From an uncultured bacterium (GTDB taxonomy: Bacteria; Patescibacteriota; Patescibacteriia; CAIQCM01), in contig OY970181.1 in the NCBI GenBank assembly GCA_963708045.1, positions 887,566 through 951,565 on the forward strand: a stretch of 64,000 nucleotides of DNA, given 5' to 3'. How positions within the stretch are numbered: the first letter of the stretch is position 1; each line of letters begins with the position of its first letter. The notes beneath the pieces are model-generated. The model was not told where the DNA came from. It saw nothing but the letters and a program-made list of their open reading frames with translations, and made no database searches. This document shows, in pieces, positions 1 to 64,000 of the stretch. Both the position numbers and the translations under genes were made by a program.

Positions 1-88
1 ACTTATCTTAATTCAAAAATGCTAATTAAACAATGAATATTAAATTACGATAATTTCAATTGTTCGTATTTTAGATTAGAATGGATAA

Positions 89-829
89 ATGATGATTTTA
101 GGTGTAAATGTCAGCAACACGACAAAACAGGCGGCAATTGCAAAAATTGCCGATTTTTTGGCGCAAGATAAACAATTCTTTGTCACTACGCCAAACCCAG
201 AGATTATTCTTTATGCCCACAAAAACCCTGCTTATCGCGAAATATTAAACAAGGCTGATTTTTCCCTGCCCGACGGTATTGGTCTTGTCTTTGCTTCAAA
301 AATTATTCACGAGCCACTTAACGAGCGTATTTCTGGAACCGATATGGTTCCAGAAATTGCCAAACTAGCACGAGAGAAAAAATTAAAAATTGCCGTGCTT
401 GGAGGACTAGACCAAGAGACACTGGAAAAAGCGGCCGCAGTTATGCGCGGGTGGGGGAATGAGGTTGTTTTTGCAAATTATGGCGTACCAAAAGAGCACT
501 GGAAAAATCCTGCGTTTCATGAGAAAATAATTAACGGAATCAATGCTTCGGGCACGCAGATTGTTTTGGCTGGTTTTGGCCATCCCAAACAAGAAGAATG
601 GATTAATAAATATCAAGGAGCGATGCCATCCGTGAAACTCTTTATTGGCATCGGTGGTGCTTTGGATTTTATTGCCGGAGCAAGAAAACGCGCGCCAGCC
701 TGGATGCAAAAAACTGGTTTAGAGTGGTTGTGGCGGCTTATCCAAGAACCGCGTCGCGCCAAGAGAATCTTTAACGCTGTTATCGTTTTCCCTATCGCTG
801 TCATCTATGATCAATTTAGGAAAAAATAA
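89..829 (+). CDS. WecB/TagA/CpsF-family glycosyltransferase (N-acetylmannosaminyl/ManNAcA transferase-like)
   Basis: 246-aa ORF with LGVNV..VTTPNPEI..LPDGIG..IAVLGG..GGALDF pattern typical of the WecG/TagA family. Overlaps gltX start by 23 nt. Confidence 0.6.
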   Translation: MMILGVNVSNTTKQAAIAKIADFLAQDKQFFVTTPNPEIILYAHKNPAYREILNKADFSLPDGIGLVFASKIIHEPLNERISGTDMVPEIAKLAREKKLKIAVLGGLDQETLEKAAAVMRGWGNEVVFANYGVPKEHWKNPAFHEKIINGINASGTQIVLAGFGHPKQEEWINKYQGAMPSVKLFIGIGGALDFIAGARKRAPAWMQKTGLEWLWRLIQEPRRAKRIFNAVIVFPIAVIYDQFRKK

Positions 830-2300
830 AGTTCGTGTCCGTTTCGCGCCGTCGCCCACGGGAATGATGCATTTGGGCGGTTTGCGTACAGCGCTTTATA
901 ACTATTTTTTTGCCAAACATAATGGCGGCGAATTTTTGTTGCGTATTGAAGACACTGACCAAACACGTTTTGTCCCAGGTGCAATTAATAATATTATTGA
1001 AACGTTAAAATGGGCAGGAATGGATTACGACGAAGGTCCGGTTGTTTCGGGCGATGTCGTCTCCGAACGCGGAGGTCACGGGCCGTATATCCAATCGCGC
1101 CGTCTGGATCTTTATAAAAAGTATGCCAACGAATTGGTTGAAAAAGGTTTGGCCTATCCTTGTTTTTGCACTTCCGAGCGCCTAGACAAATTACGCGAAG
1201 AACAAACTTTGCTAAAACGACCGCCCGGCTACGATGGACATTGTCGCGAACTTACTTCTACCGAAATTGACGCCCGACGTGCCCAAAAAATCCCCGAGGT
1301 TATTCGTATGAAAATGCCGCACGAGGGTGTGACTAAATTTAACGACCTAATCCGCGGTGAAATTGAATTTAAAAATGAACTTTTGGACGACCAGGTGCTT
1401 ATCAAATCCGACGGTTTTCCGACTTACCATTTGGCAGTCGTGGTTGATGATCACCTTATGGAGATCACGCACGTCATTCGCGGCGAAGAATGGCTACCCT
1501 CCACACCAAAGCATATTAAGCTTTATGAATTCTTCGGCTGGAAGCCGACTGAATATGCGCACTTGCCGCTTATGCTTAAGCCTGGCGGCGGTAAGCTTTC
1601 AAAACGCGATATGGCTTCGTCGGTTTCCGACTATATTAGCCAAGGCTACCTAAAACCAGCTTTACTTAACTTTATCGCTCTTTTGGGCTGGCACCCGCCT
1701 GGGGACATTGAAAAATTGTCGGTTATGGAGATGATTGAGGTTTTTGAAATGAAAAACGTCGGCAAGTCGGGTGCAGTCTTTATGCCGGACAAGCTTGATT
1801 GGTTAAACGGCGCGTATCTTCGTGAATTACCGCTTGCGGAATTTGCCGAGCTTTGTCGTCCATATTTAGAAAAAGCCGGTTTTATAGATGAAGGCTTTAG
1901 CGAACAAAAAATCGGCATGATTGTAAAGTTGGAACAAGAGCGCGTAAAAAAACTTTCCGAAATCATTCCCGCGGTTGAATATTTTTTCAAACCGCCGCCT
2001 TGCGACAAGAATAAACTTGTCTGGAAAAAACAAACGACCGAGCTTGCCGCGGCGCGCTTAGAAAAAGTTCGCGAAGTCGTCGTGGCGTTAGACGAATCGC
2101 TCTGGAATGCCGCCGAACTTGAAAAAATAATTAAAGAAATGATTACCGCAACAGCGACGCCGGTCGGGGAAACGCTTTGGCCAATGCGCGTGGCGCTAAG
2201 CGGACGCGAAGCTTCGCCTGGACCGTTTGATATTGCCGCCGTTCTTCAAAAAAATGAAACCTTGCGCCGTTTAGATACGGCCATCGCCGCCCTAAAATGA
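807..2300 (+). CDS. gltX: glutamyl-tRNA synthetase
   Basis: N-terminal VRVRFAPSPTGMMHLGG (class I HIGH motif). KLSKR (KMSKS-like) later. Length 497 aa. Confidence 0.85.
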   Translation: MINLGKNKVRVRFAPSPTGMMHLGGLRTALYNYFFAKHNGGEFLLRIEDTDQTRFVPGAINNIIETLKWAGMDYDEGPVVSGDVVSERGGHGPYIQSRRLDLYKKYANELVEKGLAYPCFCTSERLDKLREEQTLLKRPPGYDGHCRELTSTEIDARRAQKIPEVIRMKMPHEGVTKFNDLIRGEIEFKNELLDDQVLIKSDGFPTYHLAVVVDDHLMEITHVIRGEEWLPSTPKHIKLYEFFGWKPTEYAHLPLMLKPGGGKLSKRDMASSVSDYISQGYLKPALLNFIALLGWHPPGDIEKLSVMEMIEVFEMKNVGKSGAVFMPDKLDWLNGAYLRELPLAEFAELCRPYLEKAGFIDEGFSEQKIGMIVKLEQERVKKLSEIIPAVEYFFKPPPCDKNKLVWKKQTTELAAARLEKVREVVVALDESLWNAAELEKIIKEMITATATPVGETLWPMRVALSGREASPGPFDIAAVLQKNETLRRLDTAIAALK

Positions 2301-3508
2301 AAAATTTCTCACAGCAAATATTTGTCATTCTCTCGGTTGTCGCTATTCTAGTCTCGCCTGGAGTTGCTTTTGGCACACCCAAAGAAGATCTTTTAAAAAT
2401 CAACGATCAAATTACTAACAAAAAAAATCAAATAGATACACTTAAACAAAGTATTCAAACGTATCAAAATAAAATTAATAGTTTGGAGAATCAGGAGTTG
2501 TCGCTTGCGAACGAGATTAGTATTTTAGACAACCGTCTTGCCAAAATGGACTTAGATATTCAGTCAACCGAAGCACAAATTGAAGAAATCGGGCTTGAAT
2601 TACAATCACTTGATAATCAAATCTCTACCACCTCTGGCCGATTGTCAAACGACCGGTCGCTTCTTGCTGATTTAATCCGAAAAGTTGACCGCGAAGATGA
2701 ACGCACTGGTTTGGAAACTTTATTTTTAAACGATAATTTTTCCGCCCTTTTTAATCGCGCCAAATATCTAGAAGATCTTCAGGGTGATATGTTAAAAACA
2801 ATAAATGCCGTTCAGGATTCAAAAACACAACTTGAAACAACTCAAGCTGAACGCATTTCCAAAGACGCTGAACTTAAAAAAACTAAGGACGAACTGGCAA
2901 TTGAAAAAATAAAGCTTCAAGACTCGCGTGACAGCAAAGCGTATTTGGTGGATAAGACGCGAAATTCAGAATATCAATTCCGAAATTTTGTCGCTGGGTT
3001 GCAAAACGAAGCAGCGCTTGTTTCAAACGATCTTTCCGCGCTTCAATCGCAAGCGCAAAAAAAATTGCGCGATGTTGACCAGTTTCCGAACGGTAACGTT
3101 GTTCTTTCTTGGCCAGTACCTTCACATATTATCTCAACAGGTTTTCATGATCCGGAATATCCTTTCCGCCGCATTATGGAGCACTCGGGAGCGGATATTA
3201 GCAAAACGCCGCAAGGAACGCCGGTTACCGCCGCCGCCCCTGGTTATGTTCTTAAAGCAAAAGATGCTGGCTATGGCTATAGCTACATCATCATTATGCA
3301 TGGCGATGGCATTGCCACGGTTTATGGCCACCTTTCTCACATTAACGTTGTTACTGATTCGTATGTTAATCGCGGCGACGTTATTGGCCTTTCGGGCGGA
3401 ATGCCAGGAACGCTTGGCGCCGGCCCAATGACCACGGGTCCGCACCTTCATTTTGAAGTTCGTGTTAACGGTATTCCTACCGACCCGACAAATTATTTGG
3501 TCAGTTAG
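2297..3508 (+). CDS. secreted M23-family peptidase with N-terminal coiled coil (EnvC-like murein hydrolase activator/peptidase)
   Basis: Signal peptide, long coiled-coil region, C-terminal HSGADI...GHLSHI...GPHLHFEV LytM/M23 motifs. Confidence 0.75.
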   Translation: MKNFSQQIFVILSVVAILVSPGVAFGTPKEDLLKINDQITNKKNQIDTLKQSIQTYQNKINSLENQELSLANEISILDNRLAKMDLDIQSTEAQIEEIGLELQSLDNQISTTSGRLSNDRSLLADLIRKVDREDERTGLETLFLNDNFSALFNRAKYLEDLQGDMLKTINAVQDSKTQLETTQAERISKDAELKKTKDELAIEKIKLQDSRDSKAYLVDKTRNSEYQFRNFVAGLQNEAALVSNDLSALQSQAQKKLRDVDQFPNGNVVLSWPVPSHIISTGFHDPEYPFRRIMEHSGADISKTPQGTPVTAAAPGYVLKAKDAGYGYSYIIIMHGDGIATVYGHLSHINVVTDSYVNRGDVIGLSGGMPGTLGAGPMTTGPHLHFEVRVNGIPTDPTNYLVS

Positions 3509-3625
3509 AGATTTGAAATTAGATTAAAGAAGCACTAAAAAACCTCCATAAAACGGTGGTTTTTTAAGTTATCCACCATGACGGCATTGTGTTCGGTTTT
3601 TGTTCGGGTTAAAATAGACATAGAT

Positions 3626-4071
3626 GTTAGAGATTTGAAATTAGATTTTAGAAGCCGTGACTTATGACAGAAAAAATTACAACTTTCACTGATTTAATTA
3701 CCTGGACAGAAGCACATAAACTCGTAATAGCGATATATAAAATTACAAAGCTGTTTCCTAGAGAAGAAATGTTTGGATTAACTAATCAAATGCGCCGCGC
3801 GGCGGTCTCAATAACATCAAATATTGCGGAGGGGTTTGGAAGATATAGTTTCAAAGAAAAAATTAGATTCTATTATATCTCCAAAGGGTCAATTACCGAA
3901 TTAAAGAACCAGCTTCTTATCGCACGCGATGTAGAAATCATGACGAAGAAACAGTTTGAAGAAATAGATATACAAATGAACAACACCTACAAACTACTAC
4001 ATGGTCTCATATCAAAAACAAAAGAGTTATCCTTTCCGACTTCTAAAATCTAATCTCTAATTTCTAATCTC
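3626..4071. mobile_element. IVS-like hairpin element carrying the four-helix-bundle gene between inverted repeats built of (A/G)ATTAGA heptamers
   Basis: Left arm GTTAGAGATTTGAAATTAGATTTTAGAAG (3626-3654). Right arm CTTCTAAAATCTAATCTCTAATTTCTAATCTC (4040-4071) is its imperfect reverse complement. A solo left-arm copy sits at 3504-3532. Confidence 0.35.
3664..4053 (+). CDS. four-helix-bundle protein (23S rRNA intervening-sequence protein family)
   Basis: 129 aa with ...ITSNIAEGFGRYSFKEKIRF...SITEL signature. Gene sits exactly in the loop of a ~30-bp inverted repeat (3626-3654 / 4040-4071). Confidence 0.7.
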   Translation: MTEKITTFTDLITWTEAHKLVIAIYKITKLFPREEMFGLTNQMRRAAVSITSNIAEGFGRYSFKEKIRFYYISKGSITELKNQLLIARDVEIMTKKQFEEIDIQMNNTYKLLHGLISKTKELSFPTSKI

Positions 4072-4077
4072 AAACCT

Positions 4078-4671
4078 ATGACTTTTATATCACTCACAAA
4101 AAAACAGCGCGCCGTGTACGAGATCGTAAATTATTACATCCGCTCTTACGAACGCCCGCCAACGGTTCGCGAAATCGGCAAAGAGTTAAATCTTGCCGCC
4201 GCGACAGTGCAAGAGCACGTAAATGCTTTGCGCGAAAAAGGCTACATAGAAAAACACGAAATCGCTCCGCGCAACCTTTTTTCCGCCGCTATCCAGCTTC
4301 CGCTTGCCGGCCTTATCACCGCCGGTGTGCCAATTGAGGCGGTTGAAGAAAAAGAAGTAATGGCCGTTCCCGCGAGTTTAGTAATGGACGGCGCCAACTC
4401 TTACATTCTTAAAGTAAAAGGCCAATCAATGATTGAAGACGGAATTTTGGACGGAGATTATGTTATTGTGGAACGTAATCCTTCGCCAAAGAACGGCGAC
4501 GTTGTTGTTGCGCTCCTGGACAATGCCTTTGCCACCTTAAAACGTTTTTACCGCGAACCAAATCGCATTCGTTTGCAACCAGCCAATTCCTCAATGGATC
4601 CAATTTATGTCCGCGATCTCTCTATTCAAGGTGTTGTTCGCGCCGTAATCCGCCAATTTGCCCGCGCCTAA
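4078..4671 (+). CDS. lexA: LexA repressor (S24 peptidase, SOS regulator)
   Basis: N-terminal wHTH (VREIGKELNLAAATVQEHVNALREKGYI), linker, C-terminal S24 domain with GQSMIEDGILDGDYVIVE and K in ...ALLDNAFATLKRF. Confidence 0.8.
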   Translation: MTFISLTKKQRAVYEIVNYYIRSYERPPTVREIGKELNLAAATVQEHVNALREKGYIEKHEIAPRNLFSAAIQLPLAGLITAGVPIEAVEEKEVMAVPASLVMDGANSYILKVKGQSMIEDGILDGDYVIVERNPSPKNGDVVVALLDNAFATLKRFYREPNRIRLQPANSSMDPIYVRDLSIQGVVRAVIRQFARA

Positions 4672-4676
4672 AAAAT

Positions 4677-4757
4677 GAGATTAGAAATTAGAGATTGGAT
4701 GTTAGAAGCCGAGAGTACAGTACGACTTCTTCATTCAAATTTCTAATCTCTAATCTC
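4677..4757. repeat. cargo-less hairpin element of the ATTAGA-heptamer family (MITE-like)
   Basis: Arms 4677-4708 and 4726-4757 are imperfect reverse complements (GAGATTAGAAATTAGAGATT... / ...AAATTTCTAATCTCTAATCTC). Confidence 0.55.
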
Positions 4758-4770
4758 GCAATTAGAAAAT

Positions 4771-5019
4771 ATGACTCACCAAAAATACAATGACCCGATT
4801 GATGTTTTGGCATCATTTTCCGGAACTAAGGCCGTGCCCCACGTTATTAAATGGGGACGCCATCGTTACAATTTAGAAAAAGTTAACCTAGTTCATATTG
4901 CAAACGAAGGTTTAAATAAAATATTTTATTTTTCCGTGTCCGATAAAATTAATTTCTTTAAACTTCGCTTTGATGCTTCTAATCTTGAGTGGCGTTTACT
5001 GGAACTTTATAGTGAATAG
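4771..5019 (+). CDS. hypothetical small protein between lexA and dinB, flanked on both sides by hairpin elements
   Basis: 82-aa ORF. No recognisable motif. Position suggests SOS-regulon membership. Confidence 0.3.
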   Translation: MTHQKYNDPIDVLASFSGTKAVPHVIKWGRHRYNLEKVNLVHIANEGLNKIFYFSVSDKINFFKLRFDASNLEWRLLELYSE

Positions 5020-5029
5020 ATGTAATTGT

Positions 5030-5105
5030 GAAATTAGAGATTAGAAATTAGAATGAAGAAGTTTAATATTCGTCTTCTAAAATCTAATCTCTAATTTCCA
5101 ATCTC
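5030..5105. repeat. cargo-less hairpin element of the ATTAGA-heptamer family (MITE-like)
   Basis: Arms 5030-5061 and 5074-5105 are imperfect reverse complements. 12-nt loop. Confidence 0.55.
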
Positions 5106-5112
5106 ATAGAGT

Positions 5113-6333
5113 ATGAAAATCGTAATGCACGCCGATATGAATAGTTATTTTGCATCGGTGGAACAGCAGGCTAACCCGTTTCTTCGTGGCAAACCAGTGG
5201 CTATCTGTTCGCGTATTTCACGAAATGCCTGCATTATCGCTTGTTCTGTTGAAGCAAAAAAACTTGGCATTAAAACGGGTTTTAGTTTAAACGAAGCCAA
5301 AGTTATTGCGCCAAATATTATCGCTTTGGAAGTTGATCCGCCAAAAGTTCGCACGGTGACCAAAAAAATTTTCACGATTTTTGCCGACTTTACATCGGCA
5401 ATAGAACCTTATTCAATTGACGAAGCGTTTATGGATGTTACTGGTTATGTTAATAGTTTTGAAGCAGCGCACGAGATGGCTTTGGTCATAAAAAAACGAA
5501 TCAGGAACGAAGTAGGGGAATGGCTGGGTTGTTCCATTGGAATTTCCTATACGCGCTGGCTTGCTAAATTTGCTGGTGAATTGCAAAAACCCGACGGCCT
5601 TACGATCCTAAAAAAAGAAGACCTAGCGCGTATTTATAAAAACCGCCCCGTTGACGAAGCATGGGGGATTGCTAAAGGCTGGAAAACCAGATTAAATGCA
5701 CTCGGTATTAACACCCTTGGCGAACTTCTTGTCTATAACCCATTGGAACTTAAACGACGTTTTGGAATGCCCGGATATATTATTTGGGCAAATGTGAGCG
5801 GGTTGGATATTAAGGAGGTCAAAACTGCAACCAATGAACAACAAAAAAGCATTGGCCATTCTTATGTTTTTCACAAACGCACGGCCGACGAACAAATGAT
5901 CTCGGCGATTGCCATGAAACTTTGTGAGCGCGTTGGCTGCCGCCTGCGCAAGCTCGGTATGGAGACTAGGGGGATTAGAGTTGACTGGAGTTGCGGAGAA
6001 AACGGAGATAGTCGCCGAGTGCGCTGTTTTGACTCTGTTTTTGAGTCATACGACATTTATAATGCGGCTTTTAAGACCTTCCGCAACGCTTGGAATCGTT
6101 CCGTTGTTACTTTTATGGGTATAACCGCTTTTGACCTTGTACCGACAAACGGACAAATTTCAATTTTTAACAACAAACAAAAAAAGCGCGGACTTAGCAC
6201 CGCGCTTGATCTTGTAAATGATCGCTATGGAGCTTATACCGTCTTCCGCGGTCAAATGTGGGGGACAGAAGAAAGCGCACCCGACCGCGTCGGTTTTAGA
6301 CAAACCGTTCCTGTTCCCGCATTTATTAATTAG
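5113..6333 (+). CDS. dinB: Y-family DNA polymerase (DNA polymerase IV / DinB-like)
   Basis: HADMNSYFASVE (catalytic Asp motif), SIDEAFMDVTG, little-finger region. Directly downstream of lexA. Confidence 0.8.
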   Translation: MKIVMHADMNSYFASVEQQANPFLRGKPVAICSRISRNACIIACSVEAKKLGIKTGFSLNEAKVIAPNIIALEVDPPKVRTVTKKIFTIFADFTSAIEPYSIDEAFMDVTGYVNSFEAAHEMALVIKKRIRNEVGEWLGCSIGISYTRWLAKFAGELQKPDGLTILKKEDLARIYKNRPVDEAWGIAKGWKTRLNALGINTLGELLVYNPLELKRRFGMPGYIIWANVSGLDIKEVKTATNEQQKSIGHSYVFHKRTADEQMISAIAMKLCERVGCRLRKLGMETRGIRVDWSCGENGDSRRVRCFDSVFESYDIYNAAFKTFRNAWNRSVVTFMGITAFDLVPTNGQISIFNNKQKKRGLSTALDLVNDRYGAYTVFRGQMWGTEESAPDRVGFRQTVPVPAFIN

Positions 6334-8008
6334 CTATAGGCGAGGGAAGTGGCCGTAAATCAAGTTCGGTTAGAATTTTTTTATCAAGCGTAAAAACCAT
6401 TACTGTCTCCGGTTCAGTAAGATTCAGAAGGCGTACACCACTCCTTGCTCCATCGGTCCAGTTAAGTTCTCGAGCGGTATTTGCAGCGGAATTTGCGGTT
6501 TTATGCCAAAGAGCTTGTTCGTCGCCGGATGTGGTGTCCATACGAACCAAACTAACACTTGACCCGTTCACGTCCCAGACTGCAATTCCGGTGTCCGGAA
6601 GCGAGTTGTCGTAAAATCCTCGCTCGCGATTTTCAATAAGAAAATATTCTGTACCAGCGGCTGGACCATTTGGTTGGTCGCGATCAACACGAATCACGGT
6701 ATGGGAATCTTCAATTGAACCAAGTTTTAAATTTGTAACTTCTTGCGCTTTAGGAATTACGGTTGGTGTAAGCCAACCAAGCTGAATACGAGCATAAGGA
6801 TCTATTTGCAAGTCAGTATGCGGTGCGCTCATTAATGAAAATTTACCAAGCGACGAGTCGGGGATATTAAAAATTTGTTTAGCAAAACAGTGGGCAATTG
6901 CACCAAACTCTGTCGCCTCACCGAGCGGATTACCAATATAAAGCTCGCCAACCGTATTCAAAGTTACCCCATCAACAACCATAGGTTTTTGTTCTGGCGT
7001 TTCCGCCGAATAAACACTAGAAACAGCATCGGCAGGCTCGCCAGATTGCGGGATAACGATAAAAATTGCCAACTCGTCAAACGTTAATTTACCATCGCCA
7101 TTAGTATCGTATTTTTTAAAATCAAAATCAGCGTTAGCCTTTTTAATAGCTTCGGCGCGACGCTCGTTGGCGCCAGTGCTAAAACCATCTTTCCCGTGGA
7201 TAAGCGGATCGTCTGACCAATAATGCTCGGGTTGATATTCAGCTCCATACCAACCAAGCACTCCAGCATTAATAACAGAAACGTGATTATCAGATTCGGT
7301 TTTAAAGTAGTCAGCAACGCTTGGTGCTGTACCAAAAACAACCCGTTCAATGGAGGTTTTGTCAGGTGCAGCCGCATCGGGTCGCTTGGGATCCCATAAA
7401 ATTAACAGGACATTCTTTTTTGTCGGATTAACCACGGTTGGTGTGACCGTAACCGGCGTCGTTGCGGTTGGATTCGGTGCTTTCGTGGAATCGCGATCAG
7501 TAATTATCGTCGGTGACGCATCGCGTTCGTTTGTCCACCAGTATTCACCGGTAACGGAAATGTCAGTGCCGAATTTATAAGACGTAAAAAAAGCGTCTGG
7601 CACGGAAATAACTTTTTTTGACCAGTTATCGCCAAAAATAGTTTTGGCGATATTCGGAGTTGTGAGCCAACGCAAAACGCCACCGTGGGCAACGGCATAA
7701 ACCTTGGCGCTTGAAGCAATTTTTACAATATTGTCTCCGGGACGAATTGTCACTAGTCCCGATAAAGACAAGGCGGCTAATTCCGTATCAGTGATCGTTT
7801 TAACGGTTTTAAAATCGGCGTACCAAGTAAAATATGTCGCTTCGTTGGGAAAAGCCAAACGCTTGCCGCCTGCGAGAACAAGATAAACTGCCGATCTTGA
7901 ACCTTTAACCAAGTCGCCTTCGGCAGGGGAATAGGCGGCGCTTGCCGGCCTCGACAGTGCGCTAATTATAAATATTACGATTAGAATTTTTATTTTATTC
8001 ATATTCAA
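6326..8008 (-). CDS. secreted multidomain protein: paralogous N-terminal domain + Pro/Thr linker + M6-like metalloprotease domain with degenerate HExxH (HCFAK), predicted catalytically inactive
   Basis: Signal peptide. N-domain paralogous to that of 7995..10052. C-domain aligns with 10135..11394 (VVDGVT..., EF-hand-like DTNGDGKLTFDEL, FSLMSAPH), but HELSH is replaced by HCFAK. Confidence 0.5.
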   Translation of the reverse strand: MNMNKIKILIVIFIISALSRPASAAYSPAEGDLVKGSRSAVYLVLAGGKRLAFPNEATYFTWYADFKTVKTITDTELAALSLSGLVTIRPGDNIVKIASSAKVYAVAHGGVLRWLTTPNIAKTIFGDNWSKKVISVPDAFFTSYKFGTDISVTGEYWWTNERDASPTIITDRDSTKAPNPTATTPVTVTPTVVNPTKKNVLLILWDPKRPDAAAPDKTSIERVVFGTAPSVADYFKTESDNHVSVINAGVLGWYGAEYQPEHYWSDDPLIHGKDGFSTGANERRAEAIKKANADFDFKKYDTNGDGKLTFDELAIFIVIPQSGEPADAVSSVYSAETPEQKPMVVDGVTLNTVGELYIGNPLGEATEFGAIAHCFAKQIFNIPDSSLGKFSLMSAPHTDLQIDPYARIQLGWLTPTVIPKAQEVTNLKLGSIEDSHTVIRVDRDQPNGPAAGTEYFLIENRERGFYDNSLPDTGIAVWDVNGSSVSLVRMDTTSGDEQALWHKTANSAANTARELNWTDGARSGVRLLNLTEPETVMVFTLDKKILTELDLRPLPSPIAN

Positions 8009-10052
8009 ATGCTCCTAAATCCAAAGCACTTCCCGTCGCTGTACGGACTTTTCCGCGAGCTAAATCAACATATTCATATTGTACCTGATTTAAGACAGTA
8101 GCTAAAGGCAATGCTTCCGATTTATCAATTAACGGCGACCCATTGAGCGGCTTAAAATTTGTATCAAGCATTGGATTAGTTCCAGATATTATTTTATTAT
8201 CGTTCGTTACCGTGCCTGTAAAATCAGGACGAGCAATGTCATAACCGCTAGAAATCCAATTAGTTCCAAGATGAAGTTGTCCGTTTCTGCTAAGCATTAA
8301 AAGTTGGGTCGTGCCGGTGACTACATACGTATTGTTGCGCATATCAACATGTTCATCATTAGTGCTAGCGTCAACAATGATTGTGTACCAGAAGTCGCTG
8401 CTATTCGCGCTCATTATAACTGTGTTGTTATAAAAGTAGAGCGTGCCCTTACGAAAATCCTGTTCAAAACCTTCGGTATCGCCGCCGTAATGAACTAGCC
8501 GCTCGGCGTCATTTGGTCCAGAAATAAGAATATTGCCGTAAACAAAAGTTTCGCGATAACGAGGATCGGCGAGTGCGTGTATAACGTGTTCTTGAGCATC
8601 AACCAGATCAATCAAGCGCGACGTGCCTTCAATATAATTATAACGGACGACGGTTCCAGCGGAACGATCTTTAATGTTTGCGCCAAGCGAACCGGCCCGC
8701 AGTCGGCCAAAACGATTAAACTGGATCGTTACGCCCAGTGTTTGGGTATAAACGTTATGTTCTAACCAAGAATCAGCGTTGCCATTACCAAATATATTAT
8801 TTCCTTCCAAAAGCACATCACGCACCAGTGTTGCTTCTACTTCGTCTTTAGCAAGTGTAAAAAATCCAAATCCAGAATCCGAAAGCTCACAGCCACGTAC
8901 GGTAATATTATTTCCACCAACAACCGCGACTGATGACGATCCTTTTCCCCAAGATACGACCGAACCGTCGGTTCTTGTGTGTTTATTTGCTTGGTTAGCG
9001 CCTTTTATAATCAAACCCTCAATGGTTATATAACCGGGACGATAGTTATAAAGCTGCCCATCGCCGCGTTCTATTGCAATAAGCGCTTGCTCTTGGTTTG
9101 GCAAATAGGATGTAAAATGCAAATTCGGACCGGCAACCGCGTTTTCTCCGCTCAAAACCGGCCGTTCGCCGTTTGGCCCGACCACGCCACAAACACGAAT
9201 TGGCTGATCGGCGGTACCGGTTCCGGAAATTAAAATTTGCTCACGATATGGTTCCGCTTTCCAAAATATTCTTACTGTATCGCCGGCGCCAAGCGTATAC
9301 CAAGGCACTTCGCCGATAGTAGCATATTCCTTATTTGGTCCGACGTCATAAGTATGAGAAACACCAGGCAAGCAAGCTATTGATAATGGCGGCGCAGTTG
9401 GCGTTGGGTCAGAAACGGGCGTTGGATCGGGGACTGGCGTTGGACTTGGTGCAGGTGCCGGACTCGGTGCAGGCGTTCCACCACCACTCCCACCACCACC
9501 CGAAGAATTAGCCAATACAGGCACTGGTACTTTTTTGTCGTCATTAATGGTTAGCGCCGAGCTTGTTTCATTTTCTTTCCAATATTGTCCAAACGCAGTA
9601 ATTGGGCTGCCCTGTTTATATGAGGCATAAAAAGCGTCAGGTATCGTAATTATTTTTTTTGACCAGCCTTGTCCAAAAATTGACGTGGCAATTGTCTCGT
9701 TTTGCATCCAGCGCAAAGTTCCATTCTTTGCCACTGCAAAAATTTTGTTAGGATCAGAACTTATTCTTACCGGAGCTATGCCCGGTCGCAGAGTAACCAA
9801 CCCCGTAAGAGGTATCACAGCAAGTTCGTTGTCTGTAATAAATTTTACATTAGAAAAATTTGCATACCACGAAAAGTATGTAGGTTCATTTGGAAACGCC
9901 ATTCTTTTTCCATCAGTGGTAATATAATAAACTGCAGACAAAGAACCTTTAACAAGATCGCCAGGGGATAGCGTTTCCGCTTTACCAGAAAATGGACTTA
10001 GGATCAGAACCGAAACAAAAACTATGAGTATGAATTTAAATAATCTATTCAT
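7995..10052 (-). CDS. secreted protein: paralogous N-terminal domain + Gly/Ser/Pro/Thr linker + right-handed parallel beta-helix (pectate-lyase-like) domain
   Basis: Likely start at MNRLFKFILIVFVSVL signal peptide (internal Met of the 697-aa ORF). Repetitive NNITV/GNNIFGNGN beta-helix-like turns. Possible polysaccharide lyase or hydrolase. Confidence 0.5.
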   Translation of the reverse strand: MNRLFKFILIVFVSVLILSPFSGKAETLSPGDLVKGSLSAVYYITTDGKRMAFPNEPTYFSWYANFSNVKFITDNELAVIPLTGLVTLRPGIAPVRISSDPNKIFAVAKNGTLRWMQNETIATSIFGQGWSKKIITIPDAFYASYKQGSPITAFGQYWKENETSSALTINDDKKVPVPVLANSSGGGGSGGGTPAPSPAPAPSPTPVPDPTPVSDPTPTAPPLSIACLPGVSHTYDVGPNKEYATIGEVPWYTLGAGDTVRIFWKAEPYREQILISGTGTADQPIRVCGVVGPNGERPVLSGENAVAGPNLHFTSYLPNQEQALIAIERGDGQLYNYRPGYITIEGLIIKGANQANKHTRTDGSVVSWGKGSSSVAVVGGNNITVRGCELSDSGFGFFTLAKDEVEATLVRDVLLEGNNIFGNGNADSWLEHNVYTQTLGVTIQFNRFGRLRAGSLGANIKDRSAGTVVRYNYIEGTSRLIDLVDAQEHVIHALADPRYRETFVYGNILISGPNDAERLVHYGGDTEGFEQDFRKGTLYFYNNTVIMSANSSDFWYTIIVDASTNDEHVDMRNNTYVVTGTTQLLMLSRNGQLHLGTNWISSGYDIARPDFTGTVTNDNKIISGTNPMLDTNFKPLNGSPLIDKSEALPLATVLNQVQYEYVDLARGKVRTATGSALDLGAFEYE

Positions 10053-10134
10053 ATATTTTAAAATATTTTCATCAAAATACCTTATCATAATTAAATTATT
10101 ATGAACAGGTGGGCTATTAAAAAATTCACCGCAA

Positions 10135-19840: not shown

Positions 19841-20603
19841 CGACGGTCAGAGTGTTTTGATCATAAGCCGGGATCACCGTTGCCGAAGCAAACGGATCCG
19901 ACGGCACCCTAGAAACACTGTCTACCAAACCCAGCACCAAGCCAATGGGAATATTTGGTTCGCCGCCGGAAGTTATGACCATGTCACCGACGGAAAATTC
20001 GGCATCGTGAGGAACAAGTCCTAATTTAATTACCAATCCCCGATTACCCGAAACGATTCCATTCGCTTCGGTGTGCCCAGAAACCAGCGCCGCCACAACA
20101 CACTTCTGATCAATCGTTAAAAGAACTGTTGCGCGTCCTCGTCCAACAGCAACAACTTTGCCAATCATAACCCCAGACCCATAAACAACTCCGTCACCAA
20201 TCATAACCCCAGATTCGTCCCCGCGATCAATTATAAGGGCGTGTGTGGAAGCGGATGGATCAATACCAACAACATTAGCGGCAATCAATTGTAAATCACT
20301 CCGTTTTTTAACATCTAAAAGTTTTCGCAAAGAATCATTTTCCTGTCTTGTCGCATCAAGCTCAGCTGAAGCAACAAGTGATAAAGCAAGTTTGTCTTTT
20401 AAATTATTATTTTCGCGAATAAGATTGCCGGCGCCTAAAATTGCGCGACCATAATTTGCAAAATTAATTGCAAACGATCTTCCACCTCCAGCGATATTTA
20501 AAAGGCCGCGCGTCAAAGCAGCTTCCGGTTTATTAAATATCGGAACAAGGTGAAAAACGCAAAAAATTGCGATGATAATAATTGAAAAACGAATTTTTTT
20601 CAT
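19818..20603 (-). CDS. mreC: rod shape-determining protein MreC
   Basis: N-terminal TM, coiled coil, beta-rich C-domain. Position after mreB. Confidence 0.6.
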   Translation of the reverse strand: MKKIRFSIIIIAIFCVFHLVPIFNKPEAALTRGLLNIAGGGRSFAINFANYGRAILGAGNLIRENNNLKDKLALSLVASAELDATRQENDSLRKLLDVKKRSDLQLIAANVVGIDPSASTHALIIDRGDESGVMIGDGVVYGSGVMIGKVVAVGRGRATVLLTIDQKCVVAALVSGHTEANGIVSGNRGLVIKLGLVPHDAEFSVGDMVITSGGEPNIPIGLVLGLVDSVSRVPSDPFASATVIPAYDQNTLTVVAVIHKK

Positions 20604-20614
20604 CGCGAGATAAA

Positions 20615-21655
20615 TTAATTGGCTCGAGCCGAAGGCAAGGCGATGGTTTTAAGTAGGTTGGGATCTTCAAGCAAAAGTCCGGTACCGCGAACAACGCAGG
20701 TTAACGGATCGTCGGCAACGCGAACGGGAATATGAGCCGCTTCGGAAATTGCCGACGAAAGACCACGCAAGAGCGCGCCGCCCCCAGCCAAGATAATGCC
20801 GCGTTCGTAAATATCGGCAACGAGTTCGGGTGGTGTGATTTCTAGCGTTGATTTGATATTTTCAATAATATTTCTAACCGAACGCGCCAATGATTCGCGA
20901 ATCTGCTCATCGGTCACGATTACTTCTCGAGGTAAACCCGTCATCATATCGCGTCCGCGCATTTCCATTGATAACGGCTCAGAAAGAGGCACGGCGGAAC
21001 CAAGACGAATTTTTATATTTTCAGCAACGTGCTCGCCAAGAATCATATTAAAGTGATCGCGTCCGTATTGAACAATATTTTTGTTCATCTCATCGCCAGC
21101 GATCGGAAGCGACTTCCAAGTAACAATTCCCGAAAGCGAGACAACGGCAATTTCGGTCGTGCCGCCGCCAATATCCACAATCATCGTTCCGATAGATTCA
21201 GTGATCGGAAGACGCGCACCAATCGCGGCAACAATCGGCTGTTCAACCAGAATTGCGTCGCGTGCGCCGGCGGAGAGAACCGCGTCTTCTACCGCTTTTC
21301 GTTCAACTTCAGTAACGTCCAAAGGCACACCAACAACAACTTTAGGACGCGGCGAAAAAATTGTTGAATTACTATGAATTTTTTCAATAAAATACTTCAG
21401 CATTTTTTCAGCAACTTCAAAATCGGAAATAATGCCTTTGTTTAGCGGGCGCGACGTGGTGATATAGCCCGGTGTTTTACCCATCATTTCTCGCGCTTCG
21501 TGACCAACAGCCAAAATCTGGCCAGTGCGATTGTTTACCGCAACAACCGATGGCTCGTTTATCACAATCCCCTTGTCGCGTACGAAAAGCAAGGTATTGG
21601 CCGTGCCCAAGTCTATTCCGATATCTTTTGACATTGATCCAAAAAATTTTGCCAT
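20615..21655 (-). CDS. mreB: rod shape-determining actin homolog MreB
   Basis: DIGIDLGTANTLLF phosphate-1 motif, DIGGGTTE phosphate-2, actin-fold length. Confidence 0.85.
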   Translation of the reverse strand: MAKFFGSMSKDIGIDLGTANTLLFVRDKGIVINEPSVVAVNNRTGQILAVGHEAREMMGKTPGYITTSRPLNKGIISDFEVAEKMLKYFIEKIHSNSTIFSPRPKVVVGVPLDVTEVERKAVEDAVLSAGARDAILVEQPIVAAIGARLPITESIGTMIVDIGGGTTEIAVVSLSGIVTWKSLPIAGDEMNKNIVQYGRDHFNMILGEHVAENIKIRLGSAVPLSEPLSMEMRGRDMMTGLPREVIVTDEQIRESLARSVRNIIENIKSTLEITPPELVADIYERGIILAGGGALLRGLSSAISEAAHIPVRVADDPLTCVVRGTGLLLEDPNLLKTIALPSARAN

Positions 21656-21679
21656 AGTCGTTTTTATTCGTTTGATGTT

Positions 21680-22075
21680 TTATGGGTTCTTAACTTCCGT
21701 TTTTTGCTTTAAAGAAATAAAGAAAAATTCTACAAGCGTCGCGGCGGCGGCAAGCATTATTCCATTCCACCACACAAGCATTTCTTTTTTAAAAAGAAAA
21801 AGCGAGACGACGGCGAGCACACCCACGATAATCGCTTGGCGAAAAGAAGCAGCCGCCAGCCGAGAAACGATTTCGTCGCGGTGGAAAATAATGCGGATAA
21901 TAAGACCAAAAAGAGAAAACAAACCAACAACGGAAAAAAACAAAGAAACATACAAAAGCGCGTGGCCAAAAAAACCGGTCGTGTTAGGATCAACGCGAAA
22001 AACAACTAACGCAAAGGTGGAAAGCGCCAAAGCGGTGGCCAAGGACATTACGGTTAAGTAAGCGCGTAGCGACAT
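21680..22075 (-). CDS. hypothetical 4-TM membrane protein
   Basis: 131 aa, four hydrophobic segments. The overlapping plus-strand ORF 21525..22061 is judged spurious. Confidence 0.35.
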   Translation of the reverse strand: MSLRAYLTVMSLATALALSTFALVVFRVDPNTTGFFGHALLYVSLFFSVVGLFSLFGLIIRIIFHRDEIVSRLAAASFRQAIIVGVLAVVSLFLFKKEMLVWWNGIMLAAAATLVEFFFISLKQKTEVKNP

Positions 22076-22114
22076 AATTACTTTAAAAATATACCGAGTT
22101 CTTAAGGCAACTTA

Positions 22115-22432
22115 TCAGAATTGTTCATCATTAACAAGTGTCCCGCGAAGGCTTATTTTAAGGTCATTAAAAACCAGACCCGAAGCCTGGTTCATAGCCG
22201 AAAAAAGACCATTTTTAAGGGCTTTTAGTTCAACCGCAGCGGCGGCCGAAACCGAAATCGCGTGAATAACGCCGTTCTTTTCACTAACCAGACGAATTCG
22301 CTCGGCAATTAAAGGATTTTTGGCAATAATATAATTCTGTCCTGCTTCAAGCGCCAAAGCAACCATTGCCTGGCAACCAAGTCTGACCGGCATCCGGCTT
22401 TGCATAAATTTTCCGAGTGAGGCAAATGACAT
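22115..22432 (-). CDS. hypothetical protein (weak resemblance to DUF464/Prp-like fold, unverified)
   Basis: 105-aa ORF. GVIHAISVSAAAAVE segment. No catalytic Cys. Confidence 0.3.
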   Translation of the reverse strand: MSFASLGKFMQSRMPVRLGCQAMVALALEAGQNYIIAKNPLIAERIRLVSEKNGVIHAISVSAAAAVELKALKNGLFSAMNQASGLVFNDLKISLRGTLVNDEQF

Positions 22433-22434
22433 AT

Positions 22435-22507
22435 TAACTTTTAACTGTTAACTTTTAACTATTAGTATTCGTTTACCTAAAAGTTAAAAGTTAAAACCTG
22501 AAAGTTA
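22435..22507. repeat. imperfect palindrome built of AAGTTAA/TTAACTT heptamers
   Basis: Arms 22435-22466 and 22477-22507 are reverse-complementary with a 10-nt loop. A solo arm of the same family sits at 35567-35595. Confidence 0.5.
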
Positions 22508-22508
22508 T

Positions 22509-25481
22509 TTAAAATTCCCTAAATTCGCAGATATCCTTAAAGTCGCAATTCTTGCACTTATACTCGTTAGGGTCGGCGCCAAAATCGCTTTTGCGAATTT
22601 GTTCAATACTGGATTGGATATATGTTCGCATCTTATCCAAATCTTTGTCCGTTCCCAAAAATTCCACGCTTGAGCCGTTATCCAAAAAAACAAAAATCAG
22701 TGATGATGGTTTTTTGCCAAGCACTTCAAGCGCCGCGATTTGATAAACCAACAATTGTTCTTTTTCTTCAAAACCAATGTCGTCTTCGGCTTTTGCTTTG
22801 CCAGTTTTATAGTCAACAATGCGAATCGTGCCGTCCAAAAGCTCGTCAACGCGGTCAATCGCCCCTCTAAAAGTCGCGTCACCGAATTTAAGATTGAATT
22901 TTTTTTCCAACCAAAGCGGTTTGATCGTTTGATCTTTTACTGAATCATAATATAACAACAGCTGTTTTTTCCCTTTGCCACGATATTCTTCTTTACTATT
23001 CGCATTATCAAACCATTCGTCAATCCAGCTTGCTTCATAAAGCGCGTCTAATTCTTCGCGCTTAATTAGCTCGCCCACCGTTTTTGGTTTTACTGCGCCG
23101 GCATCAAATAGACTTGTTTGCGCAGAAGCTTGCCGCTCGGCCACCGTTTCAAACATTTTCTGAAGCGCCGCGTGCATGGTTTTTCCAAAAGAAAATTGCC
23201 CCTTTCCCTTAATCGGAATCCTTAAAATGTGCGCGAACTTAAACTGCAGCGGACAGTTTTCAAAAGCCTTAAGTTGCGTGAAGGAAAAGGAATCCGAAAT
23301 TAAGGTTTTGGGTTTTGGGTTACAGGTTACAGGAGAAGGCGCAGCATTTCCCTCCCTTAAGGTAAGGGAGGGCGGGGGTGGGTTATGTTCCTTATTTGAT
23401 TTTTCTTGCGCCGTCGCGCCATATCCCAACTCAACCAAAAAGCGCGATGGTTTGCGTTTGCGCGCGCCGCCGTAATCATCGGCCGAAGTTAAAAACAAAC
23501 CTTTTTTAGCGCGAGTCATTCCAACATAAAAAAGTCGTCGCTCTTCTTCCAGGTGGTGATCGCCTTCCGGCAAAATTTCCTTAATAAGCGCGGGTGGCAG
23601 TTCAATCGCTTCGGCACGCTCACCCGAAGGAAACCGACGGTCAATCAGTGAAACCAAAAATACATAATCAAACTCCAGACCCTTAGAAGCGTGCACCGTA
23701 AGAACGCGAACCGCTTCGGGGCCAACGTCCGGATCAAAAGCCAGTCGCCCATCTTCCCCTGCCTCAAGCTGCAATTTTATCCTTTCCAAAAACAATTTAG
23801 CCGTTGGTTCTATTTCGTTCGCGACAAATTCTTCAACCACCTTCCAAAATTGATTGATATAATTTAGTGTGTCGTGATTAAGTTGGTTGTCTTCGCCGAC
23901 TAAGCGTCGTAAATAGCCAGTGTCTTCCAAAAAAGCAAAAATAACAACACGAACGTCGCTCTTTTTTGCAAGCTCGGTATGTCGCTCTATAAAACTTAAA
24001 AATTTATTAATTTTTGCGAGACCATCGGCTGTTACACCGAGCGTTGCCGCCTTGCCACAAGCCTCATAAAGCGACCAGGTGCCCTTTGCCGCGGCGTGCG
24101 TAAGCTTAACCGTGTCATCATGCGAAAGCTCAACAACTGGACCCACGAGCATCCGGTAAAGCGACGGGCTTTCGTGATAATTATCCAAAAGTTTTAAATA
24201 GTTGATAATATCCAGCACCACCGTTTTTTGATAAAGACCGCGCGAGGCGTAAAAAATATACGGAATCCCCGCCGCGGCAAGCGCCGCAATAAACGGATTA
24301 GCGCCATCGTTTGACCGTGATAAAATCGCGAATTGTGAATAATTGGTTTTGGGGTCGCTTATCAAAGTATCTTGAATTTTTTTAACCACCAACCGTGCCT
24401 CGTCGGTTATTGTTTCACCGTGCAAATGTTCAACTTTGCCCAAATCGGCATTATTCGCGTGTAATTTTTTTGACAAGCCATCACCAAGTTGCGCTTCAAG
24501 ACGATTTGGATTGTTAGCCTGAATAAATTTATAGGCCGCGTCCAAAATCGTTTGCGGCGAACGATAGTTTTCGGTAAGGATAACTTGTTTTGTCGTCGGG
24601 TAAAACTGTTTAAACTGCAAGATATTAGAAACCGACGCGCCGCGGAATTTATAAACCGACTGGTCGTCGTCGCCGACAACGGTAATATTTGCTTTGTCAC
24701 CCGCAAGCAAACGCAATAATTCAAATTGCGCAATGTTCGTGTCTTGAAACTCGTCAACGATCAAATATTTAAATTGCGAACGATATTTTTCTAAAATTGC
24801 GGGGCGAGTTTTAAAAAGACGAACAACCTCATTAATCAGATCGCCAAAGTCCATTGCTTCGTTTTCGCGCAGGAGTTGCGTATACACATGATAAGCCTCG
24901 GCCACTTCGTTAAGGCGCGTCGTCTCGTCAGTATCAGCTGGTCTGTCTTTATCTAGTTGTACGCTTTGCGCATACGCCAAATATTCAGCCGGCTGAATGA
25001 CTTCGTCTTTGGCGCGGCTAAAATGTTTTAAAAGCGCGTGAATAAACTTAGTCGGATTCCCTAACGGCTTGTAGTAATCTAATTTAAAACGATCAAGATT
25101 ATTTCTAATGAGCAACCATTGATCAGTTTCCGACAATAATTTGAAAGAATTAGGTAAGCCAATTGCAAGGCCGTGGTCACGCAAAATTCTTTCACCAAAC
25201 GCATGAAAAGTCATTACCCAAAGATCCACATAACCGTAAGGAAGCAGTTTATCTATGCGCTCTTCCATTTCACCTGCCGCTTTGTCGGTAAAAGTGACGG
25301 CCAAAATTTCATCGGTTTTAGCTTTGCCGGTTTCCACAAGATACGCCAGGCGTTTCGTTAGCACCGACGTCTTTCCCGTGCCTGCGCCAGCCACAATTAA
25401 AAGCGGACCATTATCGTGGATAATAGCCTCTTTTTGCGCCTCATTCGCACCTGCAAGTAATTTCTCGCTGGCTTCCGACAT
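22509..25481 (-). CDS. UvrD/PcrA-like superfamily-1 helicase fused to a C-terminal PD-(D/E)XK (Cas4/AddB-like) nuclease with Cys cluster
   Basis: AGAGTGKT Walker A, VDEFQDTN, helicase motifs. C-terminal IVDYKTGK...CKNCDFKDICEF. Probable start MSEASEKLL (the upstream extension overlaps the neighbouring gene). In-frame repeat/hairpin insertion at 23290-23400. Confidence 0.75.
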   Translation of the reverse strand: MSEASEKLLAGANEAQKEAIIHDNGPLLIVAGAGTGKTSVLTKRLAYLVETGKAKTDEILAVTFTDKAAGEMEERIDKLLPYGYVDLWVMTFHAFGERILRDHGLAIGLPNSFKLLSETDQWLLIRNNLDRFKLDYYKPLGNPTKFIHALLKHFSRAKDEVIQPAEYLAYAQSVQLDKDRPADTDETTRLNEVAEAYHVYTQLLRENEAMDFGDLINEVVRLFKTRPAILEKYRSQFKYLIVDEFQDTNIAQFELLRLLAGDKANITVVGDDDQSVYKFRGASVSNILQFKQFYPTTKQVILTENYRSPQTILDAAYKFIQANNPNRLEAQLGDGLSKKLHANNADLGKVEHLHGETITDEARLVVKKIQDTLISDPKTNYSQFAILSRSNDGANPFIAALAAAGIPYIFYASRGLYQKTVVLDIINYLKLLDNYHESPSLYRMLVGPVVELSHDDTVKLTHAAAKGTWSLYEACGKAATLGVTADGLAKINKFLSFIERHTELAKKSDVRVVIFAFLEDTGYLRRLVGEDNQLNHDTLNYINQFWKVVEEFVANEIEPTAKLFLERIKLQLEAGEDGRLAFDPDVGPEAVRVLTVHASKGLEFDYVFLVSLIDRRFPSGERAEAIELPPALIKEILPEGDHHLEEERRLFYVGMTRAKKGLFLTSADDYGGARKRKPSRFLVELGYGATAQEKSNKEHNPPPPSLTLREGNAAPSPVTCNPKPKTLISDSFSFTQLKAFENCPLQFKFAHILRIPIKGKGQFSFGKTMHAALQKMFETVAERQASAQTSLFDAGAVKPKTVGELIKREELDALYEASWIDEWFDNANSKEEYRGKGKKQLLLYYDSVKDQTIKPLWLEKKFNLKFGDATFRGAIDRVDELLDGTIRIVDYKTGKAKAEDDIGFEEKEQLLVYQIAALEVLGKKPSSLIFVFLDNGSSVEFLGTDKDLDKMRTYIQSSIEQIRKSDFGADPNEYKCKNCDFKDICEFREF

Positions 25482-25564
25482 AGAAGCCAGTTTACCACAC
25501 GAAACATTCAACAAAAACACCCCCGACTTTAATAGAAAGTGGGGGTGTTTTTGTTGTACTATTT

Positions 25565-26356
25565 TTAGAGTTGCGTGACGAGTTCGTTGGAATAAACACC
25601 GCAAGCGCCGCCCAAGTATTCGCAAACGCGAATATGATACGAACCTGATCCGCTAAACGCCTCAAGGTTGGTCGTGCGTGCCGCTGGATCGCTCAGGTAG
25701 ATATATTGATCGCCGTCGCGGGTTGGATAAGTTGGTGTCGCATTCTTTGACCAAACAATTTTAAAACCGTTCTTTGAATAACCATTAAGTGTCCAGCTGA
25801 CCGTCGCGCCCGTTACCGTTGCTGAGATAGAACTTACGGCATTGGATGTTTCATTCTTTGCTTCTGGTTTTTTTACTTCAGGTTTTTTTTCTTCAGCTTT
25901 TGGTGTTATTTTTAGCTTTGCAAGTGTTGTACAAAACAGCGCGTGCGCCTTAGCTTTGGTTGCGGCGTCAAAAACGCCGGTTTCCGGCAAGCCGTTATTT
26001 TTTTGAAAACTAAAGAGGGCGGCGCGAGTTACTTTTCCAAAGTAACCAGTGCTCTTAAGTTTAAAGAAACCTTTTTCGCGTAAAAAATCCTGCAACCGTC
26101 GGACGCTGGTGGTCTCTTCTGCTTCGCCGTCGCCAAGCGAAAGCTCGGCATCGGCGACATAACACGCTGTTCCTTTTTTAAGATCGTCCAATCGTTTTTG
26201 CAATTTTGTAATTAGCGTTTGTAACTGTTCTATGCCGTAATTGGCAAAAACGTCCTCGCCTACCGTCGTCACTGCTCCAGCCGGAACAGGCGGAAATGCT
26301 CCCGCAATGATCAAAAAAGCCAAGACAACGCCGATAAACCGGTATTTTTTAGTCAT
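25565..26356 (-). CDS. secreted protein with peptidoglycan-binding (PGBD-like) domain
   Basis: Signal peptide. VRRLQDFLREKGFF...GYFGKVTRAALFSFQKNNGLPETGVFD matches the PG_binding_1 pattern. Confidence 0.55.
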   Translation of the reverse strand: MTKKYRFIGVVLAFLIIAGAFPPVPAGAVTTVGEDVFANYGIEQLQTLITKLQKRLDDLKKGTACYVADAELSLGDGEAEETTSVRRLQDFLREKGFFKLKSTGYFGKVTRAALFSFQKNNGLPETGVFDAATKAKAHALFCTTLAKLKITPKAEEKKPEVKKPEAKNETSNAVSSISATVTGATVSWTLNGYSKNGFKIVWSKNATPTYPTRDGDQYIYLSDPAARTTNLEAFSGSGSYHIRVCEYLGGACGVYSNELVTQL

Positions 26357-26387
26357 AAATTAAATATTTAAGAGTTATCTTAAATTA

Positions 26388-26398
26388 ATTATAGCACA
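26388..26398 (-). promoter_or_regulatory. extended -10 box TGTGCTATAAT
   Basis: Minus-strand TGnTATAAT about 30 nt upstream of the 25565..26356 start codon. The same TTTGTGCTATAAT box recurs at 44155 and 58553. Confidence 0.4.
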
Positions 26399-26433
26399 AA
26401 TACTCGTTCTTTGCCGCGCGAAAAATCTATATC

Positions 26434-28788
26434 TTAAACCTCTATCTTTTGATACAACTTCTTTTGAAAAGAAAAAAATAACGAACGAATATGTTCAACA
26501 TTGCCAAGCACCTGTTCGGCATTGGCGATGGCATTATATTTTAAATTTAAAAGAATTGGCAATTGTTCTTCGCCCAGCTCATCCACGCCTTTTTCCGCGT
26601 ACTTGGATAAAGCAAAATTTACAAATTCTTTTTGTTTTTCGTTTAACCCCTCGTAAATTATGTCTTTCGTTTGCTCTATCCGCTCAGCCCTGGTAACCGG
26701 ACGGGTTAGAAACGATAAGTAAGCTAAAACGTCAAAAAGATCGCTTTGTTCGGCGTCAACCAACTGTTGAAAAGTTTGGAGTACGTCGGCACTATAACCT
26801 AATTCAGCAAGCTTTCCCAAAAAAACTTTTCGCGTCGTTGGATTAGACCAAATTTTTCTAAGCTCGTCTTCATTTTTGAAAAATTCCGGCAAAACGCCAA
26901 ACATATTTTCCAAAAATTCCTGAACCGAAAGCGGTTTGCCGTCGGCACCCCAAAACGAGGTAGAGATCATATGCTTAATCTCGCGCTCTTTGCCGTCACG
27001 GAGTTTAATCTTCAATTTCACCTTTGGTGAATTATCACAAATACATGGAGCTTGACCGCAAACAGAACAGGTTCGCGGCGGTCGTTCACATTCACAAGGT
27101 TTTTTGCCGCACATTTTACATTTTTCTGGTGTCGGCGGCTTGCCGGTTGATACATCAATCGGTTCGCCGTCCCATTCGGGGTCGGAAAAATGTTTATAAG
27201 CGTCAACAAAGTCGTAAATTGTAAAATATTCTTTGCCGTCAAAAAGCCGCGTGCCGCGCCCAATAATCTGCTTAAATTCAATCATTGAATTTATCGGACG
27301 CATTAAAATAATATTGCGGATATTCCGCGCGTCAACGCCCGTAGAAAGTTTTTGCGAGGTCGTTAAAATCGTAGGAATAGTTTTTTCGTTATCTTGAAAC
27401 TCGCGCAAAAATTGTTCACCACGCCCGCCGTCGTTGGCAGTTACGCGCACGCAGTAATTTGGATCTTTGTTATCTTTCATTTGGTTGACTAAGTCGCGAA
27501 CTGCAGCAGCATGAGCCTGATTAGCGCAAAAAATAATTGTTTTCTCGTTTTGGTTAATTTCATCTAAAATTACACGAACCCGTTTTGCTTCACGTTCTTT
27601 AATAATAATAATTTTATTAAAATCATCCTCTTCATAACGTTTTCCTTCTTCAACCTCACCCTCAATAATTTGGTCATCTGAAGTATAAATATAATCGTCT
27701 AAGGTTGTTTGAACACGTTTAACCTTAAACGGTGTTAAAAAACCGTCGTTTACGCCTTCTTTAAGAGAATAAATATATACAGGATCGCCAAAATATTTAT
27801 AAGTATCGGCATTGCCTTTTCTTTTTGGCGTTGCCGTTAAGCCAAGTTGTACCGCCGGTTTAAAATACTCCAAAATATCGCGCCAAGTACTTTCGTCGTT
27901 GGCACCGCCACGATGACACTCGTCAATAATTATTAAGTCAAAAAAATCAGGAGGGTATTCGCCAAAATACGGACTATTGCCGGAGCCGCTCATAAAAGTC
28001 TGGAAGATTGTAAAATATACGCTCCCACTCATTGGCACGCCGCCTTTTTTCCGAATATCCATCGGATCAATCCGAACCAAAGCGCCGTCGCCAAAAGCCG
28101 AGAAAGCATTAAACGCTTGATCGGCTAAAATATTGCGGTCAGCCAAAAATAAAATTCGCGGTTGCCGCACCCTGTCGCGTTTTAAATTCCAGCGCGTTTG
28201 AAACAACTTCCAGGCAATTTGAAAAGCAATAAAAGTTTTACCCGTGCCCGTCGCGAGCGTCAAAAGCACGCGATTTTTTTCTTCAGCAATCGCGTTCATT
28301 ACATTATTAACCGCGATCTCTTGGTAGTAACGCGGTTTCTTGCTTGTTCCGCCGTCTTCAAACGGTACGGCATCAAATTTTTCTTTCCATTCATTCTGAT
28401 CGGAAAAAGTTTTGTTCCACAGCGCGTCCGGCGTCGGAAAAGCTACAATCTCGCCCTCGCGACCCGTTTTCATTGAAATTTCGTAAATCCCCTTTCCGTT
28501 TGTTGAATATGTATAATCAAGATGCAGTTTGGCCGCATACGCCTTGGCTTGACCCACTCCGGCGCCGACCTCTTCAGTATCAGCCTTGGCTTCTACCACG
28601 CCAAGCTTGCAATTTTTGTAAACCAAAATATAGTCGGCGATTTCCGCTTTGCTTCGCGTGCCGCCCACTTGAATCCGCCCTTCGGTAATATGAAACTCGC
28701 GAAGGATTTTTGACCCTTCCACCACGCCCCACCCACTTTCTTTAAGTTTGGGATCAATATATTCCGCTCGTGTGTCGGCTTCGTTCAT
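26434..28788 (-). CDS. hsdR: Type I restriction enzyme R subunit (compact HsdR)
   Basis: N-terminal EADTRAEYIDP...GW and VVEAK (PD-(D/E)XK). SF2 helicase TLATGTGKT / IIIDECHRG / TTSQKLSTGVD / QIIGRGTR. C-terminal Cys-rich insertion CKMCGKKPCECERPPRTCSVCGQAPCIC. Confidence 0.75.
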   Translation of the reverse strand: MNEADTRAEYIDPKLKESGWGVVEGSKILREFHITEGRIQVGGTRSKAEIADYILVYKNCKLGVVEAKADTEEVGAGVGQAKAYAAKLHLDYTYSTNGKGIYEISMKTGREGEIVAFPTPDALWNKTFSDQNEWKEKFDAVPFEDGGTSKKPRYYQEIAVNNVMNAIAEEKNRVLLTLATGTGKTFIAFQIAWKLFQTRWNLKRDRVRQPRILFLADRNILADQAFNAFSAFGDGALVRIDPMDIRKKGGVPMSGSVYFTIFQTFMSGSGNSPYFGEYPPDFFDLIIIDECHRGGANDESTWRDILEYFKPAVQLGLTATPKRKGNADTYKYFGDPVYIYSLKEGVNDGFLTPFKVKRVQTTLDDYIYTSDDQIIEGEVEEGKRYEEDDFNKIIIIKEREAKRVRVILDEINQNEKTIIFCANQAHAAAVRDLVNQMKDNKDPNYCVRVTANDGGRGEQFLREFQDNEKTIPTILTTSQKLSTGVDARNIRNIILMRPINSMIEFKQIIGRGTRLFDGKEYFTIYDFVDAYKHFSDPEWDGEPIDVSTGKPPTPEKCKMCGKKPCECERPPRTCSVCGQAPCICDNSPKVKLKIKLRDGKEREIKHMISTSFWGADGKPLSVQEFLENMFGVLPEFFKNEDELRKIWSNPTTRKVFLGKLAELGYSADVLQTFQQLVDAEQSDLFDVLAYLSFLTRPVTRAERIEQTKDIIYEGLNEKQKEFVNFALSKYAEKGVDELGEEQLPILLNLKYNAIANAEQVLGNVEHIRSLFFSFQKKLYQKIEV

Positions 28789-28953
28789 AAAGTATTTAAT
28801 TTTGCCTTAAATTAGACGTTTTGTCAACCCTTCAGTAGGGTTATCAACTTCTCTTGTAAAGAACGTTAAAACCTGCTATATTCTATACATAAGAAGTAAT
28901 TCCTCTCGCGTTGGGATACCGCATGGCGTCCCGTTAAAGCGAGGGGTTTTCTT

Positions 28954-29583
28954 TTATGAAAACAGTAACCGCTCGTCAATAATTTTGTCTTTTATAATTT
29001 CATAAAATTCATAATCTCCTCTTTCGTACTTGCGAAATATAGCCCAGGAAATAAAATCAACCGCTTGTAAACCTTTCTCGTCGTGCGAAGCCGCAAGCGA
29101 CATTTCAAATTTACAATCGCGCCTTTTCTTCATCGCTTCGGTTATGTAAGCGATAAAATTATCGCGTAAATTCTTTTTTGTATCCTTTCTGTCAACCACG
29201 AGAAATAGTTGGTTATCGCCGTCAACGCGTTTTGAATTTATCAAACGGTCAAGAATTACGTTTGCCGTGTAGTTATAGAGATAGTTTTTCTGATTTTGCA
29301 AATCAACATAGACCTTTTCTTTATTTAAAATTGTAGTTACTACGGCGATATCTAGCTGTGAAAGCGATTTAAGCACCCTCGTGCGCGTAACATCGTCGCA
29401 ATGATACGCATGAAGTTCTGAAAACTTATGCTTGTGTTTCTTTTTCAAACCATTTTTAACTTTTTTAATTACGCGCTCAAGCAGGCGCGGATCATTCACA
29501 ACAACCAAAGTAAACAAAAACCACTTACTAGATTTCTTAGAAAATCCTAGATCACCGCTTTCATCAAGAAATATATAAGCCAT
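28954..29583 (-). CDS. DUF3800-family protein
   Basis: Starts MAYIFLDESGDLG (DUF3800 N-terminal DESG signature) with a later Q..AVDFISWAI motif. Probable start at the Met preceded by AGGAA. 29 nt downstream of hsdS. Confidence 0.5.
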   Translation of the reverse strand: MAYIFLDESGDLGFSKKSSKWFLFTLVVVNDPRLLERVIKKVKNGLKKKHKHKFSELHAYHCDDVTRTRVLKSLSQLDIAVVTTILNKEKVYVDLQNQKNYLYNYTANVILDRLINSKRVDGDNQLFLVVDRKDTKKNLRDNFIAYITEAMKKRRDCKFEMSLAASHDEKGLQAVDFISWAIFRKYERGDYEFYEIIKDKIIDERLLFS

Positions 29584-29642
29584 ATTCACAATATTCCTGT
29601 CCGGATTAGACATTAGATATTAGGAATTAGATATTCATCGTA

Positions 29643-30851
29643 TTACAGCTCCCCGCTAAACGCCTTTTTGAGAACCGATTTCTTTAATTCTTCCAAATCC
29701 AACAATTTTTGTTTATATAACCCCTCCAGCTTTTTCGTCTGTTCCGATAAGGCGTCAAGCTTTGCAACAATCTTTTTTTGTTGGTGGAGGGATCTTGGAA
29801 ATTGAATAAACACCTCGCGTATCTCTTCCAAGTGAAGATTAGGAACCCCTACCCCTTTTAATCTTTTGTTAAACTGTTTTTTAGCCATAGGTGAATTAAT
29901 AAAATACAACAAAAAATTTGGCAGGATCGCATCTTTAGCACGAATTAACGCCAAACTTACATATATATCAAAAACTAAGTTCCTATCCACCATTGCAGCC
30001 ACTCCAGTCGTACCATTTTTAGCCAACAGGATATCACCCAAGCGAGGCGAAACCCGTTTATGCATTTTCGAGATGTTGTTTTTGGTCAATATATTTAATC
30101 TTTTCCCAATTAATTTTTCCGCTCGTAACATTTCTGAGGATAAAAAAATTATTCCACTATCATAATATGTTGGCGTTTGGTGTGTTCCGTCCGTTATTTT
30201 TTCGGAGATATCGCCCAACCGTTTCTCCTCCCACCCCTCCCCCGGATTAGAAAAGATGCTTTGCAGATACGACTCAAAAAGCTCTTTTGCATTCTGCAAA
30301 TTTTTTTCCGTATTCTTTTTAACCTTCACAATCCCCTCAAACACCTCATCCAAAATTTTTACGATCCGTTGTTGTTCGGGGAGGGGTAAAATTGGAATTT
30401 CAAAATCCTTTAAATCAGTAAATTTTAAATTATTTATATTAGCCCCACTGGAAATTTTTTCCAAATGATCTTTATAAAACGATGAGCTTAAAATATAAAA
30501 AAAATATTTTGAATCAATGCATTCTTTGGGTGTTAATTGACCCATAAATCCACCAAAGGCATATTTGTAATCACCATCAATTAGTGCAATTTTTCCAAGA
30601 TGACTTTTACTACCATTTGCAGTGCATACAATTATCGATCCTCTTCGCACCATTTTATTATCTGGAATCATTATTGTATTGCTTATATATCTCAGGTCGC
30701 TTAAATCTAACAGGCCACTATTTAGATCAATATTATTTGAGCGTAAAACAATATTATCTGAAAAATCTACCTCGTCTTTTTTAGAATAAGTTAGCCCTCT
30801 CGAAAAATCACAAACTTCGCCGAGTTTTTTTGTTTGTAAATTTATTTCCAT
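29643..30851 (-). CDS. hsdS: Type I restriction-modification specificity subunit
   Basis: Two target-recognition domains, each followed by a conserved PLPEQQRIVKILDE / coiled-coil-like motif. 402 aa. Confidence 0.8.
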   Translation of the reverse strand: MEINLQTKKLGEVCDFSRGLTYSKKDEVDFSDNIVLRSNNIDLNSGLLDLSDLRYISNTIMIPDNKMVRRGSIIVCTANGSKSHLGKIALIDGDYKYAFGGFMGQLTPKECIDSKYFFYILSSSFYKDHLEKISSGANINNLKFTDLKDFEIPILPLPEQQRIVKILDEVFEGIVKVKKNTEKNLQNAKELFESYLQSIFSNPGEGWEEKRLGDISEKITDGTHQTPTYYDSGIIFLSSEMLRAEKLIGKRLNILTKNNISKMHKRVSPRLGDILLAKNGTTGVAAMVDRNLVFDIYVSLALIRAKDAILPNFLLYFINSPMAKKQFNKRLKGVGVPNLHLEEIREVFIQFPRSLHQQKKIVAKLDALSEQTKKLEGLYKQKLLDLEELKKSVLKKAFSGEL

Positions 30852-30854
30852 AAT

Positions 30855-31646
30855 TTATTTTAGAAAACCGACCCATTCACTATTCAGATCAAAATAATTA
30901 TATCCATTCTGTGAATCTGATTCTAAGTGGCCAATCCATTCATTATTAATATCAAAAATCATGTAGCCATTTTGTGAATGCTTAATTGCAAACTTTGTTT
31001 GTTCTGCGCTAAAGTCGAAAAACAACAACGAATTTTGTGAATTTTCAAAAATCACAAATTCGTAGGGGGTGCAGTTAAGGTCATAATTATAATAACCAAT
31101 AAAATTTGCGTTAAATCTAGGATTAATTAAATTATTAAATCTTGGATTAATAAGGTTGTTAAATCTAGGATTAATTAAATTATTAAATCTTGGATTAATA
31201 AGGTTGTTAAATCTAGGATTAATTAAATTATTAAATCTTGGATTAATAAGGTTGTTAAATCTAGGATTAATTAAATTATTAAATCTTGGATTAATAAGGT
31301 TGTTAAATCTAGGATTAATTAAATTATTAAATCTTGGATTAATAAGGTTGTTAAATCTAGGGTTTCTATTATTGCTCACTGGCGCTACATCTAAAGTTAA
31401 ATCCAGGAATACGAGAACAGGAATATTGCGACTATCGTTCGTAAAATTTATAAAAATTCTGAGTATGCCAACTTTAAAAAATTGTATTTGTCCAAATACA
31501 AAATTCAATCCTAAATAATTTGCTACACCATTAGCATCTAAAACCTTTATTTTATTAAGAACATCAACAATTATTCCTTTAGGTGTTTTATCAAGTTGAT
31601 TTAACTTATTTTCAAATTTTTCTGTTGCCAATATTTTAATATTCAT
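30855..31646 (-). CDS. repeat protein: RelE/ParE-like N-terminal fold (tentative) + ~13x NPRFNNLI octapeptide repeats + three C-terminal NGYxxFDxNxEWxG (WG-like) repeats
   Basis: Stop codon lies 3 nt from the hsdS start. N-terminal ~90 aa resemble RelE (…KFENKLNQLDKTPKGIIVDVLNKI…KVGILRIFINF…VLVFL). Encoded by perfect 48-bp DNA tandem repeats. Confidence 0.45.
   Translation of the reverse strand: MNIKILATEKFENKLNQLDKTPKGIIVDVLNKIKVLDANGVANYLGLNFVFGQIQFFKVGILRIFINFTNDSRNIPVLVFLDLTLDVAPVSNNRNPRFNNLINPRFNNLINPRFNNLINPRFNNLINPRFNNLINPRFNNLINPRFNNLINPRFNNLINPRFNNLINPRFNNLINPRFNANFIGYYNYDLNCTPYEFVIFENSQNSLLFFDFSAEQTKFAIKHSQNGYMIFDINNEWIGHLESDSQNGYNYFDLNSEWVGFLK
31110..31357. repeat. perfect tandem 48-bp (2 x 24-bp) DNA repeats, ~5 copies, in-frame within a CDS
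   Basis: GTTAAATCTAGGATTAATTAAATTATTAAATCTTGGATTAATAAGGTT repeated head-to-tail at 31110, 31158, 31206, 31254 and 31302. Confidence 0.85.
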
Positions 31647-32017
31647 AAATGTAGGTCAGACATTATGTCTCTCAATGCGTCGTTTCCTTTCCTAATTGAC
31701 TCATTTACCTTTTGAGCCAGTTCTGGAAGACATTGGCTCCTCATATACGCTGTACAATAATCATTGTCCTTAAACTTCTCAATAGATTCATCTATTTGGA
31801 TTTGAAATCTAAAGTAGAAATATATAAAAATACTGGCCAGAATAAGAAAATAAAAAGACTTGGTTTTGTAAAAAGACCCCCAATTCAAAGAATTGTTTAT
31901 GGTTATTTCTGTTACGAAAGCACCGGAAAGTATGCTGAAAATAAAAATACTAAAAATATTTATTATTGTTTTAAAAAGCGGGGATTTTTGTATCTTATCT
32001 TTTAAACAAAGGTGCAT
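31643..32017 (-). CDS. small 2-TM membrane protein, translationally coupled to hsdM
   Basis: Probable start MHLCLKDK. Its ATG lies 1 nt after the hsdM stop. Two hydrophobic helices then a soluble C-terminus. Overlaps the start of the repeat protein (ATGA-type). Confidence 0.4.
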   Translation of the reverse strand: MHLCLKDKIQKSPLFKTIINIFSIFIFSILSGAFVTEITINNSLNWGSFYKTKSFYFLILASIFIYFYFRFQIQIDESIEKFKDNDYCTAYMRSQCLPELAQKVNESIRKGNDALRDIMSDLHL

Positions 32018-32018
32018 A

Positions 32019-33473
32019 TTATAGCCTCGCCATAATACTTTCAATAATTTTTTTTGAATCAACATCTAAAATGACCATATTTTTTAAAACCTCTTTCGGA
32101 TCACGCAAAGCGGCTTCGTCAGCTTTATTCGGATTCTTCACTGATAAATCAAAAGTCGCTTGATCAATGTCCTTAACATTCACACTCCAACTATTGGCGC
32201 TATTGGCTTTGGTTTTTTGTTGGGTGATGAAGTCGGCGAGGTCGGGTTCGTTTAGGGGGTTTCCTTTGCCGAGGTTGCGGTTTAGGTTCAATTGGTAGAA
32301 CCAAACTTTTTTAGTTGGGGCGCCTTTTTCAAAGAAAAGAATTACGGTTTTAACGCCGGCGCCCTGAAAGGTGCCACCGGGGAGGTCTAAAACAGTGTGG
32401 AGGTTGCAGGATTCTAAAAGTAATTTACGCAGGCTGACCGAGGCGTTGTCGATGTTGGAGAGAAAGGTGTTTTTTATGACGATACCGGCGCGGCCGCCGG
32501 CTTTTAACATTTTTATAAAGTGTTGGAGAAATAAAAAAGCGGTTTCGCCGGTTTTAATGGGAAAGTTTTGCTGAAGCTCGGGGCGTTCCTTGCCGCCAAA
32601 GGGCGGGTTAGCTAAAACAATATTGTAGCGATCCTTTTCCATTATATCGGCAAGATTTTCGTTAAGCGTGTTTGTTTTTCTAATATTTGGCGCTTCCACG
32701 CCGTGCAAGATCATATTCATAATGCCAATAATGTATGGCAATGAGATTTTTTCCTTTCCGTATAAAGTTTTCTTTTGAATCGTCGCCCAGTCTTTGGTAG
32801 AAATTTTTTCTCTGTTTTGCGTTAGGTATTGAAACGCTTCAACCAAAAATCCGGCACTGCCGCAGGCGCCGTCGTAAATCGTTTCGCCGACCTTTGGATC
32901 AACAACCTTAACAATCGTTTTAATAAGCGGGCGCGGGGTGTAGTACTGGCCGCCATCTTGGCCGGCGTTGCCCATCCCTTTTATTTTGCTTTCGTATAGG
33001 TGCGACCACTCGTGCTTTTCGGCTTCGGTTTTAAAATGCAAACCATCAATAATGTCCAAAATATTTCGTAGCGCGTAGCCGCTTTGGATTTTATTTTTTA
33101 GTTCGCTAAAAATTTCGCCAATTTTATATTCAACCGTGTCCGAGCTTTCGGAAGCGGCTTTAAACTTTTTTAAGTACGGAAAAAGTTTGTCATTTACAAA
33201 ATCGCGCAAATCATCGCCGGTAAGCGTTTTGTTGTGATCCAATTTTCCGCCAACGGCCTTGGGGCACGCCCAAGCGCTCCAACGGTATTGCGGTTCAAGA
33301 ATGTAATTAAACTTTTTACCCGCCAGTGCCGCTTCGGTCTTTTTTGTTTCCTCCAAGTCATCAAGATACTTTAAAAACAAAATCCAAGAAGTTTGCTCAA
33401 TATAATCAAGCGCTCCGCCAGCATTGTCCGCGCGCAAGATATTATCAATATTTTTTAACGCTTGTTCAAACAT
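32019..33473 (-). CDS. hsdM: Type I restriction-modification DNA methyltransferase subunit (N6-adenine)
   Basis: HsdM N-terminal domain. VLANPPFGG (motif IV NPPF). AdoMet motif DGACGSAGFL. Confidence 0.85.
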   Translation of the reverse strand: MFEQALKNIDNILRADNAGGALDYIEQTSWILFLKYLDDLEETKKTEAALAGKKFNYILEPQYRWSAWACPKAVGGKLDHNKTLTGDDLRDFVNDKLFPYLKKFKAASESSDTVEYKIGEIFSELKNKIQSGYALRNILDIIDGLHFKTEAEKHEWSHLYESKIKGMGNAGQDGGQYYTPRPLIKTIVKVVDPKVGETIYDGACGSAGFLVEAFQYLTQNREKISTKDWATIQKKTLYGKEKISLPYIIGIMNMILHGVEAPNIRKTNTLNENLADIMEKDRYNIVLANPPFGGKERPELQQNFPIKTGETAFLFLQHFIKMLKAGGRAGIVIKNTFLSNIDNASVSLRKLLLESCNLHTVLDLPGGTFQGAGVKTVILFFEKGAPTKKVWFYQLNLNRNLGKGNPLNEPDLADFITQQKTKANSANSWSVNVKDIDQATFDLSVKNPNKADEAALRDPKEVLKNMVILDVDSKKIIESIMARL

Positions 33474-33579
33474 ATTTTTACGCCAAAATCATCTAATTAA
33501 TTATAAAAATATACCGTTTTTTGGCGGAAAAAGCAAGTAAGGAACACAACGCCAAAAACCCTCTCCCGGCCTTCGGCCA

Positions 33580-33603
33580 CCCTCCCCCATTTTTGGGGGA
33601 GGG
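33580..33603. other. GC-rich hairpin CCCTCCCCC-N6-GGGGGAGGG next to a GGCC-ttc-GGCC hairpin in the divergent intergenic region
   Basis: Perfect 9-bp stem. Similar CCCTC...GAGGG hairpins at 35538-35561 and inside the CDS at 23341-23363. Confidence 0.4.
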
Positions 33604-33671
33604 AAAATACCGCGCCCCGAGCTTGCAAAAGTAATTAAAAAATGAGAGAACTTAAACTAGGAGGGACACCA

Positions 33672-34118
33672 ATGGAAACAAGTTCTTTTGAACACGAAAT
33701 ACTGTTGCAATATCTACCCAAACCGATCAGAACCACGATCCTTTTTATCACCCATGACAACACCGACGCCACTCTGGACAAAGAGGCAGAAGCGGCGATC
33801 ACGAACAGTGTATCCATGAGTCACGTTGTCCGTTTGCCCCTAGCAGAAGTTCTTAGGTACATAAGCATGGGAATCTACGACGTCGTCGTCCTTTGGACTG
33901 ATCAGGAAAGTGACGATGAAATTTCGGCGCTTGCGAACAGGCTGAAAAAAGCCAGCCACCCCGAGAACGACGATAGTGAACACTACAAAGTAAAGATCGT
34001 CGTTTTCTCCGCGCGGCAAAACTCTGGTTCTCTGCCTTGCGTCAACGCAAGGGTTGAGCAGCCCAACGTGAACGACCTCGCCATGATTGTCAGTTTGGTC
34101 AACTTACGACACGACTAA
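33672..34118 (+). CDS. hypothetical protein, possibly degenerate CheY-like receiver (REC) fold; GC-rich orphan
   Basis: Start METSSFE preceded by AGGAGGG RBS. Alternating beta/alpha pattern: TILFITHDNTD ... YDVVVLWTDQ ... KIVVFSA. Codon usage differs from neighbours. Confidence 0.3.
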   Translation: METSSFEHEILLQYLPKPIRTTILFITHDNTDATLDKEAEAAITNSVSMSHVVRLPLAEVLRYISMGIYDVVVLWTDQESDDEISALANRLKKASHPENDDSEHYKVKIVVFSARQNSGSLPCVNARVEQPNVNDLAMIVSLVNLRHD

Positions 34119-34190
34119 CTGTCACACATTCAACCTCTAACCCAACTCCACACCACCTCGCTCGCCCAAAAAGCCTGCGAGGTGATTTAT

Positions 34191-35501
34191 TTAAACCAAT
34201 CCTCGTTTTTCGGTGAGCATTTTGGAAAAACCTAGAACACGAGGATCCATAATTAAATCCGAGCGGCGGACGGGACGTTTAAGCGTAATACCATCAAGCG
34301 TTCGGCAGCGCGACAAAGCGACGTAGGATTGGCCGGCGGCAAAAGCGCCGCGACCAAGGTCAATTACAACCTTGTCAAAAGTTTTACCTTGGCTTTTGTG
34401 AATCGTTGTTGCCCAAGCCAAGCGTAAAGGAAACTGCGTAAAACTTCCGAGCGTTTCTCTTGTAATTTCGCCAGACTCGCGATCAAATTTTGTCTTTGCC
34501 TTATTCCACGTGTACGGCAAAATTTCAAAGGTTCGGCCGGTATCCAAAGTTACGTCAATGGACTCGTCTCGCACTTCTCTTACCGTCCCGAGCGTGCCGT
34601 TTACCCAACGGCCTTGATTGTCGTTATTCATTAGCATTACCCGCGCCCCGTTCTTTAGTCGTAGTTCCATTTCGGTCGGCAAATCGCGTTCTTTAAATTC
34701 GCCAACCAGCTTACCTTTGGCAACAGCGACCTTACCACTAAGACGCGCTAGATTATTTTCGTTGTGCGTATCGGCCTGAGTATTAATCGTCATTAAGTGC
34801 ATATGCTCGCCCTTGGGGTCGGAAAAATCTGGATCAAAACGCAAATTTAATTCCGCGAGTTCGGCTTCGGATATTTTCCCATCGCGAACCGCGTTTAAAA
34901 TTTTAATAAAACCTTCGTCGGTCTGCCGATATATTTTATTTAATTCAATATATTCCAAAGCGCCAAATTGCATACATTCACGAATCGCGCCCGAAGAGAA
35001 AAAGAACGGCGTGGCATACATTTTTTCCAATTCTTCAGTTTCCTCGCCGCGCACGATCGGCGGGAGCTGATGCAAGTCGCCAATCATAATAAGTTTTTTG
35101 CCGCCAAACGGCGTTTTATTTTTAAGCGCCGCGCGCAAAAATGTATCAATACAATCCATAAGGTCGGCGCGAACCATAGAAACCTCGTCAATGATTATCG
35201 TTTGCAATTTTTGAAACAGTTTATCTTTGCGCGACAAAGTACCGTCATGCTTGGCTTCTTCAAGCGAGGCGCCGGGGCGCAATTTAAAAAATGAATGAAT
35301 CGTTTGTCCATCAATGTTTACGGCGGCGACCCCGGTTGGTGCAACCACTGCCACCGCCCGTCGTGTCCGCTCCCTAAAGTAACGCAAAAGCGTGGACTTG
35401 CCCGTCCCCGCTTTTCCGGTAATAAACACGTTCTTTTCACCCTTTTCCATCACCTCGTACGCATTTCTAAATTGTTCGTTAAAATCTATCTTGTCCAGCA
35501 T
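34191..35501 (-). CDS. Pif1/RecD-like SF1B helicase
   Basis: GKAGTGKST Walker A, VVAPTGVAAVNIDGQTIHS, IIIDEVSMV, GDLHQLPPIV. These are classic Pif1 family motifs. Confidence 0.7.
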   Translation of the reverse strand: MLDKIDFNEQFRNAYEVMEKGEKNVFITGKAGTGKSTLLRYFRERTRRAVAVVAPTGVAAVNIDGQTIHSFFKLRPGASLEEAKHDGTLSRKDKLFQKLQTIIIDEVSMVRADLMDCIDTFLRAALKNKTPFGGKKLIMIGDLHQLPPIVRGEETEELEKMYATPFFFSSGAIRECMQFGALEYIELNKIYRQTDEGFIKILNAVRDGKISEAELAELNLRFDPDFSDPKGEHMHLMTINTQADTHNENNLARLSGKVAVAKGKLVGEFKERDLPTEMELRLKNGARVMLMNNDNQGRWVNGTLGTVREVRDESIDVTLDTGRTFEILPYTWNKAKTKFDRESGEITRETLGSFTQFPLRLAWATTIHKSQGKTFDKVVIDLGRGAFAAGQSYVALSRCRTLDGITLKRPVRRSDLIMDPRVLGFSKMLTEKRGLV

Positions 35502-35527
35502 AAGTTAATTAAAGCACACAAACACCC

Positions 35528-35570
35528 CTCACCCCAACCCCTCTCCCATTCTTGGGCGAGGGTGATAAAA
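35528..35570 (-). terminator. putative intrinsic terminator after ygjP-like gene (GC hairpin + U-rich tract on minus strand)
   Basis: Minus-sense CACCCTCGCCC-aagaat-GGGAGAGGG followed by GTGTTTGTGTGCTTT. Confidence 0.3.
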
Positions 35571-35573
35571 AAG

Positions 35574-36137
35574 TTAAAAGTTAAAAGTTAAAAGCTCTTT
35601 CCTAAGTTTTTTATGCTCCGGAATCGTCTTCGCGACCAAATCCCAAAATCTTTTTGAGTGATTAAATTCTGCCAAATGACAAAGCTCGTGAACAATAATA
35701 TAATCGGCAAGGTGCGGCGCGAGAAGTGACAGCTTATAATTAAAATTTAGATTCCCCTTTTTTGAACAACTTCCCCAACGCGTTTTTTGATTTTTAATAT
35801 TCACCGCTTTAAAACGAAAACCATAAAATAAATTAAAATGCCTAATCCGATCATTAACAAGGGCGCGTGTGATTTCTTTATATTTTAAATATTCGCTCCG
35901 CGTTCCCTTTTTTACAATTTGTATTTTATGCTCTTTAAAAAAGGCAATTTTGCGGGTGAGCCATACAGCTTTTTCGCGGATAAATTTTTCGGCCAGTGTT
36001 TCATTAGCCCACCACGGCGTTGTCACAACAATTCTACCATCGCAATATACCGCAAGCCGCATCCGCTTGGCTCGTCGGCTTTTCTTTATGGTATAAGGAA
36101 GCGTCGTAGATTTATTTTTTAACGTAAAAAAATTAAT
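35574..36137 (-). CDS. YgjP/DUF45-family metal-dependent hydrolase (M48/WLM-like, HExxH)
   Basis: ...LPYTIKKSRRAKRMRLAVYCDGRIVVTTP...WGSCS...YIIVHELCHLAEFNHSKRFW. Start uncertain: the family-conserved N-terminus overlaps the atpC stop. The only in-frame candidate is ATT at 36135-36137. Confidence 0.55.
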   Translation of the reverse strand: MNFFTLKNKSTTLPYTIKKSRRAKRMRLAVYCDGRIVVTTPWWANETLAEKFIREKAVWLTRKIAFFKEHKIQIVKKGTRSEYLKYKEITRALVNDRIRHFNLFYGFRFKAVNIKNQKTRWGSCSKKGNLNFNYKLSLLAPHLADYIIVHELCHLAEFNHSKRFWDLVAKTIPEHKKLRKELLTFNF

Positions 36138-36576
36138 TTGATTCCGGCGTACCGCTACGCGCGCGATGATGACGATGAGCAACTTTAAGTCGCGCCATTT
36201 CCCGTTCCAAGGCGATAGCAGCATCGGCATAAGCAACAGCATCGTGATCTTTTGCCGCTTCGGCCGTGGCCTCGGCCCGCGCTTTGGCATTTTCAATTTC
36301 CGAAATAACTAAATCCTCGGCGCGGTCGGCCGAGTCGGCTAAAATAATCGCGCGGCTGCCTGGCAAAATTTGTACCGCGCCGCCGGAAACGGCAAAATAT
36401 TTTGTCGCGCCGTTTGCACGGACAACAAGCGCACCCGAAGATACTAAACCAACCAAACCAATATGGTTTGGTAAAACGGTTATTTCACCATCAAACGTCG
36501 GCACGGTTACGCTATCCACTTCTTCCTTAAGTACCGTCTTTTCAGGAGTTGTTATTTCTAAATTCAACTTTGCCAT
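36133..36576 (-). CDS. atpC: ATP synthase F1 epsilon subunit
   Basis: MAKLNLEITTPEKTV... beta-sandwich N-domain plus helical C-domain. Last gene of the atp operon. Confidence 0.8.
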   Translation of the reverse strand: MAKLNLEITTPEKTVLKEEVDSVTVPTFDGEITVLPNHIGLVGLVSSGALVVRANGATKYFAVSGGAVQILPGSRAIILADSADRAEDLVISEIENAKARAEATAEAAKDHDAVAYADAAIALEREMARLKVAHRHHRARSGTPESN

Positions 36577-36653
36577 TTGTAGGGTTTAGGGGTTAGGGGT
36601 TAGCGTTGAGTGTTTTACTAAACGCTATACGCTTGACCCTAAACGCTTTAATA

Positions 36654-38057
<1,404 letters not shown>

Positions 38058-38093
38058 TTATTATATTTACAATTTGCAATTTACTATTTGCCA

Positions 38094-38951
38094 CTAACCC
38101 TCAAGTGCGGCGCGGCCGGCGGAAATTTCCGCGATCTCGGCCGTAATCGCCGACTGACGCGCTTGGTTAAGAGTAAAAGTTAGATCGTCAACCATTTCCG
38201 CGGCGGCATCGGTCGCGCTGCGCATACTCATCATCCGCGCGGAGTGTTCCGAAGCAGCAGCTTCAAGAATTGCCTGGTACAGACGAGCTTCCAAAAAACG
38301 CGGTAAAAGTTCGTTAAGAATTATGCTCGGATCAGGTTCAAAGGCCGCATTCGCCACGTCTTTTTCAATCTGCTCCCCGAGCGCAATTGGCAAAAAACGA
38401 GTAACGCCCGCTGTCTGTTTTAAGGCCGAAATAAAACGCGTTCCCGCAACCCAGACACTACCATAGACCCCAGAAATAAATTCGCTTTGCGAAAGCGACG
38501 CGATCGGACGAATTGACTTAGCACGCGGCGCGTTCGTGAGTCCAGGAAAACTGGCAATAATATTTTTTCCAGCGCGACGCAAAGCCATTTCGGCGTGCCG
38601 GCCGCAAACAATGTAATCAACGTCGGCGTAGGCAGCCATATCCACGAGCACCGACCTAAGAAGTGAAACATTGTACGCACCGCAAAGCCCGCGGTCAGAA
38701 CCAATGACAATGCAAAGCGCTTTCTTTCCCTTAACCTCGGGCACGCAGAGCGTATTTTGGTGCGATGCCCCAAGGTACGACAAATGGCCGAGTAAGCCGT
38801 TCCCAAGCTCTTCGTACCGGCGCGCGGCGGTCGCAAGCATTACCGCACGACGCATTTTGGCTGCGGAGACAAGCTCCATAGCCTTAGTAATTTTTTTGGT
38901 ATTGCCAACCGACTTAATGCGGCTGCGAATTAATCGCGCGGGGACGGCCAT
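38094..38951 (-). CDS. atpG: ATP synthase F1 gamma subunit
   Basis: 285 aa. N- and C-terminal coiled-coil helices. ...ITAEIAEI C-terminus. Confidence 0.85.
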   Translation of the reverse strand: MAVPARLIRSRIKSVGNTKKITKAMELVSAAKMRRAVMLATAARRYEELGNGLLGHLSYLGASHQNTLCVPEVKGKKALCIVIGSDRGLCGAYNVSLLRSVLVDMAAYADVDYIVCGRHAEMALRRAGKNIIASFPGLTNAPRAKSIRPIASLSQSEFISGVYGSVWVAGTRFISALKQTAGVTRFLPIALGEQIEKDVANAAFEPDPSIILNELLPRFLEARLYQAILEAAASEHSARMMSMRSATDAAAEMVDDLTFTLNQARQSAITAEIAEISAGRAALEG

Positions 38952-38968
38952 TGTTTAGGGTTTAGGAC

Positions 38969-40468
38969 TTAATTTGAAAAGGGAAATTCCTTTATCGCTT
39001 TCTTAATCGCTTCTTCTATGTCGGGCGATAGTTCTTTCTTTTCATTTAGAGCTGTAACAACCTCGGTCGCGGAGGTTTCCAAATATTCAAGAAAACTTTT
39101 TTCCCACGCTGTAATCTTTTCCGCCGGAATGGCGTCAAGATAACCATTTACCGCGGCATAAAGAATAATTACTTGTTCCGATACCGCGAGCGGACGATAT
39201 TGACCCTGCTTTAAAATTTCCACAATGCGGCGTCCGCGTTCAATTTGTTTGCGCGTCCCCTCTTCAAGATCAGTCGCAAATTGCGCAAAAGCTTCAAGCT
39301 CGCGGAATTGGGCGAGATCAAGACGCAAACGTCCCGCGACTTTTTTCATCGCTTTAATCTGCGCCGCGCCGCCGACGCGAGAAACCGAAAGTCCGACGTT
39401 AAGTGCTGGCCGAATACCGCGGTAAAACAAATCCGACTCTAAGAAAATTTGACCGTCGGTAATGGAGATAACGTTAGTCGGAATGTACGCGGAAATATCG
39501 CCGGCCTGCGTTTCAATAATTGGAAGCGCCGTAAGTGAGCCGCCGCCTTCTTTTTTGCTCATCCGCGCCGCGCGTTCCAAAAGACGGGAGTGCAAATAGA
39601 AAACGTCGCCCGGGTAGGCTTCGCGTCCCGGTGGACGACGAAGAATGAGGGAAATTTGCCGATACGCCCAAGCGTGTTTGGAAAGATCATCGTAAACCGC
39701 GAGCGCGTCGCGCCCCTTGTCCATAAAATATTCGCCCATCGCCGCGCCAGCGTAAGGCGCAATAAACTGAAGCGCCGCCGCCGAACTGGCCGGAGCAGAA
39801 ACAATGATCGTGTGTTCCATTGCGCCAACTTCGGTGAGTTTGGCAACGATGCGTGCGACTTTGGATTCCTTTTGTCCGATCGCGACGTAAACGCAAATTA
39901 CGTTTTTTCCTTTTTGGTTGATAATCGTGTCCACGGCAACAGCGGTTTTTCCCGTTTGCCGATCGCCAATGATAAGTTCGCGCTGACCGCGGCCGATCGG
40001 AATCATCGCGTCCACGGCTTTAATGCCGGTTTGGAGCGGCGTATTTACCATTTCGCGCGCGAGCACGCCCGGCGCGATTTTTTCTACTGGATATTGCGCC
40101 GACGCTTTTATTTCACCCTTGCCGTCAAGCGGTCGGCCAAGCGGGTCAACGACGCGGCCAATGAGTGCCTCGCCAACGGGAACGGAAAGAATTTTTCCAG
40201 TGCGCTTAACAATATCGCCTTCTTTAATTCCCATCGCATCGCCCAAAATCATCGCGCCGACAGTTTCTTCTTCAAGGTTTAACGCGACGCCAAAAACATT
40301 GCCCGGAAACTCAAGCATTTCCGAAGCCAAGCAATCGGCAAGTCCGGTCATTCGGGCAACGCCGTCGCCGACCTCAATAACCTTGCCAACTTTTTCGGCA
40401 CGGGCATCGGCGGAAAACGAAGCAATTCCCTCTTTCAATTCTTTGATCAATGATTTTGCGTCGGGCAT
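38969..40468 (-). CDS. atpA: ATP synthase F1 alpha subunit
   Basis: GDRQTGKT P-loop. 499 aa. Confidence 0.9.
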
Positions 40469-40472
40469 AAAT

Positions 40473-40865
40473 TTAAATTTTATTTTGAACCAGAATATTT
40501 TTTAAATTATTTATGTTTGTTTTTATTGAACCATCATAACGCGTATCTTCTACCTCCAAAACCATTCCGCCAATAATACTTTCATCAATTTTCTCTTCAA
40601 AAACCACGTTGGAAAATTTTTCGGAGATTTTTTTTCGCGTTGCCGGATTTAATTCTTTAGCCGAAGTAATCTGTCCAGCGCGACGTCCTTCCACCGCAAG
40701 CGCAACGCGCGAAAATTCGGAAAAGATGCGATGTTTTAAATTGCTTTTTCTTTTTCTGGCAAGATCGGACAAAAAAGCGCGAATAACCGACGGCCGCATC
40801 TCGCGCCCAGTACTCATAAGCACGGCGTGCAGTTCCTTGGCATAAGTGGCGGGCGTCTTGCGCAT
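40473..40865 (-). CDS. atpH: ATP synthase delta (OSCP) subunit, short form
   Basis: 130 aa matching the C-terminal part of OSCP (…[17 protein letters not shown]…[16 protein letters not shown]). Sits between atpF and atpA. Confidence 0.55.
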
Positions 40866-40867
40866 AG

Positions 40868-41395
40868 CTATGCTTCTTTAACAATCTTTTCAATTAGGTG
40901 TTTATCTTTGGCGTCGGTCATTTTTTCGCCGATCAATTTTTCCGTGGCACTAGAAATAAGTTCGGCGGCGGCGGCGCGGACTTCGCTAATCATTAGGTCG
41001 CGTTCGGCGGCAAGCTGGCTTTTTCCACCGGCGATGATTGCTGCAACTTCGGCTCTTGCCTTGTCGGTCGCGCTTCCGCGCACCGATTCAGCGGCATCTT
41101 TGGCCGCGGCAACGACTTTTCCAGCTTCGGCACGCGCTTCGGTCAAAATGGCGAGCGATTTAGTTTCGGCCAAGCGCAATTCTTCGCCAATTCGTTCGGC
41201 GTCCTTAAGCGAGTCAGTAATTTTCTTTTGGCGCTTTTCCAAAACACCGATCAGCGGCTTGTAAAGCAAAAATGAGAGCGCCAAAAATAAAATGACGAAG
41301 TTAACGAGTTGGGCGACAAGCAGGCGCCAATCAATTCCTAGTTTTTCGAATAATTCCATAGATTTTTTATGCGAAGGACAAATTTCAGGATTCAA
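40868..41395 (-). CDS. atpF: ATP synthase F0 b subunit
   Basis: Single N-terminal TM then long charged helix (ERQKKITDSLKDAERI...). Confidence 0.7.
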   Translation of the reverse strand: MNPEICPSHKKSMELFEKLGIDWRLLVAQLVNFVILFLALSFLLYKPLIGVLEKRQKKITDSLKDAERIGEELRLAETKSLAILTEARAEAGKVVAAAKDAAESVRGSATDKARAEVAAIIAGGKSQLAAERDLMISEVRAAAAELISSATEKLIGEKMTDAKDKHLIEKIVKEA

Positions 41396-41424
41396 AAAAT
41401 TGAACCCTGTTTTTATCTTCCGTT

Positions 41425-41652
41425 CTAAACAAACTTAATGATGAGCGCCATAACAAAGGCGTAAATCGCGATCGCTTCGGCAAAGGCGATGGCCAAAATC
41501 ATGGCCGTCTGAACTTTGGACGCGGCCTCGGGATTACGACCGACCGCTTCAAGACCCTTTCCGGCGAGAAGGCCGATCGCTAAGGCCGGACCGAATCCGC
41601 CAACAGCGATCGCAAGCGCGGCGGCGATGGATTTGACTGCTTCTATTTCCAT
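41425..41652 (-). CDS. atpE: ATP synthase F0 c subunit
   Basis: 75 aa, two TM helices, GLEAVGRNPEAASK loop, conserved carboxylate helix. Confidence 0.8.
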   Translation of the reverse strand: MEIEAVKSIAAALAIAVGGFGPALAIGLLAGKGLEAVGRNPEAASKVQTAMILAIAFAEAIAIYAFVMALIIKFV

Positions 41653-41730
41653 ATTATTTTAAGATAAGAATTAAGATCTATGAATTAAAAAGTTTGTACA
41701 AGCTTCTTCATTCTAAGATCAAATCTCCTA

Positions 41731-42534
41731 TCACGAGTGGGCGGGGGCGTGTTCGTGCCCTTCGTGCGCTGTGGTCGCACCGGTAAGAAAGACAAGGGTA
41801 AGCATTGAAAAGACCAGCGCTTGGACAAAGCCGACGAAAATTTCCAAAAGCAGGAACGGCAGAGGAACAATATACGGCACGAGCGTACCAATAACAAGCA
41901 GTAAGATTTCACCGGCAAAAATATTTCCAAACAATCGGAAGGTAAACGATACGACCTTGGAAAACTCAGAAATAAATTCTAGAAGACCGACAAAGGTACC
42001 GATGAAGTATGGTTTTTTCCAAGGGGCGACAAAAAACTTTCCGCCATAACGCCAAATGCCAAGTGAGGCAACGCCAAAAATTTGCGTCGCAAAAAACGCG
42101 ACAATCGCAATCGCGGCCGTAAAATTTAAGTCTGCCGACGATGAACGAATAAATGGAATTAGCACCAACTTACCTTCAACGTGTTCCCAAATGCCAATTG
42201 AACCCAAACCCGGAACCAACTCAACCCAGTTAGACGCAATCACCGCGATAAAAATAGTCGCGACAATCGGAAAAAATTTTTTCGTTTTTTCGCGGTCGTT
42301 GGTCACCGAATCAACCATTCCCATTAACAACTCTATAATTTGCTCAACAGCATTTTGCAAACGTCCAGGAATCGCTTTTATTTTAAAACGAAAGACCGCG
42401 GCAAAAATAACTAACGCCAAAGTAATCACCCAACCGACCATAAGTGTGTTGGTAACTGGGAAATTTCCGATATGAAATATTGGTTCAGCGGCCAAAGAAA
42501 TATTCATAAGAAAGGACAATAGTTTATCATCCAC
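41731..42534 (-). CDS. atpB: ATP synthase F0 a subunit
   Basis: Polytopic. Conserved ...FRLFGNIFAGEILL... Arg-containing helix. Confidence 0.8.
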   Translation of the reverse strand: MDDKLLSFLMNISLAAEPIFHIGNFPVTNTLMVGWVITLALVIFAAVFRFKIKAIPGRLQNAVEQIIELLMGMVDSVTNDREKTKKFFPIVATIFIAVIASNWVELVPGLGSIGIWEHVEGKLVLIPFIRSSSADLNFTAAIAIVAFFATQIFGVASLGIWRYGGKFFVAPWKKPYFIGTFVGLLEFISEFSKVVSFTFRLFGNIFAGEILLLVIGTLVPYIVPLPFLLLEIFVGFVQALVFSMLTLVFLTGATTAHEGHEHAPAHS

Positions 42535-42600
42535 CTTTGACTATGACAAGGGATTGTTTTTAAAAAACGTGAGAAACTAGCCGTTCTCGGGTCACCACTC

Positions 42601-42629
42601 TTGACAAATTGGCTTTTTCTTGCTAAAAA
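42601..42629 (+). promoter_or_regulatory. putative sigma70-type promoter TTGACA-N17-TAAAAA for the plus-strand orphan gene
   Basis: TTGACAaattggctttttcttgcTAAAAAg about 85 nt upstream of ATG 42716. GGAGG RBS at 42703-42707. Confidence 0.3.
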
Positions 42630-42715
42630 GATTGGCTGCTTAAACTTTGTTTAACCCAAAAGTTGGCAGAGAATTTTCTAGGACGTAAGGAAAATTGAGA
42701 GGGAGGACTTTGAAA

Positions 42716-43621
42716 ATGACGAACGCAAGCACAGATAAACGACCGACTATTGTCAGTATTCACTCAACGCCTGGAATGCAGTATGACGTAGCAAGCGGAG
42801 GAATCGGTTTTTGCGTACCTTATGAAGTCAGCAATCAAAAACCGGTGAATCTGAAATTTTTTGCATTGGCCGCGGGTGGTTGTCCAATAGCTAGCACGCC
42901 TTGTGCAATTAGAATCTACGCCAAAAGCGACCTCAATAACGCAGTGGAGACTTTGGAGATAGCAAGCAAAGAAAAATCCGCCCAGTTTACTCTCCCTGAC
43001 AAATACAGAGATGACTTGTGCGATTACGTGCTAGTCGTCACCATGTGGAATCCAGAAGACACCAATGAGAACGTGTCGATTGAGATTCAATTCGTTCCAT
43101 TCGGATTGGAGGAACTTGCCGCCGAAGAAGATGAGGACACCGGAGTAAACCCTGGCGGAAAACTGGCCGACACTGTCGCCAGTCTGGCTATCCAAATTCC
43201 AGAGCTTGCTACCCAGTTCGGGGAAATCAAACGTCTCTGTGACGGTATGGATACTGAGCTTCAACAAGTCTCAGGAAAGACGGCCGATCTTCCCAAGACA
43301 CTTCATTCAATCGGGTTGCAACTTGAGCTCGTGACAAATGAAGCACGGAGACTGAATCAACTCCCCAACGACATCGCGTCACGAATAGCCCAGGTCGTTG
43401 CGGATGCAATCAATCCGCTCAAAAACGAAATGTCCGCGATGCGAACTACGCTTGAGGCGCTCGCAAAAATGCCACGAGCAACTTCGGCCGGTGTAAAGCC
43501 ACCGGCGAAGACCGATGACAAAACGGAGAAAGTGAAAATCTCAGGCAAGCGGTTGGTGTGGCGAATCGCAGTAGTCCTCGCCGTTGGGGCTGGACTGATC
43601 ACACTCATTCTGCGATTCTGA
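42716..43621 (+). CDS. hypothetical tail-anchored protein (beta-rich N-domain, coiled coil, C-terminal TM); GC-rich orphan
   Basis: Start MTNASTDK after GAGGGAGG RBS. C-terminal WRIAVVLAVGAGLITLILRF TM. Markedly higher GC than flanking atp genes. Opposite strand. Confidence 0.35.
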   Translation: MTNASTDKRPTIVSIHSTPGMQYDVASGGIGFCVPYEVSNQKPVNLKFFALAAGGCPIASTPCAIRIYAKSDLNNAVETLEIASKEKSAQFTLPDKYRDDLCDYVLVVTMWNPEDTNENVSIEIQFVPFGLEELAAEEDEDTGVNPGGKLADTVASLAIQIPELATQFGEIKRLCDGMDTELQQVSGKTADLPKTLHSIGLQLELVTNEARRLNQLPNDIASRIAQVVADAINPLKNEMSAMRTTLEALAKMPRATSAGVKPPAKTDDKTEKVKISGKRLVWRIAVVLAVGAGLITLILRF

Positions 43622-43639
43622 CATCGGTCAGAACACAGA

Positions 43640-43675
43640 AAAAGCCAGGGGAGGAAACTCCTTCCCTGGCTTTTA
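43640..43675. terminator. bidirectional intrinsic terminator between convergent genes
   Basis: AAAA-GCCAGGGGAGG-aaact-CCTTCCCTGGC-TTTT. 11-bp stem with one G-T wobble. Confidence 0.65.
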
Positions 43676-43686
43676 TAATATTTAAA

Positions 43687-44130
43687 TTAAATTTCCGCCG
43701 CCGCTTCGTTAAAGGCCACAAGCGGCACGTGTGAACTTTTCTTTTCCGCCGCCGCCGCAAGTTTGGCATCTTCACCGGCTTCTTCTTTTTTAAACTTGAC
43801 GCTAAAAATTGGCGACCAGCGATTGTTGTGCTCGTCCATAAATTCCACGCTTTCCCGAGCCGCGTATTTATTAATCGCCACGTCCGAAAGCGTTTCCGTA
43901 TAGGCCTTAATTTCCAGTTTTAGAAGATCAATTTTTCCAAGCGCTTCCGTGTTCCGGCCTTGAATGTCGTTTTCTATTGATTTCTTTTTGTCGCGAATTG
44001 CTTTGGCTTCTTCTACTTTGTCGCAGTATTCCTTACTCGCCGCAAGTTCGTCGCGCATCATTTTATTGAGTTCGCGCAATTCTTTGCGTTTTCCTTCAAG
44101 TTGTTCGTGGATTTCTTTAATGTCTTGCAT
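43687..44130 (-). CDS. hypothetical coiled-coil protein
   Basis: 147 aa, charged helical N-half. Own extended -10 promoter. Confidence 0.3.
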   Translation of the reverse strand: MQDIKEIHEQLEGKRKELRELNKMMRDELAASKEYCDKVEEAKAIRDKKKSIENDIQGRNTEALGKIDLLKLEIKAYTETLSDVAINKYAARESVEFMDEHNNRWSPIFSVKFKKEEAGEDAKLAAAAEKKSSHVPLVAFNEAAAEI

Positions 44131-44154
44131 AACGTAAAATTATTTTAAGTCATC

Positions 44155-44165
44155 ATTATAGCACA
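44155..44165 (-). promoter_or_regulatory. extended -10 box TGTGCTATAAT
   Basis: Minus-strand TTTGTGCTATAATG about 25 nt upstream of ATG at 44130. Confidence 0.4.
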
Positions 44166-44187
44166 AACCTATCCCCTGCGTTTAAGA

Positions 44188-44808
44188 TTATTCTAAATTA
44201 AATTTTCGGACTTCGGCAACCTGCAAGTGTTCAAGTTCACGGTGGATCGCTGGGCTGGCTTTTTTAAAACCGGTTTGCATTATTTGGAGCGTGTCGCCGT
44301 GTGAAACCAAAAGAATATTCTTTTCGGAATATTTATTTTCTATTTCTTTAACTAGTTCTACCGCGCGCTTTTGCACGTCCGCCGCGCTTTCAACATTCTT
44401 TTCCTTATGCTCGGGATTATGTTTATCAATGTCCCAAGTTTTTTGATAATTAGAATTGTGAGTTTTTTCCCAATCGCCAAACCAGCGCTCGCGAAGGCGG
44501 TCGTCAAAAATTATTCCATTTTTTACGCCCAAAACTTCTTGCGCTACCTCGGCCGTTCTTTTGCACCGCGAAAATGGTGAGCTATAAATAACTGTATTCT
44601 CATTAAGCACGCCATCAGCTTTAAATTTTGAAACCGACGTTCGCACCTGTTCTTCACCTTCTTTGGTAAGTGTGTATTCTTCCTTTTTCCCATCTTCCAG
44701 ACCACTTAAGATTATTCCCGCAACATTAGCCGTGCTTTGCCCGTGCCGCAAAACGAAATAATTATTTTTTAATTCTTTAAGATACAGCATGAATTTATAT
44801 TGATTCAA
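44188..44808 (-). CDS. histidine phosphatase superfamily (phosphoglycerate-mutase-like) protein
   Basis: YFVLRHGQSTANV RHG motif near N-terminus. Later LLVSHGDTL His motif. Confidence 0.6.
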   Translation of the reverse strand: MNQYKFMLYLKELKNNYFVLRHGQSTANVAGIILSGLEDGKKEEYTLTKEGEEQVRTSVSKFKADGVLNENTVIYSSPFSRCKRTAEVAQEVLGVKNGIIFDDRLRERWFGDWEKTHNSNYQKTWDIDKHNPEHKEKNVESAADVQKRAVELVKEIENKYSEKNILLVSHGDTLQIMQTGFKKASPAIHRELEHLQVAEVRKFNLE

Positions 44809-45277
44809 TGATTTTTAATTCTTGTTCCAAAATTGTATTCCCCTCTCCTTCGCCAAAAAGGAAACGACCAGTAAATTTTTTATCCGCTAAAAACAGTGGC
44901 ATCCAGTGAATGTCGTCGGGGAACATTTCGTTAAAAGGAATTTTATCAAGATCAAACCATTGCGGTTTCATTTCCTCGCTTTCCGCGGGCTCGCCAGAAA
45001 AATCAACGGATTTAAAAATATTAACTTGAAGTATGCCCGGCTTGTTCTTGAAATCAAAATTAATAACACCCATCTTTTCAAGACCATTAACTTCAATTCC
45101 AGCCTCTTCTTTTACCTCACGTCGCGCCGCGGCCTCTATTGTTTCGCTTGGTTCCACTTTTCCACCAAAACCATTCCATCGTCCCGCGCCAAAACCGCGT
45201 TTTTTCATTCCCAAAAGCACGCGATTATTCTTTTGGACGATGAGCAGAGTCATTTGTTTGATTGTTTGGCCGTCCAT
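44795..45277 (-). CDS. NUDIX hydrolase (MutT-like)
   Basis: Nudix box GGKVEPSETIEAAARREVKEEAGIEV. Confidence 0.7.
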   Translation of the reverse strand: MDGQTIKQMTLLIVQKNNRVLLGMKKRGFGAGRWNGFGGKVEPSETIEAAARREVKEEAGIEVNGLEKMGVINFDFKNKPGILQVNIFKSVDFSGEPAESEEMKPQWFDLDKIPFNEMFPDDIHWMPLFLADKKFTGRFLFGEGEGNTILEQELKIIESI

Positions 45278-45305
45278 ATTTTAAATTTGTTAAATATTAT
45301 TACGA

Positions 45306-45461
45306 TTAACCAAAAATCTTATTTCTTAACTCTTCAACTTCCGCGTCGTTTTCATAAAATTCGCCTTTGCCGAGTTTAAATAACAATGGAATAACGCCGC
45401 ATTTACCGCACTCGCCCCATTTGCACTTGCCGACGTTCTTTTTTGAAAGCGACTGGCACAT
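45306..45461 (-). CDS. candidate small Cys-containing protein (CX10CX4CX2C) in alternative frame to listed ORF 45326..45511
   Basis: My own translation gives MCQSLSKKNVGKCKWGECGKCGVIPLLFKLGKGEFYENDAEVEELRNKIFG. Its composition is more protein-like than the low-complexity listed frame. Could start earlier at CTG. Confidence 0.2.
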   Translation of the reverse strand: MCQSLSKKNVGKCKWGECGKCGVIPLLFKLGKGEFYENDAEVEELRNKIFG

Positions 45462-45527
45462 TGCAATTTCTTTATCAAATATTTTTTTCCATATTGCAAA
45501 TATTTTATCACGGGGCAGTAATTATTT

Positions 45528-45983
45528 TTATAACTTATTATTTAATCGCTTAAGCGCATCGGAAATAAGCCACGAACTGGATTGCACTTTGCCGCCAGCG
45601 CCGACGTTGTACTTCATTTCGCAGCCGATTTCGGCGCACACGTTAACTTCTGGAGTATTGTGCGTAAGCCTGTCGCCGCCGTTTGCAAAAATATCCGGTT
45701 TTAATTTCCTGAGCGCATTGCTGACGCTCATGTCGGTCGGATCAATTTCGTGGTCGGTAAAAACAACTTCGTCAACGCAAGAAAAAGATTCAATGATTTC
45801 CTTGCGTTCGTCTTGATTCATAAAGACGAAGCCTTTCTTTTTCGCAAGCCAGTTATCGTTATTGATTATTACAACTAACCGATCTCCCAGTTTTTTCGCC
45901 TCATTAAACATCCGGACGTGCCCAATATGCACCGGATCAAAACCACCACTTACAGCAACGACAATAATTTTTTTATTATCCAT
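45528..45983 (-). CDS. cytidylyltransferase-like nucleotidyltransferase (RfaE domain II / glycerol-3-P cytidylyltransferase-like)
   Basis: IIVVAVSGGFDPVHIGHVRMF HxGH motif. ~150 aa. Confidence 0.6.
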   Translation of the reverse strand: MDNKKIIVVAVSGGFDPVHIGHVRMFNEAKKLGDRLVVIINNDNWLAKKKGFVFMNQDERKEIIESFSCVDEVVFTDHEIDPTDMSVSNALRKLKPDIFANGGDRLTHNTPEVNVCAEIGCEMKYNVGAGGKVQSSSWLISDALKRLNNKL

Positions 45984-46015
45984 CGCAGATATAACAATAA
46001 CAAATTAAATAAATT

Positions 46016-46291
46016 CTACTTTTTTAATTCTTCTTTTGGAAGCGAATATTTATGTTCTTCCCATTTGGCGATGACGCCGTTTAAAAGGTTGGCAAGTTCT
46101 TTGGCAACAAAATGATTGAGAAAAACACGCGAAGCGAGGGCGGCGGTTACTTGACCGTTAACGTTTACGGTGGAAATAAAATCAATCACAATATCCCGTT
46201 CTTGCGCCGTAATCTGAACAACGTTGGCGTAATTGCCACGAATGTCTTCGGGTTTAGCAATCAATTGGTTTGGTTTATTTTCTTCTGGCAT
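46016..46291 (-). CDS. hypothetical protein
   Basis: 91-aa ORF. GGTTTAG-family repeat immediately upstream of its start. Confidence 0.3.
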   Translation of the reverse strand: MPEENKPNQLIAKPEDIRGNYANVVQITAQERDIVIDFISTVNVNGQVTAALASRVFLNHFVAKELANLLNGVIAKWEEHKYSLPKEELKK

Positions 46292-46332
46292 AGTGCTGGG
46301 GGTTAGCGTTAAGGGTTTAGAGGTTAGTAACC

Positions 46333-46656
46333 TTATCCGAGCTTAAATTTAATTATTTTGACAATTGTATTTGCATTAACCTTATCACCATAATATGTTT
46401 TAAAAGTTTCAATCATTTCTTCGTTGCTCGCGTATTTTTCGTGACCATCATAATCGCTTGCTTCAACAGCGCCCAGTTTTTTCTCGTACACGTTGATTAT
46501 TTTTGCGTTGGCGAACTTTTCTTTGGTATCAGAATTTACCAACTTCAATTCATCACCAATTTGCAAATCTTTATCATCAAACAACCGCCAAGTGACGATC
46601 TTCTCGCCCTTGAGTATCAAGTCGGCTAGATGCGATTTAAATCTAAGTGTTTTCAC
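46333..46656 (-). CDS. ASCH-domain (PUA-like) protein
   Basis: 107 aa. ...LILKGEKIVTWRL... beta-barrel pattern typical of ASCH. Confidence 0.45.
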   Translation of the reverse strand: MKTLRFKSHLADLILKGEKIVTWRLFDDKDLQIGDELKLVNSDTKEKFANAKIINVYEKKLGAVEASDYDGHEKYASNEEMIETFKTYYGDKVNANTIVKIIKFKLG

Positions 46657-46662
46657 AATAAA

Positions 46663-49379
46663 CTACTTTCCGTGACATTTCTTATATTTTTTCCCTGATC
46701 CGCAAGGACACAAGTCGTTGCGGCCGATTTTTTCTTCGTTTTCAATTGAAGTCGCCGCTTCTTTAGCCACGCCACCCTCATTTGTTATTTGGTCAGAAGT
46801 TTTGGCCGGAGCGGTGACGGTGATTCCGCGCCGGTCAAAAAGCGATTGCTGGTTTTGCGAAGCGGCAAAGCCAACTTTAAAAACCGTACCGGCAACCTGT
46901 TTGTCTATCGCAAGCAAAAGTTCGCCAAACATTCTAAATGCTTCGCGCTTATATTCAACAAGCGGATCGCGCTGGCCATAACCACGCAGGCCAATTCCGG
47001 CGCGCAGGTGGTCAATGTTGTCCAAGTGCTCAATCCACATCTGGTCAATTGAGCGAAGCATTACCGCTTGTTCAACCTTGGCAAGCATTTCCTTGTCGGT
47101 AAATTGTTTTTTAAGCGTTTCACGAACCGCCGTGGCGATTTCAATTAAATATTTAATCATCGCGTCGCGCGCTTCAACGTCACCAAGTTTTCCGCCCGAA
47201 CCGGCGGCATCGGCAAATTCTTTAAGCTTAGCTTCGGCGTCCGATGGCAACGGAAAAATCGTGCGAATATCTTTGTCAATTTCGGTAAAATTCCACGCTT
47301 TACGGTCATCACCGGCAGTGTGAAATTGAATGATGCGTTTTATTTCCCGTTCTGCCGAAGCCATTACAAGCTCAGCCGTATCGCTCGCGTGCAAGATTTC
47401 CGCACGGCGGCGATAAACTGTTTCGCGGTGCTTGTTTAAAACATCATCGTAATCCAGTAAGTGTTTACGAATATCAAAGTTGTGTCCTTCAACTTTTCCT
47501 TGCGCGCTTTCAATCGCTTTTGACACCATTCCGTGCTCTATTGGCATATCGTCGGGAAGTCCCAAACGATTAAGCATTGCTTTCATTCTATCAGTCGCAA
47601 AAATACGCATTAGGTCGTCGTCAAGCGACACAAAAAATTGCGTGGATCCTGGATCGCCTTGACGACCGGCGCGACCGCGCAACTGATTGTCTATGCGCCG
47701 CGATTCATGGCGCTCGGTGCCGATGACATGAAGTCCGCCCGCCGCGCGAACTTTTTCCGCTTCTTCGGGCTTGGCGGATTACCACCAAGAATAATGTCCA
47801 CACCGCGGCCAGCCATATTGGTCGCGAGTGTTACCGCGCCGGCGCGACCAGCTTGGGCAACAAATTCTGCTTCGCGTTCGTGGTTTTTGGCGTTCAAAAT
47901 ATTGTGTTTAATTCCTTCGCGTTCAAGCAAGGCCGAAAGGGCTTCGTTTTTTTCAATGGAAATCGTACCCAAAAGAACCGGTTGGCCTTTGGCCACGCGT
48001 TCTTTTATGTCCGCGACCACGGCGTTAAATTTTGCCGCTTCATTTTTGTAGATCCGATCCTGAAGATCTTTTCTTACGATCGGCTTATTGGTCGGCACGG
48101 TGACGACTTCTAATTTATAAATTTTAAAGAATTCCTCAGCTTCGGTTGCCGCCGTTCCGGTCATTCCGGCGAGCTTAGGATACATTCGGAAAAGATTTTG
48201 AAAAGTAATCGTCGCAAGCGTTTGCGATTCGCGTTGAATTTTTACATTTTCTTTTGCTTCAATCGCTTGGTGCAAACCTTCAGAATAGCGGCGTCCGTGC
48301 ATCAGCCGGCCGGTAAATTCGTCAACGATAATTACTTCACCGTTCGTGACAACGTAATTCTTGTCCAACTTATAAAGCGTGTGCGCTTTAAGCGCGGAGT
48401 CCAAGTGAAAAATCGTTTTAGAATCGTTTTCCTTCCACGGATCGCGATTAAGTTCGGCGGCAAGGTGAACCGCGCCTTCGTCAGTAAAAGTTGCCGAATG
48501 CATTTTTTCGTCAACGACGTAATCTTTTTCCGGAATCAAACGGCGGATGGTTTTCGCGTATTCGTAATACATCTGCGTCGCCTCTTCGGCCGGCGCGGAA
48601 ATAATCAGCGGCGTGCGCGCTTCGTCAATCAAAATTGAGTCAACTTCGTCAATGACCGCAAAATTTGGCGGACGTTGAACCATTCGTTCCAGATCGGGCA
48701 CCATATTGTCGCGCAAATAATCAAAACCAAATTCATTATTCGTGCCATACGTTATGTCCGCGGCATACGCTTCGCGTCTGGAGCACGGTCGCAAAAAAGA
48801 ATATTCAATACGGAACGAACCAGTGAGGTCGCGCTTTGCATCTTCTTCGCCGCCTTCGGTATTCTTTTCGCTTGCCTTAAAATCAGGATCGTAAAGATAC
48901 GACGTTTCGTGGTTAACGATACCAACAGAAAGTCCAAGCGCGCGATATATTTGTCCCATCCACGTCGCATCGCGGCGCGCGAGATAATCATTGACCGTCA
49001 CCAAATGAACGCCTTTTCCCGAAAGTGCGTTTAGGTAAATCGGTGCCGTCGCGACCAAAGTTTTTCCTTCACCAGTTCGCATTTCCGCAACCGCGCCAGA
49101 GTGCAAAATCATTCCACCAATAAGCTGAACGTCATAGTGGCGCTGATGAAGCGTCCGCTTGCCAGCTTCGCGAACGCAAGCAAACGCTTCCGGCAATAAT
49201 ATATCAAGTGTTTCGCCGTTCTTAAGGCGTTCACGAAATTCAACGGTTTTTCCACTAAGTTCCTCGTCGGACAAAGCGCTAATTTTTTCTTCAAGCGCAT
49301 TAATCTTAACAATCTCAGGCTGGAATTTTTTTACCGCCCGCGCGTTAGTGTCGCCAAAAATTTTTGTAATTATGGACAT
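46663..49379 (-). CDS. secA: preprotein translocase SecA, interrupted by an apparent 1-nt frameshift (~47766)
   Basis: N-part 47691..49379 ends ...[13 protein letters not shown] then out-of-frame junk. C-part frame reads ...[43 protein letters not shown]... to C-terminal [15 protein letters not shown] zinc finger. Restoring one G in the GG run at 47766-47767 fuses them. Confidence 0.8.
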
Positions 49380-49576
49380 AATTTTAAGAAAAACGGGCGG
49401 TTAAAAATTAGAAACCCATTTTAAGACTTTATATGAAAAACCAATTTTTATCAAGATTAAACAAGTTCGGGTTCGCGAATCTCAACATCTCAAACAGGCT
49501 CCGAGATTTCTCACCCTGGACAAAACAACCAGACGGGCTCGGAATGACGCCGTGAGAATTAATTTTATAAATTAAG

Positions 49577-49605
49577 ATCGGGTCAGCCGTGTGGCCGACC
49601 CGATA
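49577..49605 (-). terminator. hairpin immediately after RT stop codon (possible terminator)
   Basis: Minus-sense ATCGGGTCGGCC-acac-GGCTGACCCGAT (12-bp stem incl. one G-U) followed by CTTAATTTATAAAATT. Confidence 0.35.
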
Positions 49606-49606
49606 A

Positions 49607-50410
49607 TTAAGAACTCTTCTGCGGAACTCGTCCCTCGGCAACAGCAAGCCGATACAAACGATAAGGTTCTACAAGCGACGGCGGTAGTCCCCCACGGTAC
49701 ACATTGCGCACCCATCCCAAATTTCCCTCCACTTCCGACTGGCTACGCTCCCCCTGACAAGCGCGGTTAAGCATAGCTCGATAACGACGAATCTTTTTCC
49801 GCGACAAGCGAACCCCATCGGTGCGATAGGCGCGACCTTTTCGTAAAGCAAAAAGGGGCGAACCAATAGAAAGACCAGTGACTTCAACCGAACCATTGTC
49901 AATTGATCGACGCTTGCATTTGTCCCAAGCAAGACGAAAACCGCATTCCTGGATAATCGTCCTGATTTTGGCGATTGACTCACCAATCTCGGAACTATCA
50001 TCTCCAGAAAAACAAAGATCATCTACGTAACGAGTAAACCTGATTCCAGAAGAAAGCTCGCGCTTTAGCCGCACATCCATTTCCCGACAAGCAAGATTAA
50101 AAAGAACCGGTGAAGTCAGCGCACCCTGCGGTATTGCCCCGCGATAACTAACGAGCTTCACCAGAATCTTAATCACCGACGGCGCAAAATTCATTTCGGA
50201 AAAAATTTTACGAAGCCGCCTTTCGGTCACTTGCCCAAACGCGTCGCGCAAGTCGCAAAAGTAAAAGTATCTTCCATTGCGATGCTTAAGCGCGTTTGAG
50301 AACGGCGAATGTCCGCGAACACAACCATGAACTATCCGAAGCAGACGATCGCGACCGCGCAAGTATCTGTAATGTTGATCAAGAAGGACGCGCAAACGAT
50401 TTTGAACCAA
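49607..50410 (-). CDS. reverse transcriptase, retron-type (NAxxH and VTG motifs); N-terminus interrupted by in-frame TAA
   Basis: HGCVRGHSPFSNALKH (motif 2 with NAxxH), YFYFCDLRDAFGQV (motif A), IPQGALTSPVLFNL (motif B), RYVDDLCFSG (YxDD), SVEVTGLSIG (VTG). In-frame upstream ...GRTPKKNGGYRKHFSPPPEIRLVQNRL is RT motif 1, but a TAA (50488-50490) separates it from a GGAGG-preceded ATG (50554-50556, MENGISLGVLCSVLGLSLEVIQ*). GC-rich. Confidence 0.7.
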   Translation of the reverse strand: MVQNRLRVLLDQHYRYLRGRDRLLRIVHGCVRGHSPFSNALKHRNGRYFYFCDLRDAFGQVTERRLRKIFSEMNFAPSVIKILVKLVSYRGAIPQGALTSPVLFNLACREMDVRLKRELSSGIRFTRYVDDLCFSGDDSSEIGESIAKIRTIIQECGFRLAWDKCKRRSIDNGSVEVTGLSIGSPLFALRKGRAYRTDGVRLSRKKIRRYRAMLNRACQGERSQSEVEGNLGWVRNVYRGGLPPSLVEPYRLYRLAVAEGRVPQKSS

Positions 50411-50993
50411 GCGAATTTCCGGCGGCGGCGAAAAGTGCTTTCTATACCCGCCGTTCTTTTTCGGCGTCCGACCAAGACGATATTTTTCGCTAACCGCAAG
50501 TGCTTACTGAATTACCTCCAATGAAAGCCCCAAAACGGAGCAGAGAACACCAAGGCTTATTCCGTTTTCCATTGCCCCTCCCGTGTACAATTGTAAAGAG
50601 CGTTGAAAAGAAACGAGGGAACGAACCCGACGGCTCGCTCCCCCTCATAACAGCGCGACATTGAAGCACGCGGCCTTAACTCGTGCCCAAGCAAAACCCC
50701 AAAGCGACACTATTGCCGTAAGCAGCTTGAAGGCTGCATACCAGTGGCCGCGGGGCGCGTGGCACACGCGACAAGGCTACCCGCCAGAATTGCAGCAAGA
50801 GCAAGAGTTTGTGTTCAGTTGAACGTCTCCGCCTTGATGCGTTTTGAGCACGGCGCAACACCGCACCCTTGGCTAATTCGCTTGGCGCCGCCAGGTGCGA
50901 ACAAAGCCAATCCGATTACCGGCCTTTTGCCGATTGACGGAATTTACCGCTGTATGATAGTCCCTGGTAACTAAACCAACGGGGCATACCAAA

Positions 50994-51022
50994 AAACTAT
51001 GTGCTTTTCGCATTTTTGTCAA
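50994..51022 (-). promoter_or_regulatory. putative promoter TTGACA-N17-TAGTTT driving the RT-associated non-coding region
   Basis: Located right after the terminator of the upstream gene, at the 5' edge of the GC-rich island. Confidence 0.3.
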
Positions 51023-51026
51023 GACT

Positions 51027-51056
51027 AAAACAAAACCTCCCGAAGGAGGTTTTGTT
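51027..51056 (-). terminator. intrinsic terminator of the 51087..51587 gene
   Basis: AACAAAACCTCC-cgaa-GGAGGTTTTGTT perfect 12-bp stem running into a U tract on the minus strand. Confidence 0.6.
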
Positions 51057-51086
51057 GATATGTTTTTAAATTATTGCTAAGAAATA

Positions 51087-51587
51087 TCAACTAAATTTTT
51101 TTTGCAAACTTCTCTCTTCTTCCTCAAACCTTTCTACTATGTCTTTATGCCCTCTTCTTTTTAGCTCGTTTTTTATTATTTCCGCAGATCTTTTTAACAT
51201 TAATAATTGATCGTAATGTTCATTGGCTTCGTTCCTGTAATCTTGAACCTCCCCGAATTTATTTCTTCCTGCTTGATCAATTTTGTCGCCACTTTCATCT
51301 AAATCAATCAGCATAGCATCAAATAATTTAGGTCTTAAGCGCGACCCACTAACAAATCCATGGTAACCGTCTACCAAATCTTTTAGAGGCAATGTCTTGA
51401 GATATTCAATCTTATCTTTCCAAATTTTAAGTTTTTCCCACTGCCGATCCGTTTCTTTTTCATTTCCTTCGTAGAAGAAGAATTTTTGAGATACAGACTC
51501 AACTAGATCTTGTTCCTCTTTCTCCTGAACATGCTCCACGTTAGCTTCGGAAGGTACAAATTTTTCATTTTCTGACATAAAAACCAT
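51087..51587 (-). CDS. hypothetical acidic protein
   Basis: 166 aa, AT-rich like host. Separated from the RT island by its own terminator. Confidence 0.3.
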   Translation of the reverse strand: MVFMSENEKFVPSEANVEHVQEKEEQDLVESVSQKFFFYEGNEKETDRQWEKLKIWKDKIEYLKTLPLKDLVDGYHGFVSGSRLRPKLFDAMLIDLDESGDKIDQAGRNKFGEVQDYRNEANEHYDQLLMLKRSAEIIKNELKRRGHKDIVERFEEEERSLQKKFS

Positions 51588-51611
51588 TTTAGAAAAATAG
51601 TAACAATTTAT

Positions 51612-51983
51612 TTAAACCAATTCCGTCTCTGTCCCCGCCTCTTTGGCTGTTCTACTGCCAGAACGGCGAACGTCTATTTTTTCGGCTTTTCGTTTGGTAA
51701 TTTCGCGTTTTAATTCATCCTTAGCAAGATCAATCGCTTTATAAAGTTCGGTGGCCGCGGTTTCAACCCTAATTAGCGTTCCTTTTAATTTAAGATTGGC
51801 GACGACTTCAAAAATCTCGCCTTTTTTGTGGTGGTTGCTTGATTTAAAAACTTCAACGCGCACCTCTACCGGACCGCCGGAATTTTGGAGATATTTATCA
51901 AGACCGCCGATTTTCTTTTCCACACCAGCAATAATCGCATCGGTTAGTTTAAGATCTTTTGAAGAGATGTCTATTTTAAGCAT
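51612..51983 (-). CDS. hpf: ribosome hibernation promoting factor / RaiA family
   Basis: MLKIDISSKDLKLTDAIIAGVEKKIGGLDKYL... beta-alpha-beta-beta-beta-alpha pattern of the sigma-54 modulation protein family. Confidence 0.7.
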   Translation of the reverse strand: MLKIDISSKDLKLTDAIIAGVEKKIGGLDKYLQNSGGPVEVRVEVFKSSNHHKKGEIFEVVANLKLKGTLIRVETAATELYKAIDLAKDELKREITKRKAEKIDVRRSGSRTAKEAGTETELV

Positions 51984-52088
51984 ATCTTTGTTTATGAATC
52001 ATGAAACACGCAACATGAAACATTTTAACCCCCGCAAAACGGGAGCGGATATGCTTCGTGTTTCATGCTTCATGCTTCATGCTTCATG
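51984..52088. repeat. imperfect palindrome built of CATGAAA/CATGAAG heptamers with GC hairpin core
   Basis: TGAATCATGAAACACGCAACATGAAAC ... GTGTTTCATGCTTCATGCTTCATGCTTCATG flanking CCCCCGCaaaacGGGAGCGG. Confidence 0.5.
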
Positions 52089-53042
52089 TCAAAATCCCAC
52101 GTACTGAATTTCCTCGTGCAAACTAATTCCATACTCGTCCGACACTTTCATTTTAGCATAAGCAATGAGTTCGCGCACTTCCGCGGCGGTCGCGCCACCT
52201 GCGTTTACGAAAAAGTTTGCGTGTTGCTCCGAAATCTGCGCGCCGCCGATTTTTTTTCCTTTTAGACCAAGTGATTCAACGAGCCAAGCGGCTGGAATTT
52301 TTTTCCAAGCAAAATATTCTGGCGGCATTTTTTCTTTAACCCGATCCGACAATTCGTCGGTTGAAGAAAATTCAAAATTCTTAAAAACACAACCAGCGCT
52401 TCCTACCCCTGCCGGATTGGCAACATTTCTCTTTGCGACAATCTCGTCCATTCTTGCGATAAGCGCTGTTCGGTCGCCCGGACGCAAAGAAAAAGTAGCT
52501 CCTAATATTAGATACGGTTCTTTTTTAAAAATAGATCCACGATAAGCAAAGCAGCATTCGTTTTTATTAAGGCTGACCAAACGATTGTCGCGTAAATCAA
52601 TTACTTGAACATTTAAGACGGCGTCACCCATCGCCGCTCCATACCCGCCAGCATTACCGCGAAGCGCCCCGCCAACCGTGCCCGGAAGTCCTGCTGACCA
52701 TTCCAAACCAGCCAAACCAGCTTCGGCGGTAAGTCGCGCCAAAAGTGCCGAGATCGCGCCAGCTTCGGCATAAATTTTTTCCGTGTTAATTTCAATTTTG
52801 CGAAGCGCCGGCACAATCGTTAGTCCACGAATTCCGTCGTCGGAAACAAGAATATTGCTTCCCCCGCCAAGAATAAAAACTGGCAAACCGTCTTCGTTTG
52901 CGGCGGCAAGCGCCGCCTTAATTTCGTCCGCGGTTTTAGCTTCAAAATAAAAATCAGCGAAGCCGCCGATGCGGTAGGTTGTGTGATTGCTCAAAAGTTC
53001 TTTTGTTTTCAACCGATCTCCAAATATTTCTTGTAACTTCAT
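52089..53042 (-). CDS. murB: UDP-N-acetylenolpyruvoylglucosamine reductase
   Basis: FAD-binding PCMH domain: NHTTYRIGGFADFY...ILGGGSNILVSD. C-terminal MurB domain. Confidence 0.8.
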   Translation of the reverse strand: MKLQEIFGDRLKTKELLSNHTTYRIGGFADFYFEAKTADEIKAALAAANEDGLPVFILGGGSNILVSDDGIRGLTIVPALRKIEINTEKIYAEAGAISALLARLTAEAGLAGLEWSAGLPGTVGGALRGNAGGYGAAMGDAVLNVQVIDLRDNRLVSLNKNECCFAYRGSIFKKEPYLILGATFSLRPGDRTALIARMDEIVAKRNVANPAGVGSAGCVFKNFEFSSTDELSDRVKEKMPPEYFAWKKIPAAWLVESLGLKGKKIGGAQISEQHANFFVNAGGATAAEVRELIAYAKMKVSDEYGISLHEEIQYVGF

Positions 53043-53082
53043 GAATATCTAATATCTAATGTCTAATGTCTAATCCGATGGA

Positions 53083-54123
53083 TTAAAGAGTTTTATCAAG
53101 TAGTGCGATTGCGAGACCTAGTACTGCGGCGGCGGTGCTAATAATCCAGGCGCGCATTACTACCTTTTGTTCTGGCCAACCTTTGGCTTCAAAATGATGG
53201 TGCAGGGGCGTTGAAAGAAAAATCTTTTTTTTGCGGAACTTTTTTGAACAAAGTTGAACAATGACGGAAAGCGATTCTAAAACAAAAACAAAACCAATGA
53301 TGAGCAGAAGCAATTCTTGGTTAAGAAGAAACGCAATTACCGCAAGCGTTATCCCAAGCGACATTGCGCCGGTGTCGCCCATAAAAAACCGTGCCGGGTT
53401 AACGTTGAACCAAAGAAAAGCTAACGTCGCACCACAAACTACGGCGCAGAAACTGGCAATGTCGTATTTGCCGCCCGCAAAAGCAATCGCGCCAAAGGCA
53501 GCAAAGGCGCTTGCGAGCGTCCCGCCAGCCAAACCATCCAGACCATCGGTTTCGTTAACAGAAAAAGAGGTTGCGACAACAACCAAAATAAAAAATGGAA
53601 TAAACAACCAACCAATTGCAATGTCACCAAAAAAAGGCACATGAACAAAATTCCAGCCTAGTTTAAAATAAAACCACCAGGCGCCAACCGCGGAAACAAG
53701 CGTGTAGAGAATTAAACGATGACGCATCCGGAGACCGCCGCCCTTAGGACCAATCCGTCGCACATTCCAATAATCATCAACAATACCAATTATCGCCGCC
53801 GCAACAAGAGTAAAAAGCGGCAACCAAGTTTCTCGGCGAGAAAGAAAAGTCAGGTTGTTAAAAAAGCCGCCCCAGATTTGTGCAACAAGGGCGAAGACAA
53901 TTGCAAAAATAAGCGTCGTTCCCCAAATAATCACCCCGCCCATAGTTGGTGTTCCCGCTTTTTTGGCATGAAGAGCAACCATAATCGGCGCGCTCGCGGC
54001 ATCGCGAATGGATTTACCCATTTTGTAACGATAAAGAAAACCCGACCAAAGCGGGGTGATAAGAACGGCAAAAACAAATGAAAGAATGGTTAAGAAAAAA
54101 ATTCTAATAACATTCGCATCCAT
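53083..54123 (-). CDS. mraY: phospho-N-acetylmuramoyl-pentapeptide transferase
   Basis: 10-TM. ...NVDGLDGLAGG... and GDTGAMSLG signature motifs. Confidence 0.85.
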   Translation of the reverse strand: MDANVIRIFFLTILSFVFAVLITPLWSGFLYRYKMGKSIRDAASAPIMVALHAKKAGTPTMGGVIIWGTTLIFAIVFALVAQIWGGFFNNLTFLSRRETWLPLFTLVAAAIIGIVDDYWNVRRIGPKGGGLRMRHRLILYTLVSAVGAWWFYFKLGWNFVHVPFFGDIAIGWLFIPFFILVVVATSFSVNETDGLDGLAGGTLASAFAAFGAIAFAGGKYDIASFCAVVCGATLAFLWFNVNPARFFMGDTGAMSLGITLAVIAFLLNQELLLLIIGFVFVLESLSVIVQLCSKKFRKKKIFLSTPLHHHFEAKGWPEQKVVMRAWIISTAAAVLGLAIALLDKTL

Positions 54124-54128
54124 AGTGA

Positions 54129-54584
54129 TCAGCTTTTTAAATTAATAAGAATAAGGTATCCCCCAGCGACCAAGCACATCGCTTCAAGAAACAATGTGAG
54201 GCTGGCAAGAAGCAAAGCTGGACCGCGACTTTTTACCGCGACCAATCGTGAAAGAATGGAATTGACCAAAAAAACAACGGTCGCGATTATCGGCACGACC
54301 AAAACCATCCGCGCCGAACCAACATCGTCCAAGCCAAGGTAAATACTATAATGCAATCCGATAATCTTGTTTTGAATAATCAATTGCCAAAAACGAACTA
54401 AAATAAACAGCCAAATAAGGACATTTAATATGGCCGAGACGAGAAAAACCGTTTTAATTTGCCGGTCGGAAAGAAGTGGTCCGAACCAGCCTTTTATCCT
54501 TAAAAACATAGGATATAAGCATATCGGTTTTTGCTCCACCTGTCCACGCTCTTGACGAAAACAAATAAAAACGATAGTATCCAC
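54129..54584 (-). CDS. hypothetical membrane protein
   Basis: Three to four TM segments. Start uncertain (possibly MFLRIKG). Confidence 0.3.
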   Translation of the reverse strand: MDTIVFICFRQERGQVEQKPICLYPMFLRIKGWFGPLLSDRQIKTVFLVSAILNVLIWLFILVRFWQLIIQNKIIGLHYSIYLGLDDVGSARMVLVVPIIATVVFLVNSILSRLVAVKSRGPALLLASLTLFLEAMCLVAGGYLILINLKS

Positions 54585-54603
54585 AACATAAACATAATCC
54601 CTT

Positions 54604-54882
54604 ATGGCTCATAAAAAAGCAGGCGGCTCAACTAGTTACGGCCGAGATTCACAGCCAAAATATCTCGGCGTTAAGCGCTCCGACGGCTCGGTTGTAAAAA
54701 CCGGCGAAGTTTTGGTGCGCCAACGCGGTACCAAGTGGCACCCGGGGAAAAATGTCGGACGCGGAACGGACGACACCCTTTTTGCCTTGGCCGACGGTTT
54801 GGTTAAATTTTCCAACCGTAAAGTCGCGCGATACTCTGGAAGACTTGATTCGCGGACGTTCGTAAGTGTAACTGCCAAATAA
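54604..54882 (+). CDS. rpmA: 50S ribosomal protein L27
   Basis: [25 protein letters not shown]...GTKWHPG. Confidence 0.9.
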
Positions 54883-55066
54883 AACAAAAAACATCCTCCG
54901 CTTTAGCGGAGGATTTTTTTTATAATTTTATACAGATGGCGCAAAAAAATTTATTCTTTCCCGAAACGGTTTAATCTCTATAAAAAACAGGGTTTGATTT
55001 TAAAAATACAAACATCAACACAAACTTTTGAGGGGAAGAATTAATTTTTTTGCGCCAAAAGGTAAT

Positions 55067-56695
55067 TTACTTTGATTTTTGTTTAATGGCCGCGCGCATA
55101 AATTCACGGAAGAGCGGATGCGGCGCAAGCGGGCGCGTTTTAAATTCAGGATGAAATTGCGTGCCGACAAAAAACGGATGATTTTTAATTTCAATGATTT
55201 CAACCAACTTATTATCAGGCGACGTTCCTGCGATCGTGAGCCCGGCTTTGGCCAACTCGTCGCGATAATCATTATTCAGTTCGTAACGGTGCCGGTGGCG
55301 TTCGGAAATTAATTTTTTACCATAGGCATTCCTTGAAATCGTTCCCGGCGCAAGCAAGCACGGATAAGCACCAAGACGCATCGTGCCACCATACTTTTTC
55401 TGGCGAACCAAACCTTCTTGGTCAGGCATTATGTGCACAATTAAATGCGGCGCATCAGATTTTATTTCCGCCGTGTTAGCCGAATCCAATCCGACAACAT
55501 TGCGGGCGTATTCAATGGCCGCCAGTTGCATTCCATAGCACAGACCAAGATACGGAATCTTTTTTTCGCGAACGTATTTAATCGCAGCAATTTTTCCTTC
55601 AACCCCGCGCGTGCCAAAACCACCCGGGATAACCACGCCGTCGTAATCCGACAATTCCTTAAGGCGTTCTGGTTCGGTTTCGTATAATTCAGAATTTAGC
55701 CAATGCAGTTCCGGTTTATGTTTAAAAAACCAAGCCGCGTGCTTAATTGATTCAATTACCGAAATATACACGTCAGAAAGGGTGAAATCGCCGGTAGAAA
55801 AATATTTACCAATAACCGCAATTTTAACCGGCTTCTCCGACTCGTGAACTTTTTTCAAAAACTTGCGCCATTCTTTAAGATCTTTTTTGCGCGCGCGCAA
55901 ACCAAGTTTTTTAAAAATCCGCGTGGAGATACCTTCCTTTTCCAAATTGATCGGAACGTCATAAACCGAATCCGCGTCCGGCGCCGAAATAACGTCGCGC
56001 TTGTCCACGTTACAGAACAAAGCAATCTTGCGCTTTCTCGGTTCGTCCAGCGGTACCTCGGCGCGACCCAAAATTATATCCGGCTGAATGCCGACCGAGT
56101 TAAGAAGCTGATTAGCGTTTTGGGTCGGCTTGGTTTTCATTTCCCCGATCTTTGAAGGGATCGGCAAAAACGAAACTAACACAAAAAGAACATCCTTGGG
56201 GTGTTTAAGACGCATCATCCGGCCCGCTTCCAAAAACAAAGCGTTTTGATACTCACCGACTGTGCCACCAACTTCTATCATCATTATTTCGGCACGCGAG
56301 AGCTTAGCCGCTTTTTTAATCCGGCGAATGACCTCCTCGGGAATGTGCGGCACAACTTCAACGCACTTGCCGCCGTATTCCAAATTGCGTTCTTTTTCAA
56401 TGACCGTCTGATAAACACGACCCGTGGTCATGTAGTTTGTGGAGTTGACGTCAATGTCTAAAAAGCGTTCGTAAGTGCCAATATCTTGATCAGTTTCATC
56501 GCCATCTTCGGTCACAAAAACCTCGCCGTGTTCCACCGGATTCATCGTGCCGGCGTCAACGTTGATATATGGATCAATTTTCATCGCGGAGACGCGAAAA
56601 CCTTTTGATTGAAGAATTTTAGCGATGGAAGCAGAGGCCGTGCCTTTTCCGACACCGCTCATAACTCCGCCAACGATGAAAATATATTTAGTCAT
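55067..56695 (-). CDS. pyrG: CTP synthase
   Basis: MTKYIFIVGGVMSGVGKG N-terminus. C-terminal GATase with GLCYGMQ, FHPEF. Confidence 0.9.
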   Translation of the reverse strand: MTKYIFIVGGVMSGVGKGTASASIAKILQSKGFRVSAMKIDPYINVDAGTMNPVEHGEVFVTEDGDETDQDIGTYERFLDIDVNSTNYMTTGRVYQTVIEKERNLEYGGKCVEVVPHIPEEVIRRIKKAAKLSRAEIMMIEVGGTVGEYQNALFLEAGRMMRLKHPKDVLFVLVSFLPIPSKIGEMKTKPTQNANQLLNSVGIQPDIILGRAEVPLDEPRKRKIALFCNVDKRDVISAPDADSVYDVPINLEKEGISTRIFKKLGLRARKKDLKEWRKFLKKVHESEKPVKIAVIGKYFSTGDFTLSDVYISVIESIKHAAWFFKHKPELHWLNSELYETEPERLKELSDYDGVVIPGGFGTRGVEGKIAAIKYVREKKIPYLGLCYGMQLAAIEYARNVVGLDSANTAEIKSDAPHLIVHIMPDQEGLVRQKKYGGTMRLGAYPCLLAPGTISRNAYGKKLISERHRHRYELNNDYRDELAKAGLTIAGTSPDNKLVEIIEIKNHPFFVGTQFHPEFKTRPLAPHPLFREFMRAAIKQKSK

Positions 56696-56757
56696 TTATG
56701 TGATTCTACTCCCACCGCCGCAGAAGTGGTAGTGTGGATAATTTTTTTATTTGCGCC

Positions 56758-57246
56758 TTAATATTTTCGGCAAAAAACTTCTATCGTAGAAACGGCTTTT
56801 TTGGCAATTGAAACGCTGTTCTTATAACTTATGAGGCGCGGCAAATCGCGATATGGAATCCATTTTATCGCCTGAACGCGATTTCGTCCTTCAGGTCGGC
56901 CATGTTCGTCGCCTGCCGCTTCCATTAAAAAATACGTAATGTATTTATGAACCGTTTCGCCAACGTGCTCGTACTTATCCTTAAACCAAATTGATGTTGT
57001 TCCAAGAAACGACACCGGATAAATTTTACCGAGTCCCATTTCTTCGCAGGTTTCGCGCACCGCCGCACCGCTCGGCGTTTCCCCTTTTTCAATCCTCCCC
57101 TTGGCAAACGCCCATTTACCGTAAGAATCTTTGATGAGCCCCGCAAGAATACCATGCGACGTACGCCGAAAAACCACCCCGCCGGCAGAATATTCAACCC
57201 GAGTTTTTTTGTTTCCAATCTTCGCCTTTACCACCACTTGCGTCAT
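56758..57246 (-). CDS. NUDIX hydrolase
   Basis: GRIEKGETPSGAAVRETCEEMGL Nudix box. Start probably MTQVVVKAK (the longer ORF would overlap ctpA). Confidence 0.6.
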   Translation of the reverse strand: MTQVVVKAKIGNKKTRVEYSAGGVVFRRTSHGILAGLIKDSYGKWAFAKGRIEKGETPSGAAVRETCEEMGLGKIYPVSFLGTTSIWFKDKYEHVGETVHKYITYFLMEAAGDEHGRPEGRNRVQAIKWIPYRDLPRLISYKNSVSIAKKAVSTIEVFCRKY

Positions 57247-57259
57247 AATAAAATTTAAA

Positions 57260-58540
57260 CTATTTCGTAATCTGGGCGCCGACAATTTCAAGCGCTTTCA
57301 TAAGCTGCCGGTCGGTACCAGACTTAACGTCGTCCTCGGAATTTTTTATCGTCACGTTTGGCGTAATTCCTTGTTTGTCAATTGAACGTTTTTTTGGCGT
57401 CAACCATTCGGCAATCGTAAGTTTGATTGACGAACCGTCGGGAAGATCCTGATAGTTCTGAACCGATCCCTTGCCAAAAGTTGTTTCGCCGACAAGCGTC
57501 GCCTTGCCATAGTCTTGAAGCGCCCCCGAAACAATTTCCGACGCCGAAGCCGAACCTTGGTTTACGAGCACTACCGTCGGCAGATCGCCAAAAACCGGTT
57601 TTCGTTTTGGTTTAAATGACTGCTCGCGACCGTCAGACGTGCGTTCAATTACCGCCGTGTCACTCACCCAACCGCCGACAATTTCAACAGCTGCGTCAAG
57701 ATAACCACCAGGGTCATTGCGTAAATCAAGAATCACAGCCTTTGCACCATGCAAAACCGCATCGCGAGCCGCTTTGTCAAAACCAGAAACCGTATCATCG
57801 CCAAATTGACTGATCGTAATTTTTGCGATTCCCCCTTTAACATCATCTTTGCCCAAAGAATTAATCATTTTTGATTGCACCGAAGCAACGACAATTTTTG
57901 CTCGCGTTATCGGAAAATCGCGTGGTTCTTTCCATCCCTCGCGAAAAATTGAAAGTGTAACCACCGATCCGCCCGGACCACGAATTTTAGAAACCGCCGC
58001 GTCAAGTGACATTGCGCTCGTGTCTTCTTTATTGATCGCAAAAATCATATCGCCAGCCATCAGCCCAGCTTTGGCGGCCGGAGTTTCGGGAAGTGGCGCA
58101 ATAACGATGATCTGCGAATTCTTGTAGCCAATTTCCGCGCCAATGCCTTCAAAAGTTCCATCTAACTCGTTCGCAAAATCTTTTGCCTCGGCAGGGTCAA
58201 AATATACCGAATATGGATCCTTAAGCGCCGAAACAACGCCCTTGAGCGCTCCATAGTAAAGTTCGGTTTCATTAACCGGTTGGCGCAAATATTCCTTTTT
58301 TACAAGCGACCAAATGTCCCAGAATTTTGAAAAATCGATGTCCTTATCGGCATAACTCGGTGGCGCGTTTTTGTCAGTTACTTTGCCCTGGGCAACAACA
58401 CCAGGCGCTTCTATTTTACTACCGTAATATAAACCAAAAGAAAAACCACCGAGCGTCAAAACAACGGCCACATAAACCGCGGTGCCGATTAAAAAAAACT
58501 TATTTGCAAATTGACGTTTTGTTTTTTGAGGGGTGTCCAT
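57260..58540 (-). CDS. ctpA: carboxy-terminal processing protease (S41, tail-specific protease) with PDZ domain
   Basis: N-terminal TM. PDZ (GLMAGDMIFAINKE). S41 motifs GGSVVTLS... and DLRNDPGG, catalytic Ser/Lys region. Confidence 0.75.
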   Translation of the reverse strand: MDTPQKTKRQFANKFFLIGTAVYVAVVLTLGGFSFGLYYGSKIEAPGVVAQGKVTDKNAPPSYADKDIDFSKFWDIWSLVKKEYLRQPVNETELYYGALKGVVSALKDPYSVYFDPAEAKDFANELDGTFEGIGAEIGYKNSQIIVIAPLPETPAAKAGLMAGDMIFAINKEDTSAMSLDAAVSKIRGPGGSVVTLSIFREGWKEPRDFPITRAKIVVASVQSKMINSLGKDDVKGGIAKITISQFGDDTVSGFDKAARDAVLHGAKAVILDLRNDPGGYLDAAVEIVGGWVSDTAVIERTSDGREQSFKPKRKPVFGDLPTVVLVNQGSASASEIVSGALQDYGKATLVGETTFGKGSVQNYQDLPDGSSIKLTIAEWLTPKKRSIDKQGITPNVTIKNSEDDVKSGTDRQLMKALEIVGAQITK

Positions 58541-58552
58541 AAGAATAATTAA

Positions 58553-58562
58553 TTATAGCACT
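58553..58562 (-). promoter_or_regulatory. extended -10 box GTGCTATAAT only ~11 nt upstream of the ctpA ATG (possibly leaderless mRNA)
   Basis: Minus-sense GTGCTATAATtaattattcttATG. Confidence 0.35.
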
Positions 58563-59812
58563 TATTCGCGGCGAATGTCGGCGCCGAGAGCATTCAATCT
58601 TTCTGCAAGACGTTCGTAACCGCGATCAAGTATTTCCGCGTCGTGGACAACGGTCTCGCCTTTGGCAATCAACCCAGCAATCACCATCGTCGCGCCAGCG
58701 CGGATATCAAGCGCCTTGATCTCGTAACCGTGAAGTGGCGTCGGGCCAGAAATAACCACGCGATGTGGATCACAAACAACGGCGTTCGCGCCCATTTTGA
58801 CAAGCCAAGGAATGTGCGCCAATCGTCCTTCATACATCGGATCGTGAATCATAGACATTCCATTCGCTTGCGTGGCCAAAACCGAGAACGGCGCCTGCAA
58901 GTCAGTAGCAAAACCAGGATACGGCAAGGTTTGCAGGCGGAATGGTTTGATTGCCTTCGTCGCGGCAATATGCAATTTCCCATTGTCAAAAGTTGTTTCA
59001 ATACCAATTGCGTGGACAAGATTTAAAACAGCATCCAAGTCATTAATCTCCACACCCGAAAGCGTCGTCGCGCCACCCGTTGCCGCCACGGCCACGAGAA
59101 ACGTTCCAACTTCAAGCATATCCGAAGAAACAGTATGGTCGGTGCCACGCAAAGTTTTTGCACCAGTGATCGTAATTGTGTGCGTCCCCGCCCCTTCAAT
59201 CGTGGCGCCCATTGCCACGAGCATTGCGCAAAGTTTTTGCACATGCGGCTCGGCGGCAGCAATCTTGATGGTAGTTTTTTCTGGAACCAACGCCGCGGCC
59301 ATGAGCGCGTTCTCGGTCGCGGTCACGGAAAAAACAGGGAGGATATCGCTCGCGCCATGCAAGGCGCCAGAAATTGAAACGGTCGCGTCGGAAATTTTTA
59401 CCTGAGCGCCCATTTTTTCAAAAACGTTAAAGTGGTCGTCAAGCGGACGCTTGCCGATAATGTCCCCGCCCGGCTCGGGCAAAGTAACGGAACCAAACCG
59501 CGCCAAAAGCGGACCCATAAGCAAAACCGAACCGCGCATCCCGGCAACTAATTTGGCGTCAAGGTGTCCGATGTTCACATCGCGAGCGCACAATCTAACT
59601 TCGTGATCACCCGTCCAGTCGGCCGTCGCGCCCAAAGAACGCAAAATCGCAAGCATCTTATCGACATCCGAAATCCGTGGTACATTTCTTATGACAACAG
59701 GCTCGGCAGTTAAAAGCGAAGCGCAAAGTACCGGCAAAACTTCGTTCTTAGATCCAAACACCTCGATTTCGCCGTTTAGCTTGTTTCCTCCGTTAATGAT
59801 GAATTTACTCAT
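58562..59812 (-). CDS. murA: UDP-N-acetylglucosamine 1-carboxyvinyltransferase
   Basis: MSKFIINGGNKLNGEIEVFGSKNEVLP... EPT fold. Active-site Cys region. Confidence 0.9.
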   Translation of the reverse strand: MSKFIINGGNKLNGEIEVFGSKNEVLPVLCASLLTAEPVVIRNVPRISDVDKMLAILRSLGATADWTGDHEVRLCARDVNIGHLDAKLVAGMRGSVLLMGPLLARFGSVTLPEPGGDIIGKRPLDDHFNVFEKMGAQVKISDATVSISGALHGASDILPVFSVTATENALMAAALVPEKTTIKIAAAEPHVQKLCAMLVAMGATIEGAGTHTITITGAKTLRGTDHTVSSDMLEVGTFLVAVAATGGATTLSGVEINDLDAVLNLVHAIGIETTFDNGKLHIAATKAIKPFRLQTLPYPGFATDLQAPFSVLATQANGMSMIHDPMYEGRLAHIPWLVKMGANAVVCDPHRVVISGPTPLHGYEIKALDIRAGATMVIAGLIAKGETVVHDAEILDRGYERLAERLNALGADIRRE

Positions 59813-59851
59813 TTTTTTAATCTTAGGCTTAAGTATCCAGAATAAACTAAA

Positions 59852-60604
59852 ATGAAATACAAAACAAGAATCGGAATTCTAATTGGCGCTATCTTAGTTT
59901 TTTTAATTTTAACGCCGATCGTCGTCCTCTATACCTCCGGCTTTCGTTATAACGCCAAAAAACAACGCGTGGAAAAAGTTGGAATAATTTTTGTCCGTTC
60001 GCGCCCATCGGGCGCCGATATTTTTATTGACGGAAAAAAGCGTCCAGAAACAACCCCGGCCAGAATACGAAATCTTTTGCCCGGAAATTACGATATTAAA
60101 ATTAGCAAAACCGGATATACTTCTTGGGAAAAAACCCTGCCTTCGGAAAGTGAATTAACAACCTTTGCCGAAAACATCGCCCTTTTTAAAAATATTGATC
60201 CAGAAGAAGTTAGTCTGACTCCCAAAAAAGCGCTTAGCGCGGCAGAGTTAAAAGTTTTGGATCGCGAAGAGCAAAAAAGCTTTTCCGCAAAAAACGAAAC
60301 CGTTCGCACTGACGGCTTTGAAATCTGGATTGACGATGGCAAGGGCGGACACGACACGATTACCCGCCTTTCTGAAAAAATTAAAACCGTGCTTTTTTAT
60401 AGCGATAACGGTTGGATTATTTACGAAACCGATAATTCCATTCACGCCATAGAACGCGATGGCCGCGACAAAAGAAATGACTATGTGCTCGCCTCCGGCT
60501 GGAGCAACTTAAACGGCCTCGCCTTGTCTAGTGACGAAAGCGTCCTCTATTTTATCGCCGACAAAGACGGCGTTCCCCAACTTTATAAACGACAATTGCG
60601 GTAA
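59852..60604 (+). CDS. PEGA-domain membrane-anchored protein
   Basis: N-terminal TM. RSRPSGADIFIDGKK...TPARIRNLLPGNYDIKISKTGYTSWEKTL matches the PEGA beta-sandwich pattern. Confidence 0.5.
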   Translation: MKYKTRIGILIGAILVFLILTPIVVLYTSGFRYNAKKQRVEKVGIIFVRSRPSGADIFIDGKKRPETTPARIRNLLPGNYDIKISKTGYTSWEKTLPSESELTTFAENIALFKNIDPEEVSLTPKKALSAAELKVLDREEQKSFSAKNETVRTDGFEIWIDDGKGGHDTITRLSEKIKTVLFYSDNGWIIYETDNSIHAIERDGRDKRNDYVLASGWSNLNGLALSSDESVLYFIADKDGVPQLYKRQLR

Positions 60605-60653
60605 TTTTGCAAACAAAAAATTTCTCCTTTTACGGAGAAATTTTTTTATCTAA

Positions 60654-61490
60654 CTAACTTTTAATATATTCGTCCAGCGCCTCTTCCCAATTTCTAAGCT
60701 GAGGCAATTTTGTGTTCAGAAGCATTCCGTAGCGCGGGCGCGGCGCGGCAAGCGGCTCGTCGCGGCGGGCAATGGCGGTGACTTCGGCTTTAAGCCCAGC
60801 CAGTTCAATCGCTTTGGCCGCAAGCTGATACCAAGTCGCGACGCCCGAGTTTACAATATGATAAATGCCGTACGGTTTTTTGTTTTCAACAATTTCACGC
60901 ACCGCCTTGGCCACGTCGGGCGCATACGTTGGCGAGGCGACTTCGTCGTGCACCGCCGATACGCGACCGTCGCCCTGCGCTTTTCTTACGACTTCGTCAA
61001 TAAAACTTTCCTTGGCGTTTTCCGAAGTCCCTGGAAAACCAAAAAGCCGCGAGGTTCTAATGAGATATGTTTTGGTATTGTCTTCAAGCGCAAATTTTTC
61101 TGATCGTTCTTTGGCCTCACCAAAAACCGAAAGCGGTTCGGTTTTTTCCGATTCTTTATTGCCAGCGCTCCCCCGTCCGGAAAAAACATGCTCCGAAGAA
61201 AAGTGCACCAGTGTCATTCCCATAATATCGGCAATGTCCGCGAGCGAAGCAAGGGGCATAGCGTTATTAATCATCGCGCGGTCAGGTTCAGCCTCTGCGG
61301 CATCAATATCGTTCCAGCCAGCCGCGTTTATAATGACGTCAATGTCCGAAGTAAGCGTTTTAGCGATTGACTCGGACGAGGAAATATCAAATTCGTCGCG
61401 GCTAAGCGCCACGACTTCGTGTTTTCCGGTAAATTCATTAACAAGCGCGCTCCCAAGCATTCCTTTTGCGCCTAAGATCACTACTTTCAT
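60654..61490 (-). CDS. rfbD: dTDP-4-dehydrorhamnose reductase (RmlD) / NAD-dependent epimerase family
   Basis: MKVVILGAKGMLGSAL Rossmann start. ...NAAGWNDID...LVHFSSEHVF... RmlD-like. Confidence 0.7.
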   Translation of the reverse strand: MKVVILGAKGMLGSALVNEFTGKHEVVALSRDEFDISSSESIAKTLTSDIDVIINAAGWNDIDAAEAEPDRAMINNAMPLASLADIADIMGMTLVHFSSEHVFSGRGSAGNKESEKTEPLSVFGEAKERSEKFALEDNTKTYLIRTSRLFGFPGTSENAKESFIDEVVRKAQGDGRVSAVHDEVASPTYAPDVAKAVREIVENKKPYGIYHIVNSGVATWYQLAAKAIELAGLKAEVTAIARRDEPLAAPRPRYGMLLNTKLPQLRNWEEALDEYIKS

Positions 61491-61664
61491 AAAAGAAACT
61501 CTAACAAAAATTCCTACTTTAATCAAGAGTTTAAACTAGGGTTTAGGGTTTAGAGGTTAGGGGTTAGTACTTTTCCTATAGACAATGCCAAAAAAATAAA
61601 TGCGGCCTAAAGTCTCGTGACTCCAAGCCGCATATTAAGTGACGTTAGCTAGTCCGTTGACTAG

Positions 61665-62984
61665 CTATTTTGAACAACCTTTGCCAAGCTGTTGACACTG
61701 TGCAAGATCGCGACCAATCGCGCCCACTTCAACATGAACTCTATCCGACTCCTCCAAGAGGCGTAACAGCTTTGCGCGCTTTTCCTCGGACAGCTTGTTC
61801 CACCGTGCAGTGAGACCGCTTGTTGTCTTCATTTTCGCTTCGTACCACCGATGAAAAATCGGCGCAACGAACGCGGTCATAGAAACGCAGAATGCGAAGG
61901 TCGTGAATACCATCCCCATCCTTTTCACAATACCCTTATCCTTCCACTTCCAACGAATCACCGCGACCAGCACAAGTACAAAGGCAATCCCGCCGACATA
62001 GTCCGTCGGAATCCTGCCAAGCCACTCCTCATGCCACCAAATTTCGCCCGGCCTGAACCGCTCAAGCGTAAAGCTTGGGTTAAGAACAAACCAGAGAAAG
62101 TCCCACGACACGCACATTACGAAGTAGATGGCGAGAATCTCCACCTCTTTCGCGAGCGTCCACTTGAGCACACCCCAATAGCGGCCAAAGGCGAACGGCA
62201 GGTGTAGAAGAACAAACGGTAGGACAAACATGAACAAATGGTAACCCGTGAGATCCTTTCCGCTCATAATGAGCGCGTAGACAGTGTTGTGCTCGTGATA
62301 GGTCGGCGCAAGCAAAGCCCAGCCAACCTCGCGTTCAATGCAGATTTCAACCAGAGCGAACAGCAATGCCCAAATGAAGAGCACGCCCGTCTCCAAGCTG
62401 ATCGTCTGCATATCAACAATTGCCGTGAGAATCCAAACAGCGAACGAGAGAATCATGCAGAGCGTGAGCGTATCGCTAGCGCTCCCCGTGGCAACGAAGA
62501 TTGCGGCAAACCCGATCGCGGCAAAGCGCAAAGCAGTAATAAAGGTGTGGTAATATCCGGCGATCGTGATGAATGTTTTTGAATCCTTGCTGATCCAATC
62601 ACAAGTCATACAAGAAAACCCCCAGTCGTAGCGTGCGATCTTGCCCTTATTCACCGATCGCTGAACGCTCTTTACCCACAAGCAAGCGCCAAAGACAGCA
62701 AGCACGAAGACGAGCAGCGAAAACTTTAACGCAGGCGATTCCCACTTTGTTTCTGCGCAAGCTAGAACGACGAAGCCAATGAGCGGCACCATCCCGAACA
62801 CGTCGCCGTACTTATGGACATTAAAGTCCTGCCAGTGCAAAAACGGCCGGTCGCACCACTCCTTGTTTATACGTCTCGGAATCTGCCACCGCGCAATGGA
62901 AAAACGTTGCACGACTTCAAATCCAAGCGGAAAAAGCACGATTCCAATTGCCACAACCAAAACAAACAGCGCATATTGACTCAT
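61665..62984 (-). CDS. hypothetical polytopic membrane protein (GC-rich)
   Basis: Start MSQYALF after AAGGGGGA RBS. About 10 TM segments, Trp/His-rich loops. Confidence 0.4.
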   Translation of the reverse strand: MSQYALFVLVVAIGIVLFPLGFEVVQRFSIARWQIPRRINKEWCDRPFLHWQDFNVHKYGDVFGMVPLIGFVVLACAETKWESPALKFSLLVFVLAVFGACLWVKSVQRSVNKGKIARYDWGFSCMTCDWISKDSKTFITIAGYYHTFITALRFAAIGFAAIFVATGSASDTLTLCMILSFAVWILTAIVDMQTISLETGVLFIWALLFALVEICIEREVGWALLAPTYHEHNTVYALIMSGKDLTGYHLFMFVLPFVLLHLPFAFGRYWGVLKWTLAKEVEILAIYFVMCVSWDFLWFVLNPSFTLERFRPGEIWWHEEWLGRIPTDYVGGIAFVLVLVAVIRWKWKDKGIVKRMGMVFTTFAFCVSMTAFVAPIFHRWYEAKMKTTSGLTARWNKLSEEKRAKLLRLLEESDRVHVEVGAIGRDLAQCQQLGKGCSK

Positions 62985-63063
62985 CACTATCCCCCTTTTT
63001 GAGGTTGTTTCTAATGTAAAAATTGCTAATAATCGGCTAGAATAAGCCGACGATTCTGACCAG

Positions 63064-63092
63064 AACTTAGCATAAAAATGCTGTTTTGTCAA
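63064..63092 (-). promoter_or_regulatory. putative promoter TTGACA-N17-TAAGTT upstream of membrane protein gene
   Basis: Minus-sense cTTGACAaaacagcatttttatgcTAAGTTc. Confidence 0.3.
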
Positions 63093-63314
63093 GACAGGAC
63101 GCGTTTCGCTAAAATTCTATATTTTATCCAACTATGATATTTCTAATTACCGTTGACGGTCTAGTATATAGAGTTGACGAATGGATTATTTTATGCTAAT
63201 AAAACTAGTTATTGTGATTGATCGTGCAAACTTATCATAAATACAATTATGACAATTTTGCAGGGTTTTTCACTGAACACTTTAACCCTGACACAAACGC
63301 ACGGAGGAAATTCA

Positions 63315-63713
63315 ATGGCGACAAAAACGAAAATATTCCACCTAGGAGATGTCTTGAGCGTCATCACCGGATTCATTGTTTCGCCTGAAGGCACGGGCGG
63401 AATGAGGGCAATCCTTGATTTTATGCTCAAACATCGGAACACGGCCGCAGATATTACTTCAAGAACCGCAATTCCGGAATGTGGAGCATTCTTGATCGAA
63501 CAGCTCCCTTTCCTAGACCCATCTAGTCTTCCTTTCGCTGCCGTTGACGATCTGAGAAAGATACGAGAGACTCGTCGCACAAGGCAACGGAACGCAATGA
63601 TTTTGAGGTGGCTCACCAATCTGAACACGGGTCACTATGGGACTACCTATGGCGTAACCTATTGTGTGAAACCACTGCCCCGCAAAACCAAAACACGAAA
63701 CAAGCGCCCATAA
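63315..63713 (+). CDS. hypothetical protein (GC-rich orphan)
   Basis: Start MATKTKIFHLGD after GGAGGA RBS. Basic C-terminus. Confidence 0.3.
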   Translation: MATKTKIFHLGDVLSVITGFIVSPEGTGGMRAILDFMLKHRNTAADITSRTAIPECGAFLIEQLPFLDPSSLPFAAVDDLRKIRETRRTRQRNAMILRWLTNLNTGHYGTTYGVTYCVKPLPRKTKTRNKRP

Positions 63714-63776
63714 GAAATACAACCGCAGCTACCTAATCGCCATACCCCGCCTGGATCGCATCCAAGCGGGGTATTA

Positions 63777-64000
63777 TTAAATAAACAAAATTCCCAAAAC
63801 AATAATTCCTAAAATAATTCGGTACCAGCCAAAGGGCGTAAAGCTTTTTGTTCGGACGTAATTCATAAAAAACTTAATCACCCAGAGTGCCGTCATAAAT
63901 GCGACTACAAAACCAAAGGCTAAAATAACCATCTCGTGACCGCTCAGCGCGGCGTGATGTTTTAAAAATGAATATCCCGTTGCCGCGACCATTGTTGGGA
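63777..64000 (-). CDS. uppP: undecaprenyl-diphosphatase (BacA/UppP), C-terminal fragment, gene continues beyond window
   Basis: ...TKSFTPFGWYRIILGIIVLGILF typical BacA C-terminus. Confidence 0.55.
   Translation of the reverse strand, partial: PTMVAATGYSFLKHHAALSGHEMVILAFGFVVAFMTALWVIKFFMNYVRTKSFTPFGWYRIILGIIVLGILFI

Follow-up and report, generated by a model that had tools for sequence, protein, structure and literature searches.

The locus lies within a 64-kb stretch of DNA, which was analyzed as a whole and is hereafter called the window. Its host genes are lexA (4078-4671; Pfam LexA_DNA_bind and Peptidase_S24), a conserved gene that we call orf82 (4771-5019) and a gene for a dinB-type Y-family polymerase (5113-6333; Pfam IMS and IMS_C). 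These genes and the elements among them are on the forward strand. A promoter-like block, TTGTGT-N16-TAAAAT, occupies positions 3588-3615 and includes a direct repeat, GTTC-N7-GTTC, at 3591-3605; it belongs to the host context and lies outside the elements described below. The search for the family of orf82 returned no hit in Pfam, NCBIfam or PADLOC, and every relative, with hairpins or without, has the gene in this position between its two neighbours.

Immediately upstream of lexA is a gene for a four-helix-bundle (4HB) protein of 129 amino acids (3664-4053). As the initial annotation had claimed, this gene is enclosed by inverted repeats, in a unit that we refer to as cassette A. The left arm of the cassette (3627-3657) is purine-rich and heptamer-periodic, and over its 31 nt it is 87% complementary (inverted repeat I4/I5) to the pairing part, 4037-4067, of a right arm that spans 4037-4072 and ends 5 nt 5' of the lexA ATG. 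The 4HB gene starts 6 nt downstream of the left arm and its stop codon (4051-4053) is located within the right arm, and the predicted fold of 3615-4080 is closed by the two arms. No Shine-Dalgarno sequence is visible before the 4HB gene, lexA, orf82 or dinB.

Two hairpins devoid of any ORF occupy the downstream spacers of the operon. Hairpin B, between lexA and orf82 (4677-4757), is composed of arms 4677-4711 and 4723-4757 and an 11-nt loop, and has a predicted fold of -32 kcal/mol (z=-5.94). Hairpin C, between orf82 and dinB (5030-5105), has arms 5030-5062 and 5070-5105 and a predicted fold of -32.2 kcal/mol (z=-7.62), and dinB starts 7 nt 3' of its right arm. In addition, a solo left arm (3505-3532; TTAGAGA TTTGAAA TTAGATT AAAGAAG; repeat family D2/D3) spans the TAG stop (3506-3508) of the M23 peptidase gene, at the place where such an overlap had been reported. 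TTAGARA-heptamer arms with a period of 7 (TRF) are common to cassette A, the two ORF-less hairpins and this half-copy, and the claim that the two empty elements carry the same arms as the cassette is borne out by the 20-mer arm core (up to 3 mismatches), which matches 9 times in the window versus 0.01 expected. Similarly, TTAGANATTAGA has 28 matches in the window versus 1.2 expected. The arms of cassette A span about 31-36 nt, and the same type of element is present four times at the locus: once with an ORF, twice without and once half-decayed.

Pairing of the arms is promiscuous and extends across elements. C-right and A-right share 82% identity along 51 nt (repeat family D1). A-right pairs with B-left (92% over 36 nt, inverted repeat I3) with lexA looped out, and B-right pairs with C-left (93% over 40 nt) with orf82 looped out, so that lexA and the 82-amino-acid ORF are indeed bracketed by the elements, as first suggested. 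These long-range pairings are equal to or better than those of the local hairpins. The solo arm is the left half, or remnant, of a hairpin that is still complete at the same position in L002, one of the two related loci with the cassette (5367-5448, 7-periodic, -37 kcal/mol, z -7.95); the other, L001, has a half-decayed hairpin there. No terminator-like T-run follows any of the stems, and neither an rRNA gene nor an rnc gene was found in the 64-kb window.

By its matches, the 4HB gene is assigned to the family of proteins encoded in intervening sequences (IVSs) of 23S rRNA: the protein matches Pfam PF05635 23S_rRNA_IVP (E=1.6e-36), TIGR02436 (121.7 bits, cutoff 24) and PDB 2GSC (E=2.7e-18). 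It is basic (pI 9.55) and its dN/dS of 0.07 versus L002 indicates purifying selection. Only four-helix-bundle families match it, with no catalytic family in Pfam or NCBIfam and no hit in PADLOC. To our knowledge, the protein has no feature of known transposases, and we know of no nuclease or recombinase motif in it. Weaker matches to Pfam bAvd (E=3.2e-8) and to NCBIfam DivGenRetAVD (NF033474; E=3.1e-6) reflect a fold superfamily shared with Avd, the accessory protein of diversity-generating retroelements. We rejected the identification of the 4HB protein as Avd itself, as the NF033474 match reaches 27.4 bits versus an equivalog cutoff of 80 and there is no reverse transcriptase ORF nearby; template and variable repeats are likewise missing near the gene.

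To compare filled and empty sites, as the initial annotation had proposed, we examined the same operon in related genomes. The window, L001 and L002 are filled. Four more distant relatives, represented by loci L203-L209 and with LexA 84-90% identical, are empty, with neither the 4HB gene nor the heptamer hairpins. Gene order is conserved as WecG-GltX-M23-lexA-orf82-dinB in L204, L206 and L207, and as lexA-orf82-dinB in L203 and L208/L209. The spacer between lexA and orf82 is only 12-24 nt long and hairpin-free in L203, L204 and L206, and the heptamer hairpin between orf82 and dinB is missing in L203, L206 and L208. Moreover, GTGTTCGGTTTTTGTTCGG and the -10-like box are identical in the window, L001, L002 and L203-L209, with the cassette present or absent. 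Since the distant relatives keep the promoter, lexA, orf82 and dinB without gene or hairpins, the elements are insertions, in agreement with the view that they had invaded the module. They were inserted long ago rather than recently, because they are common to three genomes with saturated synonymous sites (dS >1.4). Complementary 7-periodic arms are retained in each of the three, which indicates that arm pairing is maintained across saturating divergence. The hairpins themselves vary: the spacer between lexA and orf82 hosts one in the window versus three tandem copies in L001, and in L002 it hosts a CATGAAA-type hairpin, whose family is located at 51994-52088 in the window. When the filled lexA leaders and lexA-orf82 spacers are compared with their empty counterparts, no clear target-site duplication emerges, which is weak evidence given the high divergence.

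The architecture of cassette A recurs throughout the 4HB gene family. We compared 91 distinct cassettes, drawn from several phyla, and the ends of their 4HB genes lie within 7-nt-periodic tracts, mostly matched inverted arms. Of their flanks, 54 upstream and 66 downstream ones have 7 as the best short period (8 is best in 3 and 4, respectively), whereas only 7 of 273 control windows show a period of 7. The flanking inverted repeats beat all shuffles in 55 out of 77 metagenome cassettes, and the best partner of the left arm is the right arm of the same cassette in 20 out of 75 (among the top three in 35). The cassette gene is co-oriented with the gene upstream of it. Usually its start codon falls within the last heptamer and its stop codon within the right arm, past which the next gene begins after 0-14 nt. 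The heptamer sequence varies freely between loci. When ORF-less hairpins were compared with 82 cassettes, the cassette of their own locus ranked 1-3 in 9 cases out of 15, and the arm of cassette A ranked first for both B-left and C-left. By these ranks, ORF-less hairpins near a cassette usually carry its arm family, and filled and empty copies share families that are locus-specific. The same design is found on cyanobacterial and Riemerella plasmids, cas operons included. In Pseudanabaena and Nostoc PCC 7120, the 4HB gene is flanked by direct heptamer tracts with no inverted arms; the stem is therefore not universal. In Azospirillum, a 4HB ORF between 7-nt-periodic inverted arms lies in the 23S rRNA gene (Rfam LSU, 906 bits), and this cassette, which is among the 91, is a genuine 23S rRNA intervening sequence. 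None of 80 metagenome cassettes has rRNA motifs nearby, and neither the elements of the window nor 78 cassettes examined have a transposase or recombinase gene beside them. The comparison shows wrapping in heptamer arms to be a general hallmark of the whole 4HB gene family, apparently one that had not been described.

Heptamer tracts also occur without the gene. We identified ten other period-7 sites in the window, with different heptamers, and those at 22435-22507 and 51994-52088 are hairpins. All but one of the ten are in intergenic spacers, mostly between co-directional genes, and some tracts include the start codon of the next gene (for example, 13753-13779 and 53044-53074). Despite these several other heptamer families, there is only one 4HB gene in 64 kb. 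In more than 120 genomes of many phyla, no 4HB gene lies within 8 kb of TTAGARA tracts or hairpins, and 120 such loci, together approximately 870 kb, are free of the gene. The tracts of 120 genomes show no orientation bias relative to the start codon at gene 5' ends (15 sense versus 16 antisense). The stems bear no signature of folding as sense RNA: A.C mismatches outnumber G.T mismatches (77 versus 37), and the antisense strand folds slightly better (-30.6 versus -28.2 kcal/mol, p=0.006).

IVSs with an S23p / 23S_rRNA_IVP ORF are found in the 23S rRNA of Leptospira, Coxiella burnetii (helix 45) and Xanthomonas. Like cassette A, they have an ORF of the PF05635 family in the loop of a long terminal-inverted-repeat stem, no promoter of their own and a variable number of heptamers. 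Their arms are also 7-nt-periodic, with GAGGACG/GATGACA units in Azospirillum lipoferum AZO_p2 and tandem GACAGAT heptamers upstream of the S23p ORF in Coxiella (PMC4990558), and this likeness, together with the protein matches, justifies the description of the elements as IVS-like. RNase III was shown experimentally to cut the Coxiella IVS stem, at the first repeat (PMC4990558); excision by this enzyme with no religation of the rRNA is documented for Coxiella and other IVSs in the literature (PMC4990558), and heptamers are gained or lost in 7-nt steps (PMC4990558; PMC4679880). The ORF of the Coxiella IVS is decaying and thought to be untranslated (PMC4990558), whereas that of the locus is under purifying selection. 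Unlike rRNA IVSs, the elements of the locus are not housed in an rRNA gene; they occupy the 5' leader of a protein-coding operon and the spacers between its cistrons, and the cassette is accompanied by ORF-less copies.

Intergenic heptamer repeats are known in cyanobacteria as STRRs. Comparable TAACTGA direct repeats have been described in Beggiatoaceae, Cyanobacteria and Bacteroidetes, where a regulatory role for the host was proposed and CspB binds one heptamer per protein (MacGregor 2015, PMC4679880). The arms and solo tracts of the locus conform to this type, with at least three tandem 7-nt units in a short spacer beside a start codon; the lack of a Shine-Dalgarno sequence, the 7-nt indels and the patchy distribution over the same phyla are further likenesses. 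In the published description, TAACTGA repeats are direct copies of a single heptamer, with one inverted set only and no link to 4HB genes or IVSs (PMC4679880). In contrast, the units of the locus differ in sequence, form inverted arms, vary by locus and enclose a gene. Bacterial palindromes of MITE-like type, such as Correia/NEMIS of Neisseria, the RNA of which is cut by RNase III, REP/BIME, RUP and ERIC, resemble our elements in being short multicopy intergenic hairpins inserted between co-transcribed genes. REPINs (PMC3116915) and their RAYT partners set a precedent, in that these hairpins flank a gene dedicated to their family. Unlike these palindromes, the elements of the locus have no transposase-type partner and no target-site duplication was seen; their arms are variable tandem heptamers instead of a conserved terminal repeat, and the gene is inside the loop.

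We consider it reasonably probable that the elements are IVS-type hairpin cassettes, namely promoter-less units with a PF05635 gene or nothing between matched inverted 7-nt-repeat arms, which would be co-transcribed with their host genes and, by analogy with rRNA IVSs, form a duplex of the type cut by RNase III. Under this reading, the insertions into the 5' leader of the conserved lexA-orf82-dinB operon and into both spacers between its cistrons took place in the ancestor of a small clade of Patescibacteria, and the units have persisted. They would be transcribed from the conserved promoter of the operon within one mRNA, where the arms are expected to pair into A/U-rich duplexes of 25-35 bp. 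If RNase III cuts these duplexes as it does in 23S rRNA IVSs, the cut would divide the polycistronic message and set the loop free, be it the 4HB mRNA or just a few nucleotides. Such a release of the loop would explain why inserts are tolerated in rRNA and operons alike.

A MITE-like system, as initially proposed, would make the 4HB protein a trans-acting factor for mobility or maintenance that recognises the arms and propagates both its own cassette and the ORF-less hairpins. The shared, locus-specific arms and the presence/absence polymorphism stand from that proposal, as do the occurrence of all examined 4HB genes in heptamer tracts, the insertion of filled and empty forms alike into previously hairpin-free spacers, the variable copy number of the hairpins, and a basic, selectively constrained protein related to the nucleic-acid-associated Avd. 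We nevertheless regard this system as unlikely, given a protein with no known nuclease or recombinase motif and no other informative match, the lack of a visible target-site duplication, the 120 TTAGARA loci without a 4HB gene and the single 4HB gene among several heptamer families of the window; gene conversion between neighbouring arms could equally produce shared arm families. It is also doubtful, to a similar degree, that tracts and hairpins are regulatory spacers of the host that set translation or mRNA stability, for example through Csp- or S1-type binding at genes whose Shine-Dalgarno sequences are weak, with the 4HB gene as a passenger. The tracts are dispensable, because relatives run the same operon with tract-free spacers of 12-24 nt; they show no orientation bias at gene 5' ends, and their free variation between loci argues against a single sequence-specific regulator. 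This is despite the position of most period-7 sites in spacers of co-directional genes and across some start codons, the invisible Shine-Dalgarno sequences, the role put forward for TAACTGA repeats (PMC4679880) and the long-maintained arm pairing.

Since A.C mismatches outnumber G.T by two to one and the antisense strand folds at least as well, a DNA-level or strand-neutral role of the palindromes has to be considered. They might act as single-stranded hairpins or cruciforms that serve a distantly encoded transposase or recombinase in a REP/RAYT-, IS200/IS605- or attC-like manner, or they might arise and become homogenised through replication slippage and template switching, with RNA folding incidental. 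Both the 7-nt-step indels with varying copy number (L001; PMC4990558; PMC4679880) and the homogenised arms of the cluster, where C-right and A-right match and the latter is the complement of B-left, would fit. We find this very unlikely, as no transposase or recombinase gene adjoins any element of the window or of the 78 cassettes, the homologous Coxiella stem is cleaved by RNase III (PMC4990558), and nearly all cassettes share the orientation of their operon and fit tightly into it, which is expected from a constraint at the level of the transcript. Finally, palindromes directly 5' of lexA, orf82 and dinB recall LexA operators (SOS boxes), but they almost certainly are not. They are wholly absent from relatives with the same operon, where the identical GTGTTCGGTTTTTGTTCGG promoter block is a better operator candidate, the same arm type surrounds unrelated genes in about 90 cassettes, and arms of 31-36 nt far exceed the length of an operator.

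Taken together, the locus and about 90 further cassettes suggest that rRNA IVSs are just one subset, resident in rRNA, of a more general element, a gene in matched 7-nt-periodic arms, which is able to occupy any transcribed spacer, including operon leaders, cas operons and plasmid partition operons. This would explain the recurrent "four helix bundle protein" genes within otherwise conserved operons, and it physically links the 4HB family to the heptamer repeats found between genes in cyanobacteria, Bacteroidota and sulfur bacteria. A wider and quite unlikely extension is that PF05635 cassettes, ORF-less heptamer hairpins, rRNA IVSs and STRR/TAACTGA tracts all derive from one pan-bacterial system, in which the small Avd-like protein acts in trans, recognising the 7-nt-periodic arms and maintaining or spreading them. 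If true, such elements, embedded in transcripts and devoid of a conventional transposase, would form a new class of mobile element. Where rRNA IVSs and their S23p/4HB ORF come from and what they do, a question open since the early 1990s, is now testable, as cultivable hosts such as Nostoc PCC 7120, Riemerella and Azospirillum bear such cassettes, and the arms provide a sequence signature for annotating 4HB cassettes and their ORF-less relatives. At the locus itself, the lexA-orf82-dinB operon is probably under LexA control. The 4HB gene sits between the lexA promoter and lexA, and in this genome it is likely to be co-expressed with the SOS regulon.

The genes of this region are all encoded on the plus strand. 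The M23 peptidase gene (2297-3508) ends within a solo arm (3505-3532, plus strand) that includes its stop codon. The gene is followed by a terminator-like hairpin and its T-run (about 3540-3570), and a promoter-like block (3588-3615) precedes a 129-aa ORF (3664-4053) that encodes a four-helix-bundle (4HB) protein. The ORF is enclosed by two arms (3627-3657 and 4037-4072), with which it forms cassette A. Further downstream we found lexA (4078-4671), hairpin B (4677-4757), a conserved 82-aa ORF without assigned family (orf82, 4771-5019), hairpin C (5030-5105) and a dinB-type polymerase gene (5113-6333). All arms are composed of TTAGARA-like heptamer runs with an inner GAAG...CTTC stem at their end. 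The arm repeats are not due to chance, because the arm core has 9 matches against 0.01 expected and hairpins B and C fold at -32 kcal/mol each (z = -5.9 and -7.6). In the predicted fold of 3615-4080, the arms of cassette A close the structure. The positions that the initial annotation had assigned to the solo arm, the cassette arms and both hairpins were borne out, as was the overlap of the solo arm with the peptidase stop codon. Cross-pairing is promiscuous, in that purine-type and pyrimidine-type arms can pair in every combination: the right arm of A and the left arm of B are 92% complementary, the right arm of B and the left arm of C 93%, equal to the local hairpins. An Rfam scan of the window returned no match, promoter and terminator signals in the window did not rise above shuffles, and no RNase III or Csp gene was detected by motif within it.

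Two related loci, L001 and L002, also host the cassette. Their LexA proteins are 94% identical to that of the window, their 4HB proteins are 84% and 70% identical, and gene order is the same in all three genomes, with the 4HB gene placed after the shared promoter block and ahead of lexA. Four relatives at greater distance (L203, L204/205, L206/207 and L208/209; LexA 84-90% identical) keep the order promoter-lexA-orf82-dinB and have neither the 4HB gene nor heptamer hairpins; two of the four also keep the whole upstream WecG-GltX-M23 synteny. Their lexA leader is 34-45 nt long and the lexA-orf82 spacer spans 12-24 nt in three of the four; in L208/L209 it is about 128 nt and contains a GC-rich palindrome. 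The GTGTTCGGTTTTTGTTCGG promoter block and its -10-like box are identical in filled and empty relatives. The presence of the same operon, with an identical promoter block, in these empty relatives shows that cassette A and hairpins B and C were gained in a single clade. The initial annotation had pictured the elements as invading the lexA-dinB module and had pointed to filled and empty sites in relatives. Both kinds of site exist (filled in the window, L001 and L002, empty in L203-L209), and the term is appropriate, as the elements are insertions missing from the orthologous operon. No target-site duplication is visible when filled and empty loci are compared.

Judged by sequence divergence, the insertion is old, because dS is saturated (> 1.4) among the three filled genomes. 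Complementary 7-periodic arms are nevertheless retained in each of them, though the arm sequences differ, which indicates that pairing has been maintained via selection or concerted evolution. The content of the lexA-orf82 spacer varies, with one hairpin in the window versus a tandem array of three 88-nt hairpin units in L001 (6358-6625), and a CATGAAA-type hairpin in L002 whose family recurs elsewhere in the window (51994-52088). L002 has the complete hairpin (5367-5448) of which the solo arm at 3505 represents the left half; in L001 this hairpin is decaying. Upstream of the lexA promoter, after the M23 peptidase gene, L001 (4814-5200) and L002 (5476-5860) have an additional ORF, about 114-128 aa long, with a strong ribosome-binding site (GGAGG) and no Pfam match on record; it is missing from the window, where a different terminator and the solo arm are all that is left. 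In L204 (4376-4493) and L205 (1151-1268), which lack heptamer hairpins, the orf82-dinB spacer hosts another palindrome with a 26-nt perfect stem and a 66-nt interior; the same spacer therefore attracts unrelated palindromes.

A metagenome scan with the window 4HB protein as query identified 80 loci at 54-74% identity. Flanks were long enough for analysis in 77 of them, and in 55 of these the top inverted repeat spanning the gene exceeded every shuffle by a margin. Almost all arms are 7-nt periodic and the heptamer is locus-specific (GAATTAT, GATTTAA, GAATCAT, GGAATTT and others), with the loose consensus GAWTTAW. The gene upstream lies on the same strand, the cassette ATG is usually within the last heptamer, the stop codon is within the right arm, and the next gene starts 0-14 nt past it. 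Out of 75 right arms, the best partner of a left arm was its own in 20 cases, and its own ranked among the top three in 35. Over 91 distinct cassettes, the best short period was 7 for 54 of the upstream and 66 of the downstream flanks and 8 for only 3 and 4, respectively, while period 7 was found in 7 out of 273 control windows. The period of 7 is specific. We rejected the idea that it serves as a device placing stop codons in all three frames, since real arms performed no better than permuted periodic controls.

The 4HB gene was also found on 29 plasmids, nearly all cyanobacterial, with others from Riemerella, Azospirillum and Gemmatirosa. Period-7 tracts occur at the gene ends in all 15 plasmid cassettes inspected, which include cas6-cas4 and cmr2-cmr3 insertions, and inverted arms are significant in 12 of the 15. 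Two or three plasmid cassettes bear direct instead of inverted repeats. In Pseudanabaena galeata plasmid pPg_01 (1080-1210 and 1575-1700), the 4HB gene lies between cas6 and cas4 with about 14 AAAAGCT copies upstream and about 10 AAAAGCC copies downstream, and looks as if it had been dropped midway into one long heptamer tract. Pyrimidine heptamer tracts are likewise directly oriented on pGamma and pAlpha of Nostoc PCC 7120.

No rRNA context was detected at the 80 metagenome cassettes or at two heptamer loci with rRNA-like motifs. An unannotated match in Azospirillum lipoferum is embedded in a true 23S rRNA gene (906 bits to Rfam LSU, model positions 668-1853), and its arms are inverted and 7-periodic (left TCAGAGGACGGATGACAGAGGACGGAGGACAGAAAG, right CTATCCGTCCTCTGTCTTCTGTCATCCGTCTTCTGA); by arithmetic, the insert would fall near model position 1200. 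In the helix-45 intervening sequence (IVS) of Coxiella, tandem GACAGAT heptamers lie upstream of the S23p ORF, their copy number varies between strains, and the first repeat is the RNase III 5' cut site (Warrier et al. 2016, PMC4990558). The Azospirillum and Coxiella features show that the window cassette has protein family, stem and heptamer arms in common with real IVSs, from which it differs in host context. The initial description of the cassette as IVS-like is therefore justified.

These comparisons establish insertion, compact co-directional packing and maintained pairing. We infer that the conserved promoter drives transcription of the elements together with the operon; none of the stems is followed by a T-run. 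The arms would pair into RNA duplexes of 25-35 bp that, by analogy with IVSs, may be RNase III substrates, and cleavage would make the inserts remove themselves from the RNA. An excess of G-U wobbles on the sense strand, as proof of selection on RNA, was not found: G.T mismatches are outnumbered by A.C ones, and folding is slightly better for the antisense strand than for the sense strand.

Hairpins without an ORF are not confined to the window. Within the 420 kb scanned, 7-periodic ones occur near cassettes in the window, L001, L002, L128, L159, L177 and L179. For 9 out of 15, the cassette arm of the same locus ranks 1-3 of 82, so that elements with and without the gene share locus-specific arm families. 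TTAGARA tracts or hairpins are also present in at least 120 genomes of Bacteroidota, Chloroflexota, Cyanobacteria, Campylobacterota and others, where tblastn and an HMM built from 120 homologues detected no 4HB gene within 8 kb of the tracts. The arm-family tie between cassettes and hairpins is not exclusive. In the 120 genomes, the tracts display no orientation bias toward genes or start codons. The initial interpretation stands in part: the elements are IVS-like and invading, while the autonomous/non-autonomous mobility that it proposed is a hypothesis.

Ten other period-7 sites in the window lie almost all in intergenic spacers, mostly co-directional, and recall the TAACTGA repeats (MacGregor 2015, PMC4679880). 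Two of them are 7-periodic hairpins, at 22435-22507 (TTAACTT, z = -4.75) and 51994-52088 (CATGAAA, z = -5.88), which each exactly fill the spacer of co-directional minus-strand genes. Solo intergenic tracts occur at 13753-13779, which includes the next gene's start codon, 29605-29635, 35569-35594, 36580-36615, 38065-38089, 53044-53074, which abuts the next start codon, and 61537-61567. The TTTAGGG/TTAGGGG-like units of the tracts at 36580 and 61537 look similar to the telomere repeats of eukaryotes.

The 129-aa protein is a clear 23S_rRNA_IVP/TIGR02436 four-helix-bundle member, homologous to the XCC0516 structure; it is not a DGR Avd protein, and the names of its homologues place them in Patescibacteria. 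Its dN/dS against L002 is about 0.07, showing purifying selection. When PADLOC and NCBIfam were applied to the 4HB protein and orf82, TIGR02436 was the only informative match. Every relative has orf82 between lexA and dinB (91-93% identity, dN/dS about 0.03). Its product matches nothing in Pfam, NCBIfam or PADLOC and may be a partner of the Y-family polymerase that has gone unrecognised.

Upstream of lexA, GTGTTCGGTTTTTGTTCGG, which contains GTTC-N7-GTTC, and the following -10-like box are identical in 8 out of 8 related loci (window 3580-3616, L001 5270-5300, L002 5925-5965, and L203-L209). The block resembles the alphaproteobacterial direct-repeat SOS box and may serve this Patescibacteria clade as its LexA operator. 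Elsewhere in the window, the bare motif shows no enrichment (3 found, 2.15 expected). The arms themselves were rejected as LexA operators, as they are missing in relatives that keep the block. Immediately 5' of the lexA promoter is a DnaA-box-like TTATCCAC(A) (window 3570-3578), and loci without the cassette have an inverted copy, GTGGATAA, directly ahead of the lexA start codon (DnaA-box-like sites at L203 ~575 and ~635, L206 3435-3500 and L208 3170-3230). Cassette insertion removed this downstream copy from the window.

IVSs with S23p ORFs and inverted repeats are already known, and so are STRR heptamer repeats. Previous reports also describe 4HB genes within cas operons (PMC3936711), a small number of 23S_rRNA_IVP ORFs within CPR rRNA inserts (PMC11270868), heptamers in the Coxiella IVS (PMC4990558) and TAACTGA heptamer repeats (PMC4679880). 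The searchable literature holds no account of heptamer-armed 4HB cassettes outside rRNA or of their ORF-less copies. New with respect to it are the general packaging of non-rRNA 4HB genes by matched inverted arms of period 7 that occupy the spacers between cistrons, the ORF-less hairpins with the arm families of the cassettes, and the tie that both provide between IVSs and intergenic heptamer tracts.

The non-heptamer palindrome ATCTTAGGCGACGCAT...ATGCGTCGCCTAAGAT is conserved in the window (11511-11554), L001 (10011-10148) and L002 (10534-10680), and a further palindrome with 36-nt arms lies at 54937-55057. At 31110-31361, within a 263-aa ORF (30855-31646, minus strand), 5.2 copies of a perfect 48-nt tandem repeat (100% identical) encode about ten NPRFNNLI octapeptides.

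Follow-up and report, generated by a model that had tools for sequence, protein, structure and literature searches.

Heptamer-built stem elements in the operon spacers of an uncultured bacterium and their resemblance to 23S rRNA intervening sequences

Period-7 arrays in the window

What kind of element are the tandem heptamers that occupy the spacers of this locus, and what might they do there? We analysed a stretch of 64,000 nucleotides from an uncultured bacterium (GCA_963708045.1 OY970181.1:887566-951565; hereafter the window), for which a first-pass annotation had described spacers filled by imperfect palindromes of locus-specific heptamers. The observation as a whole was confirmed, with a period-7 array at every position listed (Table 1). 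Previously unlisted are ATTTACA x3.6 (38065-38089), an intragenic array (23304-23333) and a degenerate hairpin (41653-41730).

Table 1. Heptamer arrays, hairpins and the S23p gene in the window. MFE is in kcal/mol.
Feature	Position	Strand	Context	MFE	z
Solo ATTAGAN-family arm	3509-3535	+	Directly 3' of M23 peptidase stop; aligns in register with other arms
S23p element, left (5') arm	3620-3663	+	GATGTTA GAGATTT GAAATTA GATTTTA GAAGCCG; ends 6 nt before ATG
S23p gene, 129 aa	3664-4053	+	Pfam PF05635, 23S rRNA-intervening sequence protein, E 1.6e-36
S23p element, right (3') arm	4037-4077	+	Inverted ATTAGAN: TCTAAAA TCTAATC TCTAATT TCTAATC; ends 1 nt before lexA ATG
ORF-less ATTAGAN hairpin	4672-4770	+	Fills spacer between lexA and 82-aa ORF; 31-bp stem	-32.0	-5.66 (0/200 shuffles equal)
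Second ORF-less ATTAGAN hairpin	5020-5112	+	Between 82-aa ORF and Y-family polymerase gene; 34-bp stem	-33.9	-8.09
GATTCAN x4 (sense strand)	13753-13779	-	Against serS stop codon (13780-13782); alr and serS by Pfam
AAGTTAA-family hairpin	22433-22508	-	Fills spacer between AddA-like helicase gene and next ORF; 27-bp stem	-21.4	-6.04
Intragenic array, 2 + 2 units, 30 nt	23304-23333	-	In frame; linker between UvrD_C and PD-(D/E)XK domains
Solo ATTAGAY array	29605-29640	+	Between hsdS and DUF3800 gene	0
AAAAGTT x3.7, perfect (AAGTTAA family)	35569-35594	-	Overlaps last codons and stop of YgjP-like gene
GGGTTAG-family hairpin	36577-36653	-	Fills atpD-atpC spacer	-22.4	-6.13
Solo ATTTACA x3.6	38065-38089 (spacer 38052-38093)	-	atpG-atpD spacer; unstructured
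Two CCTAAAC units (sense strand)	38952-38968	-	Entire 17-nt atpA-atpG spacer
Degenerate ATTAGAN-related copy, weak hairpin	41653-41730	-	atpB-atpE spacer		-1.46
Solo GGKTTAG x4-5 (CTAACCN on sense strand)	46292-46332	-	Upstream of DUF3467 gene; unstructured
CATGAAR-family hairpin	51984-52088	-	Fills murB-hpf spacer; 35-bp stem	-42.6	-5.76
Solo ATTAGAY x4.4	53043-53082	-	Fills mraY-murB spacer, ends at murB ATG	-0.4
Solo GGGTTAG x4.4	61537-61567	-	Upstream of rmlD-like gene, downstream of terminator-like hairpin

Using a score threshold of ≥10, we identified 13 period-7 tandem arrays in the window, compared with 0-1 at any other period in the range 4-12 and a mean of 0.47 (maximum 2) in 30 first-order Markov simulations of it. 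Ten of the 13 are mostly intergenic, while intergenic sequence accounts for 9% of the window. A chance origin of these arrays is excluded. Individual arrays comprise 3-5 units (20-35 nt) and fall into a handful of sequence families. Across 80 loci picked via atpG, mostly from Patescibacteria, period-7 arrays numbered 50, of which 36 were intergenic; other periods gave 3-28.

These arrays take two forms: inverted pairs, whose arms close into a stem, and solo arms, which fill a spacer and in most cases adjoin the start codon that follows. An inverted partner lies within 130 nt of 5 of 12 arrays and of none of the shuffled ones, and five spacers fold into imperfect hairpins of 23-35 bp (z -5.7 to -8.1; 0/200 shuffles equal) between protein-coding genes of long co-directional strings. 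Sense and antisense folding of the window's hairpins gave mixed results without asymmetry. None was called terminator-like in the region scanned (35000-54900), with ordinary terminators present elsewhere in the window, and no T run was seen on reading the sequence at hairpins outside that region. The other 7 of the 12 arrays are solo, with no partner and no possible stem; most sit at start codons and are unstructured (MFE ~0; z +1.4 to +1.9 versus shuffles). Thus, a structured spacer family stands, while the claim that most copies pair with a reverse complement does not. With over half of the arrays solo and at an MFE of ~0, 'palindrome' misdescribes the class as a whole.

Such positions could mean that the arrays serve as leaders for translation initiation, or that an RNA-binding regulator (S1, a cold-shock protein or a CsrA-like protein) attaches to them, in a genome without Shine-Dalgarno sequences, an idea put forward earlier for the TAACTGA repeats of Beggiatoaceae (MacGregor 2015, PMC4679880). 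A strong Shine-Dalgarno-like motif is present at only 2 of 65 genes, arrays abut start codons at 53043-53082, 38952-38968, 36577-36603, 46292-46332 and 22433-22464, and solo arrays are less structured than their shuffles. The TAACTGA repeats, known from marine Beggiatoaceae, cyanobacteria and Bacteroidetes, likewise place 2-6 direct heptamers a few nucleotides before start codons, in spacers lacking canonical ribosome-binding sites (PMC4679880). However, that system uses one unit genome-wide and has one indirect repeat in 170 sets, whereas the window has several units and frequent inverted pairs. The unit families differ and share no motif, making a single sequence-specific binder unlikely. 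Furthermore, the ATTAGAN family lies upstream of genes in both orientations, the hairpin form base-pairs the arm beside the ATG and should hinder initiation, and arrays are found equally often at stop codons, as well as on both sides of S23p genes in 31 of 80 loci (see below). We consider a role as leaders or regulator sites distinctly improbable.

The units are not locus-specific, as had been thought, but form families of dispersed copies; ATTAGAN, GGTTTAG/GGGTTAG and AAGTTAA copies align in register across distant loci. The repeat said to run into the alr N-terminus as GAATCNT does so as four GATTCAN units: the alr ATG lies inside the first of these, so that the array encodes the first residues (MIQDSRFK). 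The AAGTTAA hairpin leaves 1 nt between its 3' arm and the ATG, and the CATGAAR hairpin contains an inner GC-rich hairpin and a variant CACG unit mirrored in both arms. GGTTTAG copies, reported as always directly 5' of a start codon, are so placed in 3 of 4 cases; the exception is 61537-61567, which adjoins a TTG start, with a likelier in-frame ATG (61490) lying 47 nt off. The telomere-like appearance of this family is coincidental. Its atpD-atpC hairpin has a C-rich 3' arm that stops 3 nt short of the atpC ATG and a loop containing TTAGTAAAACAC, a 12-mer also found in another locus (L008).

GGGTTAG copies also bear on the proposal that the arrays act through non-B DNA, with G-quadruplexes or i-motifs at GGGTTAG and cruciforms at inverted pairs affecting transcription, replication or recombination, as suggested for GGGNATC repeats in Xanthomonas and Nostoc (Rehm et al. 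2015, PMC4692102). As in that study, the G-rich strand of the GGGTTAG copies is the template just upstream of ORFs, and folding without strand asymmetry is compatible with DNA-level structure. However, just one family in about five is G-rich, and the AT-rich ATTAGAN and AAGTTAA families are incapable of forming a G-quadruplex. No GGGTTAG copy has four tracts of ≥3 G, with three at 36580-36603 and 61537-61567 and two at 46296-46330. A DNA-structural role is therefore, in our estimation, very improbable.

An S23p gene and homologous arms in the ATTAGAN family

One of the palindromes encloses a gene absent from the first-pass annotation, encoding an S23p protein whose closest solved structure is XCC0516 of Xanthomonas campestris (2GSC, E 2.7e-18). 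The last five codons and the stop of this ORF lie inside the right arm, and the arms 3620-3663 and 4037-4077 pair over 38 bp (-31.5 kcal/mol in a joined-arm fold of the slightly longer 3606-3663 and 4030-4077). ATTAGAN repeats annotated at 3504-5105 are present there, not as one continuous tract but as blocks at 3509-3535, 3620-3663, 4037-4077, 4677-4757 and 5030-5105, occupying four spacers with three genes between them. The window holds this one S23p gene, accounting for one of about five unit families.

Arms of the ORF-less ATTAGAN hairpins are homologous to the neighbouring S23p-bearing arms, and the 4672-4770 hairpin has the inner ends GAAGCCG...CGACTTC in common with the S23p element. 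Throughout the family, arms align in register with a conserved order of variant units and a common inner end, GAAG(N)CG; that of the solo arm at 3509-3535 is AAAGAAGCAC, matching the others. The two distant ATTAGAY arrays (29605-29640 and 53043-53082) are nearly identical, but have opposite orientations relative to genes. In a related locus (L025), the orthologous atpB-atpE spacer is an AATATTA-heptamer palindrome, and the orthologous atpA-atpG spacer has two units, but of a different heptamer. Derivation from an S23p element is shown for the ATTAGAN family only.

Dispersed homologous arms, and ORF-less hairpins beside an ORF-carrying copy, bear out a MITE-like relation, one part of the earlier REP/MITE-like reading; REP membership is unsupported: a single unit does not form a palindrome, and the 63 scanned ORFs include no RAYT-type gene. 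REP units are themselves palindromic and RAYT-dependent. If the arrays were REP/BIME-type or classical MITE elements mobilised by RAYT or another transposase, this would fit their REP/BIME-like distribution, as 30-35-nt copies scattered between genes inside operons, singly or as inverted pairs. However, single copies are tandem repeats rather than palindromes, a Pfam scan of 63 window ORFs turned up no Y1/RAYT or other transposase domain, and no target-site duplication was apparent when the hairpin flanks were read by eye. We regard such a mobile-element identity as extremely improbable. Both REP/BIME elements and the RNase III hairpins between cistrons of phage T7 early mRNA are structured, transcribed operon-spacer elements that affect mRNA processing or stability; the T7 sites are non-repeats, and neither kind is known to be heptamer-built or S23p-associated.

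S23p genes are associated with inverted heptamer arrays

The pairing of S23p genes with heptamer arrays extends beyond the window. Each of the 5 S23p homologues from other Patescibacteria loci lies between mutually pairing flanks, several visibly heptamer-built. S23p lies between atpG and atpD in two of these settings (L053, L027) and between atpD and atpC in another (L002), being present in some orthologous ATP-synthase spacers and absent from others. Heptamer arrays were found on at least one side of 8/8 plasmid copies, from Nostoc, Geminocystis, Pseudanabaena, Calothrix, Picosynechococcus, Riemerella and Azospirillum. These cyanobacterial, Bacteroidota and Azospirillum copies likewise show inverted flanks that pair.

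In 61 of 80 metagenomic S23p loci a period-7 array occurs no more than 120 nt from an end of the ORF, and in 31 of the loci both ends have one; no other period exceeds 11 of the 80. Control genes in the same loci have arrays at either end in 30 of 191 cases (16%) and at both ends in 4 (Fisher, p = 2e-21 and 6e-15, respectively). In total, 99 of 184 arrays fall within the 5% of sequence adjoining S23p. Enrichment at S23p gene ends is 17-fold. Those at S23p ends are inverted rather than direct by 28:3, with a fixed G-rich/C-rich polarity and a median arm length of 29 nt. The gene upstream of S23p shares its orientation in 57 of 64 cases and the gene downstream does so in 47 of 62, with median gaps of 49 and 42 nt. 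Folding of 50 strongly pairing flank pairs showed no sense/antisense asymmetry (Wilcoxon, p = 0.29). These data show that S23p genes are specifically associated with inverted heptamer arrays across phyla; our literature search found no report of such a general link.

The S23p copy on Azospirillum lipoferum plasmid AZO_p2 (L088) lies inside a 23S rRNA gene with heptamer arms GAGGACG/GATGACA and is a true 23S intervening sequence (IVS), adding to the known hosts Leptospira, Coxiella burnetii and Brucella. Like the element in the window, 23S rRNA IVSs have inverted arms with tandem heptamers that form a long stem around a loop carrying a PF05635 gene, exist in ORF-less versions and are co-oriented with the host transcript. 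Unlike them, the window element and those at at least 40 metagenomic loci lie between protein-coding genes, outside 23S rRNA (no rRNA was found in the first 40 metagenomic loci), many solo arms in the window lack a partner, and RNase III cleavage would apply there by analogy.

The GGGNATC repeats discussed above also lie between co-oriented ORFs, ≤50 bp from start or stop codons, with a preference for ~4 units and 70-75 convergent (inverted) pairs per Xanthomonas genome (PMC4692102). A table of Rehm et al. 2015 (PMC4692102) places a GGGAATC array over the start codon of XCC0516, an S23p gene. Most window families differ in being AT-rich and incapable of forming G-quadruplexes, and Rehm et al. 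drew no S23p connection.

Could the arrays instead be functionless by-products of mutation, arising because slippage favours 7-nt steps? They would then survive only in spacers, since a 7-nt unit breaks reading frames. Heptanucleotides are the commonest class of long simple sequence repeats in many bacteria (Mrazek et al. 2007, as summarised in PMC4679880). These repeats and the cyanobacterial STRR sequences (such as the Calothrix heptanucleotides, cited in PMC4692102) resemble the window's arrays in their head-to-tail 7-nt units, intergenic location, many copies per genome and sporadic phylogenetic distribution. The window differs in its lineage, Patescibacteria/CPR, which is new for such repeats, in having several unrelated unit families per genome, and in its short, block-copied arrays of 3-5 units with conserved variant-unit order. 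Slippage also fits the long perfect arrays at some loci, such as (AAAAGCT)x14 in L084 and the extended runs of L108 and L154, the different units in relatives' orthologous spacers, the sole intragenic array with a length divisible by three, and a copy number that differs among Coxiella strains. Alone, however, it leaves unexplained the matched inverted arms (z down to -8), the conserved variant-unit order among distant copies and the enrichment, inversion and polarity at S23p ends. Frame disruption would also tolerate periods 4, 5, 8, 10 and 11 equally, yet those are rare. We therefore think it unlikely that neutral slippage accounts for the arrays.

Alternatively, the arrays may be candidate binding sites of the S23p protein itself, which would act in trans by recognising heptamer-repeat nucleic acid genome-wide and would be autoregulated via its own flanking arrays. 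Tight and specific linkage across phyla favours this, as does the raised background of arrays at other genes in S23p-carrying genomes (16% of controls). The Avd protein of diversity-generating retroelements binds nucleic acid. S23p, a homologue of Avd, is a four-helix-bundle protein that forms a pentamer. Against binding, units vary between loci and inside the window, which has one S23p gene, and the Coxiella protein is probably not made (PMC4990558). We view S23p binding as quite unlikely.

A possible role in polycistronic RNA

We put at about an even chance the reading that the arrays are IVS-like stem elements of operon spacers, with or without an ORF, that probably serve RNase III as substrates and have been copied from one spacer to another and changed in length by slippage. 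The inverted pairs reproduce the architecture of a 23S rRNA IVS, in which heptamer-built arms flank a loop that is short or carries an S23p (PF05635) gene. Whole arms may have spread by copying or recombination between spacers, with slipped-strand mispairing changing their length, and the ORF-less hairpins and solo arms would be non-autonomous or decayed derivatives.

RNase III requires roughly 20 bp of stem, a length that the window's stems of 23-35 bp reach. The Pfam scan of 63 window ORFs detected no RNase III gene. In the Coxiella IVS, tandem GACAGAT heptamers lie in the stem, and the first of them is where RNase III cleaves (PMC4990558). The RNA-processing role suggested earlier thus gains indirect support by analogy, in that the architecture matches RNase III-cut 23S rRNA IVS stems. 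Folding without strand asymmetry leaves room for a DNA-level role, or none. If the elements are co-transcribed with their host operons, the long stem may be a duplex on which RNase III acts, as it does in true IVSs, and the polycistronic RNA would be cut or structurally segmented at its spacers.

Heptamer arrays in the intergenic spacers

Most genes of the window lie on the minus strand, with 91% of the sequence coding and spacers of typically 5-80 nt. Housekeeping genes include the ATP synthase operon, secA, murB, mraY, mreBC and alr, alongside several aminoacyl-tRNA synthetases, pyrG, a lexA-dinB cassette and a type I restriction-modification locus. Within a collection of genomes at species level, AtpG had its nearest relatives in Patescibacteria (CPR) metagenome-assembled genomes (MAGs; 37-45% identity), and one partial match, locus L025, reached 67%; the identical protein was also found on a contig of >1 Mb. 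Only 2 of 65 window genes carry a strong Shine-Dalgarno-like motif, the leaders being A/T-rich and G-poor, and canonical terminators with a GC stem and a T run are present at the ends of gene strings. A tRNA scan of the window returned zero tRNAs. Rfam scanning of the whole window revealed no rRNA and zero matches at gathering thresholds, indicating that the heptamer elements are not a curated RNA family. Two further observations concern individual genes. A frameshift splits secA into two ORFs, with a conserved 32-residue SecA motif readable in the frame of the downstream ORF; the gene is either a pseudogene or misassembled at a homopolymer run. In addition, an ORF of the restriction-modification locus contains eleven perfect NPRFNNLI copies, encoded by a 24/48-nt tandem repeat (TRF score 504) within a 30% GC island; this ORF had zero Pfam or PADLOC matches.

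Using the period-7 rows of Tandem Repeats Finder and a separate period scan, we identified 13 period-7 arrays at one fixed score, while every other period from 4 to 12 yielded at most one. First-order Markov simulations produced a mean of 0.47 period-7 arrays and a maximum of 2. Ten of the 13 arrays are intergenic, in 9% of the sequence. Arrays were recovered at every coordinate listed by the first-pass annotation, together with three that it had not reported (Table). The pattern in the window is real and non-random. In 80 comparison loci, mostly from Patescibacteria and obtained through atpG (1.27 Mb, 13.5% intergenic), we found 50 period-7 arrays, 36 of which were intergenic; arrays of periods 6 and 9 were mostly coding, and period 8 accounted for 16. 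In contigs from the same or a near-identical strain, the spacers have the same lengths as in the window.

Two forms of array can be distinguished. Long imperfect hairpins with heptamer arms make up five spacers, extending from the stop codon of the upstream gene almost to the ATG of the downstream gene. Their stems measure 23-35 bp and their folding energies give z values of -5.7 to -8.1 against shuffled sequences, with 0 of 200 shuffles as stable. Solo arrays consist of 2-5 units and in most cases abut a start codon; their minimum free energies (MFE), 0 to -3 kcal/mol, do not improve on those of shuffles. Most copies had initially been thought to pair with their reverse complement, but an inverted partner lay nearby in only 5 of 12 arrays; in the atpG loci this held for 12 of 46 arrays, compared with 1 among shuffled arrays. 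Similarly, GGTTTAG copies had been described as always abutting a start codon, which was the case for three of the four copies but not for the remaining one.

Features of the window, with positions and strand
Feature	Position	Strand	Remarks
S23p ORF	3664-4053		PF05635
ATTAGAN pair enclosing the S23p ORF	3620-3663 / 4037-4077		left and right arms
Flanking stretches containing both arms	3606-3663 + 4030-4077		pair over 38 bp
lexA cassette	4078-6333	+	lexA, 82-aa ORF, Y-family polymerase (IMS); ATTAGAN-family element in each spacer
Hairpin	4672-4770		no ORF
Hairpin	5020-5112		no ORF
Hairpin	22433-22508
Hairpin	36577-36653		atpD-atpC spacer
Hairpin	51984-52088
12-mer TTAGTAAAACAC	36610-36621	-	apex of atpD-atpC hairpin
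Solo array	13753-13779		alr ATG inside first heptamer unit
Solo array	29605-29640		ATTAGAN
Solo array	35569-35594
Solo array	38065-38089		new
Solo array	38952-38968
Solo array	46292-46332
Solo array	53043-53082		ATTAGAN
Solo array	61537-61567
In-frame array	23304-23333	-	new; 30 nt, GGTTTTG x2 + GGTTACA x2; AddA-like helicase-nuclease gene, linker between UvrD_C and PD-(D/E)XK domains
Degenerate copy	41653-41730		new
NPRFNNLI-repeat ORF	30855-31646	-	repeat 31110-31361
Canonical terminator (example)	43640-43674
secA, two ORFs	46663-49379	-	break upstream of ~47760
Retron-type reverse transcriptase	49607-50410	-	267 aa
GC-rich stretch	50411-51086		upstream of reverse transcriptase; ~680 nt

The units had also been described as locus-specific, whereas alignment placed copies from distant loci in register. 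All ten ATTAGAN arms align gap-free in their core (alignment A1), with a conserved order of variant units (GAGATTA GAAATTA GAGATTA GATTTTA) and a common inner end, GAAG(N)CG; two solo copies, 29600-29645 and 53043-53082, are 35-mers that barely differ in sequence but face opposite ways. GGTTTAG copies share the inner end TTAGTA (A2), and AAGTTAA copies show 79% identity per column (A3). Dispersed copying, rather than independent expansion, accounts for the window arrays. Orthologous spacers of the closest relative, L025, also contain heptamer arrays, with different units: TTCGCAA/TTCGGCA replaces the CCTAAAC x2 of the window, and an AATATTA palindrome occupies the atpB-atpE spacer. The array state is thus either conserved or formed anew, even as the sequence itself turns over.

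Two observations on the ATP synthase operon stand apart. The apical 12-mer TTAGTAAAACAC of the atpD-atpC hairpin has a single occurrence in the window and a single one among all 168 fetched loci, at 7813-7824 of L008, where it is the hairpin apex in the orthologous spacer; L008 comes from a Paceibacteria MAG with an AtpG of just 40% identity, and its hairpin arms differ from those of the window. In L015, another atpG locus, inverted heptamer-rich arrays of ~65 nt in the adjacent spacers (~2240-2320 and ~3260-3340) bracket atpG and could form a long-range stem round the whole cistron.

S23p and heptamer arrays within and beyond the window

One ATTAGAN pair encloses an ORF in place of a short loop. 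The encoded protein matches PF05635 (S23p, 23S rRNA intervening-sequence protein, a four-helix bundle; E 1.6e-36) and PDB 2GSC (XCC0516 of Xanthomonas campestris; E 2.7e-18). The left arm stops 6 nt before the S23p ATG, and the S23p stop codon falls within the right arm. This element is not in rRNA but follows an M23 peptidase gene and directly precedes lexA. A few hundred bases further downstream, two hairpins that lack an ORF share its inner ends and have arms homologous to its own; they thus look like the S23p element without its ORF. Within the window, an S23p copy is in view for only one heptamer family.

The Patescibacteria loci were picked via atpG and are therefore blind to S23p. Five S23p homologues were present among them, and in all five the upstream and downstream flanks pair with each other; heptamer arms are clear in L053, L052 and L002 and less clear in L027 and L012. 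The S23p cassette sits between atpG and atpD in L053 and L027, and between atpD and atpC in L002, where its arms and an ORF-less hairpin in the atpA-atpG spacer are of one family, ATCGTGT. The window has an ORF-less hairpin in its atpD-atpC spacer, and orthologous spacers therefore differ in whether they contain S23p.

Searching plasmids for S23p with tblastn, we retrieved 32 records, mostly from heterocystous cyanobacteria, in which heptamer repeats are classically found. Heptamer arrays were found at the S23p gene ends in 8 of 8 records examined, from Nostoc, Geminocystis, Pseudanabaena, Calothrix, Picosynechococcus, Riemerella and Azospirillum. The Azospirillum copy lies within a 23S rRNA gene, making it a true intervening sequence (IVS), and has heptamer arms as well. 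In two of the plasmid loci, L084 (Pseudanabaena) and L086 (Picosynechococcus), the cassettes with heptamer arms are located inside CRISPR-Cas operons (cas6/cas4 and cas10/cmr3, respectively); the arrays flanking the L084 cassette, (AAAAGCT)x14 and (AAAAGCC)x10, are direct, not inverted.

We then analysed 80 metagenomic S23p loci (416 kb, GC 0.30-0.66), scanned with a 6-sequence S23p alignment, a broad 12-sequence alignment being too divergent. A period-7 array was found ≤120 nt from the S23p ORF ends in 61 of these loci (47 upstream, 45 downstream, 31 both), while periods 5, 6 and 8-11 were seen at S23p ends in at most 11 of the 80. In total, 99 of 184 period-7 arrays fell within the 5% of sequence adjoining S23p (binomial p = 1e-76). 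Among 191 control genes from the same loci, 30 had an array at one end at least and 4 at both; the contrast with S23p gave Fisher p = 2e-21 and 6e-15, respectively. Where both sides carried arrays, these were inverted in 28 loci and direct in 3, with a median arm length of 29 nt. The gene upstream of S23p shared its orientation in 57 of 64 cases and the gene downstream in 47 of 62, across median gaps of 49 and 42 nt. No rRNA was detected in the first 40 loci. The association of S23p with heptamer arrays is strong, specific and cross-phylum.

Arm polarity was consistent, the 5' arm of S23p being G-rich and the 3' arm C-rich, which shows that the ORF and its arms are an oriented unit; the polarity could also reflect a purine-rich ribosome-binding function. 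A search for insertion polymorphism identified no synteny between the window and the metagenomic S23p loci, including L096, which has CATGAAR-like arms.

Comparison with known repeats and RNA elements

Like bacterial heptanucleotide long simple repeats (Mrazek 2007, as cited in PMC4679880), the window arrays exceed expectation from composition and are predominantly intergenic. They belong to this known class, which includes the STRR of Calothrix and Nostoc. In position they resemble the GGGNATC (PMC4692102) and TAACTGA (PMC4679880) repeats. In Xanthomonas, 70-75 convergent array pairs occur per genome, with four units preferred (Rehm et al. 2015, PMC4692102), and a supplementary table of the same study places a four-unit GGGAATC array over the start codon of XCC0516.

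The S23p element is built like a 23S rRNA IVS, with terminal inverted repeats that form a long stem, and a loop, which in an IVS may encode S23p, that does so here. However, the window element is not inserted in a 23S rRNA helix, and the window elements are thus not strict IVSs. The Coxiella study PMC4990558 describes three tandem GACAGAT heptamers in the stem of the Coxiella IVS, directly upstream of the S23p ATG; their copy number differs among strains, and RNase III cuts at the first repeat.

The first-pass suggestion of REP- or MITE-like repeats was weighed on the form of the elements and their gene content. The single ~35-nt units are not palindromes, solo arrays having almost no folding energy, and the elements are therefore not REPs; no RAYT (Y1 transposase) gene or other mobility enzyme was found among the 63 window ORFs, all but a few small ones, scanned against Pfam. 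As in a MITE, the ORF-less hairpins at 4672-4770 and 5020-5112 have terminal inverted repeats, homologous to the arms of the longer S23p element. Reading of the hairpin flanks revealed no flanking direct repeats as target-site duplications, and S23p is not, to our knowledge, a transposase.

Several functional classes were also considered. No heptamer hairpin was among the sense-strand terminator-like sites within 35000-54900, and by eye the hairpins at 4672-4770, 5020-5112 and 22433-22508 have no following T run; the elements are not intrinsic terminators. G-quadruplex repeats, defined by at least four G-tracts of at least three G (Rehm et al. 2015), are not represented: any GGGTTAG copy has at most three tracts, and the other families are G-poor. 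For a promoter role, we found only one weak sigma-70-like match (9/12) within an array. The idea that a 7-nt unit serves to place stop codons in all three frames was rejected, as the units upstream of S23p are no richer in stop codons than shuffled ones (0.52 compared with 0.53); a downstream excess arises because the S23p ORF's own stop lies in the array.

S23p is a widespread family of solved structure, homologous to Avd, the accessory protein of diversity-generating retroelements (DGRs). A DGR role here was rejected in view of the sole reverse transcriptase of the window, which is retron-type (Pfam RVT_1, 1.6e-17; PADLOC RT_II-A, 2.2e-37), 45 kb away and without a template/variable repeat pair. 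Upstream of this gene, a GC-rich stretch without a convincing ORF could carry an msr/msd RNA; across 49607-51086 there was neither an Rfam match nor a DGR-type repeat pair.

Proposed transcript processing, origin and significance

The best-supported reading is that IVS-like stems in operon spacers undergo processing of the RNase III type, a proposal for which we judge the case to be evenly balanced. By analogy with IVSs, the elements would be transcribed as part of long polycistronic RNAs, in which a stem of at least 23 bp may be an RNase III substrate that segments or stabilizes the transcript. Whole arms may be copied between spacers and unit number altered by slippage, solo arms then being putative half-elements. 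Sense and antisense folding, compared for G-U asymmetry as a sign of selection at the RNA level, showed no consistent difference.

A wider interpretation, which we offer tentatively and with more doubt than belief, is that S23p genes and inverted heptanucleotide arrays might constitute one widespread, previously unrecognized element of CPR, cyanobacteria, Bacteroidota and Proteobacteria. The 23S rRNA IVS would be a special case that landed in rRNA, while ORF-less hairpins and solo arrays, including Nostoc STRR-type and Xanthomonas GGGAATC repeats, would be non-autonomous derivatives or S23p targets. S23p, as an Avd-like pentamer, might be the long-sought factor that recognizes, maintains or spreads heptamer repeats.

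The window arrays are a variant of known repeat classes with an unexpected, testable connection to an orphan protein family. Three aspects appear to be new: the CPR lineage as a carrier of heptamer repeats, the coexistence of several families as block copies, and a general association of PF05635 with heptamer arrays, the rRNA IVS apparently being a special case of it. Full-text searches of openly accessible literature found no report of heptamer repeats in Patescibacteria, and none of the PF05635 link beyond the description of the Coxiella IVS.

For annotation, the arrays carry a warning, as start and stop codons of adjoining genes can fall within the repeat. Bacterial heptanucleotide repeats were described in Calothrix and Nostoc and later in Xanthomonas, Burkholderia, Geobacter and Beggiatoaceae; we know of no agreed origin or function for them, nor of a function for the S23p family, and both puzzles are ~30 years old. 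If the association holds genome-wide, it would provide a concrete experimental handle on both. It also hints at a possible way of punctuating transcripts in ultra-compact CPR genomes whose co-directional gene strings are very long and whose Shine-Dalgarno motifs are almost absent.

Follow-up and report, generated by a model that had tools for sequence, protein, structure and literature searches.

A mobile two-gene cassette pairing a two-transmembrane protein with a RelE/ParE-fold repeat protein inside a Type I restriction-modification operon

Within a 64,000-nucleotide stretch of DNA from an uncultured member of the Patescibacteriota (contig OY970181.1; herein the window), an intact Type I restriction-modification (R-M) operon carries, between hsdM and hsdS, two adjacent genes encoding a small protein with two transmembrane segments (herein 2-TM) and a repeat protein (herein REP). 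The conserved unit is these two genes, not three: 2-TM and REP travel together in many phyla, and a DUF3800 gene further along the same operon is a separate element. Our best reading of the sequences is that the cassette may be a mobile, membrane-anchored toxin-antitoxin-like or abortive-infection unit riding in the operon. To the full account, an autonomous, horizontally mobile cassette between hsdM and hsdS, separate from DUF3800 and with a proposed membrane-tethered toxin-antitoxin-like or abortive-infection (Abi) role, we give about an even chance of being correct.

The genes lie on the minus strand, as do all features given here, in the order hsdM, 2-TM, REP, hsdS, DUF3800, hsdR. The host system is intact: the methyltransferase hsdM (32019..33473; N6_Mtase, 1e-62; PADLOC MTase_I, 7e-156), the specificity subunit hsdS with its two target-recognition domains (29643..30851; Methylase_S, 1e-34), and the restriction subunit hsdR (26434..28788; ResIII, EcoEI_R_C, REase_I, 7e-143) are all full length, each strongly matched in Pfam and PADLOC, and form the context outside the cassette. 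The hsdM stop codon (32019 through 32021) is separated by 1 nt from the ATG (32015 through 32017) of the 2-TM gene (31643..32017; 124 aa); this start has GAGG ∼9 nt upstream and is favored by homologs over an ATG at 32065 within hsdM. The 2-TM stop codon (TGA, 31643 through 31645) and the REP start codon (ATG, 31644 through 31646) share an ATGA overlap, and the stop codon of REP (30855..31646, 263 aa, defined from the open reading frame, homologs and an AF2 model; stop at 30855 through 30857) is spaced 3 nt from the hsdS ATG at 30851. These four genes, hsdM through hsdS, are tightly spaced; hsdR is not tightly coupled, because a 165-nt spacer (28789..28953) stands between DUF3800 and hsdR. A preliminary description of this DNA had reported this gene order with its spacings, and real, uncharacterized, translationally coupled genes within an intact Type I operon; the open reading frames and coordinates bear it out on both counts.

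Pairing of the two genes is obligate. A census recovered 63 distinct loci from many phyla, and in each of the 58 with enough downstream sequence the gene next after 2-TM is REP, usually with the same 4-nt ATGA overlap. The distribution is patchy, spanning CPR-like metagenome-assembled genomes (MAGs), Gammaproteobacteria, Betaproteobacteria, a MAG labelled delta proteobacterium, Bacteroidota, Acidobacteriota, Verrucomicrobiota, and Planctomycetia. The cassette is also horizontally mobile. In each of the seven loci where GC content was measured, it is lower in the cassette than around it (window, 0.26 to 0.31 versus 0.44; P. tohonis, 0.35 to 0.38 versus 0.59), and in the window the GC3 of REP is 0.20 versus 0.48 for hsdM. 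Of the linkages first proposed, that between 2-TM and REP stands, often beside defense systems; linkage to hsd genes is facultative, the pair lying in a Type I operon in 3 of the 42 distinct loci whose upstream sequence is 1 kb or longer (the window, L001, and L008).

Elsewhere the pair has as neighbors DISARM DrmA/DrmB (6e-206, 3e-56), Thoeris ThsB (2e-110), a CBASS cyclase (1e-133) with PDC-S06, Lamassu LmuB with SIR2, HerA, AAA_15/21 ATPases, recombinases, and a transposase; one context combines CBASS-HORMA with an integrase, and another ABC-3C (DUF2326/MC/CTD) with IS66. At least 10 known defense systems or integrases are directly abutted by the pair. In ∼17 of ∼25 well-flanked distinct loci, a raw count without background correction, defense or mobile-element genes (R-M, DISARM, Thoeris, CBASS, Lamassu, ABC-3C, HerA, AAA_15/21, integrase, transposase) fall within ∼5 kb; about a quarter of the well-flanked loci (L005, L082, L018, L045, L031, L056) have housekeeping neighbors only. 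No copy of the pair was found on PLSDB plasmids or INPHARED phages, making it atypical for a classical addiction module.

Hydropathy and charge predict the 2-TM protein to be a helical hairpin with both termini inside (N-in/C-in) and membrane segments at approximately residues 14 through 36 and 55 through 72. The 18-aa outer loop is conserved (EITxxGxLxWxxFYK), and the charged, 55-aa cytoplasmic tail carries an invariant DxxYCxAYxxxxCLPE motif. In the AF2 model the helices (H13-38 and H53-83) have a pLDDT of ∼90 and the tail 50 to 70; a near-invariant sequence with a low-confidence monomer model would fit a fold that depends on a partner. The family comprises at least 264 clusters at 90% identity, 0 of them with a Pfam domain. 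The window protein has no match in Pfam, NCBIfam, PADLOC, PHROGs, or the PDB, and no Pfam DNA-binding domain; neither it nor REP matches any PADLOC-DB 2.0 profile (E ≤ 1).

REP is modeled with a mean pLDDT of 93.4 and a pTM of 0.75. Its family, with at least 202 clusters at 50% identity, has no Pfam, NCBIfam, or PADLOC model, and REP lacks a TM segment (maximum 19-residue hydropathy, 1.29). The head (residues 1 through 94; 31365..31646) adopts the RelE/ParE (BECR) fold: an α-α-β-β-β(-β) microbial RNase-like arrangement that superposes on RelE, ParE, YoeB, and HigB. The RelE/ParE resemblance originally noted for the first 90 residues is therefore correct at the level of fold; at the level of the profile it fails, as neither window REP nor its residues 1 through 95 match PF05016, even at E ≤ 10. 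Matches in 6 of 25 homologs (up to E = 4.4e-5) and none in window REP indicate that the relationship to PF05016 is remote.

Catalysis by E. coli RelE involves K52, K54, R61, R81, and Y87, or a C-terminal HR...Y motif. In the REP head, the β-sheet Arg equivalent to R61 is mostly kept and a Lys/Arg in the preceding strand is partly conserved, but the linker into the repeats stands where RelE has its C-terminal catalytic Arg and Tyr; this variable linker, which follows the last strand (LLLDLT), has no conserved Arg, His, or Tyr. The only conserved polar, catalytic-looking residues seen in REP are K14, the sheet Arg, and D82, the last invariant. Assignment of REP as a RelE-type ribosome-dependent mRNase was rejected on its catalytic residues, of which only the sheet Arg is largely conserved. 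Because REP lacks the C-terminal catalytic residues conserved in RelE, "toxin" is a label that we infer for it.

Residues 95 through 182 of REP (31101..31364) form a block of 11 octapeptide units, delimited with a repeat finder and repeat counts, with the consensus [N/D]-P-x-x-N-x-x-[I/L]. In the window, 10 units read NPRFNNLI and one NPRFNANF, fewer than the ∼13 NPRFNNLI octapeptides initially counted. The block has a net charge of +11 and is modeled at a pLDDT of ∼87 to 96 with almost no DSSP-regular structure, containing three short 3-residue helical turns; no structure in the PDB or BFVD matches it. In the AF2 model the C-terminal β domain (residues 183 through 263; 30858..31100) comprises eight strands in four hairpins, the last two carrying NGYxxFDxNxEWxG; W258 is invariant. 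Three such repeats had been described and WG_beta_rep (PF14903) suggested: there are two clear and two degenerate hairpins, and PF14903 matches neither the window domain at E ≤ 10 nor any of 24 family members at E ≤ 1.

We propose that the cassette inserted between hsdM and hsdS in the window lineage and would be co-translated with both. REP may be a cytoplasmic, apparently non-enzymatic sensor or regulator. Its head would grip the conserved tail that the 2-TM protein exposes to the cytoplasm, in the way that a RelE/ParE toxin sits on its antitoxin C terminus; this head-tail contact is conjectural, and would hold REP at the inner membrane. A cue, such as a phage component, could bind to a surface formed together by the Asn-Pro block, with its fixed length of 11 repeats, and the β domain of four hairpins. 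Perturbation of the complex might then release either the 2-TM protein, which would harm the membrane, or the RelE/ParE head, which would be toxic, with growth arrest or abortive infection as an outcome that would back up the R-M system. Toxicity of REP and pore-forming or toxic activity of the 2-TM protein are putative. The proposal draws on the obligate pairing, low GC, variable contexts, defense and mobile-element neighbors, the RelE/ParE-fold head, the gene order with overlapping stop and start codons shared with type II toxin-antitoxin operons, the near-invariant but low-confidence 2-TM tail, the scarcity of conserved catalytic-looking residues in REP, and the precedents for toxin-antitoxin pairs within Type I loci and for a membrane-associated BECR module. 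Housekeeping-only loci, absence from plasmids and phages, headless core proteins, and non-conserved RelE catalytic residues count against it. In a bolder and tentative extension, which we lean against, the pair would be a widespread anti-phage or abortive-infection system not described before, in which a catalytically inert RelE/ParE fold has been recruited as a clamp on the tail of a 2-TM membrane effector or sensor and is joined to a novel Asn-Pro octapeptide solenoid with a fixed 11 turns and to a four-hairpin β domain that senses an infection cue.

ToxM/ToxR, the precedent for a membrane-associated BECR module (Gerdes 2025, mBio, PMC11980606), is the closest published analog of the pair. 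Each is an operon of two genes in which the small partner comes first; in both, the downstream protein starts with a cytoplasmic BECR domain, continues through a long non-globular region, and ends in a structured domain, and both are predicted to form membrane-associated complexes with a proposed defense role. The systems differ in that ToxM itself contains a TM segment and has an extracellular C-terminal part, whereas REP has no TM; in that ToxR is a soluble RHH/HTH DNA-binding antitoxin, whereas the partner of REP is a 2-TM protein lacking a DNA-binding domain; and in that the middle region, disordered there, is an ordered 11-repeat block in REP. Membership of ToxM/ToxR, in which the upstream antitoxin is RHH or HTH, was rejected on the missing TM in REP and an upstream 2-TM protein with no Pfam DNA-binding domain. 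Compared with RelBE and ParDE, window REP lacks a significant Pfam match and the catalytic C-terminal residues, its toxin-fold domain is fused to ∼170 extra residues, its partner is 2-TM, and no plasmid occurrence was found. Cami1, a CARF-RelE CRISPR ancillary ribosome-dependent RNase (PDB: 8phb), keeps RelE catalysis and senses cyclic oligoadenylate through CARF; REP has neither a CARF domain nor the catalytic motif. RexAB, Kiwa KwaAB, the retron Ec48 2TM protein, and the CBASS/Pycsar TM effectors likewise couple a small protein in the membrane to a multidomain protein in the cytoplasm and reside in defense islands, but have no sequence or profile similarity to the pair (PADLOC, 0 hits). PrrC and its R-M partner are functionally coupled; specific coupling of the pair to hsd is unlikely because of the 3/42 linkage. 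As passenger conflict modules sharing transcription with an hsd operon, prrC in EcoprrI, rloC, the TA pair tvrAT (Phd-Doc) embedded in the Type I locus SpnIV (PMC6265443), and the PIN toxins embedded in Type I loci (PMC5499597) resemble the pair, although their proteins are unrelated to it.

REP could alternatively be the toxin of a type II toxin-antitoxin (TA) system, with a ParE-like non-enzymatic head or as a divergent RelE RNase, and the 2-TM protein its membrane-anchored antitoxin, with neutralization by the cytoplasmic tail; the two would form an addiction module that mainly stabilizes the R-M operon or island. Type II TA operons place the small partner first and then the toxin, with overlapping stop and start codons, and the pair shares this order and, with its 4-nt overlap, this arrangement. 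The fold of the head, the matches of some members to PF05016 (ParE_toxin), and a conserved, low-confidence 2-TM tail resembling antitoxin C termini that fold on binding are consistent with such a polarity, as is the ability of ParE toxins to act without catalysis (Gerdes 2025, PMC11980606). We nevertheless consider it unlikely: conservation is higher in the putative antitoxin (mean column identity, 53 to 64%) than in the putative toxin head (36%), opposite to what TA systems usually show; plasmid searches did not recover the pair; the partner lacks a DNA-binding domain with which to autoregulate; and REP has the linker in place of the C-terminal segment on which RelE and ParE activity depends.

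The repeats and β domain also occur as a core that lacks the RelE head, bears a signal peptide, belongs to secreted or anchored proteins, or lies in giant proteins, one protein being 3,048 aa long; the core thus has a more general and possibly structural role. It is conceivable that the pair forms a niche structural or adaptor complex, associated with the envelope or membrane, with no part in conflict or defense, its placement in variable regions being incidental; several loci have housekeeping neighbors and no catalytic signature was seen. We regard this as doubtful given the patchy phyletic spread, the atypically low GC, the direct contact with at least 10 defense systems or integrases, the entry into three R-M operons, and the toxin-family fold of the REP head.

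That REP is a length-variable contingency gene, or its repeat length an assembly artifact, might be supposed from the DNA repeat (31110 through 31361; 48-bp units, 5.2 copies, 100% identical), from L019 and L020, which have 3 versus 11 repeats between 100% identical flanks, and from the short-read metagenome origin of members with 3 to 9 repeats, but is very improbable: 11 repeats occur in 18 of 24 REP genes, including isolate genomes whose counts are reliably assembled because their units are imperfect, protein length stays at 258 to 271 aa across phyla, and slippage cannot switch REP off because 48 bp is 16 codons, in frame.

The DUF3800 gene (28954..29613) clears the Pfam threshold, as anticipated (PF12686, E = 1.7e-16, 61.7 bits versus a cut-off of 21; phrog_9243, E = 6e-16), and carries an N-terminal DE motif (FLDESGD) and a C-terminal QxxD motif (LQAVD), the pair of motifs by which the family is defined (PMC7736814). 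Such proteins have an RNase H-like fold in the literature. As called, the open reading frame follows hsdS after the 29 nt reported earlier; its start may instead be the ATG at 29583 (MAYIFLDESGD, AGGA upstream), which would widen the gap to 59 nt.

A single R-M-dedicated accessory unit of 2-TM, REP, and DUF3800, the model of the preliminary description, is largely refuted by the neighborhood survey and would now be a great surprise. The three genes do share one operon whose first four genes are tightly spaced, and the literature repeatedly ties DUF3800 to defense systems. However, DUF3800 was detected near the pair in none of the other 62 distinct loci (tblastn, window protein as query); the closest relative, L001, with hsdM and hsdR 73 to 74% identical to those of the window, holds an unrelated 229-aa protein in its hsdS-hsdR slot; hsd linkage of the pair is itself rare; and at the three plasmid loci inspected the DUF3800 homolog is a solitary gene, R-M genes not being found nearby. 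Phage homologs are annotated just as hypothetical proteins. DUF3800 is thus an independent passenger, a separate insertion into the hsdS-hsdR slot. The 165-nt spacer that follows it has three predicted hairpins (fold z-score, −4.03; 0 of 200 shuffles fold as well), a sigma-70-like promoter site (28827 through 28799), and no matching Rfam family; it may serve hsdR as promoter and leader or, instead, be an RNA associated with DUF3800.

These results correct the idea of a three-gene, R-M-specific module and illustrate how passenger genes land independently at the hsdM-hsdS junction and at the hsdS-hsdR junction. They define two protein families, without any Pfam, NCBIfam, or PADLOC model, that form an obligate pair in many phyla. 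The 11-copy [N/D]PxxNxx[I/L] block keeps a constant copy number despite concerted evolution, and its predicted structure, ordered but with no regular secondary structure, makes it an attractive target for structural study; if the anti-phage proposal is true, it would also be a new protein fold class. Should the pair function in defense, it would give the RelE/ParE world, in which ToxMR is to date the sole proposed case, a further membrane-coupled member, and would be an example of a toxin fold serving as an adaptor.

The six open reading frames called on the minus strand between 26.4 and 33.5 kb of the window follow the order hsdM, 2-TM (encoding a 124-aa two-helix membrane protein), REP (encoding a 263-aa repeat protein), hsdS, DUF3800, and hsdR, with the coordinates of the preliminary description. 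The three hsd genes of this Type I restriction-modification (R-M) operon are all full length and have very strong matches in Pfam and PADLOC. The tight junctions described previously are reproduced: the hsdM stop codon (32019 through 32021) lies 1 nt from the ATG of 2-TM (32015 through 32017), the 2-TM stop and the REP start overlap in a shared ATGA, and a gap of 3 nt separates the REP stop from the hsdS ATG.

Homology searching recovered 27 close homologs of REP, and an exhaustive profile search gave 202 representatives at E ≤ 1e-30 and ∼1,000 at E ≤ 1e-3. The 2-TM family comprises 264 clusters, all annotated "hypothetical" and none with a Pfam domain. No significant match to Pfam, NCBIfam, PHROGs, or PADLOC was found for 2-TM, REP, or the N- or C-terminal parts of REP; the WG_beta_rep family (PF14903) proposed earlier for REP is undetected in the window protein. 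Profile searches of the PDB gave only chance-level matches for the 2-TM family (vaccinia A6, angiogenin) and none for the REP C-terminal domain, and tblastn with REP and a Pseudomonas 2-TM homolog found no match among PLSDB plasmids and INPHARED phages.

We assembled 86 loci with a 2-TM homolog from contig look-ups, GTDB genomes, JGI metagenomes, and IMG/VR, which collapse to 63 distinct loci at 95% amino acid identity. REP directly follows 2-TM, typically with a 4-nt overlap, in all 58 distinct loci whose downstream sequence is long enough. The hosts include a CPR-like metagenome-assembled genome (MAG), Marinobacter, Chromohalobacter, Pseudomonas tohonis, a betaproteobacterium, a MAG labeled delta proteobacterium, Cyclobacterium, Acidobacteriota, Verrucomicrobiota, and Planctomycetia. 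The preliminary description had proposed a module riding on the R-M operon; this linkage is facultative, with hsdM upstream of the pair in only three distinct loci (the window, L001, and L008) of the 42 with at least 1 kb of upstream sequence. Nor is the grouping of 2-TM, REP, and DUF3800 into one module supported: a tblastn search with the DUF3800 protein of the window detected no such gene next to the pair in any other collected locus, and L001, the closest relative of the window operon (73 to 75% identity for hsdM, hsdR, and REP), carries between hsdS and hsdR an unrelated 229-aa protein (L001:11927-12616) that has a hydrophobic N-terminal segment and matches nothing in Pfam. The system is thus a two-gene cassette of 2-TM and REP accompanied by an independent DUF3800 passenger. 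The slot between hsdS and hsdR resembles a landing site whose occupant can be exchanged.

The passenger itself scores above the Pfam threshold (E = 1.7e-16; 61.7 bits vs. 21). Its start was placed at 29613, but it may lie at 29583; the ATG there (MAYIFLDESGD) is the likelier one and falls downstream of a 7-nt tandem repeat (TCTAATN, ∼4.4 copies; 29605 through 29635) in the short gap after the hsdS stop. DUF3800 homologs are carried by plasmids and by Gordonia phages; in the three plasmid loci that were inspected, the gene is solitary, with no R-M genes nearby. DUF3800 has been described as RNase H-like and linked to retrons, Cas12a2/a3, Cas13-CASK loci, and structured ncRNAs, the last comprising motifs DUF3800-I to XI in the neighborhood of DUF3800 genes. 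Between DUF3800 and hsdR lies a 165-nt spacer (28789 through 28953, minus strand) that is predicted to form three hairpins (MFE −43.8 kcal/mol, z-score −4.03; none of 200 shuffles folds equally well), and an Rfam scan of 28.3 to 33.8 kb matched no RNA family, DUF3800-associated or otherwise. Because a sigma-70-like site (TTGACA-17-CAAAAT, 28827 through 28799) lies within it, the spacer may be no more than the promoter and leader of hsdR.

In every locus measured, the pair has a foreign base composition. In the window its GC content is 0.26 to 0.31 vs. 0.44 for the surroundings (GC3 of 0.20 for REP vs. 0.48 for hsdM), in P. tohonis 0.35 to 0.38 vs. 0.59, and in Cyclobacterium 0.29 to 0.30 vs. 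0.39. Two further low-GC stretches of the window (11001 through 13000 and 51001 through 52000; 0.35 to 0.37 vs. a window mean of 0.44) may be other acquired segments. The genes flanking the pair vary from host to host, and by raw count ∼17 of ∼25 well-flanked distinct loci have known defense or mobile genes within a few kb. The pair is embedded in Type I R-M at three loci, and elsewhere lies near DISARM DrmA (6e-206) and DrmB; Thoeris ThsB (2e-110) with a PLD protein; a CBASS cyclase (1e-133) with PDC-S06; Lamassu LmuB with SIR2; HerA; a CBASS-HORMA-TRIP13 island with an integrase; an integrase with Prim-Pol; an ABC-3C system (DUF2326, MC6/7, CTD11) with IS66 and an integrase; AAA_15/21 ATPases; a serine recombinase with a methyltransferase; and a DDE transposase. 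In Cyclobacterium xiamenense (L084:5310-7886) the pair directly follows a complete ABC-3C-type conflict system (HNH_2/CTD11, MC7/MC6, DUF2326) and precedes a pentapeptide-repeat protein and IS66. On one IMG/VR contig, probably a prophage or island border, it adjoins an integrase and a Dam methylase. Six loci have housekeeping neighbors only.

An AlphaFold2 model of REP built with 25 homologs (mean pLDDT 93.4, pTM 0.75) comprises a RelE/ParE (BECR)-fold head (residues 1 through 94), an octapeptide block (95 through 182), and a β-domain (183 through 263). The RelE-like fold suggested earlier for the N-domain is plausible, and 6 of the 25 homologs match PF05016 there (best E 4.4e-5), but this family, proposed for REP itself, is undetected in the window protein. 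A profile of the N-domain family reaches PfiT, 2khe, and RelE3 at E values of 0.1 to 0.9; the sequence relationship to RelE/ParE is remote but can be detected in relatives. The catalytic residues of RelE include R61 and a C-terminal Arg and Tyr. The sheet Arg equivalent to R61 is mostly retained in REP heads; the last strand (LLLDLT, with the invariant D82) is followed by a variable linker, and the C-terminal Arg and Tyr are therefore absent. Hydropathy analysis identified no TM segment in REP. The 2-TM model (pLDDT 75.8) contains a helical hairpin (residues 13 through 38 and 53 through 83; pLDDT ∼90) followed by helices at pLDDT 50 to 70, and its hydropathy and charge are consistent with an N-in/C-in hairpin whose tail is cytoplasmic. 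This low-confidence tail carries most of the invariant residues (D84, Y87, C88, A90, Y91, C96, L97, P98, and E99).

The repeat block of REP holds 11 octapeptides (10 NPRFNNLI and one NPRFNANF) rather than the ∼13 reported at first, encoded by a 48-bp tandem repeat of 5.2 copies that are 100% identical. Of the NGYxxFDxNxEWxG repeats after it, described at first as three, only two are clear units; two further hairpins are degenerate. The block is modeled at pLDDT ∼87 to 96 with almost no DSSP-regular secondary structure apart from three short helical turns, and had no match in the PDB or BFVD. Compared across phyla, the units conform to [N/D]-P-x-x-N-x-x-[I/L]. Within a gene they resemble each other more closely (amino acid identity 0.51 to 0.93) than they do between genes (0.49), which indicates concerted evolution. 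Eleven copies are present in 18 of 24 REP genes, and protein length stays at 258 to 271 aa; this constancy argues for a length constraint, not hypervariability. Forms with three to nine repeats all come from short-read metagenome assemblies. Two REP genes with 3 and 11 repeats (L019:2989-3585 and L020:1905-2693), on ∼225-kb contigs of different assemblies, have 100% identical flanks (1,742 and 1,415 nt compared); the difference is probably an assembly collapse of the tandem repeat, a genuine length polymorphism being possible. A DNA-mimic or antirestriction role is rejected, as the charge of the block is positive (+11) or neutral and in no case acidic.

The repeat and β-domain core also occurs without the RelE head (∼175 aa), with another N-domain of 125 aa, with signal peptides or anchors, and in multiple copies in giant proteins, one of them of 3,048 aa. 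Headless forms (P0016, P0018 through P0024) start directly at the repeats, and one cluster, P0022, holds 180 sequences. In P0221, P0241, P0238, and P0263 the head is swapped for a different conserved N-terminal domain of ∼125 aa (...W(T/E)(I/L/V)(I/M)(I/L)(S/A)(S/A)xW(I/L/S)(D/N)(R/S)...(I/V)(T/V)(F/I/V)L...) with no Pfam match. The [N/D]PxxNxxI-type block is found in P0217 (3,048 aa), P0251 (672 aa), and P0276 (402 aa), with up to 11 occurrences in the giant protein, and in the secreted or anchored proteins P0228, P0289, P0291, P0026, and P0027; the core is therefore not restricted to the cytoplasmic cassette. Given these many architectures, the core is a general module, and what is specific to the partnership with 2-TM is the RelE head.

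The pair encodes its small partner first, its codons overlap, and REP has a RelE/ParE head, all of which suggests descent from a type II toxin-antitoxin (TA) operon. This TA-like order, a REP in which no enzyme-like conservation was seen, and the conserved 2-TM tail, a natural candidate for binding the RelE-fold head in the manner of antitoxin C termini, lead us to favor a membrane-tethered complex in which REP would be the sensor or regulator and 2-TM the membrane effector. Alternatively, the head might be released as a ParE-like, noncatalytic poison; the cell would then undergo growth arrest or abortive infection under either scheme. The reverse polarity, a classical TA with REP as toxin, would suit the gene order and seems unlikely with the C-terminal catalytic residues gone. 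A role outside conflict, to which the six housekeeping-only loci might point, seems likewise unlikely alongside the defense and mobile neighbors. That the pair controls R-M is rejected because hsd linkage is rare. The earlier proposal of a defense-linked accessory toxin module thus keeps a plausible defense-associated accessory role, but for two genes and with facultative R-M linkage.

Among known accessory genes of Type I loci, prrC and rloC encode the classical nucleases. A TA pair, tvrAT, has been described inside a Type I locus (PMC6265443), as have PIN toxins (PMC5499597). In the literature on octapeptide-repeat or TM-antitoxin RelE systems, only one study was relevant (Gerdes 2025, PMC11980606), and its ToxM/ToxR, presented there as possibly the first type II TA associated with a membrane, is the closest published system. 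In it an N-terminal BECR domain is followed by a TM segment, an extracellular region, and a C-terminal domain, and the antitoxin is of the RHH or HTH type. In the present pair, by contrast, it is the partner that carries the TM element, this partner lacks a DNA-binding domain, and REP is soluble, so the pair is not a ToxMR member. The cassette is an uncharacterized variant of the RelE/ParE-type two-gene modules that is phylogenetically broad and has a novel repeat architecture.

What the first reader, a model, noticed from the sequence alone, without database searches (positions are those of the whole stretch)
31110..31357. Perfect 48-bp tandem DNA repeats encoding NPRFNNLI octapeptides: recent expansion, possible contingency locus
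Five head-to-tail identical 48-bp units (plus degenerate flanks) sit inside a CDS. Each unit encodes two octapeptides, so copy-number change keeps the frame. Identical repeats imply very recent slippage or recombination. The host gene sits in an R-M operon, where phase variation is common.
Basis: partly seen in the sequence, partly recalled or inferred. Interest (0 to 1): 0.6.

Follow-up and report, generated by a model that had tools for sequence, protein, structure and literature searches.

The report
Octapeptide-repeat gene inside restriction operon
The perfect 48-bp repeats are real, but they encode a fixed-length (11-unit) repeat domain of an uncharacterised protein family lodged inside a type I restriction-modification operon, so they look like a recently homogenised structural domain and not an on/off switch.

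Summary
Window 31110..31361 holds 5.2 perfect copies of a 48-bp unit. Read on the minus strand, it encodes 10 NPRFNNLI units plus one NPRFNANF unit inside a 263-aa CDS (30855..31646). That CDS lies between hsdM and hsdS of a type I R-M operon.

The contingency-locus reading is only partly supported. The repeat belongs to a sizeable unannotated family (1012 cluster representatives). Its members have a RelE/ParE-fold N-domain, an NPxxNxx[IL] octapeptide array and an 8-stranded beta C-domain. They are usually translationally coupled to a conserved 2-TM partner.

About 60% of members have exactly 11 units. This holds whether the array is degenerate or independently homogenised (45 different dominant units). 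A 75%-identical ortholog in the same hsdM–TM–X–hsdS cassette also has 11 units of the same peptide, written in different codons. All differences between unit variants are synonymous.

The DNA identity therefore reflects recent amplification or conversion of an A-B double unit, under selection on both the peptide and the array length. Changes in unit number stay in frame and cannot switch the gene off.

The nearest relatives do differ in unit number (3, 7, 9, 11), so the array length is evolutionarily labile. No read or strain data were available. The function is inferred to be toxin–antitoxin-like or defence-associated.

The parts
31110..31361 (-). Perfect 48-bp tandem repeat (5.2 copies), built from alternating synonymous 24-bp variants A and B
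   Evidence: TRF; sequence; codon table
31101..31364 (-). Complete 11-unit octapeptide array (aa 95-182): 10 x NPRFNNLI plus NPRFNANF
   Evidence: Translation; unit parsing. AF2 pLDDT is 95-97 across the array, with no regular secondary structure
30855..31646 (-). CDS of the repeat protein (263 aa, P0001). It is a member of an unannotated family with a RelE-fold N-domain, an octapeptide array and a beta C-domain
   Evidence: No hit in Pfam, NCBIfam, PADLOC or PHROGs
31383..31646 (-). N-terminal RelE/ParE-fold domain (about aa 1-88)
30858..31100 (-). C-terminal 8-stranded beta domain (four hairpins; conserved F-D...W-G motifs)
   Evidence: AF2; conservation. Structural matches are weak only. 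Pfam Bflower E=0.36 on P0002
31643..32017 (-). Conserved 2-TM partner protein (124 aa, P0171). Its stop overlaps the repeat gene's start (ATGA). It carries the invariant motif F.D..YC.AY....CLPE
   Evidence: The partner is present upstream in 8 of 9 RelE-N-type loci examined
32019..33473 (-). hsdM (type I methyltransferase)
   Evidence: Pfam; PADLOC MTase_I 7.1e-156
29643..30851 (-). hsdS (specificity subunit). Its ATG lies 3 nt after the repeat gene's stop codon
   Evidence: Pfam Methylase_S; PADLOC; sequence
28954..29613 (-). DUF3800 gene between hsdS and hsdR
   Evidence: Pfam DUF3800 1.7e-16; phrog_9243
26434..28788 (-). hsdR (type I restriction subunit)
   Evidence: Pfam ResIII and EcoEI_R_C; PADLOC REase_I 6.8e-143

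Best explanation
The 48-bp repeats are the coding sequence of a structured octapeptide-repeat domain, consensus N-P-[RKN]-[FYI]-N-x-x-[IL]. The domain sits in the middle of an uncharacterised three-part protein: a RelE/ParE-fold N-domain, 11 octapeptide units, and an 8-stranded beta C-domain.

The protein is co-transcribed and translationally coupled with a conserved 2-TM partner upstream. In this lineage the pair is inserted between hsdM and hsdS of a type I R-M operon.

Shown:
- The DNA identity records a recent intra-array event, either amplification or conversion of an A-B double unit.
- Such homogenisation recurs across the family.
- The peptide is under purifying selection, since only synonymous differences separate unit variants.
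- Array length is strongly biased to 11 units.

Inferred:
- The array is a fixed-size, capped or closed solenoid-like element that works together with the C-domain as a binding or sensor module. The same 11-unit count is kept in relatives that lack the N-domain.
- Slippage continually remodels the array and selection restores or retains 11 units.
- The event in this lineage may have been a re-expansion from a 3-unit A-B-A' state like that of the closest relatives.

It is not an on/off contingency switch.

The two-gene module itself is most likely a toxin-antitoxin-like or defence-associated accessory of the R-M system. The RelE-fold domain would act as effector or as docking domain for the membrane partner. 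This last step is inference from fold, gene order and neighbourhoods only.
For: - Array and frame.
- Family size and architecture: 27 word-indexed homologs. The exhaustive profile search gave 1012 representatives at E<=1e-3 and 205 at E<=1e-30.
- Unit counts: 94 of 157 representatives have exactly 11 units. By architecture this is 65 of 103 with the N-domain and 24 of 32 without it. Forty-eight representatives have homogenised arrays (45 distinct dominant units), and 65% of these have 11 units, against 58% for degenerate arrays (Fisher p=0.48).
- Ortholog P0002 (locus L001, 75% identical) sits in the same cassette, hsdM-TM-X-hsdS-ORF-hsdR, but with different flanks. It has 11 units of the same peptide, written as a 24-bp unit with other codons.
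- All 7 variable sites among unit variants A, B and C are synonymous, where about 19% would be expected by chance.
- DNA-level array purity forms a continuum: 100% in the window, 98% in L001, 95% in L014, 89% in L004, and undetectable in L002, which still has 11 units at protein level.
- AF2 models of both the homogenised P0001 and the degenerate, N-less P0019 give pLDDT above 90 across the array, with pTM 0.79 and 0.88.
- The partner gene is conserved in 8 of 9 loci.
- Neighbourhoods: type I R-M in 3 loci (window, L001, L011). Defence or TA genes sit nearby in L002, L014, L017 and L015. On an IncC plasmid of Enterobacter hormaechei, an 11-unit homolog lies between a retron and AbiV.
- Codon pattern CCT/CCA/CCT is shared by the window's A/B/A' and by the three units of P0003.
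Against: - Copy number is not invariant. In the subfamily closest to the window protein only 8 of 20 representatives have 11 units, and three have 3 units. Length change is therefore tolerated, and a functional role for length variation is not excluded.
- No read-level or strain-level data could be obtained.
- The direction of change (3 to 11 or 11 to 3) is not resolved.
- The repeat-domain structure is only an AF2 prediction, with no match among solved structures.
- In the N-domain only K14, R63 and D82 are well conserved, so RNase activity is doubtful.
- No PADLOC, PHROG, phage or close plasmid hit ties the module to a known defence system.
- The core module also occurs with signal peptides and CARDB domains, so it is not exclusively intracellular.
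- One locus (L004) has no defence neighbours.
Confidence: 0.7

Rival explanations
1. This is a true contingency (hypermutable) locus. Slippage of the perfect 48-bp units generates subpopulations whose proteins carry different numbers of octapeptides (9, 11, 13 and so on). This tunes or diversifies the function of the module, and through it possibly R-M or defence behaviour.
For: Five perfect 48-bp units are an intrinsically unstable substrate. The closest subfamily shows 3 to 12 units, and the window protein is about equally related to 11-unit and 3-unit proteins outside the array (62-65% identity). Adjacent-block variants in L001 and L014 show ongoing local duplication.
Against: Changes stay in frame, so no on/off switching is possible. 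Eleven units is the mode family-wide, and equally so in homogenised arrays. The ortholog has the same count. Three independent samples carry an identical 3-unit P0003, although that look-up is by exact protein and so is biased. Heterogeneity has not been observed anywhere.
Confidence: 0.15
2. The repeat number is an assembly artefact. The true array has been collapsed or expanded.
For: The array (252 bp of perfect repeat) exceeds typical short-read k-mers. An independent k-mer assembly of run ERR12035931 carries the identical upstream gene on a 1118-bp contig, and that contig ends about 33 nt into the array. This shows that short-read assemblers break here.
Against: The assembled count is exactly the family's canonical 11, and the protein length (263 aa) falls in the family mode of 254-273 aa. 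The ortholog from an unrelated MAG also has 11 units. The ORF is intact, and the flanking units (first AAC variant, last A') are in register.
Confidence: 0.07
3. The module is an R-M 'guardian' in the manner of PrrC in EcoprrI. The RelE-fold protein would be held inactive by the type I complex or by the membrane partner, and released when a phage inhibits restriction. The repeat-plus-beta-domain part would be the sensing surface.
Against: There is no sequence relationship to PrrC or RloC. The pair also occurs away from R-M genes. The canonical RelE catalytic set is not evidently conserved. No experiment exists. This rival concerns the function of the gene and is compatible with the best explanation of the repeat.
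Confidence: 0.2

Closest known systems
Phase-variable R-M systems (phasevarions; simple-sequence repeats in hsd/mod genes)
   Same: A repeat tract inside an R-M operon with very high repeat purity.
   Different: Known cases use short tracts whose slippage eliminates or restores expression (PMC12707154), or hsdS inversions. Here the unit is 24 or 48 bp, always in frame, and lies in a non-R-M gene. The unit number equals a family-wide constant.
EcoR124I / EcoR124II HsdS 4-aa (12-bp) repeat, which sets the spacer length of the recognition site (own knowledge; Price et al. 1989 is listed as ref. 164 in PMC12707154)
   Same: An in-frame tandem repeat in a type I R-M locus, where copy number acts as a molecular ruler and not as an on/off switch.
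   Different: That repeat is in HsdS itself, has 2 versus 3 copies, and changes DNA specificity. Here the repeat is in a separate protein with no homology to HsdS.
RelE/ParE type II toxin superfamily
   Different: The domain is fused to about 170 further residues. No Pfam model passes threshold for the window protein. The partner is a 2-TM membrane protein and not a DNA-binding antitoxin. Conserved polar residues are limited to K14, R63 and D82.
PrrC / RloC anticodon nucleases embedded in type I R-M loci (R-M guardians)
   Same: An accessory gene pair is inserted among the hsd genes and conserved there across diverged loci.
   Different: There is no sequence or domain similarity. Activation logic is untested. 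The module also occurs outside R-M loci.
Eight-residue repeat solenoids and 'helical screws' (designed HeliScrew4, PDB 9zem; bioRxiv 10.64898/2025.12.04.691947)
   Same: Period-8 repeats with a polar cap residue followed by Pro and a buried hydrophobic position. These are predicted or solved as regular superhelices.
   Different: The match is only E=1.1, by periodicity. The AF2 models here show neither alpha-helices nor beta-ladders, only one 3-10 turn per unit. Foldseek finds no structural match.
In-frame identical tandem repeats of bacterial surface antigens, for example group B Streptococcus alpha C protein (own knowledge)
   Same: Long, identical, in-frame coding repeats maintained by recombination or slippage.
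   Different: Those vary in number between and within strains and sit in exported antigens. Here the count is constrained and the protein has no signal peptide.

Membership tests
Contingency / phase-variable locus | Repeat-number change alters the reading frame or promoter spacing, giving ON/OFF expression | tested here: not met
   The unit is 24 or 48 bp, entirely inside the CDS, and every copy-number change is in frame.
Contingency / phase-variable locus | Repeat number differs among cells, reads or sister strains | not testable with these tools
   No reads are available. The P0001 cluster has one member. Two metagenome scans gave 0 hits. The GTDB scan found only the 75% ortholog. The Logan contig breaks at the array.
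Contingency / phase-variable locus | High-purity tandem tract | tested here: met
   5.2 copies at 100% identity.
Phase-variable type I R-M (phasevarion) | The repeat lies in hsdM, hsdS or hsdR, or an invertible hsdS cassette with a recombinase is present | tested here: not met
   The repeat lies in a separate 263-aa gene. No other pure SSR is seen in the hsd genes. No extra hsdS copy or recombinase appears among the ORFs of at least 120 aa in 22000..40000.
Type I restriction-modification operon (context) | HsdM, HsdS and HsdR are encoded together | tested here: met
   Pfam and PADLOC hits.
RelE/ParE toxin superfamily (N-domain) | RelE/ParE alpha-beta fold | tested here: met
RelE/ParE toxin superfamily (N-domain) | Passes the curated sequence model (Pfam ParE_toxin PF05016 or equivalent) | tested here: not met
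   No hit for the window protein. The best homolog, P0008, scores 22.7 bits against a cut-off of 23; P0005 scores 14.6.
RelE/ParE toxin superfamily (N-domain) | Conserved catalytic or toxic residues and demonstrated toxicity neutralised by the upstream partner | tested here: inconclusive
   Across 103 N-domains only K14 (90%), D82 (95%), R63 (64%) and F11 (78%) are conserved. Mapping these to RelE catalytic residues rests on memory. Toxicity cannot be tested here.
PrrC-like R-M guardian | Embedded within a type I R-M locus | tested here: met
   The pair lies between hsdM and hsdS in the window, L001 and L011-L013.
PrrC-like R-M guardian | Homology to PrrC/RloC (ABC-type ATPase plus anticodon nuclease domain), and activation on inhibition of the R-M enzyme | tested here: not met
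   No Pfam, NCBIfam or PADLOC hit of that kind. The activation part cannot be tested here.
4-fold beta flower (Pfam PF21784), considered for the C-domain | Passes the Pfam model | tested here: not met
   Only P0002 gives E=0.36, 11.7 bits against a cut-off of 25. The four-hairpin topology in AF2 is a resemblance only.
Known short-period solenoids (pentapeptide, hexapeptide repeats) | Period 5 or 6 with the matching Pfam model and beta-helix ladder | tested here: not met
   The period is 8. There are no Pfam hits, no beta-ladder in DSSP of either model, and no structural match.

The most novel reading that the evidence does not exclude
The 2-TM protein and the RelE-fold/octapeptide-array/beta-domain protein form a previously undescribed defence or toxin-antitoxin module that rides inside type I R-M operons and defence islands. 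Its array would be a new kind of period-8 solenoid whose length is quantised: 11 units canonically, with a recurrent 3-unit state exactly 8 units shorter. Slippage of homogenised units would move the protein between functional length states. That would be a 'length-switch' form of contingency and not an on/off one.
Probability: 0.15. Interest if true: 0.7.

Novelty: new variant of a known kind. Interest (0 to 1): 0.42.

Why it matters
As a contingency locus the finding would be routine, and the evidence does not support that reading.

What it uncovers is a sizeable protein family (about a thousand 50%-identity clusters) with no annotation. The family has a confidently predicted period-8 repeat domain that matches no solved structure. 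That domain is fused to a RelE-type fold, paired with a conserved membrane protein, and repeatedly placed inside R-M operons and defence islands.

The family also offers a clean natural example of concerted evolution under a length constraint. Dozens of lineages have independently homogenised their arrays to different units, yet most keep exactly 11.

A homolog on an Enterobacter hormaechei IncC plasmid, between a retron and AbiV, makes experiments feasible in a tractable host.

Tried and rejected
1. Searching for strain variants with other copy numbers.
- An exact-match metagenome scan with a unique 3' flank of the array gave 0 hits.
- A scan with the A-B junction also gave 0 hits.
- The exact-protein look-up of P0001 was not on record.
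- The P0001 cluster at 90% identity has a single member.
- The GTDB scan found only the 75% ortholog.
- The one independent contig, from Logan run ERR12035931, has no retrievable DNA and ends inside the array.

2. Assigning the protein to a known family. Pfam, NCBIfam, PADLOC and PHROGs gave nothing significant.

3. Literature search for the peptide motif. Only irrelevant hits came back.

5. Phage or plasmid origin. The degenerate repeat pattern was absent from viral contigs. tblastn of P0001 against phages and plasmids gave nothing. Only the more typical member P0014 found a plasmid homolog.

6. Alignment-based locus search in genomes failed, because the alignment has no conserved 7-10 column stretch.

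7. Rejected readings.
- The plus-strand ORF 31156..31518 (LNLGLI...) is an antisense by-product of the repeat.
- P0090, a 3048-aa Ig-domain protein among the profile hits, is a spurious low-complexity match.
- The promoter and terminator scan showed nothing above background and no terminator between hsdM and hsdS.
- No tRNA or Rfam element is present in the window.

Full report
**1. The observation**

Tandem Repeats Finder reports one outstanding array in the window: 31110..31361, period 48, 5.2 copies, 100% matches, no indels. A nested 24-bp period matches at 79%. The raw sequence shows the same array.

The array lies in a 263-aa ORF on the minus strand, 30855..31646. Its product reads ...SNNR-(NPRFNNLI)x10-NPRFNANF-IGYYNYDL....

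At codon level the array is (A B)x5 + A':
- A is AAT CCT AGA TTT AAC AAC CTT ATT.
- B is AAT CCA AGA TTT AAT AAT TTA ATT.
- The very first unit begins AAC.
- A' shares A's first 15 bases.

There are five identical 48-bp units, each encodes two octapeptides, and the flanks are degenerate. The plus-strand ORF 31156..31518 is an antisense by-product of the repeat.

**2. Context in the window**

All the genes below are on the minus strand and tightly packed:

| Gene | Coordinates | Note |
|---|---|---|
| hsdM | 32019..33473 | |
| 2-TM protein | 31643..32017 | 124 aa as annotated in NCBI |
| repeat gene | 30855..31646 | start overlaps the 2-TM gene's stop (ATGA) |
| hsdS | 29643..30851 | ATG three bases after the repeat gene's stop |
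| DUF3800 gene | 28954..29613 | |
| hsdR | 26434..28788 | |

The statement that the gene sits in an R-M operon is correct; it is a type I operon. The 31-32 kb kilobase has 27% G+C, and the three kilobases from 29 to 32 kb have 27-37%, against about 44% for the window. No terminator-like site separates hsdM from hsdS.

**3. The gene belongs to a real but unannotated family**

The word-indexed search found 27 homologs, none carrying a Pfam domain. Every one carries an array of NPxxNxx[IL/F] octapeptides. An exhaustive profile search of 1.84 billion cluster representatives found 1012 proteins at E<=1e-3 and 205 at E<=1e-30. Most are 254-273 aa long.

Over 1634 units the consensus is N(87%)-P(88%)-[R/K/N]-[F/Y/I]-N(92%)-x-x-[I 55%/L 26%].

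Pfam, NCBIfam, PADLOC and PHROGs give no significant hit for the window protein. A literature search for the motif found nothing relevant.

**4. Architecture**

AlphaFold2 with a 26-sequence alignment gives mean pLDDT 94.3 and pTM 0.79.

- The C-terminal about 80 residues form eight strands arranged as four hairpins. Structural neighbours are weak only. Pfam "4-fold beta flower" gives E=0.36 on P0002.
- The array itself is predicted with pLDDT 95-97 but has no regular secondary structure.

A second, independent model used P0019, a natural member that lacks the N-domain and has a degenerate array. It gave pLDDT 94.7 and pTM 0.88. It again shows only one 3-residue 3-10 turn at positions 6-8 of some units. 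Foldseek finds no solved structure resembling it; the best E-value is 0.085, and that match is to the beta domain.

A PDB sequence profile picks up only period-8 or low-complexity coincidences. One is the designed "HeliScrew4" at E=1.1. The paper describing that design discusses period-8 repeats with a polar cap, a Pro and a buried hydrophobic residue. That is a resemblance in logic, not a match.

**5. Unit number is constrained**

I parsed the arrays of 157 representatives that have a complete C-domain (first pass).

| Group | With exactly 11 units |
|---|---|
| All representatives | 94 of 157 (60%) |
| With the RelE-fold N-domain | 65 of 103 |
| Without the N-domain | 24 of 32 |
| Homogenised arrays (at least 4 identical units) | 65% of 48 |
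| Degenerate arrays | 58% of 109 |

The 48 homogenised arrays carry 45 different dominant units, for example NPKYNTSI, NPTFNRAI, NPHYNKTL and NPQFNAQI. The difference between homogenised and degenerate arrays is not significant (Fisher p=0.48).

Homogenisation has therefore happened many times independently without freeing the unit number. Because N-less proteins keep the same count, the constraint belongs to the array-plus-C-domain module. It is not a matter of spacing between the terminal domains. I infer a capped or closed structural element of defined size.

**6. The ortholog**

P0002 is 75% identical overall and 65% identical outside the array. It comes from MAG DBS2-4.bin128 and lies in the same cassette, hsdM-126 aa TM-X-hsdS-229 aa-hsdR, but with unrelated flanking genes.

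Its array has 24-bp units (AAT CCA AGG TTT AAC AAC CTA ATA), 10.6 copies at 98% identity. It encodes the same peptide NPRFNNLI, again as 10 + 1 units.

Among the three unit variants A, B and C, all seven variable sites are synonymous. Only about 19% of single-base changes in this unit are synonymous, so the chance of this is of order 1e-5 (my arithmetic from the 14/72 count).

The few variants inside the L001 and L014 arrays sit in adjacent blocks, which is the signature of local duplication. DNA-level purity across loci runs from 100% (window) through 98%, 95% and 89% to undetectable. The last case, L002, still has 11 units at protein level.

**7. Length is nevertheless labile in this particular subfamily**

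Among the 20 representatives whose C-domain is at least 40% identical to the window protein, unit numbers range from 3 to 12, and only 8 have 11.

Outside the array the window protein is about equally related to P0002 (11 units, 65%), P0004 (3 units, 64%) and P0003 (3 units, 62%). P0003's three units use CCT / CCA / CCT for proline, the same pattern as A / B / A' in the window.

The window array can therefore be read as an A-B-A' trio in which the A-B pair was amplified four more times (3 + 8 = 11). Equally, P0003 can be read as an (AB)5A' array that lost four pairs. The direction is unresolved.

Both P0001 and P0002 sit at exactly 11, the family mode. This argues that selection, not chance, sets the end point.

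It also argues against an assembly artefact. Short-read assemblers do break here: an independent 1118-bp Logan contig carrying the identical upstream gene ends about 33 nt into the array.

**8. A conserved two-gene module**

The upstream 2-TM protein is conserved and translationally coupled in the window, L001, L011-13, L015, L002/3, L004/5, L014 and L017. That is 8 of the 9 loci with N-domain-bearing proteins. Its invariant residues include E-I-T, W, FYK and a cytoplasmic F.D..YC.AY....CLPE motif. The ninth locus, L016, keeps only a 55-aa remnant.

| Locus | Protein | Neighbourhood |
|---|---|---|
| window, L001, L011 | P0001, P0002, P0003 | between hsdM and hsdS |
| L015 | P0006 | next to a C-5 methylase |
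| L014 | P0005 | near a Gp49/HTH pair |
| L017 | P0007 | among NYN, NucS-like and PhdYeFM genes |
| L002 | P0015 | island with AAA_15/21, DUF4357, HSDR_N and HsdM genes |
| L004 | P0017 | no such neighbours |

N-less forms follow a trypsin-like gene in L006. They also occur on an Enterobacter hormaechei IncC plasmid between a retron (RT + PtuA) and AbiV. That homolog is 175 aa and again has 11 units.

Other members carry signal peptides or CARDB domains.

**9. Interpretation**

The repeat is the coding sequence of a constrained structural domain that undergoes concerted evolution. It is not a frameshift-type contingency tract. Known R-M phase variation eliminates or restores expression by slippage (PMC12707154), and a 24- or 48-bp in-frame unit cannot do that. 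The host gene is also not an R-M subunit.

What remains open is whether in-frame length variation is itself used. I give that 0.15.

The function of the module is inferred from fold, gene order and neighbourhoods. It looks toxin-antitoxin-like or defence-associated, possibly a guardian of the R-M system in the manner of PrrC in EcoprrI. Two points weigh against a classical RelE RNase:
- In the N-domain only K14, R63 and D82 are well conserved.
- The partner is a membrane protein and not a DNA-binding antitoxin.

**10. Verdict**

- Observation: confirmed.
- Interpretation: partly supported. The event is recent, in frame and in an R-M operon; it is not a phase-variation switch.
- Novelty: a new variant of known kinds. 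These are a RelE-fold fusion protein with a membrane partner, and a coding tandem repeat under concerted evolution. The array's predicted fold matches no solved structure in the PDB searches run here.
- Interest: moderate (0.42).

Noticed in passing
window 28954..29613 (-): A DUF3800 gene (Pfam 1.7e-16; also phrog_9243) sits between hsdS and hsdR. The ortholog cassette in L001 has an unannotated 229-aa gene in the same slot (L001 9927..10616). This is a second accessory gene inside the type I operon.
   Followed up: partly
window 29000..32000: G+C drops to 27-37% across DUF3800, hsdS, the repeat gene and the TM gene, against about 44% for the window. hsdM and hsdR are near the window average. 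This suggests the middle of the operon has a different history or a different constraint.
   Followed up: no
window 31156..31518 (+): A 120-aa ORF (LNLGLIKLLNLGLIRL...) lies antisense to the repeat. It is a by-product of the periodic sequence and not a gene.
   Followed up: yes
Logan contig from run ERR12035931 (1118 bp; no DNA retrievable): An independent assembly carries the identical 140-aa upstream ORF. Its contig ends about 33 nt into the array. The same or a near-identical strain is therefore present in another public run, whose reads could settle the copy number.
   Followed up: partly
Family-wide; P0003, P0004, P0006: Apart from the mode at 11 units, at least two lineages of the nearest subfamily have a 3-unit state, exactly 8 units shorter. 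Family-wide, 9 units is the second most frequent count. The reason for these preferred lengths is unexplained.
   Followed up: partly
L018 5980..6507 (Enterobacter hormaechei plasmid p24845-Ct2, NZ_MF344572.1): An 11-unit homolog without the N-domain (WP_172692823.1, annotated as hypothetical protein) lies between a retron (RT + PtuA) and an AbiV gene on a conjugative IncC plasmid. An IS3 fragment sits just upstream.
   Followed up: partly
L006 6283..7017 and L004 4800..6350: Trypsin_2-like serine protease genes accompany family members. In L006 the protease gene overlaps the start of the N-less form. In L004 it is divergently oriented upstream of the pair. This may be an alternative partner.
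   Followed up: no
L016 1773..1940: The homogenised-array member P0012 (NPQFNAQI x9) lacks the 2-TM partner. A 55-aa ORF overlapping its start by 4 bp ends in ...ELKKSLK, which resembles the partner's C-terminus. It is probably a decayed partner gene.
   Followed up: no
P0160, P0168 (CARDB fusions); P0026, P0027 (signal peptides); P0164 (DUF4124): The array-plus-beta-domain core also occurs in apparently exported or surface proteins. The core is therefore a general module that is not tied to the RelE-fold domain.
   Followed up: partly
window 34191..35501 (-) and 33642..34118 (+): A PIF1/RecD-like helicase (Pfam PIF1 2e-32; weaker PADLOC PDC-S68 and type IV RecD hits) lies immediately upstream of the R-M operon. 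A 158-aa ORF with no family hit lies between them.
   Followed up: no
window, e.g. 52051..52088, 53044..53074, 35569..35594, 22434..22507, 4049..4071, 5083..5105: Many short arrays with a 7-bp period (3-5 copies, 79-100% identity) are scattered through the window. Their positions relative to genes were not examined.
   Followed up: no
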